Position numbers and translations under genes: made by a program | Shown: positions 1 to 64,000 of the stretch, piece by piece | How positions within the stretch are numbered: the first letter of the stretch is position 1 | How the letters are laid out: each line of letters begins with the position of its first letter | Notes under the pieces: model-generated | Seen by the model: only the letters and a program-made list of their open reading frames with translations | The model's database searches: none | What the model was told of the DNA's origin: nothing | Assembly: GCF_963921235.1 (NCBI RefSeq) | Contig: NC_086108.1 | Location: 91,700,001 to 91,764,000 of the forward strand | From: Mobula hypostoma | Lineage: Eukaryota | Direction of reading: 5' to 3' | Length of the DNA: 64,000 nucleotides

Positions 1-12217: not shown

Positions 12218-13690
12218 ATGAAAACACCAAGGAATTTAAAGTTGCTGGCCCTCTCCAACTCTGATTCCCCCGATGAGGACTGGCTCATGGATCTCCTGTT
12301 TCATCTTTCTGAAATCAATAATCAGCTCTTTGGTCTTGCTGACATTGAGTGAGAAGTTGTTGTGGCACCACTCGTTCAAATTTTCCATATCCTTCCTATA
12401 TGGTGTTTGGTCACCACCTTTGAATTGGCCAATGACAGTGGTACTGGCAGCAAATTTAAATATGGCATTGGAGTTGTGCTGCGCCACACAGTCATAAATA
12501 TAAAGTGAGTAGAGCATGGGGCTAAGCTCACTGCCTTGTGATACAGCTGTGCTGATGCAGATTGTGGAAGAGATGTTGCTGCCAATTCAAACTGACTGGG
12601 GTCTGCAAGTGAGCAAATTGTGGATGCAGTTGCATGAGGAGGTATTGAGGCCAAGATCTTAAAGCTTATTGATTAGTTTTGAGGAGATGATAGTATTGAA
12701 TGCCAAGCTGTAATCAATAAAGAGCATCCTGGTATATGCAGCTTTGCTGTCCAAATACTCAAGGATTGAGTGAACAGCCAATGAAATGCATCTGCTGTGG
12801 ACCTATCGTGCCGGTAGCAGTTGCTTCTCAAGCAGGAGTTGATATTTTTTATCACCAACCTCTCAAAACACTTCATCACTGTGGATGTAAATGCTGCTGG
12901 ATAATAGTCATTGAAGCCAGGCTACTGTGTTCTTCTTAGGCACCTGAGTAACTGAAGTCTGCCTGAAGCAGATGGGTGGGTGCCTCAGACTGCCGAAGGG
13001 AGAAGTTAAATATATTGGTGAACTCTCCAGCAAGTTGAACAGAGCAGCTCTTTAGTACTTGGGCAGGTACTCCATCTGGGCCGGATACTTACCTTGGGTT
13101 CACCCTCCTGAAGGATGCGGTCACATTGGCCTCAGAGACTGAAATCACAGGGTCACTGGCGGCTTTGGGAGTTGGTGAAGGTTCCTTCATCATATTTCAA
13201 TCATATGAATTAAGGTCCCCAAATTCTAGTATATGAGTTGTAAATGAAATATAGCCACATATGGCCATCTCCCCAATTTTACAAACAGGAAAAAACTTCT
13301 TTTTGGCTATTGTGTGGTTACCATTCAATGTTCATTACTTTAAACTGCATGTTAATGCAGGCTACACAGAAAGCTCTAACCGTTCTTACATTACACACAA
13401 TTTCAAATACTTGCCATTCTGATTCAAAGCCAGTAAATAGTATGGTGGATCATCAGCAGGAGTATACACTGCAGCCATGGCAATTAACACCAGCAAGGAA
13501 ATGGATGTCATGAGGATGTAGTCCAGTGCCAGTGTCCGGAAATATTTTAGTTCGCAGTGACTAATATAGTATTAAAATGAGGAAAGGTAAGCTGCTTTTG
13601 ATAGCAGAAGATATGGTGTTGACTGCCTTATGAATAGCAGAGCGGACTTGAGGACTGAATGGCCTAACTCTGTTCCTTTGTCTCATCATC

Positions 13691-14590
13691 ATATGGAAAG
13701 AAACTGTTGACATTTCTGGTCCAAATCCAGAACGCAGTGCGCGCAGCCGTACCGAATGATATCGTATGTGTTAACTAGGGGGCTGTGCACAATCCTGATT
13801 TGATGGAGACAGCCGTGAGAAGCATGGAGGAACACCTGGAGAAACTTCTGAAATGCCTGCTTCACTGCCGCTGCTACTGTGCGATCGAGAATCTCCGGAG
13901 GGGAAGGCCCCAAATCCTCGGCTTTGCCTATTGCCTGTTGCCGGGCCTGGGGTTGAAGCGCTTGGCAGAGAAGGTGCTCGGTGCTCGGTGTCGGAGAGCT
14001 GGTCGGAGGCTTGGAGTTTTCGGCTGGACTTGGAGTCGGACTGTGGTCGGTTGCTTCCAGGATGCTGCATTGGCAAGTTTGCGGTGCTGGAGTTTCACCG
14101 TCTGCGTGAGATGATGGGACTTTCGAGAGACTTTGAGACTTTTACCGTGCCATGGTCTGTTCTTATCAAATTACGGTATTGCTTTGCACTGTTGTAACTA
14201 TACGTTATAATTATGTGGTTTTTGTTAGTTTTTAAGTCGGTTTGTCATGTGTTTCTGTGATATCATTCTGGAAAAACATTATATCATTTCTTAATGCATG
14301 CATGACTAAATGGCAATAAAAGAAGACTGTGTGTCCTCATAATCTAAATCCTGCATCAAGACCGGGTGTGGAGAGGTAAGGTGACCCCAATAGAGAGGAG
14401 AAGGGGAGTGACTGGAGAGGACTCCAGGGAGGACTGAGGAGTGGTGCAAGATGCTGGACAGGTGGTGCCAATGAGCAGGGCTGGAGGTGAGAGACAGTGG
14501 CAGGTAAACGACAGGTCCTGGAGCAGCATGTCTGGGACAAAAAGAATTGCGGATGTTTTGGGTGGAAATCCTGCATGAGAAGCATGCAAT
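13691..14590 (-). mobile_element. Divergent Penelope-type pLTR remnant interrupted by the 13729-14345 insertion
   Basis: Rejoining the flanks gives a degenerate hammerhead-like GGTCTTGATGCAGGATTTGGACCAGAAATGTCAAC on the minus strand. A second remnant lies at about 14550-14580. Confidence 0.55.
13729..14345 (+). mobile_element. Non-autonomous, CpG-rich retroposon, copy 1 (slightly 5'-truncated), TSD AAATCC
   Basis: Homologous end to end to 45784-46477 and 49224-49850. AAATCC at 13723-13728 and 14346-14351. Ends CATAATCT. Confidence 0.85.
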
Positions 14591-14598
14591 CTCTTGAG

Positions 14599-15720
14599 CA
14601 ACACTCACAATGCGCTAGAGGAACTCAGCAGGTCGGGCAGCATCCATGGAAAAGATCGGTCGACGTTTCAGGCCGGAGCCCTTTGTCAGGACTGTAGGGG
14701 GAAGGGGCAGAGGCCCTGTAAAGAAGGTGGGGGGAGGGTGGGAAGGAGAAGGCTGGTAGGTTCCAGGTGAAAAACCAGTAAGGGGAAAGATAAAGGGGTG
14801 GGGGAGGGGAAGCAGGGAGGTGATAGGCAGGAAAGGTGAAGAAAGAATAGGGGAAAACACAATGGGTAGTAGAAGGAGGCGGAACCATGAGATAGGGGCT
14901 GGGGGAGGGGGCAGAGTGAAATAGGGATAGGGGAAGGGAGGGGGAGGGAATTACCAGAAGTTGGAGAATTCTATGTTCATACCAAGGGACTGGAGACTAC
15001 CTAGACGGTATATGACGTGTTGCTCCTCCAACCTGAGTTTAGCCTCACCATGGCAGTAGAGGAGGCCATGTATGGACATATCTGAATGGGAGTGGGAAGC
15101 AGAGTTGAAGTGGGTGGCTACTGGGAGATCCTGTCTGTTTTGGCGGACAGAGCGGAGGTGCTCGACGAAGCGGTCCCCCAATCTGCGTCGGGTTTCACCG
15201 ATGTAAAGGAGGCCGCACCGGGGCACCGGATGCAATAGTGGTGGGGTCCTGTTGAAGGTGGCGGAAGTTGTGGAGGATAATGTGCTGGATCCGGAGGCTG
15301 GTGGGGTGGTAGGTAAGGACAAGGGGAACTCTTTCCCTGTTGTGGTGGGAGGAGGATGGGGTGAGAGCCGAAGTGCGGGAAATGGAGGAGATGTGGGTGA
15401 GGCCATCATTGATGACAGCAGAAGGGAAACCACGATCCTTAAAGAAAGAGGACATTTGAGATGTCCTAGAATGGAAAACCTCATCCTAGGAGCAGATGCA
15501 GTGGAGATGGAGGAACTGGGAATAGGGAATGGCATTTTTGCATGTGGCGGGGTGGGAAGAAGTATAGTCGAGGTAGTTATGAGAGTCAGTGCGCTTGTAG
15601 AAGATGTCAGTGGACAGTCTGTCCCCAGAGATGGAGACTGAGAGATCGAGAAAGGGGAGAGAAGTGTCCGAGATAGACCAAGTGAATTTGAGGGCTGGGT
15701 GGAAGTTAGAAGTAAAGTCG
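14599..15720 (-). mobile_element. Penelope-like (Neptune-type) element: RT C-terminus, GIY-YIG endonuclease and pLTR; 5'-truncated, internally deleted, 10-bp TSD
   Basis: CGLLYIGETRRRLGDRFVEH...HFNSASHSH...LEEQHVIYRLGSLQSLGMN and RVPLVLTYHP motifs. ATCTCTTGAG at 14589-14598 and 15721-15730. Hammerhead mutated (CUGACAA). Confidence 0.93.
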
Positions 15721-16940
15721 ATCTCTTGAGTCTCATATTTACAGTCCAGTCCTACCTGAGTACAACTGACTGGCCTACTTCAAGAGCAACGGAAGTCAAA
15801 GATGTCCTGTGGAATGGTGTTACATTTAGGCCAGACTGTGCAGAGACATGAGGGTCACAATATTTAATTGTTCTTTAATAATTATCATCTGTTTAATCAT
15901 TAACCCAGATTTGGGCTCATGAGCTTTGGGTTTCTAGCTTCTTCATTAAATCACAACTTTTTTGCGTCGTGCTATAATTCTGCACTGATTATGGTATCCT
16001 GGATGGACACAAACCTGATAACACCTTATGTATTTTTTTTAAAGTGTTCAAATAACAGCTGAGAAATCTAATGCATGACACCTTAAATGAAAGCATTGCT
16101 TTTGAAATCAAATTAAACCAAAGAAAATACCTGCAATATTGATTTTCCCTTTTACAATCTCCATTTTTTGGCAAAGAACACGGATACACTGTACATTGGG
16201 AAAAAGATCATTGATATATCTATTCCGAGTTCCTGTGAGATCCAACTGGAACAGATCAAACATGCAGAAGTATTTATTATCAGGAACAGAATCTTTAACA
16301 CGTTGATTCATATAATTGTGCAAGTCCCTAGTTAGACGTCTTTAATATACTCAGAGCAATATCTGGAGATTTTAATTTGTGAAATAGCAGCATCTAGTGG
16401 AAAACAACTCTGTACTGATATTATCATTTTCAATGCAGAAAAGCTGGGTCAAGTTATCCAAGTAGATTTGCTATTGGCAAGATATAAATTCTGAGTGGTG
16501 CTAACACATCAGAAATTGCTCCAATTACTTTATGTGGATTTCCTTTATATTTTTTTCTTTTTTGGCTTTTTAAAAAAAATGTGCATGCTAGGCTTCTGCC
16601 TCACCATTACTTCTCCTTATTGCTACGGGATGAAATACGTTGTTGCCACTTTGAATGACATTCCAAATTCTAGGGCCCAACACTTCAGTAAATGGAAGTT
16701 GTTAGCTGAAGAGAACACAGGGGGGTCTAGGAGGAAGCCTGCCACTTCCTAGAGATTAATTTAAAAAAAGAAAAAAAAGACAAGCAAGAGCATCTGAGAC
16801 ATACACAGATGGTTTATCTTGGCAAACAAGTTGATGGGTATTGGGCGTATGTACTGTGGTGAGATTTAACACCTAATTCTGTGTTTCTAAAATTCAATCC
16901 CACCTTCCCCAACAACAATAATTGATAAAAAAAAATAGCT

Positions 16941-17052
16941 AATATTACTTATAGGAAAATCAGTGGGAGGCAAATATTATATTTTTACTTGCATGCTGAA
17001 AATATACAAGTGAAACAATATTTGCCTCCCATAGATTTTCCTAATAAATATT
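16941..17052. repeat. Imperfect inverted repeat / hairpin of about 110 nt (MITE-like or pre-miRNA-like)
   Basis: TAGGAAAATCAGTGGGAGGCAAATATT...ACTTG pairs with CAAGT...AATATTTGCCTCCCATAGATTTTCCTA. Confidence 0.8.
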
Positions 17053-17132
17053 TTTAGAGCATAGGACACAAGAGCAGAAGAGGCTGTTTTCGGCCCATCG
17101 AGAACACACCACAATTCATGTATTAGCCATGT

Positions 17133-17455
17133 AGGGTAATGAGTCTGTGGAATTCATTGCCACAGGCAGCTGTGAGGGATAAGTCAATGGAGACCGTGAC
17201 GAAGGGTCTTGGCCCAAAACATCGACTGTACCTCTTCCTAGAGATGCTGCCTGGCCTGCTGCGTTCACCAGCAACTTTTATGTTTAAAGTGGAGGTTGAT
17301 ACGTTCTTGATTAATAAAGCCATCAAAGGTTCCAGGGAGAAAGCAGGAGAATGGGGTTGAGAAGGGCAATACAGTTAACCAGCCATGATGGAATGGCAGA
17401 GCAAACTTGATGGGCTGAATAGCCTAATTCTGCTCCTTTCTCTTATAGTCTTATT
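17133..17455 (+). mobile_element. CR1 3' end containing an inserted Penelope pLTR fragment (about 17195-17283, +)
   Basis: LWNSLPQAAV motif and CR1 tail. Insert TGACGAAGGGTCTTGGCCCAAAACATCGACT...CAACTTTTATGT matches the 1316-1446 pLTR. Confidence 0.8.
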
Positions 17456-17839
17456 ATATAAAAACCTTTTGCATTCATATCTACTGCAGGGCTGAGAAAT
17501 GCTGTCATTTGTTCTTGTAAAATCTGATTAGTCTTTCATCAGAAACGAGATTAATTAGAACTGATGGAGCAAAGTGCTGATAAATTATAAGAAAAACAGA
17601 AAAAGTTGGTAGTTCTCAGCAGGTCAGGCAGCATCTATTGGGGAGAGAAACAGAGTTGGAATTTCAGGTTCAGGGCCCTTCATATTGATGCAGTTATGAA
17701 GAAGGTACATTAGCAGCTATATTTTATCAGGAGATTGAGGATACTTGGTATGTCACTGAAGATTCTAGCAAATTTCTACAGATGTACTCTGGAGAACAAA
17801 AACTGATTTCATCGCTGGTTGGAGTGGAATGGCAAGGAG

Positions 17840-18250
17840 ATTTCTCAAACTTCCAGTAATGCCTCCACTCCCACCTTCACCATTTCCCACCCCCTTGTCC
17901 CTCTCTCATGTTACCTCCTTGCCCGCCCATCGCCTCCCTCTGGTACTCCTCACAACCCCCTCCCCTTTCTTCTTTCTTCCATGGCCTTCTGTCTCTTTCA
18001 CCAATCAACTTCCTAGCTCTTTGCTTCATCCCTCCCCCTCCAACTTTTACTTATCACCTGGCGTTTCTCTCTTCCTTCCACCCACCTTTCAAATCTATTC
18101 CTCAGCTTTTTTTTCTCCTGCTGAAGGGTTTCGGCCTGAAATGTCAACTGTACTTTTTTCCATAGATATAGGTGCTGCCGGGCCTACTGAGTTCCTCCAG
18201 CATTTTGTGTGTGTTGTTCACATTACCAACACCTGCAGATTTTCTCTTGT
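17840..18250 (+). mobile_element. Penelope pLTR/3' end within a Rex1-type fragment (about 17690-18393)
   Basis: C/T-rich tract, variant hammerhead CTGCTGAAGGGTTTCGGCCTGAAATGTC and pLTR terminus. Host ends in a GATTCTGATTCT tail. Confidence 0.8.
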
Positions 18251-18595
18251 TTGTGATTTCATCACAATTATGATCTTGTTTTGCACTACTTACATGCTTT
18301 TATAGTAATTTGTAGTATTATTTATGTATTGCTGCCACAAAACAACAGATTTCACAACATATGTCAGTGATAATAAACATGATTCTGATTCTAATTCATC
18401 AGAAAAGCAGGAATAAGAAAATCAACTTGTTTTAATTTGAAGAGAGGAGGAAACACGAAGGGAACAGAGGGATTAGGTTGCGACCAAAGCCGTCAATTAC
18501 TTTAGAAGCTGAGGGTTAAAGACAGAAAAAAAAGACAGAAATATAAAGTACAACCTTACAGATAGAAGGAAAACAAAAACCAGTCTATACTGTGG

Positions 18596-19010
18596 CAATA
18601 CACAGAAAATGATGAAGGAAATCAGCAAGCCTGGCAGTGCCTATGGAAATGGATAAACAGTTAGGCCAAGACCCCTCTTCAGGACTGAGAAGGAAGCGGG
18701 AAGATTGCCAGAATGAAAAGGCGGGGGAGAGGAAGGAGACGAACTGGAAGATGATAGGTGAAGTCAGATGTGTGGGAAAGGTCAAGAGCTAGGAAAGAAA
18801 GAATCTAATAGGAGGGGAGAGTGGACCATAGGAGAAAGGGAAGGATGAGGGGACCCAGGGCGAAGTAATAGGCAGGTGACAAAAGGTAAAAGGTCAGAGT
18901 GAGGAATAGAGGAAGAGGGATGGGGAGAAAATAGTTTACTGGACGGAGAAATCAATACTTATACCATCAGGTTGGAGGCTACCCTGACAGAATATAAGGT
19001 ATTGCTCCTC
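18596..19010 (-). mobile_element. Penelope 3' end/pLTR, degenerate
   Basis: pLTR terminus, purine-rich tract and GIY-YIG C-terminal codons (CCATCAGGTTGGAGGCTACC as at about 1783-1801). Confidence 0.8.
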
Positions 19011-19632
19011 CCCACTCATTTTTGTTTGGTGTTTCTCCAATGCGAAGGAGCACACATCAAGTGCACTCTATGCAATATACTAAGTTGGATGAACTGTAAA
19101 TAAATTGCTGTCTCACCTGGCTGGCTCCCTGGGTGATGGGAATGCAGCTGAGAGATGCTTTTTGGCGTTGGAAGATTTGATCAGGATAAATAATAACCAA
19201 TGTACTGGTCAGCATGAACCAGTTGATCCCAGTTCCATGCTGTATGACTCTGTGAATCTATAAGATCTGTTTGGATCTTAGGTAAGGTCAGGGGGTACAG
19301 ATCACCTGCTGCCCAGGGTTATTTGCTGCCACCTCTTGTTCCACAATGTTTCCTCCATTGTGGCCTCAGGCACAGAATTTCATTGGGAACCCAAATTCCA
19401 ACACATCAGTGAGGCATATTTACCATTTGTAAAAGGCGTTAATGTTATTTAACATTTGTGAACTCACAAATGTTCAAAATGTTTTGAAAATTAATAGAAG
19501 CAAGCTTTTTTTTAAAAAGAGTGAAGATTAAAACACACTCACAATTAAAGACAGTTAAATGAACTGAATTAAATTTAAGGAAAGCTCCTACTTACTTTTC
19601 TCCCGAGAACTGTTCTCTCTCCATTCAGCATC

Positions 19633-21445
19633 ATGGGTCATAGAGCACTACAACAAAGTAACGGACCCTTCAGCCCATCTAGCCCACATCAACCTGTTTT
19701 TCTGCCTAGTCCCATATACCTGTGTACAGCCCTCCATACACCCTCCCATCCATATACCTATGCAATCTTCCCTTACATGTTGCAATTGAAGCTGTATCCA
19801 CCATTTTCACACTCACAGTGAAAAAGTTTTTCTTGAGATCCCTCTTAAATATCCCCTTAATCTCTTTGAGGAGATTACAAGTAGGATAGATAAAAGGGAT
19901 GTAGTGGATGTTGTACATTTGGATATTCAGAAGGCCTTTGACAAGGTGCCACACATGAGGCTGCATACCAAGTTAAGAGCTCATGGTATACAGGAAAGTT
20001 ACTAACATGTTTAGAGCATCAGATGATTAGTAGGAGGCAGCAAGTGGGGATAAAAGAATCCTTTTCTGGTTGGCTGCAGTGACTAGTAGTGTGCCACAGG
20101 GATCGATGTTGGAACCACTTCTTTTTATGCTGTATATAAATGATTTAGATGATGGAATAGATGTGTTGCCAAGTTTGCAGCTGATACAAAGATTGGTGGA
20201 GGTGCAGGTAGTATTGAGGAAATAGGTAGGATGCAGAAGGACTTAGACAGATTAGGAGAATGGGCAAGAAATTGGCAAATGAAATACAATGTTGGAAAAT
20301 GCAAGGTCATGCACTTTGATAGTAGAAATAAATGTGTGGACTATTTTCTAAACAGGGAGAAAATCCAAAAACCTGAGATGCAAAGGGACTTGGGAGTCAT
20401 TGTGCAGAATACCCTGAAGGTTAACTTGCAGGTTGAGTCGGTGGTGAGGAAGGCAAATGCCATGTTAGCATTCATTTCAAGAGGTCTAGAATACAAGAGC
20501 AAAGATGTGATGCTGAGGCTTTATAAGGTCCTGGTGAGGCCTCACTTCCAGTATTGTGAACAGTTTTGGGCTCCTCATCTTAGAAGAGATGTGCTGGCAA
20601 TGGAGAGGGTCCAGAGGAGGTTCACAAGAATGATTCCAGGAATGAAAGGGTTATCATACGAAAAATGTTTGATGGCTCTGCATGTGTACTCACTGGAATT
20701 CAGAAGGATGAGGGGGGATCTCACTGAAATCTTTCAAATGTTGGAAGGCCTAGACAGAGTAGATGTGGAAAGGATGTTTCCCATGGTGGGAGAGTCTAGG
20801 ACAAGAGGGCACAGCCTCAGAATAGAGGGGCACCCTTTCAAAATAAAGATCCGGAGAAATTTCTTTAGCCAAAGGGTGGTGAATTTGTGGAACGTTGCCA
20901 CATATGGCTGTGGAGACCAGGTTGTTGGGTGTATTTAAGACAGAGAATGATTGGTTCTTGATTGGCCATGGCATCAAAGGTTATGGGGAGAAGGCTGGGA
21001 ACTGGGGTTGAGGAGGATCGGCCATGATTTAATGGCGGAGCAGACTCGATGGGCCAGATAGCCTATTTCTGCTCCTATGTCTTATGGTCTTATATTTCAC
21101 CTTTCATCCTAAAGCTATAACCTCTAGTTCTAGTCTCACCCAACCTCAAGAGAATAAACCATTGAATATATGTAAGTTGAACTATCCATTAATTTACAAA
21201 TTTTCCAATTTGTAGACTTTATTGGTGAATGAACCTTAAATGAAAATGCTGATGTTGTAATAGAATCATTGACGTATGATGTTTCACACTCGCAGTGAAG
21301 ATGTTTTTCTTCAGATTCCCCTTAAATATTTCACCTTTCATTCTAAAGCTATAATGCCCAGTTCTAGTCCCAATTAAACTCAGGAGAAAAAGCCTGCATG
21401 TACGTATCCGTTCTATGCCCCCTATAATTCTGTACGTCTCTATAA
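19633..21445 (-). mobile_element. Older CR1 3' end, split and partly duplicated (19633-19850, 21093-21158, 21282-21445)
   Basis: Homologous to the 3' UTR of 10867-11250 and interrupted by the plus-strand CR1. Confidence 0.7.
19857..21092 (+). mobile_element. CR1 LINE RT to 3' tail
   Basis: 235-aa ORF 20231-20938 (QKDLDRLGEWARNWQMKYNVGKC...RRNFFSQRVVNLWN); tail TCTTATGGTCTTAT. Confidence 0.93.
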
Positions 21446-21866
21446 GAATGGTTCTTCTGAATTGTGACTCAGTTTACCCATCACAGGGGCAGTTGGTGAC
21501 AGGATAGAACCTGTCTCCACTAGCTTAAATACATGCCTATGCTGGATGCAAGCACTTCTGCTGAGAAACAACAATAAGTCCCAGTATAATTGCTGCTGCC
21601 AGGGCATGTGATTTAACCTAGTATTTGTGACATTAATTTCCTGGACAAACTTTGGCCAAAATCAACTTGAAGTGAACACTGCATGTGGTTACCTAGAAGC
21701 TGATTGCCTCCCGAGTTTCGATACTATCAGTAATGTAGTCTGCACTGGAGACGATCCATTATATTCATTATAATCCTATACTCAATCTCATTCACTGCCA
21801 GGAAGGTCCGAGTACTTTACCTTTATAGATTTTTCAGATTCATAGCATGGAACCTCAGGAGCAACA

Positions 21867-22413
21867 TACACCTGGTTGTCACCTTATTTGGTACCTCCTC
21901 TACCTAATGAAGTGGTCACTGAGTGTACGTTTGTGGTCTTTTGCTGCTGTGGCCCATCCACTTCAAGATCCGACATGTTGTATGCTCTGTGATGCTCTTC
22001 TGCACAACACTGTTGTAACGTGTTGAGTCACTGTTGCCTTCCTGTCAGCTTGAACCAGTCTGGCCATTCGCTTCTGACGTCGCTCATAACAAGGCATTAC
22101 CACCCACAGCTCACCAGAGTTTTTTTTATTTTTCATGGCATTCTTTGTAAACTCTAGAAGCTGTTGTGTGTGAAATTCCCAGGAGATCATCAGTTTCTGA
22201 GATACTTGAATCACGCAGTTAGGCACCAACAATCATTAATGGTTAAAGTCAATTAGATCAAATTTCTTCCCCATTCTGATGCTTAGTCTGGACAGCAACT
22301 GAACCTCTTGACCAGATCAGCATGCTTTTATGCATTGAGTTGCCACCACAATTGACTGATTAGATGTTTGCATTAGCAAACAGGTGTACCTAATATAGTG
22401 GCCATTGAAAATA
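21867..22413 (-). mobile_element. Tc1/mariner non-autonomous derivative with terminal hairpin made of two TIR copies
   Basis: RMARLVQADRKATVTQ (ORF 21963-22232). TIR-like TACCTAATNAAGTGGYCAYTGA at 21901-21927 and 22387-22413, with an inverted copy at 21867-21894. Confidence 0.85.
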
Positions 22414-23510
22414 TAAAAGTTTAACTATCTATAAATTTATGAATTTTTCAATTTGTAAAATTTATTCGTGAATGAATCTTAAACAAAAATACCAATGTTA
22501 CAATAGAATCACTGATGCATGCAGAAAAGAATGAAGCCATCTTGCCCATTGGTGTTAGACAAATCCAAAACTAATTTCACAGATCTCCACATTATCCAGT
22601 CTTAAATTTGATTTGCTTCAAAACTTTATCTGATTTGGACCTTAAAAAAAGTGAAATACCTACCATAATGATTTCATTATGGGAGGACAGTCTGTGCTGT
22701 GACAACCAAATAAAATTTCTCAGACTGTTTTCCCAGTTTTTATCAACCCGTCAGCAATTTATTTCTTTCCCTTTGGTCCCGTATACTTACCTAAGCTCTT
22801 TCTGGAAACATATCAAGCGTTTCGCCTCAGTCTCTTCTCTATGGTTAAGAGTTCCACATCCTAATCACTTTATGCAAAGAAAAATCATCGTATTTCCTTT
22901 TTGGATTAAGTTTCTCCATTTGTCCCAACAAAATTTACATTTTAAAATCTCCAGAAAAATTCCCCAGACCGTCCTTTGCTAGAGCGGAATTGGTCACAGT
23001 CTATCAAGTATCAGCATCTCAAGTTGCTCCTAATAACAAAATATGTTATTCTTGCCAGCCACTTGGGAGTCTACATGATATGCTATGTAAGGCTTTAAAA
23101 TCTGTTCCTTCCCATAACTGGATATCCAAAATGAAGAAAATACTCTTAACTGTGCTGTATAAATTTGACATAACTTTATTACTCTTTCATTGTTTGGGTG
23201 CAATGTGATGCTTGCTGTAAATAACTTTCAGCAAACTTGAAGATCCATTCAGTCTTGACTCTCACTCCTGTGTGTTGTGGTCAGGCAGGATTGCAGATGC
23301 CAAGGTGTAACTTCCCAATCCGCCACTGGACTCTGCTTTATGCCAGCTGAAGCAAGGAATGCATTAGAATGGGAATGACTAACTTGTTTGGAAAAAGTGA
23401 AGGTAAAATTTTTTATGTAATCTCAATATTCAAAAGTATTTTAAAAGACAAACTTATTTTCAAATTTATAAACATTTACTGTACATAAAACAGTTCTAGT
23501 TTTATTAACA

Positions 23511-23719
23511 GATACAAGAGGTACTGCAGATGCTGGAAATCTAGAGCAATACACACAATGTTGGAGGAGCTCAGACAGCATCTATGAATGAGAATTAGCA
23601 GTTGATGTTTTGGGTTGTTACCCTTAAAGAAGGGTCTCGTCATAAAACGTCGACTGTTTGTTCCCATCTGTAGAAGCTGCCTGACCTGTTGAGCTTCTCC
23701 AGCACATTGAGTATATTGC
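23511..23719. mobile_element. Fold-back Penelope pLTR mini-element with 14-bp TSD
   Basis: Arms are inverted about CCCTT-AAAG-AAGGG. TCTAGTTTTATTAA (23495-23508) and TCCAGTTTTATTAA (23720-23733). Confidence 0.82.
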
Positions 23720-24515
23720 TCCAGTTTTATTAAAATCTTTCTAATCATTGGTCTCATTTAATAGCAGTTTAAAGGTCTTGAATAGTAGTAAGCTGTCTGA
23801 AGGCTGTAAGGGTAGTCTGATGATGGGGCCACAGGACTTGCCACCTGAGACTTGAATAGATTGCTCTACTTTGTGGAATGGCATTCGTAACAAGGTCTCA
23901 GGGTCCATTGGACCGATTGGGCTGTATAACATTACTGCAGTTCAAGGATTAGTATGGGTAGCATTCATGATCTAATTCAATGTAAACACCTAGAACTGTC
24001 TTTTAATTGCCTCATCAGTTGGACTCTTAATTTATAATATATTTTTATTACCAGACTCTAAATATTCCATTTGTATTGAAATAAATTAGACATCTAAATA
24101 TGACGTTGATGCAATAAGAGCTTTACCTTCTGAATCTTCAATGTGGCTATTGTGGTAACACGTATAAATAAGTGCTTTAGTTTGTGTGCTGCTGTCAAAT
24201 GATGAGCAAGGCATCAAGCACACATGTGCCTCATGCCCTGAAGATTCCCCTTGAAGCACTAGTCTCCAGCCTCTCTGCCAATGCTTACAATGAATCAGTG
24301 ATTGAATTACTGCTAGCTGCACAGAAGTAGTAATCATGGATCTTAGCAAATAACAAACATAAACAGAATTACTTATACCTTCTTTAAAGGGTGAGAGAGC
24401 ACAGCAATCCTTGTGTCACCAAGGACACCTGGATACTCTCAGCTTTCTCTTTACACCTTGCCTTGACCAAATCCCTGTGTGCATTCATGAGCACTCTAGG
24501 GTCAGTCTGCCAATG

Positions 24516-24822
24516 AACATAGAACATGGAACAGTACAGGACAGGAACAGACCCTTCAGCCCACAGTGTCTGTGCTGTCATGATGCCAAACTAATTCCAT
24601 TTGCCTGCACAGGGTCTGTGCCTTTCCATTCCCTGCTTGTTTGAATATATTTTAAACATTGCTACTCTATCTGCTTCAAGTACTTCTCCAGACAGGATGT
24701 TCCAGGCACCTACCACTTAAAAAAAATGCCTCATAAGTCTTCTTCAAACTTCCCTCCTCACGCCTCTAAGTTATACTCTCTAGTATTTGACATTTTCACC
24801 ATGGAATAAAGACTCTGACTCT
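24516..24822 (-). mobile_element. Old CR1 3' end
   Basis: AACATAGAACATGGAACAGTACAG tail and CR1 3' UTR. Confidence 0.7.
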
Positions 24823-26155
24823 TATGGCAGAGGGGAAGAAACTGTTCCTGAAGCACAGAGTGTGGGTTTTCAGGCTCCTGTAGCTTCTCCCCAGTGGTAG
24901 TAATGAGAAGAGGGCATGGCCCTTAATAATGGATGCCACCTCCCTGAGGCACTACCTTTTGAACATGACCTCGATGGTGGGTTGGGTTGTGCTCTCAACA
25001 AAGATGGCTAAGTTCATAACCCTTTTGATCCCGTGCATTGGAGACTCCATTCCAGTGGAGATGCAACCAGTCCACCATAGATAGGTAGAAATTATCAAGA
25101 GTCTTTGGTGAGATAGAAATCTCCTCAAATCCCTAATGAAGTATAGTCACTGGCATGCCTTCTTCATGAATGTATCAATGTGTTAGACCCAGGATAGATC
25201 TTCTGAGATGTTGACACTCAGAAACTTGAAGCTGCTCACACTCTTTCCATTTCTGACTCCTCAAAGGCATCTTGTATGTGTTCTCCCATCTTCCCCTTCC
25301 TGAGCTCCACAATCTTGGTAATTGTAAATTGTCATGTGATTAGGCTAGTGTTAAATAGGTGGGTTGTTGGATGGTGTTGCTCATAGGGCCAGAAAAACCT
25401 GTGATGCAACGTATCTCTAAATAAAATTTTAAAATGAATTAGTCTTGCTGAAGTTCAGTGCAAGATTGTTGTAGCGACACCACTCAAACAGCCAATCTAT
25501 CTGACTCCTGTTTGCCTCTTCACCTCCATCAGAGATTCTGCCAACAGCAAATTTACAAATGGTGTTTGAGCTGTGCTTTGCCAGACAGTCATATGTTTAG
25601 AGAAAATACAGCAGTCTCCTAAGCATACATCCTTGACGTGTGCCTCTGTTGACTGTCAGCGAAGTGGAGATATTATTGTCAATCCATGCTGACTGTAGTT
25701 TCCCAATGAGGAAGTCGAGGATCCAGTTGTAGATGGAGGTGCAGAGGCCCAGGTTTTGAAGTTTGTTCATTCATACCGAGGGGATGATGATGTTAATGCG
25801 GAGTTGTAATCAACAAACAGCAGTCTGACTTATGTATGCCGTTGTCAAGGTGCTCCAATTCGAGTGGAGAGTCATCTGTTGTAGTTGTAGGCAAATTACA
25901 GTGGGTCCAGGCCCGTGTTCAGACAGGAATTCATTCTAGCCATGATCAGCTTCTCAAAACACTTCATCACAGGAGACGTGAGCGCTACTGTGCGAAGGTC
26001 ATTGATACAGTCCACCCTGCTCTTCTTGGGCACCAGTATGATTGATGCCCTTTTGAAGCAGATGGGAGACTCTGACTGCAGCAGTGAGAGGCTGAAGATG
26101 TCCTTGATCACTCCAGCCAGTTAGTTTGCCCAGCTTTTCAGTACCCTGCCAGTTA
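24823..26155 (-). mobile_element. Rex1/Babar LINE fragment(s), with a SINE 3' piece at about 25317-25425 (+)
   Basis: ORF 25896-26111 (PICFKRASIILVPKK...VALTSPVMKCFEKL); homologous to 10420-10866 and 12218-13100. Confidence 0.85.
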
Positions 26156-26164
26156 CCTCATCGA

Positions 26165-26575
26165 GGAGTAAGCCATTTGACCCTTTGAGCCTATTCTGCC
26201 ATTCATCAAGATCATGCCTGATTTTCTACATCAATCCCCTTTTCCTGTACTTTTGTCATATCCCTTGATTACCTTCATGTCCAGAATTTATTAGTTCTCT
26301 GCTTTGAATTAAATCAATAAGTAAGCCTTCTCAGTTCTCTAGGGGAGATAATTTCAAAGACTCATCATCCTTTTTGTGATGAAATTTCTCATTTCTCTCG
26401 TAAGCAGTCTATCTCTCATTCAGAACTTGTGGCCCCTGTTTCAAGACATCATTATCAGGGAAAACAGCCTTCCTGCATAGACCCTGTTGAGCTCTTTAGA
26501 ATTTTTTTAATGCTTTAGTGAGAGATAATTCTTCTGAAGTCTAGACAATGCAGGCTTAGTCCTTACAAACTCTGC
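26165..26575 (-). mobile_element. Old CR1 3' end
   Basis: Diverged homology to 2451-2870. Confidence 0.6.
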
Positions 26576-26877
26576 TCTCTGTTGCATGTTCAAATTTCAT
26601 TCATAAAACTACATGTACAGCCTTCTGCTTTAACTTGGTGGATCTAAACCTACTGAAACTACAGCTGCTGCGGCAGAGTCACATGGTGAAGATGCTGCTA
26701 AAATGGATAATTTTATAGAAAGGAGGTTCATTATTGAAACTAGGCCTCTCGTTCTCCTCTACCACCATTCCTGCCAAGGTGTCCCATCAACTGCTGGGGT
26801 GGCATACATCTTCTCCCTCTGTGGCTGCCTCCTGCCCTCTTGGGAATTGTGAATTTAAGAGCTTGTACCATGGTATA

Positions 26878-27414
26878 TAGAAACCATAGAAACCATAGAA
26901 ACTACAGCACAGAAACAGGCCTTTTGGCCCTTCTTGGCTGTGCTGAACCATTTTCTGCCTAGTCCCACTGACCTGCACACAGACCATATCCCTCCATACA
27001 CCTCCCATCCATGTATCTGTCCAATTTATTCTTAAATGTTAAAAAAGAACCCGCATTTGCCACCTCATCTGGCAGCTCATTCCACACTCCCACCACTCTC
27101 TGTGTGAAGAAGCCCCCCCAATGTTCCCTTTAAACTTTTCCCCCCTCACCCTTAACCCATGTCCTCTGGTTTTTTTCTCCCCTTGCCTCAGTGGAAAAAG
27201 CCTGCTTGCATTCACTCTGTCTATACCCATCATAATTTTATATACCTCTATCAAATCTCCCCTCATTCTTCTACGCTCCAGGGAATAAAGTCCTAACCTA
27301 TTCAACCTCTCTCTGTAACTGAGTTTCTCAAGTCCTGGCAACATCCTTGTAAACCTTCTTTGCACTCTTTCAACTTTATTTATATCCTTCCTGTAATTTG
27401 GTGACCAAAACTGA
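26878..27414 (-). mobile_element. Young CR1 3' end, near-identical to 10867-11400
   Basis: QFWSPNYRKDINKVERVQRRFTRMLPGLEKLSYRERL is identical in both copies; ATAGAAACC repeat tail. Confidence 0.95.
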
Positions 27415-27874
27415 CCAAAGTAAACTGCCCATTTCTGCACACAAGATCCAGGGTTACCAGTTCTCAAGCAGATGGCATTTTGGACATTGTATTCGAATAT
27501 ATTTTTCATGGAGCTTTACAATTTAGTAACAGTCCTACTCTCATTCTGCAATATTAACAAGTGTTTCCAATGACTGCAGAATTTTTTGGTCATAGCTTTC
27601 CCACAGAGAAAGGCTCTTTACAAGCATAAAAGCAAACAGAGTAAAGAAATACATTTAAAAAGGACAGTCTCCAAGAGAGATGTTGGGGGTTCACTCTTCA
27701 ATTTCATGTTTTTATGGTTTGGATAAATGGTATTTTTAAATTACAAGAAAGGTGGAGGATGAACAATTATTGATAGTTTTATGCAAAATGAGGCTCAATA
27801 AAACAATTATTGACATTCAATCAAACAAAAATATCTATTAAATAATAATAATAAATATTATTAAATGGTAATGA

Positions 27875-27957
27875 TCTGAAGGGACCTGGACCGAAATATT
27901 GACTGGTTAAGTCTCTCCATAGATGCTGACTGACCTTCTGTGTTCCTCCAGCATTTG
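27875..27957 (+). mobile_element. Short Penelope pLTR fragment
   Basis: GAAGGGACCTGGACCGAAATATTGACT...CCATAGATGCTGACTGACC...TTCCTCCAGCATTT. Confidence 0.65.
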
Positions 27958-29249
27958 GGAGGTCTTTTAGTGTACATTAGTGGCATGTATTTTATGAACT
28001 TCATTTGGGTTTATAGTGAAGGTTGAAAATGAACAGTTAGACTGCCTGAGACTAAACTGAAATTCACCTTTGGTGACTTGTGCAAAGTGCACTGAAGTTA
28101 AAGGAACTGGACGCAGGGAAGGGAGTACATTGAGAAGTTAATATTGTTGTGCCTGCTCAAGATTAGCCACAAAAGAGGAGTTTCTACTGCCTCATTCTGA
28201 CAGGCTTCTAGAAATACAATTTATGAATGTCTAGCCCACATTTTTTCCAGTTGGGAAAAGAAAAATCAGTGAGTAGGAACAGCTGTGGGAGGTCAAAAAG
28301 ATCTGTTTGATTTCAACTCAACCCTCAGCTTTCTTGTATTGGAAAAATACCATTTATTTTGCAGACATTGACACAAATTTAGCCATGTTTCTTTCAACTC
28401 TTCTGAACTGGGACCACCTTTTTGTTAATATCAAGAGCCATTGACTGGAGCCAAATAGCTGGACTGTATTCCTCAGAGTTGCACCCATAAGAAGAAAGTT
28501 TTGCTGTTTGTGCCACCTCTGACTTGTTTTTCTAATGTTTCATTCATTCTGCTCATCTTTAATTACCTTCTACATAAAACTGTCAGCATTCTAATCCACC
28601 TCCTGGATTTTGGAGATTCAATTTTTTTATCTTGAGAGTACATTGTACAAACAAGTATTGAAAAAAATTGTTGTTATGGATTCTACAAAACATTGGGTTG
28701 ATATTGCAACATACAGAGTAACAAAGGATCTAAAACTACATTTATAAATTACAAGATCCTGCACCACCTCCCCACAATTACACAAAGTACTTTTTTAATT
28801 AAAATTACAGGTTGAAAAAACAAGCTTTGTGAAACATACGGGAGAAAAAATATTTAAAGTGTGAGTGCTTTTATTGTTTGATTAATCCTATCAGGAAAGG
28901 CAACATTGAATGGAAAGAGTATTTCAGAGGGATTACTGCTAATCTGTATGTTGCAATGCGAATTGAATACTGCGGTAAATGATTACCACTTGTCAACAAA
29001 GAACAACTAAATCAGTTACTTGTGGGCGGATTCCACTAATCCAGTCTCTCCATTTCAAGCCTGGTCTCTTCCTCATAATTTTTTCTGTTATGTTTGTTTC
29101 GATGCTAAATGCTCAACATGCTATGTTACATGTATTATTTAAAGCTATTTTTTGCTTTCAAAATACTTTAAATTGTCAGGTGTACTCTGTAATACCAATC
29201 CTTCACAGCACAGTCACTGTGTGGTTGGTTTCTCTTGCAGGCAAGTGTC

Positions 29250-29720
29250 TTAACAAGAACACCTTCCATTTACACAGTACCCTTAACATAGAAATGTAAT
29301 TCTGAGACATTTCATTTAGATACAAACAGGCAAAAACAAATACTGGATGAAGACACTCAAAAGTTTGGGGAAAATAATATTTGACCACCTTTAAGAAGGA
29401 GAATAATATGGAGAGACAGAAAAGTTCAAGGCAAGCGTCTGTGGTCTGGGGGTCTAAACTGATACATGCATGTTTGCCATGACTGGAGTGAAGGATAGAC
29501 CTTATATGAAAGGTCAACCAGAGAAGAATTCAGGAAATGAATGGAAGGGAATTATAGAAAACGAGGGGGCACGAAATTTAAGGAGTTAAAACCTGTGCTG
29601 AAAGATCATGAGCCAATGTAAGTAAGAAAGCATAGGGTATTTGTAAGCATTATAATGTAGGTCTGGATAAGAATTGAAGTTTTGAATAGGCTGTAGCTAA
29701 TGAATGATACAGCAAGAAGT
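29250..29720 (-). mobile_element. Ancient L2-type LINE 3' end
   Basis: Resembles, from memory of the family, the L2 tail (CATTTACACAGTACCCTTAAC...) and adjacent 3' region; heavily diverged. Confidence 0.45.
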
Positions 29721-29734
29721 TACTTCAAAATAAT

Positions 29735-30100
29735 GGCTTTCCTATCATTAGAACATCCCAATATTCTTGACAATTAATTATTTCTGAAATATTATTCATG
29801 TTATATTGACCAGTGTGGAAGCAAAGAGACCACAAATAGTGATAAGTTGTTTTTTTCGCTCTCTCTGTGCATGGATAATTGAGAGCTAAGTGCTAGATCC
29901 CTGGGCATCATTGGCTATTCCTGCAATCTTTTGCACATGGCTCTAATGAGATCATTCATACCTATCAAACAAAAAATCAGATGAGGTCAGTGCAATAACA
30001 TACTGAAAAAATAGTAAAAATGCACGGTGTTGCTCAAAACCAGAATGAGGTGTAAGCCTAGATAATGTGTTTGTATTTGCATTTGAACCAGAAGCAGGGA
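29735..30100 (-). mobile_element. Ancient Deu-domain (SacSINE1/AmnSINE-like) SINE remnant
   Basis: Patches such as GTGTAAGCCTAGATAATGTG and GAACATCCCAA are collinear with the reverse complement of the family as I recall it. Confidence 0.4.
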
Positions 30101-31237
30101 AAAAGGACAAGGATGAATTCTATTTCTGAAAAAAAGTGCATAGATTGAAGTTCCACCTCAACTTAAAAAGTTTTACCTCAAATTCTTCTACCTTCAACTG
30201 AAGAATAAAATTGATCATTGATCAAAATATGTTTTTTTTCCAAAGTTTGGTTTATGATTTGAATGATGCTCCTTTATAGTGGATTTCCAGAATACAGGAT
30301 CTCTTTAAACAGGGTAAAAGAACTGACCTTTGATCTAAACTATTATCGCTGGTTAATATTTTCACTGCACTTGTGACTGCACGGCAGAGAAATGGATTGT
30401 ACTAAAGAATAGGAAAAAGTTAAAATTACTCATGAACAAATAAGTACGCAAACAGTAAATTAGATTACTTTTATACTTAATCATCTGTGAAAACTGCTGA
30501 GAATCAAATTTGTAACTGCATTTTGTAATATTATAGATTTGTTTATTTAATTAATGGTGAGTTGGAAAATAACATGATATTTTTCCAAAAAGATTCAGTA
30601 CTTAACACAAACATTGAGTGGATTTGGGTGTTAGATTATTCTGGCTATTATTTAGAAAGAAAGTCTCAGCTATCAGGAAATAATTATATAGAAAGTATGA
30701 ACAAAGCTTTCTTAATTACACAGAAACACTCTGTTGCCCTAATTATAGCAGTAATTTTATTTGCAAGCTTTTTAGTGGCAGGTTTTAAAAGTATGAAAAA
30801 AAAACATCATTTCAGCTTGTCTGGTAAACAGACAGAATGATCACCATGTCTGAAAAATCTGTTTAGGAAAGTAAATTATTTTGTAATGCAGTACTTTCAA
30901 AATGTTTACCATATGCAGAACTAACAGTAATATAATGTCAATTGAAGGCAAAATCTCGGTGAAGACTACTGCTATGGACATCCAAATTCAGGAAGAAGAA
31001 TTCAAACATCGGTGAGCCCCAGCATCAATAATGAAGTCTTTATCAAAGAGGTGTGTAGTGCACCTCTGGTTACCTTTCACTATAATTTTCCATCCCACTT
31101 TCACTCTGATCTGACAATGACTCTCATTGAAACCCTTTCTCACAGTGAGTTATACCTACACACAATAACAGTAAGCCAATAAAATTTCAATAGTCTGAGC
31201 CTGGGAGAAGGCTCAGATAAGGTTTTAGTTGGACTCA

Positions 31238-31254
31238 TTCCACCAGGGGGCAAC
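31238..31254 (+). promoter_or_regulatory. Candidate CTCF site
   Basis: TTCCACCAGGGGGCAAC contains the canonical core CCACCAGGGGGC in non-repeat sequence. Confidence 0.4.
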
Positions 31255-32228
31255 ACTACCGAGACTCCAGTTCAAAATCAAGATCAACCAGGAAATTGGG
31301 AATGAAATGAGTATCAACTATTGAGTGAGGCAGCTTCAAAATGGTAGTCCTAGGTAGAAGTTTGCAATGTTACCTTCAAAGATGGCTGCCAAAAATACAT
31401 CAAAAAGCAAGACCTTATTTGCCTGATTTCATTGACCTTTTAAAGAAGTTAACAGACTATGCAGAAAATGGTAATAAAAAATCATTAAAAATGATTTTCA
31501 AAAGATATTCAATAATGTTCCCAAAAGGGACTAATGTGCAAAGCTGGAAAATTCAAAGTCAGGCAGCAGCAATGCAGTGTGGATTGCAGAGTCACAAATT
31601 CATACAACGCTGAAACATGCCCTTTGATCCATCGAGTTTATATTGCTCATTGTACCTATCAACACTAATCCTATTTATTCGCATTCGGCCTGCAGCCTTC
31701 TATGCTTTATCAATTTAAATACTTGTCTGTTTGGCTTCAAGTCAGAAAGTAGAGGGCGGAAGCAAAAGGTATCTATTTGTAGTGGAAGGAAATGGGTAGC
31801 GTCACTGCAGGCCCTTTGCTGTTCCCAATTTACATTGATTTAGATTTTGCAATCAGGAACATGGCTTTTGAAATTTAAGACTAATAACATATTTGGGGGT
31901 AAGGTTGGCAGGGAGAATTGTCAGTACTGACGATGGTAATAGGCAATAACAGATGAACGTTAATAAATAAATGAGAAAATAATCAGTGGGTTATAGTCAA
32001 TGTAAATAAATATGAGTTGGCTCATTTTGAAGAATTGAGATGTCTCTTTTCTCTTGGAAGATAGAGGATTTGGATGGGTAGAGGAAAAAAGGAATATTAG
32101 AATACAAATATACCAGTCATTGAAAATTGCATCACAGATTAGCAAGGTCAATAAGAAGGCAAAAAGTTTTTTGAGTAACATGCATATTTGTTGCTTAATA
32201 AAGCAGTATAAACAAGCATCAAATAATG

Positions 32229-34401
32229 AACCAAGAAATCTGTGAAGTGATTCACTTTGGAAGATCAAATCGGAAGGCAGAATACAAGGTAATTGGCAGG
32301 ATTATTAGCAGTGTGGAGGAACAGAGGGATCTTTGGTCCATGTCCATAGTGCTCTCAAATGTGGTGTGCAAATTGATAGGGTTATTAAGAAGGTGTATGG
32401 TATGTTGGTCTTCATTAGTTGGTGTATTGAGTTCAAGGACTTTGAGGTAACTTTGCAGCTCTATAAAACCCTGGCTAGCTGACACTTGGAATATTGTATT
32501 AATTTCTGGTCACCTCATTATAGGAAGGATGGAAGTTTCAGAGAGGGTTGCAAAGGAGATTCCCCATGATACTGCCTGGATTAATAGAACATAGAACAGT
32601 ACAGGCCCTTCGGCCCACAATGTTGTGCCGACCCTTAGATCCTACCTCCCATATAACCCCCAACCTTAAATTCCTCCATATATCTGTCTAGCAGTCTCTA
32701 AAATTTCACTAGTGTATCTGCCTCCACCACTGACTCAGGCAGTGCATTCCACACACCAACCACTGTCTGAGTAAAAAACCTTCCTCTAATATCCCCCTTG
32801 AACTTCCCACCCCTTACCTTAAAGCCATTAAAGTGGTGCCCTGGGGAAGAGGTGCTGGCTGTCCATGCTATCTATTCTTCTTATATACCTCTATCATGTC
32901 TTCTCTCATCGTCCTTCTCTCCAAAGAGTAAAGCCCTAGCTCCCTTAATCTCTGATCATTATCTATACTCTTTAAACCAGGCAACATCCTGGTAAATCTG
33001 CTCTGTACCCTTTACAATGCTTCCACATCCTTCCTATAGTGAGGCGACCAGAACTGGACACAGTACTCCAAGTGTGGTCTAACCAGAGTTTTATAGAGCT
33101 GCATCATTACCTCGCGACTCTTAAACTCTATCCCTTGACTTATGAAAGCTAACACCCCATAAGCTTTCTTAACTACCCTATCCACCTGTGAAGCAACTTT
33201 CAGAGATCTATGGACATGTACCCAGATCCTTCTGCTCCTCCACACTACCAAGTATCCTACCATTTACTTTGTACTCTGCCTTGGAGTTTGTCCTTCCAAA
33301 GTGTACCACTTCACACTTCTCCAGGTTGAACTCCATCTGCCAATTCTTAGCCCACTTCTGCATCCTATCAATATCTCTCTGCAATCTTCGACAATCCTCT
33401 ACACTATCCACAACACCATGAACCTTTGTGTTGTCTGCAAACTTGCCAACCCACCCTTCTACCCCTACATCCAGGTCGTTAATAAAAATCACAAAAAGTA
33501 GAGGTTCCAGAACAGATCCTTGTGGAACACCACTAGTCACATCCCTCCAATCCGAAAGTACTCCCTCCACCACTGCTTTCTGCAGGAGAGCCAATTCTGA
33601 ATCCACCTGGCCAGACTTCCCTGGATCTCACGCCTTCTGACTTTCTGAATAAGCCTACCGTGTGGAACCTTGTCAAATGCCTTACTAAAATCCATGTAGA
33701 TCACATCCACTGCACTACCCTCATCTATATGCCTGGTCACCTCCTCAAAGAACTCTATCAGGCTTGTTAGACACAATCTGCCCTTCACAAAGCCATGCTG
33801 ACTGTCCCTGATCAGACCATGATTCTCTAAATGCCCATAGATCCTATCTCTAAAAATCTTTTCCAACAGCTTTCCCACCACAGACGTAAGGCTAACTGGT
33901 CTATAATTACCTGAACTATCCCTATTACCTTTTTTGAACAAGGGGACAACAAAGTCCCCTTGGAATGCATGTCTTATGATGAAAGGTTAAGTGAACTAGG
34001 GCTTTTCTCTTTGGAGCAAAGGAGGATTAGAGGCGACTTGATAGAGGTGTACAATATGATAAGAGCCAAGATCGAGTAGATAGCCAAAGACCTTTTCCCA
34101 GGGCAGACATGGCTAATATGAGGATGCATAATATTAATGTGGTTATGGATGTATGGGGGGGTGTGGTTCCAGAGGTAAGTTTTTACAGAAAGAGTAGTAG
34201 GTGTGTGGAATGTTGTACTGGGGTGGTAGTAGAGGCAGATATTTTAGGGGCATTTAAGGAGCTCTTAGATCACCACATGGATGATAGAAAAATAGAGTAC
34301 TATGTGGGAGGGAAGGGTTAGATTGATCTTAGAGTAGCTTAAAATGTCGGCACAACATCATGGGCCAAAGGGTCCATACTGTGCTGTAATATTCTATGTT
34401 C
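32229..34401 (+). mobile_element. CR1 LINE 3' portion split by an antisense CR1 (pieces about 32229-32583 and 33962-34401)
   Basis: CEVIHFGRSN...EEQRDL, resuming after the insertion and ending in TATTCTATGTTC. Confidence 0.85.
32584..33950 (-). mobile_element. CR1 LINE RT to 3' tail
   Basis: ORFs 33537-33941 (NYRPVSLTSVVGKLLE, YMDFSKAFDKVPH), 33208-33606 and 33012-33263; ATAGAAC repeat tail. Confidence 0.95.
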
Positions 34402-34441
34402 AATGGCTTTATCAGTCACAAACCCTAGTATAATAACCCAG

Positions 34442-34630
34442 CAACACATACAAAATACTGGAGGAACTCGGCAGGCCAGGCACCATCTATGGATAAGAGT
34501 AAACAGTCAACTTTTTGGGCCGAGACCCTTCATCAGGACTTCTTTCCATAGATACTGCTTGGCCTGCTGAGTTCCTCCAACGTTTTGTGTGTGTTGCCCA
34601 GATTGCCAGCATCTGCAGATAGTCTCCTGT
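34442..34630. mobile_element. Fold-back Penelope pLTR mini-element with 13-bp degenerate TSD
   Basis: 34442-34495 is inverted at about 34543-34597. TATAATAACCCAG (34429-34441) and TATAATATCTCAG (34632-34644). Dead hammerhead in the loop. Confidence 0.82.
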
Positions 34631-35850
34631 CTATAATATCTCAGTGTCCCTCTCTAATGCACAGGATGCCATGCTTGGCAAACATTCAGGAGTAACTGCA
34701 GCGTGATTTCATGCCCATTAATATGCGACCTAACGGCAGGACCAGCAGACGGGCTGGGCCCATGTTGTTGACTGACGTGACTCCATGAATAAGCCACTGA
34801 AGGTCACAGGAAGTGTATTCACTTAATGGTGTGAATATTAAAAATATGTTGTGAGGTGGCATTTCTGAGGCTCCATGCATGTTCAACTATACATGGTTAA
34901 AATAAAGGATTAGTTGGATGAAGTCAGGAGTAAAAGCGGAAAATACAGGTCAAACAGCATCTGAGGAGAAACTTTTTACACTGTAGAGTGTTAAGTTGTA
35001 ATTTTGGTGTCCATACTCCAGTTAATTCTGGGTGGAAAATCACCAAAGGCCGGCTGATATGGTGGCCATCTTAACTCCTGCCACAAATCTGCAAGTGTAC
35101 ATTGCTGACATCTTAGATCCAATAATATACAGCAGGCAAAGCAAATGTTTACTATCGCACTAAACATTGCAAATTTAGAGTGAACAGTCAATTCAATGCA
35201 ATGCGAAGCTATGTGCTAAAGTGAAGCTTGTAACCTCTAAACACAACAGATCATGACTGCAATATATTGCATTGGCTCTCAACCAGACATTTTGATTCAT
35301 TGTCCAATATAGTCATACAATCAATCAATTCACAAAATGCTGAAATGGCTGCACAGCGCATTAGGACTTGCAGTATTTTGCACTTCTTGGTACAAGTTCT
35401 TTAACTAATGATATGGTACAGAAATATTATATAGTATTCAGTCACACAGAGAGTATGTATGTATGTGTGTGTGTATATATATATGTACTCTCTGTATAAC
35501 TGCTGTGAAATCAACCTCACAGACTAATCTAGCCAGCAGTCTTAATTGTGATATTTTCATTTTCCGTCACTTTTCAGAGCAAAGTCTAAAATACTAAATT
35601 TATCCACTCATTCTTAGTTTTATTTCATTCTTAGTGAATTCTCAAAAGCAGAAGGGCAAAAACTACAGTTTTATTTCAGTAGTTAAAAATAGATGTAGTG
35701 ATATAACTTTTTCAAACAAAGGGACACATAGTGGTTGTTGGGAGACACTTCTAACAAATACAGCAGAACACTTACTTTTCCCTCCTGATTTATCCTGCAT
35801 GAACATCTGGGAGTACCTCTCCCAGCAAATACTACCAGGTTTGATCGTAA

Positions 35851-35981
35851 ACACAAGAGATTCTGCAGATGTTTGAAATCCAAAATAGCACACTCAAAAT
35901 GTTGGAGCTCTGCAGGCCAGGTAGTATCTTTGGAAAAGAATAAAGAAAGGATGTTTCAGGCCGAGACTCTTAATCAGGACT
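35851..35981 (-). mobile_element. Penelope pLTR terminal fragment ending at the hammerhead 5' edge
   Basis: ACACAAGAGATTCTGCAGATG...GTTTCAGGCCGAGACTCTTAATCAGGACT. Confidence 0.75.
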
Positions 35982-36214
35982 CATTGACAGGCATACTGAT
36001 CAGGTGGGAAGAATGTAGGTGGATGTGATGTTGATTGGAGAGCTAGTACACAGGGTCTGTTGTTGGGTACAGAGAATATCAGAGATTATGTGAGCATAGG
36101 GATATAAATAGCAGCAGGATGAAGGCATGCAGTTGCTGAAGTCCAAAATAGAATTCAGAATGGTCACAATTCCTCAGATTTTAGTGCTAATTCCACATAT
36201 TATAATTATACTTC

Positions 36215-37190
36215 AATCATACCGGTGCCTAAGAAGAATGTGGTAGCCTACCTCAATGACTATCGTCCAGTAGCACTTGCATCCACTGTGATGAAGTGTT
36301 TTGAGAGGTTGTTGATGAAACCTATCAACTCCTGCCTGAGAAGCGATTTGGATCTGCTCTAGCTTGCTTACTGTCATAATAGGTCCATAGCAGATGGTAT
36401 TTCATTGGCTCTTCTCTCAGCCCTGGATCATTGGGACAGTGAAGATGCATACATCAGGATGCTCTTCATTGACTGCAGCTCGGGCCTCAATACTATCATC
36501 CCCTTAAAACTAATCAATAAACTTCAGGAGCTAAGCCTCAATACTTCCATCTGCAATTTCTTCACATGCAGACCCAGTCAGTTTGGATTGGCAATATCTC
36601 CTCCAAAATCACTTTTGTTACAGGTGCACCACAAGGCTGTGTGCCTACCACCCTGCACTACTCACTTTACGCTTATGACTGTGAGGCTAAGCACAGCTCC
36701 TATGCCATATTTCAGTTTGCTGACAACATCACTGTTGTTGGCTGAATCAGAGTTGGTGATGAATCAGCATACAGGAGGGAGAATGGAAATCTGCTGAGTG
36801 ATGTCACAACAACAATCACTTACTCAATGTCAGCAAAACCAAGGAGCTGATTATTGACTTCAGGAAGAGGAAATTGGAGGTCCATGAGCCAGGCCTCATC
36901 AGGAGATCAGCAACTTTAACTTCCTCGGGTTTATCATTTCAGAGGATCTGTCCTGGGTCAGCACATGAGGAAGAAAGCATGGCAGTAGGTCTACTTTCTA
37001 CTTTCTTCCAAGTTTGTGAAGATTCGACAGGTCATCTAAAACTTTGACAAATATCTATAGATATGCAGTGGAGAGTATGTTGATGGGTTGCATCATGGCC
37101 TGGTATGGAAACACTACTGCCCTTGAACAGAAAAGCCCACAAAAAGCAGTTGGATATAGCCCCAACCATCATAGTTAAGGCCCTCCCTCA
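36215..37190 (+). mobile_element. Rex1/Babar LINE RT fragment
   Basis: PVPKK...[20 protein letters not shown] and AYIRMLFIDCSS motifs. Confidence 0.88.
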
Positions 37191-37199
37191 TGGTTCATG

Positions 37200-38265
37200 A
37201 GGGGGACATTGGATCTGTGGTGGGAGAGAGAGCTCGGCGGAGGTGGGCAGAAACAGTTGAGAAATTCTGCATGCCACAGTTACTGAGGAGACATAGGATT
37301 GTGCATATTTAGGCACTTAGCAAGGGCCAATAAAAATAAGTTAGGTTTAAGCAGAATGGCCATTTTGGGAGTGGGACAGAGTTAGAGTGGAAAGATAGAC
37401 TTTGGCTCATGGGAGCTTTGCCGAAGAGGGGCGAAGGCAATAGATAGAGTTTTTTCCATTTCATATTTCTTTCTTTCTCATTTGCAGAGTTAGATTAGTG
37501 GGGATGCCAGGTAGGATGGTGGAATGCTCTTCTTGTGGGATCTGGGAAAGCAGGGAAACCTCCAGTGTTCCTGGCAATCACACCAGCAAGAAGTGCATCC
37601 AACTACAGTTTCTTTCAGACCGTGTTAAGGAAGTGGAGCTGGAAATGGATGAACTCCAGATCATTTAGGAGGCTCAGGCGTTGATTGACAAGATGCATGG
37701 GATAATAGTTACACCCGAGGTGCAGGACACAGGTAACTGGGTGATCGTCAGGAGGGGAAAGGGGTTAGGCAGCTAGAGTAGAGTAACCCTGTGGCCATTC
37801 TCCTTATCAGAAGGTTTATTGCTGGTGGGTGGGGGGAGGGTGGAAATGACATAGCAGAGGTAAGCCACAGTGGTCTGGAGTCTGGCTGTGTGGCTCAGAA
37901 CAGAAGGGGCTGTGGAAAAGGGGTGACCTGTAGTGTAAGGGGATTCATTAGTACAAAGAGCAGACAGGAGGCTCTGTGGATGAGAACAAGATTTCTGGAT
38001 GGAATGTTGTCTCCTGGGTGCCAAGGTCAGGGACATCTCAGATCTAGTCAATAGCATTCTGAAGTGGGATTGTGAGCAGTCAGAGGTCTATATCAGCAAC
38101 AATTACATGGGTAGGAAGATTGATGAGGTCCTGAAATGTGAGTTCAGGTAGTTAGCTGCTAAGTTAAAGAACAGGACCTCCAAAGTTGTGATCTCAAGAT
38201 TGCTACCCACGCCACATACTAGTGAGGCCAGAGGTAGAAAGATTATGTGGTTTAACACATGGCTC
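37200..38265 (+). mobile_element. CR1 LINE 5' region/ORF1 (Cys finger-zipper plus SGNH-esterase-like domain), decayed
   Basis: From 37504 MPGRMVECSSCGIWE...KKCIQLQFLSDRVKEVELEMDEL; 3' part is homologous to ORF1 at 49851-50420. Confidence 0.8.
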
Positions 38266-38622
38266 TATGAAACCTCTGACTCTAGAAGAATTCCCTGAGC
38301 TGCTACACCATTGCACCCTGCGGACGATCAATTCCTGCAGGAAGGTGAGCAAAACTGCTTACAATACTCCAAAGTAGATCTCACCAATAATATACTACAT
38401 GATAAATAAAACAAGCAAACCTTGCTGAACTGCCTTTTGTGCAAAGCAGTAAAGTACATAATTTGCACTTTTCCATTAAGACCTGTCCATTGATAACAAA
38501 CGGCGGAGAGTTTAGAGGGCACCCTTTGAAAATGGACAAACATCACCTCAACTTTCTTGATGCAGGATTTTGACCCAAAATGCTGCAATTCCTCCCCTGT
38601 TCAACAGATGTTGTTTGGCCCA

Positions 38623-38701
38623 CAGAGGTTCCCAACTTGAGGTCCACAGACCCCTTGCTTAATGTATTGGTTCATGACATAAAAAAGGTTGGGAAACCCT
38701 G
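38623..38701. mobile_element. hAT-like MITE of about 80 bp (copy 1), inside an old pLTR remnant
   Basis: TIRs CAGAGGTTCCCAAC / GTTGGGAAACCCTG; reverse-complement copy at 50700-50779. Confidence 0.75.
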
Positions 38702-40174
38702 CTCTAGCATCTAGTCTCTTTTATTTTGTGATCATATCAACTTTGATCATTTGCATCGAAAATAGGCACAATGCTAAACACATACAATGATTTCAATGTG
38801 ACATTGTAGTATACTTTAAAGTACAGAACTAGTGACTTTAAATGTTTCATTTAAACCTTTACCACAAAAGCTGTTAGATAATTTTGGATTTTGTTATTAT
38901 ATTATTTAGTCTTTTATTATTATAGGTAAAGCCATTAAGATACAACATTAAAACTGGGTCCCAAAAATATGGTCAGTCTCTTAATTATCTGCAAGAGGAC
39001 CACTGGGGTGTGTTCAACATAATTGTTATATCTGCTTGCAATATCTTCTTAAACAATAGTATATTAGAAAGCTGTAATATGGTTCCAGGCATTCAAATGA
39101 AATTAATAAATTCAAATTCTCCATGCCAGGAAAAAAATAAATAGCATCTGGATTTACAGTGAAGTTTGTAGCGAGATGAGAGAGTTTACATTTTGTAACT
39201 CAAGATTTGGCTGCGGAATTAATCAACACCATTTCAAAAATAGATCACTGGGTCAAGTATCACATATTCTATTATGTAATAATGAATGTTCCTCAAAATA
39301 GTGTAATTAGGATGTGCTGAAACAATGAAAAGTTCAATGCAAGTTCCTTTGTTATGCAACCTTAGGAACATTAAAGCCTTAATAACTTAATGCTTAAAAA
39401 CTGCAGAGGTATTTTGTATAAGAAGTTGTCAGAATTCTACCAAATTGTTATTAAGGCTGGTTATTAGAAATAATTTTGATAGAAAGAGTATTTATCAAAG
39501 CCCCAGGATATGTTGCTGTGCCTGCAGAAGTAAACCTGAAAGCTTGTGACCTTAGATTTCCTGATGGCAGAAACAAAGCAGCAACTCTAGTAATCTCACC
39601 AATAAAACTATTAACACATTTGGAAGATGTTTATTCCTTTTCCTTAGTAGAGCAGAGTCAATATATTGCTCAACAACGCTGTGTTTCCACATGCCGCATT
39701 GAGATCCAACTCTGATCCTAATAGTGTGGTGCTTGCAATAAGAATTTCTACTTTACATTGGTTGGACTGAGAAATGTGTTTTTTTTTTGCTAGCTTGTCA
39801 GGAAAGCAGGTGGATCGAGAGAAGGGAGAGCAGAAGAGCACCTTTGGGTGAAGTGAGATATTGCCAAAAAGAAAGAGATTAACCATTGACCCTTTAACTT
39901 AAAAGATATCAAACTTGTCGATCATCTGAATTTAACAACTGATAGGATAAAATGTACATGGGTTAGAATTTGTTGCCTGCTGTATGTATTATATGTACTG
40001 TATTAAATTGTTGATGTTCTGCTATATGTACACTGGCCTTTGATTTTGAAGCTGGGTTCCATGAAAATAAAGAAGACAACATTTTAAAAGCGGAAGACTA
40101 TGAAGTCATTATTGCCTCATACATTTAACACGTGTAAAAGATGAAGAGTTTCCAATTCTATGAATTTCTATACC

Positions 40175-40625
40175 TGTGGTATTGGTATTGGCATCTTATA
40201 GTCACAACCACCAGGATACAGTGACAAGCTTGTCTTGCATACTGTTTATACAGATTAAATCATTACATCATTACACAGTGCATTGAATTGGAATAAAGTA
40301 AAACAATAACAAATAAAGTATAAAAGTTACCAAAAAAATGCAGTGCAGGTAATGATAAAGATCAAGATCACAACGAGGTAGATCATGAAACTGAAAGTCC
40401 ATTTTATTTTGCAAGAAGTTTGTTCAAAAGTCTGAAAGCAGTAGGGCAGAAGCTGCCATTGAGCTTGTAGGTAGTGCTTGCAATTTTTTGTATCTTCTGT
40501 TATGGAAGAGGGAAGTAGAATGCCCAGGGTGGGTGGGGTCTTTGGTTATGCTGGCTGCTTTACTGAGGCAACAAGAACTACAAGCAGAGTCTATAGAGGG
40601 GAGGTTGGTTCTCATGATCTGGGCT
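40175..40625 (-). mobile_element. Rex1/Babar-type LINE 3' end
   Basis: ORF 40424-40615 (LPSIDS...KAASITKDPTHPGHS...RRY) and a short-repeat tail. Confidence 0.7.
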
Positions 40626-40697
40626 GGGTGGAGTTTTGGCTGGCAATGTTATAGTCTGGGGAGCAGGTCCATATGAATGATGTTTCGCAGAAGAGCA

Positions 40698-41325
40698 TGA
40701 AACATAGGAGCAGAATTTGGCTATTGGAGACTGCTCCGCCATTCCATCACAGCTGATTTATTATCCCTCTCAACCCCTTTTTCCAGCCTTTCCCCCATAA
40801 CCCCTTACTAATCAAGAACCTATCAACCTCCGTTTTAAATATACCCGTGACTTAGTCTCTACAGCTATCTGTGACAATGAATTCCACAGATCCACCACTC
40901 TCTGATTGAATAAATTCCTCCTCATCTCTGTTCTAAAGGAACGTCCTTCTATTCTGAGGCAATGCACCCTGGTCCTAGACCCCCCCACTTTAGGAAATAT
41001 CCTCTCCACGTCCACTCTATCTAGTCCTTTCAGTATTCCATAGCTTCAATGAGATCCTCCTTGATCCTTCTAAGCTCCAGTGAGTACAATTCCAGAGCCA
41101 TTGAACGATACTCTTATCTTAACCCTTTCAATCCTGGGATCATTCTTGTGGACCCTCTCTGGACGCTCTCCAATGATAGCCTTGGATAAGAGGCCCAAAA
41201 CTGCTTACAATACTCCAAGTGTGGACTGATCAATGCCTTATAAATGCCTCAGCATTTCATCCTTGCTTTTGTATTCTAGTCCTCCTGAAATGAATGCTAA
41301 CATTGCATTTCCCTTCCTTACCACC
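40698..41325 (-). mobile_element. CR1 LINE 3' end
   Basis: ORF 40812-41015; homologous to 2451-3110. Confidence 0.9.
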
Positions 41326-42296
41326 CGTATGAAGGTTGACTACTGATATTTTGTGTTTCAATTGAAGCGCAGTTCCCGATATCGTTCAGAAAGTCTGGAA
41401 TAAGCTTTGTTACTGCCATAGTTGTGGCTTTGCAGAAGATAGGCAGCCCAGTGGCTGTGAAGAAATACTCCAGCTGAGACCATTCCATGTTCAATCACTG
41501 AACTGTATTATATGTACAATTCTGAAACAGGAAAAGAAAACACAATATGCTCCCCATGGTCAGGTTATATTTGTGGCTCAGTGAAGTTGCTCATGGTAGC
41601 AAGCTTTTGGGAAGATATCCACTTTTTTTTCAGTTTCTTTTCTCCCCCAGCTACCTTTGTTACCTCTGATACCCAGAGCCATCCAGATGTAATCAGCTGT
41701 AACTGAAGGGAGCCTGGCAGTCTTGTAGAGAGAAGATGAATGTCTTGCACCACAGTCTCAGAATTATTAAATTGGCCTTCTGAGCTCTGAAAGTAACGCA
41801 TCATTTGTCCAACTACTGTTCTGCACCGTTTGTATCCACTTGGCAATAGGGGGTTCTTGTCCATTGCTGTGAGCCATGTGAATTTGATTCTTCCTTGCGG
41901 TAGCCAATTGTTTACTGCTTTCCAGGCAGAGGGGAAAATCTCATTGACTTATGACTGGAGAAGCAGCTAATTAATCAGATCAAGGTTTTGACTTCCTGTT
42001 CACATATGCTGCCAGATCAGTAGCAACACTATTAAGATTTTGAGCAGACGTCTAACCAAACTTTGCTGTTTTGCACATTGCCACTTAGCAGGCCATCTAA
42101 TTGCAGGAGCTTCCTGGTTCACAAGCAGTATATGGCTGAGCACGATTCTTACATCATGGGCTTGTATAGTCACAGCCAGTCTGGGAAAGACAGGAGGCTA
42201 ATTAACACAGTGTCCTGAGAGATCTACAAGCCAGGGGTTACCGCCTGGGAGCAATAGGAATTGCAGGATGCATTGATTATACTGTATATATGATAT

Positions 42297-42590
42297 TAGG
42301 GTGGCACATTATTACAGCACCAACTGTAAGATTAGACTTCTATTTCTGCTGCTGTTTGTAAGGAGTTTGTATGTTCTCCCCGTGACCATTTGGATTTCCT
42401 CTGGGTTCTTTGGTTTCCTCCCACATTCTAAAAAAGATGCTTAGGGTTGTGGCCAGGCTATGTTAGCACTGAAACATGACAACACTTGCCTCTACTCCGA
42501 ACAATCCTCGATGATTTGATTTGACATAAATGGCGCCTTTCAGTATATGCATTGATGTACATGTGACAAATGCAGCTAATCTCATCTTAC
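42297..42590 (+). mobile_element. V-SINE with a non-CR1 3' tail
   Basis: V-domain TGTAAGGAGTTTGTATGTTCTCCCCGTGACC...GGTTTCCTCCCACATTC; ends GTACATGTGACAAATGCAGCTAATCT. Confidence 0.75.
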
Positions 42591-42829
42591 AACAATGAAT
42601 CGGAACTAGACCTTTGCAACAAATTAAATACATCATCATGAGTGCAGAGTTGTCCATTCTCATATCCTCATGATTTATATCAAGGTTTCTGTCGCCTTGG
42701 AGATGGTTCTGTTTTGGAACATTATGAGTCTCAAAGGTAGTAACAGCAGAGATTCATCAGATATCAAAGTCTGAATATGTGTCTGAACTGGAGCTCTTGC
42801 TGTTAACCAAATATAAATATACTTTGCTT

Positions 42830-43220
42830 AAAATATACTCAATGAGCTGGCCTCCACAGTCATTGGTGGTAATAAATTCCACAGATTCACCACTCTCTGG
42901 CTAAAAAATCTCTTCTCATCTTTTTTCTTTATTCTGGCATCTTTCCCTGACCTTCTCAGTCCTGAAAAAGGGTCTCAGCCCAAAATGTCAGCTGTTTATT
43001 CATTTCCTTAGATGCTTCCTGACCTGTTGAGTTCCTCTGGCATTTTGAGTGTGTTCCTTCTTATCTCTGTTCTAAATGGACGTTCCACTATTCTGAGACT
43101 GTGCCCTTTGGCCCACATCCACTCGATCTAGGCCTTTCAATATTTGATAGATTTTAATGAGATTCCCACCCCCACATTCTTCTAAACTCCAGTGAATACA
43201 GGCCCAGAGTTTTTCATACG
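42830..43220 (-). mobile_element. CR1 3' fragment with inserted Penelope pLTR piece (about 42930-43056, +)
   Basis: CR1 homology to 40840-41100. Insert AGTCCTGAAAAAGGGTCTCAGCCCAAAATGTC...GCATTTTGAGTGTGTT. Confidence 0.75.
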
Positions 43221-45223
43221 TGATAACCTGAAAATCTCAGTAGCAGAAACAAGTGACTCAGATAGATCGCCTAAAAGAAATCAAATGCTCCACAGTCTTT
43301 AATTGTAGACCCGTATAGCTGTTGGATCTCTTATACAATTAAAGAATCTACAAGAAATGGCAACACAAAATTCCCTGATGCAGCCAGTACAATTTTTGAT
43401 GTTTCTTTTTATAGGTTATATTGGGTGAATGATGTAAACTGGACACTGCAGAGGTATCAGTTTCTGAGTTAACTCCAGTTGAGTTAGTTTCATGTTGTTG
43501 ATTGGCACAGCGAGCATATTAAGAATTACTTTCATACATAGAAATGATAAGATATCCAGTGATCCAGATTGCTCACTGAGCAGAGAACATGTATTTTCAA
43601 AACTCGAGGTTATGCAACATTTTTTGCAAACCTTTACACAGCTGCAATTTAAAGTAGATTAGAATTTCAAAATGCATTTTAATGCACCCTACAAGTGTTG
43701 ATGAGCTATATATAACACAGTTCTCAACATCAGCACCGCAAGGAAACTTTATGAACAACAGCACACATCCTTCAAAAATTATTTTTTGCCTCAAGAACTT
43801 TATTAACATATGATTATTGAATTATGGAGTCAAGTAAAAATTTGTGGCTCTATTTCATTAAGTGATGGATTGGTAGAATTTTAATGGTTTGCCTTGGTAA
43901 ATAAAACAATTTTTAAAAATATAGATATAGGTCATACAATAAATTAAAATATTGGAGCAGCATAGAATGTTTTCAAAAATTAAGCTCTGTTCTGGAGTTG
44001 CAATGAGTGATGAGGTGATGGTATGCAGAGCTGAGTGCCAGCATTTACCCTAAAGGATATTTAGCACCCGGCAATAGTGATGTCACCAATCAGGCTGAGT
44101 AGCCAATCACTTTGAAGAACTCTCACAGAAAGCATGTCAGAAAGTGACATTTTTAAAACAAACCTTCAAAACATATTACAGAGAGCAAAATAAAAATTGG
44201 AAGATGCATGTGAGGTTAAGGTAGCATGAACAAACATTTGAAGATCTTCAGTTATTTTAAAGACGTGTTGTAATTTTCAGATAACAATCTGAGGTGAATT
44301 CGACTCCATGCGTTAAATTAGATGTTCAGGGATGGAAAGGGGGTTTCGCAATAATTGTGGCTGAGTACATCACTAATACTCAGCTACACCTCATTTAGCA
44401 AGGTGTAGCATTTTTAAGCATATTTACAGCAAAAATAGTCTGTAAAATACTAAATTGTTATCAATTCAGTGATTTCAAAAAGACTTCCATCTGTAAGAGC
44501 TCCAGTAACATACCCCCTGGAGAAGAAGTGCTACTGACAGCAGCTTTTGGAATTGTGCTTTTCAGTATCACAGGCTCCAGATGTTATTGTGAGATTCACA
44601 GTGTAATTACAGCAAACGTTAACAGTTTTGTCATCATTACAGCCACAAAATCTGGGCCAAGGATGCTGTATTCAAAGATCTGTGCGCAAGTCCCAATAAG
44701 ATAAGAATACTCTACCGAATAAATATGGCTTAACAATATCTGCTTTTATAGCATGATCTAAATTCTGGATTGCCTTCATCTTGCCTGACAATTGATAGTA
44801 TAATTGAAAAGATGACAAGCCCAAAAGTTCAATATAAAGAAACGAAGTGTTAGTGCATTTTAAAGGGTTAATCTTTGTGTTTGTCGAATGCCTCACTACC
44901 ATTGTTGCCTTGAGCATAACAGCACTTAGATTACTACTATGGGAATACCGTACAATCAGGAGAATGTAATACTATGTGCAAACGATTGTGGGAAAATGGT
45001 GAGTGAAGACAGGAATGGGATTCGTGAAGATGGGTTCTGATTCGGTGGTATGAGATGGTGCTATGTATTGGTACACTTAATACAGCATTTCTTATCAGTG
45101 GAAAAGGTACAAAAGTACAGTGGTTGGGGTGCTTGTGGGGGCTTACAAGGCCTCACCAATCAACCTCCACCCGGACTATAGCCCTCCACATATGTACTTA
45201 CCCAAATTTCTCTTAAGTATTGA

Positions 45224-45448
45224 TTCCTAGGACACATCATATGGAAAGATGAACTAGAAAAACTCATACTCTCTGGAAAGATTGAGAGGAGTAAACCTAG
45301 AGGAAGACCTCGGCTTATGTACATCAAAAGCATAGCCAGGTGGCTCCACATCGAAGATATGGAAGTCATCCAAAAAACGAAGGATAGATCTATATGGAAA
45401 ACCATGGTCACCAACGTCCGCATCGGATATCGTACCTAGACAGACAGA
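45224..45448 (+). mobile_element. RTE-clade LINE 3' end
   Basis: Open frame FLGHIIWKDELEKLILSGKIERSKPRGRPRLMYIKSI...DRSIWKTMV...* followed by an (AGAC)n tail. Confidence 0.85.
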
Positions 45449-45783
45449 TATTGAAATCAAACCCACATTCACCACTTGCACTGGCAGCACGTTCCATAGT
45501 CTGACCACCCTCTCACTGAAGAGCCCTCATGTTCCCCTTAAACATTTCACCTTTCACTTTTCATCCATGACCTCTAGTTGTAGTCTCACCAACCTCAGTG
45601 GAAAAAGCCTGCTTACATTTATCCTATCTATACCCCTCATAATTTTGTATCCCTCTATTAAATCTCTTCTCAACCTTCTGCATTCTAAGGAATAAAGTCC
45701 TAACTTATTCAATCATTCTTTGTAACTTAGGTCTTCAAGTTCTGATATCATCCTTATAAATTTTCTCTGCTTTCCTCTAATCT

Positions 45784-46477
45784 AAAATTTCGGGAGAAGA
45801 TGGCGACAGGATGATAGCGCGCACGGTCTCTCCGGTGATGAATATCTGTTATCTGTCAAGTAGGAGACCGTGCACAATCCTGATTTGATGGAGACAGACA
45901 TGAGCGCATAGTGGAACATCTGGAAAACTTCTGAAATGTCTGCTTTGCTACCACTGCTACTGTGTGGCAACCGGAAGCTCTGGAGCTGAAGGCCTCGAAA
46001 TCCTCGGCTTTGCGTGTTTCAGCGGCCGGGGAGAGGTTGAAGGCGCTTGGCAGAGTATGACGCTCGGGAGGCTGTATCGGAGAGACTGCTTGGAAACTCG
46101 GAATTTTTGGACGGATGGACTCAGTGTCGGCTGTGGTTGGCTGCTTCCAAGGTATCGGCAAGTTGACGGTGCCTGGAGGTTTATGGCAGGGAGTTTCTCC
46201 CTTTTGCTGCCGCTTTTGGGGACTCGGGAGTTGATCGACTCGGGGACTTTGAGACTATTTTTTTTATTGTGCCTATGGACTGTTCTTCATCAAATTATGG
46301 TATTGCTTTGCACTGCTGTAACTATATGGTCTAATTATGTGGTTTTGTCAGTGTTAGTCTTTGGTCTGTCTTGTTTTCTGTGATATCAGACCGGAGAAAT
46401 ATTGTATCATTTCTTAATGCATGTATGCATTTCTAAATGACAATAAAAGAGGACTGAGTGTTCTCATAATCTAATCT
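45784..46477 (+). mobile_element. Non-autonomous CpG-rich retroposon, copy 2
   Basis: 5' GGGAGAAGATGGCG; 3' AATAAAAGAGGACTGAGTGTTCTCATAATCTAATCT. TAATCT occurs on both sides (45778-45783, 46472-46477). Confidence 0.85.
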
Positions 46478-47236
46478 TATTTACATTTTACCTGTGTCAG
46501 TGAGCATATCTGGACACAACACCCCAAATTAGGCCTCACCAATGTCTTATACAATTTCAACATAACATCCCATCTCCTGTGCTTTGTACTTTGGTTTGTA
46601 AAGGCCAGTGGACCAAAAACTTTGTTTACGACCTTACCTACCCATGAAAACACCTTCAATTAATTATGGACATCTATTCACAGACACCTGTGTTCTGCAA
46701 CACTCGTCAGTGTCGACTCTCACTGTGTATGGCCGACCCTGGCTGGTCCTCCCAAAATGCAGCACTTCACACAAATTCCACCTGATCTTCTTCAGTCCAG
46801 CTGGTCCAGATCCTGCTGCAAGCTATGGTAGGCTTCCTCACTATCCATTACACTCTCAGTCTTGGTGTCATCCACAGATTTGTTGATCCAGTTTACTTTA
46901 TCGTTCAGATCATCGATATATTGTAGACAACAAACAACAACAGACACGCACTAATCCCTGCAGCACACCATAAGTCACAGGCCTCCTGTCTGAGAGGCAA
47001 CCATCTATAGCCACTCCCTGGCTTCTTCTGCAAAGCCAATATCTACTACCTCATCGTGAATGTCAAGTGACTGAACCCTCTTGACTATGCAGGACCTTGT
47101 CAAAGGTCTTGTTAAAGTCCATGTAGACAACATCCACTGCATTGCCTTCATCAACTTTCCTGGTAACTTCCTCGAAAAATTCTATAAGATTGGTTAGACA
47201 TGACTTACCATGATAAAAGCCATGTTGACTATCCCT

Positions 47237-47371
47237 AACAAGAGAAAATCTGCAGATGCTAGAAATCTGAGCAACGTACACACACAAAAGATTTCAGCCC
47301 GAAACGTCAGCTGTTACTTTTTTCCACAGAAGCTGCTTGGCCTGCTGAGTTCCTCCAGCATTTTGTGTGCA
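47237..47371. mobile_element. 135-bp inverted-pLTR Penelope mini-insertion with perfect 12-bp TSD
   Basis: TTGACTATCCCT at 47225-47236 and 47372-47383. Removing the insert restores the CR1 sequence. Confidence 0.9.
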
Positions 47372-49223
47372 TTGACTATCCCTTATCAGTCTCTGTCTAT
47401 CCAAATATTTATATATCCAGTCCCTTGGAATATCTTCCAATATCTTTTCCACTACTGATAATTATCGGATCACTGGCCTATAATTTCCTGGTTTATTCTT
47501 AACTTTTCTTAAACAACATTATCTATCCTCCAATACTCTGGCAGCTTATCCATGGGCAAGGATGTTTTAAATATATCTGATAGGGCCCCTGCATTATTTG
47601 CACTACCCTCCCATAGAATCCGAGGAAACACCTTGTCAGGCCCTAGGGACTTACGCACCTTAATTTGCCACAAGACAGCAGGTAGCTCCTCCTCTAATCT
47701 GTACAAGGCCCATGACCTTGCTGTTACATTCTCTCACATCAATAGACTCGATGTCCATCTCCTGAGTAAATGCATTTAAGACATACCCCACCTCTTTCGG
47801 CTCCATGCATAAATTATCACTGATCCTCCAGAGGACCAATTTTGTCCCTTGCTATCCTTTTGCTATTAATATATCTGTAGAATCCCTTAGGATTCTCCTT
47901 CACATTGACTGCTAGAGTAATCTTATGTCTTCTTTTAGCTCTCCTGATTTCCTACTCAAATGTTCTCCTGCATTTCTTATATTCCTCAAGTACCTCATTT
48001 GTTCCTTCCTGCCCACTATGCACTTACATTTTCTTAACCAGGGCCTCAATATCCCTAAAAAAAAAACAAGATTCTATAACCCTGTTATCCACACCTTTTA
48101 TTCTGACAAGAACATACAAACTCTGTACTCTCAAATTTTCACTTTTGAAGGTCACCCACTTACCAAGTACACCTTTGCTAGAAAACAGCCAGTCCCAACC
48201 CTCACTTTCCAGATACTTTCTGATACCATAAAATTAGGCCTTCCTCCAATTTTGAGGCTCAACCTGAGGACCAGATCTTGAAACTAATGGCATTATGATC
48301 ACTAGATGCAAAGTGTTCCCCTACCCAATCTTCTGTCACGTGCCCTGACTCATTCCCTAATAGCAGATCAAGTATCACAGACTCTCTATATACAAATTAA
48401 GGAAACTTTCCTGAACACACTTGACAAATTCTTGCCCATCCAGCCAATTTACAGTATGGGAGTTGCAGTCAATATGTGGAAAGTTTTAATTACCTACTAT
48501 CACAACCTTGTGTTTCTTGCAACAGAGTGTGATCTCTCTACAAATTTGTTCCTCTAAATCCTGCGGAGTGTTGGGTGGTCTATATAATAATATAATCCCA
48601 TTAACGTAGTTATATCTTTCTAATTCCTCAGTTCTACCCATAAAACCTCACTAGACAGGTTCTCCGGTCTGTCCTGACTGTGTACTACCATGACATTTTC
48701 CCTGACTAGTAATGCTGCTCTTTAATCCCTCACACTCTATCATGTCTAAAACAATGGAATCCCAGAATATTGAGCTGCCTGTCCTGCAACCAAGTCTCAC
48801 TAATAGCTACAATGCTATAATTCTACATGCTGATCCATTCAATAACTCATCCTCCTTTCCTACAATACTTCTTATACTGAACTATATACAGCTCAGACCA
48901 TTAATCCCACCACACTCGACCTTTTGATTCCTGGCATCTTTCTCCACAACCACTCCTCCATCTGTTCTGCCACTCTGGTTCCCAAACCCTAGCAACTGTA
49001 GTTTAACCCCCTGCTCACCACAGCGCAGCACCAGCAAACCTTCCTGCTCAGATGTTAGCCCCCTCTCCAGTTCAGGTGGAAAACATCCCTGCTGTACAGG
49101 CCCCATCTTCCCTGGAACAGAGTCCAATGATCTAAAAATCATAGCCCTCCCTCCTGCACCAGCTCCTTAGCCATCTGTTAAACTGTATGATCATCCTATT
49201 TCTGGCCACTCTAGCACATGGTA

Positions 49224-49850
49224 TTAGATTATGAGGACACGCAGTCCTCTTTTATTGTCATTTAGTAGAGCATGCATTAAGGAATGATACAATATTCCTC
49301 CCATGTGATATCACAGAAACACAGGACAGACCAAGACTGAAAAACTAACAAAAACCACATAATTATAACATATAGTTACAACAGTGCAACAATATCATAA
49401 CTTGATGAAGAACAGGCCATGGCACAGTAAAAAAGTTCAAAATCGCTGGAAAGTCCCACATCTCACGCAGACAGGAGAAGGAAGAAAACTCTCCCTGCCG
49501 TGCCCGACCACAGTCCGACTCTGAGTCGTCCGAAAACCTCGAGCTCTGATCAGCTCTCTGACACCGAGTACCGAGCACAATCTCTGCCAAATGGTTCGAC
49601 CTCAGCCTCGGTCACCAGCAGCAGGCAAAGCCGGGGATTTTGGGGCCTTCCCTCTGGAGATTCTCGATCGCACAGTAGCAGCGGTAGCGAACTGGACATT
49701 TCAGAAATTTCTCCAGATGTTCCTCTGCTTCTCATGTCTGTCTCCATCAAATCAGAATTGTGCACGGCATCCTACTTACAAATATGATATCATTTCACCA
49801 GAGAGCTGCGCGCGCTGCGTCACGCCGCCATCTTCTCCTCCCGCCTTTGT
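49224..49850 (-). mobile_element. Non-autonomous CpG-rich retroposon, copy 3
   Basis: CGCCATCTT at 49826-49834; 3' hairpin GAGGAC-TGCGT-GTCCTC and ATAATCTAA tail. ATGGTA on both flanks (49218-49223, 49851-49856). Confidence 0.85.
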
Positions 49851-50699
49851 ATGGTAGAAAACCTGAGATCACAACCCTAGAGGTACTGTTCTTTAATTTA
49901 GCACCTAATTCCCTGAAGTCACTTTGCAGGACCTCGTCACCCCTCCTACCCATGTCATTGGTACCAATGTGGACCATGACCTCTGGTTGGTCACCCTCCC
50001 ACTTAAGAATGCTGTGGACTCAATCTGAGATGTCCATGACCCTGGCACCCTGGAGGCAACAAAACACCTGGGGATCTTGTTCTTGTCGACAGGACTTCCC
50101 TTCAGTCCCCTAACCAATGAATCCCCTATCACTGCTGCTCACCTCTTCTCCCCTCTTCCCTTCTGAGTCACAGAGCCCTGACTGCTGTTGCTGTCCATTG
50201 CTAGGTCATTCCTCCACCACAGTATCCAAAGCGGTTATACCTGTTATTGACCAAACAGCCACTGGGATACTCTGCACTGGCTGCTTATCCTCGTTCCCCT
50301 TCCTGACAGTTACCTAGTTACCTGCATCCTGCGCCTGGGGTGAAACTACCTTTACGTATGCTCTGTCTATCAACCCCTCAGGCTCCTGATTGTTTTGGAG
50401 TTCATCCCGTTCCAGATTCAAAGATAAAACTAATTAGTATCAGCATTAAAACTAAAATGTAAATAGAATGTAAAGGCATGAACAAAAAATCTGAAGTAAA
50501 AACAGAGACCGCTGCAAGTGCTCAACTGATCATCACATGAGGAATATTTCCCCTGAAATACTAAATCTTTATTTCTTCCTAACCAGCTGAGCGTTTACTA
50601 ACATTTTTATGATTTTATCTTCTGCTGGGCATCAATGGAAGAATGTAAGAGTCCAAAGATAGAAGGGGGAGAAAGGAAGAGCTCTTTCTTGATTGAAGG

Positions 50700-50779
50700 C
50701 AGGAGTTCCCAACCTTTTTTATGCCATGGTCCAATACCGTTATGAAACGGATCTGTGGACCCCAGGTTGGAAACCCCTG
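50700..50779. mobile_element. hAT-like MITE of about 80 bp (copy 2)
   Basis: TIRs CAGGAGTTCCCAACCT / AGGTTGGAAACCCCTG. Confidence 0.75.
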
Positions 50780-50991
50780 CACTGACATTGCTTCTCCCCC
50801 TTTTGATTCTGCCTGACCTCCGGACATTTTGTTGCTTTCTTCTCTGAGATGAAGGAGAATAATAATACCTTCTCTTTTCAGTGTAAGGTTCAGCTCCGAT
50901 GCTGGGTTTATACAATATGAATCCTCTTCAAATCAAATCTGGAGTGTTCACTCCACCACTTAATTTGGTCAAAACTATTGGCGTTTCACAA

Positions 50992-51173
50992 CACACACAA
51001 AATGCTGGTGGAACACAGCAGGCCCGGCAGCATCTATAGGTAAGAGGTACAGTCGATGTTTCGGGCCGAGGCCCTTCCTATACCTCTTCCTATAGAATCT
51101 GCCTGGCCTGCTGCGTTCCACCAGCATTTTGTGGGTGTTGCTTGAATTTCCAGCATCTGCAGATTTCCTCGTG
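50992..51173. mobile_element. Fold-back Penelope pLTR mini-element with TSD of up to 14 bp
   Basis: TTGGCGTTTCACAA (50978-50991) and TTGGCATTTCACAA (51174-51187); inverted arms of about 60 bp; truncated hammerhead in the loop. Confidence 0.88.
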
Positions 51174-51308
51174 TTGGCATTTCACAATACAGTTCACAGC
51201 AAACTGTCAGAACACAAATCTACTAAACTGAGCCAGAACACTATTTTCAATTAGTTGCCCAATAAAAATCAACAAAGAATTTAACTAACATTTGCTAAAG
51301 TTAATTCC

Positions 51309-51476
51309 CGCAAAATGCTGAAGGAACTCAGCGGGTCAGGCAGCGTCGATGCAGAGGAATAAAGTGCCAGTGTCTGCCCTTTATTTCTCTCTGTAGCTGC
51401 TGTCTGACCTGCTGAGTTCCTTCAGCATTTTGTGTGCAATGCTCTAGATTTCTAGCAACTGCAGAATCTCCCATCT
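51309..51476. mobile_element. Fold-back Penelope pLTR mini-element (older)
   Basis: GCAAAATGCTGAAGGAACTCAGC...GCTGAGTTCCTTCAGCATTTTGT. Flanks CTAAAGTTAATTCC / CTAGAATTAATTTC (11 of 14 match). Confidence 0.8.
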
Positions 51477-52054
51477 CTAGAATTAATTTCAATATTTTTC
51501 ATGTAAACTACAATACCTAGCATTTTGTTTGTTTGTTGTGTTTATTCTTAGTGGGTGATATTTAGAGTTTATATTCTGATCCAGTCTGTGGCTGCTATTT
51601 GGACCAGAATGCTATTAAAGTTTGATGAATCATTTAATGAAACCAACAGCATAAGAGATCTATTATTCTTTTAAGGGTCAGCCCATGTTTGTGCTTAGCA
51701 ATATCAACACCATGGCAGTATCAACAGTGTACAGCAAATGTTGAATGGAGACTATGTAGAGGAAATGCTTCATTAAACAATGAATCATTCAATGCTAGTC
51801 ATTCAGATGCTGCAAAAGCACACACAGACCGTAACAACAGCCTGGTGCAATAATGAAAAGGCGCAACTTTTCTTATGCAGGTCAATAAAATGGTATAGAA
51901 AAACATTGGCTCAATTGTTTTAACTTAACTCAAATGTTTAATTTGAAAATGTTCCAACTTACAGACTGCACTTTATGATGATGGCTTTTATTAATTTTAT
52001 TGAAAAAAATTTCTAAAAGGTGAAATTCCTTTTTGAAATTCTATAAAATATTGC

Positions 52055-52868
52055 AGTTTTATAGAGCTGCAATATTACCTTGCTGCTGTTGAACTCAATA
52101 CCCCGTCTAACAAGGGCAAACAAAAGATTTCTTTTACCTCACTTTCCTTAGTAACCTGGAGTATAACCCATTCAGTATAATCTGGGAATTTACCTACCCT
52201 CATGTTTTTCAAATGTTACAACACTGCTTCTTTCTTAACCTTGACATGTACCAGCATATTAGCCTGATCTATGCTGACCTCATAATTGTCAAGGTCTTCC
52301 TCAATGGTGAAAACTAAACCAAAGTATTCATTAAGGCCTTCTCTTATCTCCTTTGATTCCAGGCAAATGTTTCATCTTTTATCCCTGATTGGTCCTACCC
52401 TCACTCTATTCATCCTCCTGTTCTTTATATTCAGTATGTGTAGAATGCCTTGGGGTTTTCCCTAATCTCACTCACCAAGGCTTTCTCGTTTTCCCTTCTG
52501 ACACTCCTAAGTTCCTTCTTAAGGACCTTCCTGGCTACCTTATAACTCTCAAGAACTCTGTTTGATCATTGCTTCCTAAACCTAAAGTATACTTGCTTCT
52601 TCCTCTTGACTAACAGATCCACATCTCTTGTCAACCATGGTTCTTTCACTTACCACCCTTTCCCTGTCTCAGTGAAATAAACGTATCCAGAACCCCCTGT
52701 AATTTCTCTCGAAACAACTTCTATATCACCATTTATTACCCTGACAACATCTGTTGCCAATTTATGCTCCCAAGTTCCTACCTAATAGCATCATAATTCC
52801 CCCTCCCCCAACTAAATACTTTTCCATACAATCTGCTCCTATTCTTGTCCAAGGCTATGCTAATGGTT
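52055..52868 (-). mobile_element. Old CR1 ORF2 fragment
   Basis: Diverged homology to 47560-48300 (APE-RT linker region). Confidence 0.6.
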
Positions 52869-52872
52869 AGGT

Positions 52873-54274
52873 AACACATACAAAATGCTGAAGGCACTCA
52901 ACAGGCCAGGCAGCATCTATGGAAAAATGTACAGTTGACATTTCAGGCCGAGACCCTTCAGCAGGACTAGAGAGAAAACGATGAGTAGATTTAAAAGGTG
53001 GGGGAGGGGAGAGAGAAACATGGGGTATAAGGTGAAACTGGGAGGGGGAACAATGAAGTAAATAGCTGGGAAATTGATTGGTGAAAGAGAAACAGGGCTG
53101 CAGAAGGGGGAGTCTGATAGGTGAGGATAGAAGGTGAGGTAGAAAGAAAAAGGGGGAAGTGCACCAGAGGGAGGCAATGGGTGGGCAAAGAGATAAGGTG
53201 AGAGAGGGAGAAGGGGATGGGGACTGGTGAAGGAGAGGGTGGAGGGGGGAGTCATTACTGGAAGTTCGAGAAATCGATATTCATGCCATCAGGTTGGAGG
53301 CTACTCAGACGGAATACAAGGTGTTGTTCCTCCACCCCTGAGATGGCCTCATTGTGACGGTAGAGGAGACCATGGACTGACAAATTGGAATGGGAATGGG
53401 AAGTGGAATTAAAATCTGTGGCCACTGGGAGATCCCTCTTCTCCTGGCAGACGGAGTTAGGTGTTCGATGAAATGGTCTCCCAATCTATGTCGGGTCTCA
53501 CCGATATACAGGAGCCACACCAGGAGCACTGAACACAGTATAAGACCCCAACAGATTCACAAGTGAAGTGTCACCTCACCTGCGAGGACTGTTTAGGGCC
53601 CTGAATGGTAGTGAGGGAGGAGGTGTATGGGCAGGTGTAGCACTTGTTCTGCTTGCAAGGATAAGTGCCAGGAAGGAGATCAGTGGGGAAGGACCAGTGG
53701 ACAAGGGAGTCATGTAGGGAGTGATCCCTGCGGAAAGCAGAAAGTGGAGGGGGGGGGGAGGGAAAGATATGCTTGGTGGTGGGATCCCATTGGAGGTGGC
53801 AGAAGTTTCACAGAATTATGTGCTGGGCACGGAGGCTGATGGGGTGGTAGGTGAGGGCAAGAGGAACTCTATTCCTGGTACGGTGGTGGGAGGATGGGGT
53901 AAGAGCAGATGAGAATGAAATGGAAGGGATGCGATTGAAGGCAGTGTTGATGGTGGAGGAAGGGAAGCCGCTTTCTTTGAAAAGGAAGGCCATCTCCTTT
54001 ATTCTAGAATGAAAGGCTTCATCCTGAGAGCAGATGCAGCAGAGACAGAGGAATTGAGAGAAGGAGGTAGCATTTTTACAAGTAACAGAGTTGAGCGAGG
54101 AATAGTCCAGGTAGCTGTGAGAGACCGTGGGTTTATAATAGACATCAGTAGATATGCGGTCCCAGAGAAAGAGACAGTGCGATTGAGAATGGGGAGGGAG
54201 GTGTCAAAAATGGACCAGGTAAATTTGAGGGCAGGGTGGAAGTTGGAGGCAAAGTTGATGAAGTCGATGAGTTC
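52873..54274 (-). mobile_element. Penelope-like (Neptune-type) element: RT C-terminus, Cys-rich linker, GIY-YIG and pLTR; frameshifted
   Basis: FINFASNFHPALKFTW, RVPLALTYHP, GTYPCKQNKCYTCPY...HFTCESVGVLYC and LYIGETRHRLGDHFIEH motifs. Confidence 0.93.
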
Positions 54275-54616
54275 ACCTATCAGACTCCCACATCTCCAGT
54301 ACTGTTCCATCCACCAAATGCATTTCTTTTATGAAGAAATGAGGTAAATTTTGGAGAATTTCAAGGGCTCCAGGTTCTCAGAGGGGGTTAGCAAGGATAC
54401 CAGAGAGGTATGTGCATCCAAGGCTCTGAATGGCAAAATATTTGAAGGAAAATTCCATTTGTGTGAAAAGAGAAGGAAGAAATTAAGTTCTGATATAGAT
54501 AATGTTATTGACAATCATGTCCTCTTTCCCTTCTTCCATCTCTACTTCTTTTGCTTAGTTATCTGTTTACCAAATACTTCTGTAACTGTGATCGGTAAAT
54601 TACATAGAGTCCTACA

Positions 54617-55808
54617 GTCATAGAACAGTATAGCGCAGAAACAGGCCATTCAGCCCATTGAGTCTATGCCAAACCCCTTAAGCTGCCTAGTCTCATTGAC
54701 CTGTACCCGGACCATAGTCTTCCATACCCTGCCATCCATGCACCTATCCAAACTTCTATTAAACATTGAGATTGAGCTCACATGCACTACTTGTGCTGGT
54801 AGCTCATTCCACACTCTCTGAGTAAGGAAATTTTCCCTCATGTTCCCCATAAACTTTTCACCTTTCACCCTTAACCCATGACCTCTAGTTGTAGTCACAC
54901 CCAAACTCAGTGGGAAAAGCCTGCTTACATTTACCCTGTCTATACCCCTACGTTTATCAAATCTCCTCTCAGTCTTCTATGTTCCAAGGAATAAAGTCCT
55001 AACCTATTCAATCTTTTCCTATACCTCAGGTTCACCAGTCCAAGCAAAATCCTTGTAAATTTTCTCTGTGCTCTTTTAATGTTACTTACATCTTTCCTGG
55101 AGGTAGGTGACCAAAACTGCATACAATACTCAAAATTCGGCCTTACCAATGTCTTAAACAACTTCAACATAACATCCCATCTCCTGTACTCAATACTTTG
55201 ATTTATGAAGGTCAAAGTGCCAAAAGCTTTCTTAATGACCCTATCTACCTGTGCAGCCACTTTCAATGAATTGTGGACCTGTATTCCCAGAACTCTTTGT
55301 TCTGCCTCACCCCTCAGTGCCCTACCATTCCCTGTATAAGATCTATCCTTGTTGGGCCTACTGAAGTGCAACAGCTAGCATTTGTCTGCATTAAATTCCA
55401 TCTGCCTTTTTTCAGCCCATTTTTCCAGCTGGTCTAGATCCCACTGTAAGCTCTGATAGTCTTCCTTGTTTTCCACTACACCCCCAGTCTTGGTCTCACC
55501 TGCAAATTTGCTGATCCAGTTAACCACATGATCAAGATCATTGATATAGATGACAAACAGCAATGCACCCAGCGCTGATCCCTGTGGCACCCACTAGTCA
55601 TTGGCCTCCAGTCAAGAGAGTCAACTATCTAGTACCATACTCTTACTTCTCCCACAAAGCCTATATCTACCTCATTTTGAATTTACTCCCTCATCTTGAA
55701 TGCCAAGTGACTGTACTTTCGTGACCAATCTCCCATGCGGGCCTTTATCAAATGCCTTGCTAAAATCTATGAGACTACATCCACTGCCTTGCCTTTATGA
55801 ACTTTCCA
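54617..55808 (-). mobile_element. CR1 LINE RT to 3' tail
   Basis: ORFs 55375-55590, 54940-55371 and 54650-54904. Confidence 0.92.
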
Positions 55809-57014
55809 TCTTCATCTTTGTTTTGCTGCTCATTAAGGTTGCTAAAGATTATCGTGAGATGTGAGTTGTTAAGTACTTTCAAAATCTTGTTCATCCCAAA
55901 GTGTTACTATCTTTCTTCTCAATTATTTTTATTTATAAGAATACTTTGAATTTTTTATTTATTTGCAGTAACTATTTCATTTAAAGTAAGCTTTCTGAAT
56001 TTTCAAGAATTCTCATTTCCTAGAATTTGTATAAAAACAAAGATTTATATTAATTTGTAACAATTTAGACTCAAATTCCAGCAATGACATGGCTTATGAA
56101 GCATCTAGTATGCTACTGTTTGGATATAACAAGTCAAAAACAAATATGAGAGTAAAGCAATTAAAGTCACAAAGCTGAATAGATTATTAATTAACCTTCA
56201 AGTCACGCTTGATTAACCTTAAAGCATTTTAAAATCGGCATTAACTTAAGAGATAAAGATAACCCCTCCTCCTTAAGGGACAGCGGAATATAACAAAGGT
56301 AGGACAAAAACAAATCACTCATTCATAAAATAAAATTGAAGTGCCCAACTTTTAAGGAAATCACTGCTCCCAGCCTTGGTATATTTAAACAACGAGATTG
56401 AAAACAAAATCAAAAATGCCATGAAGTTAAAATGATAAAAATTTCAGAAGACATATTGATCCAAATAATTACATTGCTTTTCCTTTCTTGGCGCTAGCTT
56501 AATCAAAAGAATACTGCTCATAATAAGAATGTGCTTGATACACTTAATCTGAGGCTAACCAGTCCCTTGAAAACTATATTCGCCTTAGGCTATGACTGCT
56601 GCCTTGAATTCTTGGTAGGAAGTGCTTTATTTAAAAACTTTTTTATAATCTAGTTGGAAATTCTGATTTTCTTTACATAAAGAGATAGATAAAAATGTTT
56701 TTTTACAAAATATATATACCTTTAATAATCATTGTTGTTTTAACTTCTGTCATTTCACCTGGGATCTAGATCTCTGAAGGCCTACACCCATCCATGAAAG
56801 TCCTTGTAGATTTTCTGCTACTGTTGCTTACTCTTGCAATGTTCAACTCTTTCCCTTCTCTGTAATGCCCAGAGTTGTTCGCTGTCTTGCCTTTCAGCTT
56901 AATTTACTTCAACTGTTCAACTTAATTGACCTTCCCTTTTAACCCACAGTTCACTAATAGGTCATATCCTGCACCATGGGCATTTCATATTTCAGTTATG
57001 TTGGTTAATGGCTG

Positions 57015-57749
57015 TACGTTCTGGTCATGTTCTTCATTAAAATCTTTTTGAAAGTCTTTATTTTCTACAATTTCTAAAGCTCTGAAAATTAATTTACAAC
57101 CTAATACATTGACTGTCTTACTTGGAATAGTTCCGCATTATATTCAGGGCATTGCATCTTCAGACCAACATGTAATTGCATTTGTCACATTGCTGGCAAG
57201 AAGGGCTATTTTATTGAAATAGAAAGATACGCCTGTCCCTACGTTAATTCAATGGTTTTCTCAAGTAGTGTTATGTCTTAGCTTGGAAAAAATTAGAAGT
57301 AGAACTTTTGATCCTCGATTCGATTTTGAGAGAAGATGGGGCTCCCAAATATTATCACTTAATTTGAATTAATTTATATGGTTTCCTGCCGATTTTATTT
57401 TATATAAATATGAACTGGCGGTTGATGATTTTTCTTCTTTATATTTATAGATGATTGTAAGACGTATTGCTCCTGGAGTTGGTTCCCAATGGTTTTTTCC
57501 CTCTCTCTCTTTTTTCTTCTTTTTTCTTTTTCTTTCTCTTGTAGTTACTGGGTTTTTTCTTTTAGTAGTTGGGGTTCTCTTTTTCCTTCTTTTCTTTATA
57601 AAAAATATTTTTTTTCATTATCATATATTATTCTTTTTTGATAAGTTTTTTTCTTCAGCTTTATTAACTGTATATATTTCAATTTGCTGAAATCTTGTAC
57701 TATTTTAAAGCTGTAGAAGATTATGCATCAATTAAAAGATTTAAAAAAA
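57015..57749 (+). mobile_element. L1-clade LINE 3' end with A-rich tail and 13-bp TSD
   Basis: FWSCSSLKSF*...IAFVTLLARRAILLK*K...LIQWFSQVVLCLSLEKIR; T-rich 3' UTR. TGGTTAATGGCTG at 57002-57014 and 57750-57762. Confidence 0.9.
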
Positions 57750-58672
57750 TGGTTAATGGCTGAATCAAAGGTGGAGATGAATCAGCATACAGGAGGGAGA
57801 TTGAAAATCTGGTTGAAGGTGCCAGAGCAATAAATTCTCGCTCTACGTCAACAAAACCAAAGAGCTGATTGTGAACTACAAGAGGAAGAAGTCAGTGATC
57901 CATGAGCCATATTAGGGATTGGGGAGCGAGAGACATAGTAACTCTAAATTCCTTGGCATTATCATATCAGGGGATTTGTCCTGGGACCAGCACATAAATG
58001 CCATTATGAAGCACCTCTACTTTCAACAGCGCCTCTACATTTTTAAAAAAGTTTGCATAGATTCAGTATGCCACCTAAAACTTTGACAAACAGCTATAGA
58101 TGTACAGTTGAGAGTATCCTGACTGGTTACATCATGCCCTGAGATGGAAACACCAAAGCCCAGGAATGAGCAAAGGATCTGCGAAAAGTGGTGAATGCAG
58201 CTCAGTCTATATCAGGCAAAGCCCTCCACTGAGCACATTTACAAACGCTACCACAAGAAAGCAGCATCTGTTCTTAAGGATGCTGACTGTCCTGACCAAG
58301 CATTCTTTTTACTACTGCCATCGGGCAGGACGTACAGGAATTTTAGGTCCCACGCCATCAGGTGCAGGAACAGTTATTACCCTAGAACTATCAAGCTCCT
58401 GAACTGGTCTGGATAACTTCACTCACCTCAACTCCGACCTGACTCCACAATCTACAGACTCTCTTTCAAGGACATCTACCACTCACATTCTCGGTATTAT
58501 TTATTTATTCTTGTTTGCACAACTTGTCTTTTTTTGCACACTGGTTGTTAATTAGTCTTATGTATAGTTTTTATAAATTCTATTGTATTTCTTTAATTTC
58601 CTGTAAATGCTTCCAACAAATAAATCTCAAGATAGTATATTCTATTTATGGTGACATATACTAACCGTGATG
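57750..58672 (+). mobile_element. Rex1/Babar LINE 3' portion
   Basis: FFLLLPSGRTYRNFRSHAIRCRNSYYPRTIKLLN motif and 3' UTR. Confidence 0.88.
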
Positions 58673-59399
58673 AAAAATTTTTAAAATCTTCAGCTAAGTT
58701 GACTCATACATTTGCAAATTAAAGAGAAATTGCTTATTATTATTAAGTGATTTCCTGAGAGCTAGTGTTAAGAACATAATCTCCAATCTCTACTCACCTA
58801 TTTTTGTTTCTTTCCTCTGAAGTAACTGCAATTTATTGTTTTCGAATCGAGTAACCATTAAAATTATTGAATAATCCTACTCAGTATTGCAGAGTTAATA
58901 GCAGGTGCACAGGTATAGTTTCCTAATTTAGCAGCATACATTTTATCCACTGTAGAAATAATGACCAGTGTAATGAGCATAGTTATAGCTCAGTTGAATT
59001 TAAATAAATAAAGCAAATCTGAAAAAAGAATTGTTGGATCAATTTGCAGGTATTGCATAATATCCAATTATATCAAACAGCTGGCCAGTTCCAAAGATAT
59101 TCACTAATGATTTCACAATGTTCAATTCCATTTGCAATCCTGAGCAAACAAATTAGTCCATACCCGTATGCAACTAAACCTGGATATCTAATCGTATCAA
59201 GCAGCAAGTGGCCTACAAAAGTTGGCTTTCTCTGACAAGAGTTTAACCACCTACCCTTAATAGTCAGTGATATTTCTGTCATGGCATTCCTCTGGATTAA
59301 TATTACAGGGCAAATATTGACCAATAACTTAGTGGATCAAATGCTCAGATACTGTGCCTACAAGTGCTGGTCATCTGCTGTGTATCCTAAGGCTTGTGA

Positions 59400-59930
59400 C
59401 AGCCCACACCCTTTCCACCATTTACGAGGAATATCTTGGAAGCATGATAGAAGACTCTTTATTGGTTTGGATGAGTGTGGTTTCAGTAAACACTCAGAAA
59501 TGTCGACATTGTCCAGTACAAAGCATCCAATTTTGATTGGTAATCCATAATCTACTTTAAATCTTCATTCTCTCCACCAGTGGCACTGTATAGCTGTGGT
59601 GTGTACTATCTACAAAATGGAGTGCATTTGCTCACTCAGACTATTCTCATAGCACCAGCCAAATTCATGACCCCTACCATGAAGGAGAACTTGTAAAGCA
59701 GCACATGGGACCACCACAGTCTCCCTCTTCCCCATCCTGAATTAAACATGTATCAGTTTTACCCCCTCTTTGCTGAGCCTAGATCCTGGAATTGCCTCCT
59801 TAACAGCACACTGGAATTCCCTTAACCAGAGGTCTGCAGAAGTAGAAGAATGTGATTCACCATCATTTTCTCAAAGGAAAAATAATCATGGGAAATAAAT
59901 GCTGGATTTGTCAGTGAGGTGCATGGTCCG
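59400..59930 (+). mobile_element. Ancient CR1/L2-superclade LINE 3' end
   Basis: TIYEEYLGSMIEDS resembles a decayed TIYKAQVRSVMEYS motif; ends AATAAATGCTGGATTTGTCAGTGA. Confidence 0.55.
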
Positions 59931-60005
59931 AAAATTACTTTAAAATTTCTGGGTTAAATTTCTGTTTACTTTTTGAAAAGGTACATGTAGAAGAGCAAAA
60001 CCAGA

Positions 60006-60210
60006 TGGTGGCGTAGCGGTTACTATGACACTATTACAATTTGAGTTCTGAGTTCAATTCCAACATCATTTGTAGAAGTTTACACGTCCTTCCTGTTTCC
60101 TCCGGGTGCTCCAGTTTCCTTCTAAAGGTGTACTAGTTAGTAGGTTGATTGGTCATTGTAAATTATCCTATGATTAGGCCTGAAGGGCCTGTTCTGGACT
60201 GTATCTCAAA
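60006..60210 (+). mobile_element. tRNA-derived V-SINE (HE1-like)
   Basis: A box TGGCGTAGCGG, B box GAGTTCAATTCC, V-domain TTTCCTCCGGGTGCTCCAGTTTCC and CR1-type tail GAAGGGCCTGTTC. Confidence 0.8.
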
Positions 60211-60224
60211 GTAACGAAATCTCT

Positions 60225-61050
60225 ACACCCATGACTGTATGGTTAGGCGCAGCTTAAATGACATCTATAAATTTGCTGATGATGCAATCATTGTTGGCAG
60301 AGTCTCAGATGGAGGTGAGAGGGCGTACAGGAGAGAGATGTACCAGCTAGTACAAGAAGATCAAGAGTCGCCTCTATTTCCTGAGGACACTGAGATCCTT
60401 TGAAGCTCACAGGCCTCTCCTTCACATGTTCTACCAGTCTGTTGCCGCCAGTACAATCTTCTATGCGGTGGTGTGCTGGGGCAATGGCGTCAACATAGGT
60501 GATGCCAACAGGCTCAATAAACTGATTAGAAAGGCTGGCTCTGTTATAGGAGCCAAACTGGACACACTGGAGGTTGTGGAAGAACAAAGGACTCTATGGA
60601 AAATCTTGGCAATTCTGGACAATGTTTCTCACCCTTGACATGCCACCTTGGCAGGACAGAGGAGCACTTTTAGTAATAGACTAAGATAACTACGCTGCTC
60701 CAAAGAGCGCTATATGAGGTCATTCTTACCCTTGGCTTTTAGCCGGGAAGCCCTTCCTATTACACTATTTGAGGTAACCTATTTTTTAAAATTCTTTCCT
60801 ATTTCTCTTCTAATAGTTATATATTTGTATATCTGTGCACTTGTAATGCTACTGTGACAGCTGAGCGGTGTCACAGCAACAACCCCGCACTCAACATCAG
60901 TGAGGCCAAAGAACTGATTGTGGACTTCAGAAAGGGTAGAACAAGGGACCAGGAACAAATCCTCATAGAGGGATCAGAAGTGGAAAGAATGAGCCATTTC
61001 AAGTTCCTGGGTGTCATCATCTCTGAGGATCTAACCTGGTCCCAACATAA
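60225..61050 (+). mobile_element. Rex1/Babar fragment containing a nested Rex1-type 3' end of another subfamily (about 60350-60857)
   Basis: Host IYKFADD...LNISEAKELIVDFRK...FKFLGVIISEDLTWSQH; insert MFYQSVAASTIFYAVVCWG...DANRLNKLIRKAGSVIG. Confidence 0.8.
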
Positions 61051-61674
61051 GGAGTGCTCCAAACAAGACCTCAACTGTGGAACTGGTGGAAGATGATGAC
61101 ACATCACAATGGCAGCAAAGGCAGAGGAAGGATGCAGCTGTGAACAATCCTTAATTATCTTGCATTCCATGTCACTGGACCCTGACCCTGATCTGTTAAA
61201 GACCATGTGGTGGCTGCCCGTGCATCAGCCTCCCCACATTAAACAAAGTCATGCACAGGCTTTCTCCATTAAGGGAATCCACCCTAACATCCTGGATTAA
61301 GTCCCATGCCAAAACATGTCAATCCCAGATTGGCCTCTACAGCCACCTGAAGACCCACCAATAGACAACCTCTAAGGTGACCTTCATACTTGATTCAAAT
61401 GATTGTACTTCGCTGTAGCATCTTTGGAAAGAGAGAATCAAAGTTAACATTTCATGGGGCTTTCAACCTGCGATATTAAATCTTTCTCTTTCCACAGATA
61501 CTCCCTGACCTACAGAGTGCTATATCTGCAATATCTGTTTCTGCTTCAGATTTCCAGAATCTGCTGTTCTTTTTATTAAGTATCTTGGAAAAACTGATAA
61601 TTTTCTTAAATCAGCGATAATTACAAAATTAGTTTTGAATCTTAAGCTTTCCTAGAAAGTAACTTCAAAGAAAT

Positions 61675-61862
61675 CACTTGGTTCAGTTGGCACCACTACA
61701 GCCTCTGACTCGGAGATACTTTGTACTCAAGCACCTCAGCAGACTTTGAATATGTAATTTAAACTGCCCAAACAGTGTATAATCTGGGATTGGAGCATTG
61801 TTGAGGTGTTATCTTTGCTGAATGTATTGAAATATGTGCCTGTCAATGTGAAGATAAAAAAA
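61675..61862 (+). mobile_element. Ancient tRNA-headed Deu-domain SINE remnant
   Basis: TGGTTCAGTTGG...GCCTCTGACTCGGAG head and GCATTGTTGAGGTGTTATCTTT Deu-like core. Confidence 0.5.
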
Positions 61863-62282
61863 CTAAAATGAAAATAAAAAAATCTAAAGAGTAATTTTCA
61901 GTAGGAGGTGAGTATAAATTGACAGCAATGGATAAGTCACAACTTATGCGATGGGATTTGTCTTTCCATTGGCAACAATAGAAAGGAAGACCAGCAAAAT
62001 ACTCAAGACCATCACCAATTTCCAGTATCTGGAAAAATCAAAAACATTCCACAAAAATTAAAGACCAAAAGGCAGATCTCCTATTGCTTTGGTCAAATTT
62101 TTCTGCAAATCAAATTGTACATGAATATTTGTCCAATTTTGTTTTGGTTCTGGGGCCTGTTGTTTAAAAATTGTCTTCTGTTAATGCCTACATAGAAACA
62201 GTGAAAACAAATTGACATTAACTTTGATGTCAGATCAAGACATAATTGAAGAGTAGCTTCCCTACTTATTCTATCTATTATG

Positions 62283-62660
62283 TTTGGGTGACAGCGTGGA
62301 GATAGGTCTCTACCGGAGAAGGTGTAAGGCACCTCTTCCCTCTGCTAGCCTGAAGTTCACCTTTGAGCAAGGTGTGGTACCTGCTTAGCACCCCCTCCCC
62401 ACCCTGATCAAGGTCACTGAGCCATCTGAGCAGGTGGTGGATGGTCATACAAGCAGCTGGTGCGTATCACAGGTCCTGGTTACGCGACCACTGACGCCAG
62501 GGTATTGATAATAGCTGGGATCACCCATCTTGAAAAAGACACTGCCCAGAAGAAGGCAATAGCAGACCTCTTCTGTAAAAAATTTGCCAAGAAAATCATG
62601 GACGTGACAGATAGAAGGCCATGATCACCCATATCATACAACACAGCACATAATGATAGT
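62283..62660 (+). mobile_element. RTE-derived non-autonomous element (Bov-A/Sauria-like 3' module)
   Basis: AGAAGAAGGCAATAGCAGACCTCTTCTGT...TTGCCAAGAAAATCATGGAC resembles the RTE/Bov-A motif; TAATGATAGTGAT tail. Confidence 0.6.
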
Positions 62661-62939
62661 GATCTATTGGATATATTCATTGAGGATACTATAGATATGT
62701 TAATTTTACAGAAAGCTAAGTATAATAGATAAATTAAGTTCAGTCACTCTAGATCCAGATATGAGAGTTTTCTGCAAAATCTCATTTGCATTTGCTAACT
62801 GCTTGATCTTCCTTGAATCAACCTATGTGGTTGGAATTTATAATGTATTTTATCATTAAAATATTAGTTGACAAAGATTTATGATGTTGGTTTTATAGTT
62901 GAAAATGGGATTAACACAAAACTATTTTTGGTAGCTTAA

Positions 62940-63556
62940 GTAGAAACTGCTAGAAGCATCCAATAAAGTTAACTTTCCAGGTCCAGAAGCTGAAAAAGAG
63001 AGAAAATAAGTTAGTTTTCAATAACGGAGAAGGTGCGGAAGGGTCAATTAGAACTAAAGGAATATCTCTTCTGGGTAAATTGAAATGGATTAATGAAGGC
63101 ACTTACCAACACTTCCTCTGTGCAATGTATTGTAAAGTTTGAGGGACTTGGTTAGCACATTAGTCTATGTGAATCAAATAAAGAAAACTCAGCAAAAATA
63201 ATGGCAGGCAGGATTAGCCAATTCCAATACAGGTGAAAGAAAAGATAAGGTTCCTAAAGGTGCAGAATTCAGTATTGAACCTGGAAGACTTCAGTGCATC
63301 CAACAGGAAATAAGGGGTTTACACTGGAACTTGTTGTAACAGGTTAAGAGGCCACAGACAGAAATGTCAGAGTGGGAGTGGGGTGGTGAATCAGACTTGC
63401 TGATAATTGGATGTTCAGGGTCCTTCCGGCAGACTGAACATGGAAAACAATCATCTAGTCTCTGTTTGGAATCTCTAATGTTGAAGCCACCACATTTGCG
63501 AGCACCAGATGCAAATCTCTAGATTGGAAAAAGTGTAAATGAATTACTACTTCACT
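62940..63556 (-). mobile_element. Ancient Penelope-like remnant (GIY-YIG region about 63265-63556)
   Basis: Diverged collinear homology to 14970-15240 and 53280-53580. Confidence 0.55.
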
Positions 63557-63586
63557 ATTTGAGAAAAAGTGGTGGATGTTAGTACA

Positions 63587-64000
63587 GTCCATAAGATATA
63601 GGAGCAGAATTAGGCCATTCAGCCGATCGAATCTGCTCCACCATTCCAACATGGTTAATCCCAGATCCCATGCAACCCCATACACCTGTATATCCTTTGA
63701 TGCCCTGACTGATCAGGAACTATCAACCTCTGTCTTAAATATACCCATGGACTTGGCCTCCACTGCAGTCTGTGGCAGAGCCTTTCCACATATTCACCAC
63801 TCTGTGGCTAAAAAAATTCCTCCTTACCTCCGTTCTAAAGGGTTGCCCCTCAATTTTGAGGCTGTGCCCTCTAGTTCTGGATACCCCCACCACAGGAAGC
63901 ATCCTCCCCACATCTATCTAGTTCTTTCAATATTTGGTAGGTTTCAATGAGATCCCTGGCATTCCTCTAAATTCCAGTGAATATAGGCCCAAAGCTGCCA
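63587..64000 (-). mobile_element. CR1 LINE 3' end (runs off window)
   Basis: CCATAAGATATAGGAGCAGAATTAGGCC tail; homologous to 2451-2880. Confidence 0.9.

Follow-up and report, generated by a model that had tools for sequence, protein, structure and literature searches.

The closest described relatives of the structures analysed here are the EN+ Penelope-like elements (PLEs), whose canonical unit is described as a pLTR with an adjacent inverted 5'-truncated copy, a one-sided tail of 30-40 bp and a TSD (PMC8557442; PMC3846280). For the Poseidon element PAc of Anolis carolinensis, TPRT in vitro cleaves and extends both target strands from identical RT start sites, the enzyme is predicted to form a dimer, and the joining of the inverted copies is left unresolved (Frangieh et al. 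2024, PMC11167929). In Schistosoma, pairs of minimal hammerheads on opposite strands, 100-700 bp apart, have been attributed to truncated PLEs (Cervera and de la Pena 2014, PMC4209133).

We analysed a stretch of 64,000 nucleotides of Mobula hypostoma DNA (the window), in which six named elements each consist of two 3' pLTR ends standing head-to-head inside a TSD of 12-14 bp, and found a seventh head-to-head element at 1316-1819, outside the list of the original prediction (Table 1). These head-to-head elements are probably independent, dead-on-arrival insertions of an EN+, Neptune-type Penelope-like retrotransposon, the main and the inverted copy both being 5'-truncated to pLTR ends. The overall pattern is mostly known already: the inverted 5'-truncated pLTR, the one-sided tail of 30-40 nt and the TSD are in print, as are in vitro nicking and extension of both strands and two internal RT start sites. 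What is new here is that the arms of three of the seven elements are not nested, which excludes simple snap-back copying for them, and, as a suggestive observation only, that 8 of 14 inner ends lie in the hammerhead.

Table 1. Elements in the window. pLTR coordinates (negative numbers) come from an alignment of window copies, with the 3' end at -1, the hammerhead at -136..-100 and the predicted cut at -105/-104.
Feature	Span (strand)	TSD or flanking repeat (matches)	Tailed arm	Short-end arm	Junction or content
e1, fold-back	23495..23733	23495-23508 / 23720-23733 (13/14)	23509-23625 (-), tail end to about -128	23626-23719 (+), about -128 to -37	near-symmetric, at hammerhead core / stem II boundary
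e2, fold-back	34429..34644	34429-34441 / 34632-34644 (11/13)	34538-34631 (+), -96 to -4	34442-34540 (-), -38 to -136, entire hammerhead	3-nt overlap
e3, head-to-head insertion within CR1 LINE	47225..47383	exact 12 bp, 47225-47236 / 47372-47383 (12/12)	47237-47289 (-), -3 to -51	47287-47371 (+), -126 to about -40	arms almost abutting on template; short overlap; no hairpin
e4, fold-back	50978..51187	50978-50991 / 51174-51187 (13/14)	51078-51173 (+), about -102 to -5	50992-51077 (-), about -40 to -127	
e5, fold-back	51295..51490	degenerate, 51295-51306 / 51477-51488 (10/12)	51373-51476 (+), about -103 to -10	51309-51371 (-), -47 to about -103	symmetric; 1-2 nt or less from predicted hammerhead cut
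e6, fold-back	3538..3827	degenerate, 3538-3551 / 3814-3827 (11/14)	3552-3722 (-), -1 to about -169	second arm 3723-3811 (+), -153 to -65	
Seventh element	1302..1833	1302-1315 / 1820-1833 (13/14)	485 bp, 1316-1800 (-)	inverted, 13 nt, 1807-1819 (+)	
Simple 5'-truncated parent copy	14589..15730 (-)	10-bp exact flanking repeat			short end only
Simple 5'-truncated copy	17804..18263 (+)	10-bp exact flanking repeat			tailed end only
Simple 5'-truncated copy within CR1 LINE	42908..43065 (+)				short end only
Broken 5'-truncated parent	52870..54280 (-)				RT C-terminal part, CX4CxxC linker, GIY-YIG with two cysteines, pLTR with short end
Predicted intact minimal type I hammerhead motif	1410..1446 (-)				4-bp stem I, core, stem II, minimal stem III, by pattern match and stem pairing

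As in the EN+ unit described in the literature, an inverted 5'-truncated copy lies beside the main copy within one TSD, with head-to-head pLTR ends, a one-sided tail, a pLTR hammerhead and strong 5' truncation. In six of the seven elements here, however, both copies measure only 13-170 bp and carry no ORF, and the TSDs of 12-14 bp compare with 8-10 bp in the rotifer Penelope examples described. The likeness to PAc lies in the two internal RT start sites that define the tail, with both strands cut and extended; the predicted hammerhead cut follows the A of the core triplet by 25 nt here and by 26 nt in PAc, and the two end sites map to +91 and +124 relative to that A, where 111-118 is reported for PAc (PMC11167929). 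The Schistosoma pairs are likewise short-range inverted PLE hammerheads, and the passages describing them leave ends, TSDs and junctions unresolved. MITEs share the short, non-coding form, the terminal inverted repeats and the TSD, whereas the elements in the window have no constant internal sequence or length, a retroelement origin and a long TSD; instead of symmetric inverted repeats abutting the TSD, we found a 33-nt extension on one end throughout. In LINE-1 twin priming, both target strands prime cDNA, the cDNAs are joined through microhomology and a TSD surrounds an internally inverted insert, the two segments deriving from different regions of a single RNA, with a variable second site. 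The element e3 is most similar to such products, but in the window the two start sites have fixed positions close to the 3' end, and arms that overlap on the template, the usual case, form a hairpin.

The parent element and its predicted ribozyme

The assignment of the outer ends to a Penelope-like pLTR is supported by remnants of the parent ORF in which RT, GIY-YIG and a zinc finger in the linker are recognisable; the window contains no full-length copy. RT is followed by a C-terminal GIY-YIG endonuclease that is contiguous with the pLTR, as in EN+ Penelope-like elements. The remnants at 52870-54280 and 14597-15722 match P0001, P0003 and P0005 at 70-82% (the former being 76% identical to P0001 over 219 aa), RT motifs are recognisable in P0003, and the proteins closest to the parent element are from rays. 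The Pfam GIY-YIG model gave E 0.00046 for P0001, just below the curated cut-off, and E 0.2 for the window frame, and a Pfam search of the window PLE frames at E 0.01 missed all of them. The CX4CxxC linker, which P0001 shares with the 52870-54280 remnant, fits the CX2-5CxxC zinc-finger-like pattern of Neptune/Nematis and is absent from Penelope/Poseidon. The parent is therefore putatively Neptune-type, a label taken from the linker motif; membership of Penelope/Poseidon, our initial guess, was rejected because that group lacks the linker zinc finger.

The pLTR contains a predicted minimal type I hammerhead, also a feature of EN+ Penelope-like elements. The complete motif passes the pattern at only two places in the window and in none of the six named elements, and an Rfam search returned no hammerhead, only seven sub-threshold hairpin matches. 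Animal non-LTR retrozymes (bioRxiv 10.64898/2026.07.22.740005) are also non-coding, pLTR-derived and equipped with a type I hammerhead, but form head-to-tail tandems with a hammerhead in each unit, whereas most arms here are without a complete ribozyme; this identity was rejected, given the head-to-head units and the incomplete hammerheads of the named elements. Exact pLTR pattern scans of viral, metagenome and prokaryote genome contigs gave no match, nor did a protein scan of viral contigs. The protein scan of metagenome contigs yielded 29 loci at 40-63% identity, nine of them with some inverted repeat and none matching the window's pLTR.

Outer ends, target duplications and junctions

Automated calls for the 26 listed pLTR arms of the 64 kb placed 11 outer ends at -11..-1, 12 at -47..-29 and 3 elsewhere (-78, -65, -18), so that two clusters hold 23 of 26; by eye, the 'long' call at 14550-14720 among them is an apparent alignment overrun. 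All seven elements combine one tailed with one non-tailed end, an outcome with a chance of 0.006-0.008 under random end pairing. The expectation of one fixed end and another running about 35 nt further was accurate for six of the seven, which have the tailed end and the standard short site with a tail of about 33 nt (in the 1316 copy the long and short end positions are likewise 33 nt apart, within the published 30-40 nt). It proved too strict for the short end, which scatters by several nt among elements and in 3552-3813 (e6) lies at -65, the second arm stopping ~27 nt before the usual position. The outer ends of several elements have 2-3 nt in common with the start of the TSD, as priming would predict. 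In contigs of other runs, loose ends are heaped at the tailed end (1316) in at least 430, 372 and 50 contigs with unrelated flanks, and none was seen at the short end among the 24 rows listed of 1,920.

Duplications of 12-14 bp were scored in all six named elements, in line with the claim that each has its own TSD. Against 1,500 random flank pairs, the TSD score gave p = 0.0007 for e1, 0.019 for e2, 0.0007 for e3, <0.0007 for e4, 0.038 for e5 and 0.067 for e6, and with 210 mismatched element pairs as reference each of the six had p <= 0.019; all these values are optimistic because the element boundaries had been fixed by eye beforehand. No TSD was found for 4 of 15 candidates (61408-61570, 35849-35990, 17197-17283, 27877-27956). 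Paralogous empty sites were recovered for two of ten elements tested, the remaining eight being without a usable paralog; a paralogous CR1 at 12060-12204 carries a single copy of the e3 TSD motif, and four paralogous CR1 copies have an empty site for 42908..43065. For 1316-1819, the empty site is probably represented by an orthologous contig in run X9. The empty sites for e3 and 1316-1819 bear out the duplications. The 13-nt inverted arm of this element had p 0.0012 against random 19-mers, and a search for such a tiny arm in five simple copies (including 14589..15730 and 17804..18263) found none (p 0.66-0.99).

The centres differ from copy to copy as predicted, the seven elements of the window (n=7; 135-504 bp) having seven distinct junctions. 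In e2, e3 and e4 the short-end arm extends farther 5' than the tailed arm, and the tail is on the tailed arm only; each arm has sequence absent from its partner, and neither can therefore have been copied from the other. The proportion of inner ends inside the hammerhead corresponds to p 0.010, 0.054 or 0.15 at null shares of 0.25, 0.33 or 0.4, and clustering is not claimed, since the choice of null is arbitrary and the set was selected for short elements. For three inner ends the distance to the predicted cut is 2 nt or less. Loose ends at 1445/1446, the 5' edge of the hammerhead, are abundant in the listed contig rows of other runs and may mark only a point of subfamily divergence; the 24 rows listed, out of 1,920, include none at the predicted cut. 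Run X12 is only presumed to be RNA and is not taken as evidence of transcription. The named elements were expected to seed dsRNA hairpins; e1, e2, e4, e5 and e6 do fold in prediction (z -6.5 to -15) and might do so, whereas 47237-47371 (e3), with only about 9 nt common to its arms, does not fold back (z -0.8/-0.2), and the proposal fails for it. Arms differ by 19-33% within elements and are mutual best matches in one of five, an age that blurs the reading of the junctions. A same-subfamily origin of the two arms was indicated in three of five testable elements and not in the other two; in e4, subfamily-type bases are common to both arms.

Formation of the inverted insertions

The original prediction held that both target strands prime reverse transcription at two pLTR sites and that the cDNAs are then joined, which is the published Penelope in vitro model, extended. 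The anatomy of the elements and the in vitro results of Frangieh et al. 2024 fit the priming; the joining is the conjectural part, and we found no published demonstration that two cDNAs are joined in Penelope-like elements. The GIY-YIG domain would nick both target strands, as it does in vitro in a Poseidon relative, and nicks 12-14 nt apart, a spacing read from the sequence, would produce the TSD. Each target 3'-OH would prime RT inside the pLTR RNA, at the distal site for the tailed end and ~33 nt upstream for the short end, as demonstrated for the Poseidon relative; the long and short end classes found here agree with this. Both cDNAs would stop after a short distance, in many cases within the structured hammerhead, and could be joined bluntly or via 0-4 nt complementarity and then filled in. 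Extension of one strand only would leave an ordinary 5'-truncated copy with a TSD, and such copies also occur in the window. Since the arms of most pairs cover one and the same stretch of RNA, the templates were probably either two RNA molecules or a pair of pLTR copies carried by a single tandem transcript. We tentatively suggest, as a possibility, that Penelope-like integration is a two-template reaction of a dimer, one subunit always working from the tailed start and the other from the short one, with the hammerhead setting where the cDNAs stop and join by stalling, stem annealing or cleavage-site run-off. A point against the dual-priming account as a whole is that its biochemical model was obtained with a Poseidon element, and the parent here has a Neptune/Nematis linker.

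Self-priming, proposed by Arkhipova et al. 2013 (PMC3846280) and Craig et al. 2021 (PMC8557442), would have the 3' end of the cDNA fold back and copy itself into a hairpin, which the endonuclease resolves so that the tail stays on one side. Inverted-junction palindromes in rotifer Penelope elements are described in this way, with the tail attributed to EN resolution, and the symmetric junctions of e1 and e5 agree with it; such an origin is compatible with the symmetry of e1, e5 and possibly e6, and e6 combines an off-site short end with the weakest TSD. However, the arms of e2, e3 and e4 could not have templated each other, and later in vitro data assign the tail to two RT start sites (PMC11167929), and we regard self-priming as rather unlikely. 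It is also improbable that longer inverted-pLTR insertions, with ends and TSD from normal integration, lost their middles afterwards. Short junction overlaps in e2 and e3, the old arms and published descriptions of longer inverted-pLTR elements with TSDs would suit such deletions, but strong 5' truncation on insertion is described as usual for the Penelope class, the simple copies in the window are short too, and arm lengths form a continuous series from 13 to 485 bp.

Re-mobilisation of a few fold-back masters as units, in the manner of a MITE- or SINE-like family, appears very improbable from the window and the contig rows listed, in agreement with the claim that the elements are not one fixed MITE family: lengths and centres vary in the window, and the arms are drawn from several subfamilies. 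Literature passages describe pLTRs alone as able to mobilise sequence in trans, and both X1 and X5 contain a recurrent backward joint, 1446 to 1408, with a depth some 5-7x that of single-copy sequence, the rows leaving strand change and tandem repeat unlabelled; among the joints listed, however, depth is 181 at most against summed depths of >1 million, the X1 and X5 counts being lower bounds and contigs breaking at repeats. Two separate insertions side by side in opposite orientation are barely conceivable, even in so dense a family and with arms that are often not mutual best matches, since a single TSD encloses both arms without intervening host DNA, and for e3 the empty CR1 site indicates a single event. 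The arms sharing their TSDs largely refute this reading. Distinct junctions, TSDs and empty sites thus uphold the predicted independence of the insertions.

As structure, little is changed, the inverted copy, tail and TSD being known marks of Penelope-like insertions; the unusually clean mechanistic record announced beforehand is a clean example of a structure that, like its two start sites, had been published. Its value lies in the data, a tidy fossil record of Penelope-type insertion. Parts of the literature still call the formation of inverted repeats by Penelope-like elements open, and short cases bounded by TSDs, from a family of very high copy number, make dual priming and self-priming testable against each other from sequence alone. 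In practice, such copies resemble MITEs or miRNA hairpins, as the weak Rfam hairpin matches illustrate, and risk misannotation. If the two-template reading is true, ray genomes would hold tens of thousands of TSD-resolved intermediates, the ribozyme would act in vivo to limit how long inserts become, and the in vitro model from Poseidon would hold for the Neptune clade too.

Structure and setting of the fold-back elements

All six elements named in the original prediction are present, and each indeed consists of two outward-facing pLTR 3' ends fused at their truncated 5' ends; a seventh, longer fold-back that had not been named, 1316-1819, was also found. Each of the seven has its own central junction, as had been described for the named elements. 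The proposed asymmetry of the ends stands in that exactly one arm is tailed in all seven (chance under random end pairing 0.006-0.008), but the short end is not fixed, scattering over several bases and lying at -65 (pLTR 3' end = -1) in 3552-3813. The outer ends of 23 of the 26 pLTR arms listed in the window fall in two clusters. Strong hairpins on both strands, expected of all the named elements, were obtained for five of the six (z -6.5 to -15 against mononucleotide shuffles), but not for 47237-47371.

Coordinates of the fold-backs and related features (TSD, target site duplication)
Feature	Position	TSD match	Observation
Fold-back e1	23509-23719	13/14
Fold-back e2	34442-34631	11/13
Fold-back e3	47237-47371	12/12
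Fold-back e4	50992-51173	13/14
Fold-back e5	51309-51476	10/12
Fold-back e6	3552-3813	11/14
Seventh fold-back	1316-1819	13/14	485-bp tailed arm; 13-nt inverted short-end arm (p 0.0012)
Between its long and tiny arms	1801-1806		resembles reverse complement of next element-body bases; read as small local inversion at junction from 18981 copy and one contig loose-end row
Decayed head-to-head pair	61400-61575	none found	related pLTR type, right arm tailed; left out of the seven
Longest remnants of second repeat	52870-54280 (-); 14597-15722 (-)		translation: RT end, CX4CxxC linker, GIY-YIG with two internal cysteines
Internal deletion in 14597-15722 copy	14954-15250		~85 codons; linker that separates RT thumb from GIY-YIG is missing
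Decayed GIY-YIG-region fragments	63339-63497; 18594-19158		same element class
Hammerhead, intact copy	1410-1446		minimal type I motif match in parent's 3' end
Simple truncated copies	14589-15730; 17804-18263; 42908-43065		flanking repeats; inverted arm not detected
5' junction of 17804-18263 copy	17806-17830		9-nt stretch readable as local inversion of element body
Solo pLTR end	17590-17680 (-)		divergent type
Separate palindromic element	16939-17057		27-nt arms, 93% complementarity, unrelated to pLTR; weak miRNA-family matches below threshold
Inverted arms	27723-28357		40 nt, 555 nt apart; possibly DNA transposon remnant
pLTR fragment	27877-27956		inside 27723-28357

The window (GC content 41%) is packed with CR1-like LINE fragments (RVT_1 Pfam match) and with fragments of a second repeat. 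For one frame of this parent element, all nine proteins found were Mobula and Hypanus gene models (65-74% identity), which makes a ray the probable host. A related protein, P0001, has a Pfam GIY-YIG match (E 0.00046). By its linker motif, the parent would be a Neptune-type Penelope-like element, because according to Craig et al. (PMC8557442) a zinc finger in the linker is characteristic of Neptune and Nematis and is not found in Penelope/Poseidon. The linker region missing from the 14597-15722 copy is present both in the 52870 copy and in P0001. Of 29 metagenome loci that match Penelope-like RT distantly, 9 contain inverted repeats or long palindromes (L003-L027).

Insertion sites and copy diversity

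The claim that every named element is bounded by its own TSD was borne out. With boundaries picked by eye, TSD scores reached p < 0.05 against random flanks in five of the six named elements and p <= 0.019 against mismatched element pairs in all six. Fold-back 47237-47371 lies inside a CR1 copy, and the paralogous CR1 at 12060-12204 is continuous across the site with a single copy of the TSD motif; the simple insertion 42921-43052 likewise has an empty site with a single motif copy in four CR1 paralogs. Contigs of four public sequencing runs (X1, X5, X9, X12) were aligned to window 1150-1950. One X9 contig, with a depth of 8.48, extends over the left flank and stops at 1301, the last base before the left TSD copy of 1316-1819; the identical depth value is found on 1825-1878, right of the element. 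This contig probably represents the empty orthologous site, the joint itself not being among the rows listed.

The repeat family is very abundant (contigs matching 1150-1950: 80,854 in X1, 132,584 in X5, 50,041 in X9 and 5,860 in X12). Position 1316, the tailed end, gathers loose contig ends whose flanks are unrelated (430, 372 and 50 contigs among the rows listed); the 24 of 1,920 rows listed include none at the short end. The 15 of 163 joints listed are all skips (depth <= 181), and in a separate joint listing, of unlabelled kind, 9 of 12 listed rows are backward, at a depth of 28-67 versus 7-9 in the single-copy flank; the backward joint 1446 to 1408 was seen in both X1 and X5 among the rows listed. 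The proposal that the fold-backs are not one fixed family holds to the extent that these incomplete counts point to no large family sharing one junction among the rows listed, but small families may exist. Because the window also contains simple truncated copies without an inverted arm, ordinary insertion yields fold-backs as one of its outcomes.

Junctions, templates and integration mechanism

Eight of the 14 inner ends lie inside the hammerhead, three of them within 2 nt of the predicted cut. This is a hint that junctions favour the hammerhead, but the p of the clustering, 0.01-0.15, depends on an arbitrary null. No cut-site peak was present among the contig rows listed. The largest loose-end piles among these rows are at 1446 (779, 853 and 632 contigs), and at 1445 loose ends with unrelated AT-rich flanks occur in 338 contigs; both positions correspond to the hammerhead 5' edge and may mark a truncation hotspot or a subfamily divergence point.

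Frangieh et al. (PMC11167929) show that the Poseidon protein of Anolis, a predicted dimer, cuts and extends both target strands, and that the in vitro reaction did not need hammerhead cleavage. In their work, reverse transcription of the Anolis carolinensis element (PAc) begins at two internal positions, and the distance between these corresponds to the 30-40 bp tail. The ray element has a tail of 33 nt, and its hammerhead core-to-cut spacing (25 nt, versus 26 nt in PAc) is rated the same. If both target strands prime at the two sites, a head-to-head unit with one tail would arise inside a TSD. The mechanism originally put forward, both-strand priming, is plausible and near the published model, but its last step, the joining of two cDNAs, is inferred. 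Self-priming, an older proposal (PMC3846280), predicts nested arms, and fold-backs e1, e5, e6 and 1316-1819 fit either model. In e2, e3 and e4, however, one arm bears the tail while its partner reaches further 5', which means that neither can have been copied from the other; because these arms are not nested, their sequences logically exclude simple self-priming in three of the seven fold-backs.

In the five testable elements arm-to-arm identity is 67-81%. Only in e5 is each arm the best match of the other; elsewhere the partner ranks 2-12. Non-consensus bases common to both arms number 6, 0, 3, 6 and 2, the mean for other pairs being 2.0, and the e4 arms have subfamily-type bases in common, as judged by eye. 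Three of the five elements point to arms from one subfamily, but two are uninformative. Because the two arms of most fold-backs span the same RNA segment, the template probably consisted of a pair of RNAs or of two pLTR copies within one tandem transcript; a single template fits only e3.

Relation to described Penelope insertions

Comparable structures are described in earlier work, namely inverted 5'-truncated copies, often with the tail at one end only (Craig et al., PMC8557442), and units with inverted pLTRs, TSDs of 8-10 bp and a tail of 31 bp (Arkhipova et al., PMC3846280). Cervera and de la Pena (PMC4209133) mention hammerheads paired on opposite strands at distances of 100-700 bp. In a curation guide (PMC8969392), inverted pLTRs are treated as routine, as are 3' extensions. 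A preprint on non-LTR retrozymes (bioRxiv 10.64898/2026.07.22.740005) deals with tandem units. Our literature search, in which subscription titles were thinly covered, found no tabulation of pLTR-only fold-backs in cartilaginous fishes and no named twin-priming model for Penelope elements.

The fold-backs are real, were described correctly in the main, and supply a further example of an insertion structure already known. Their added value is modest: simple self-priming is logically excluded in three of seven cases, the two-end pattern is extended to a putative Neptune-type element, and the hint of a link between junctions and the hammerhead is testable.
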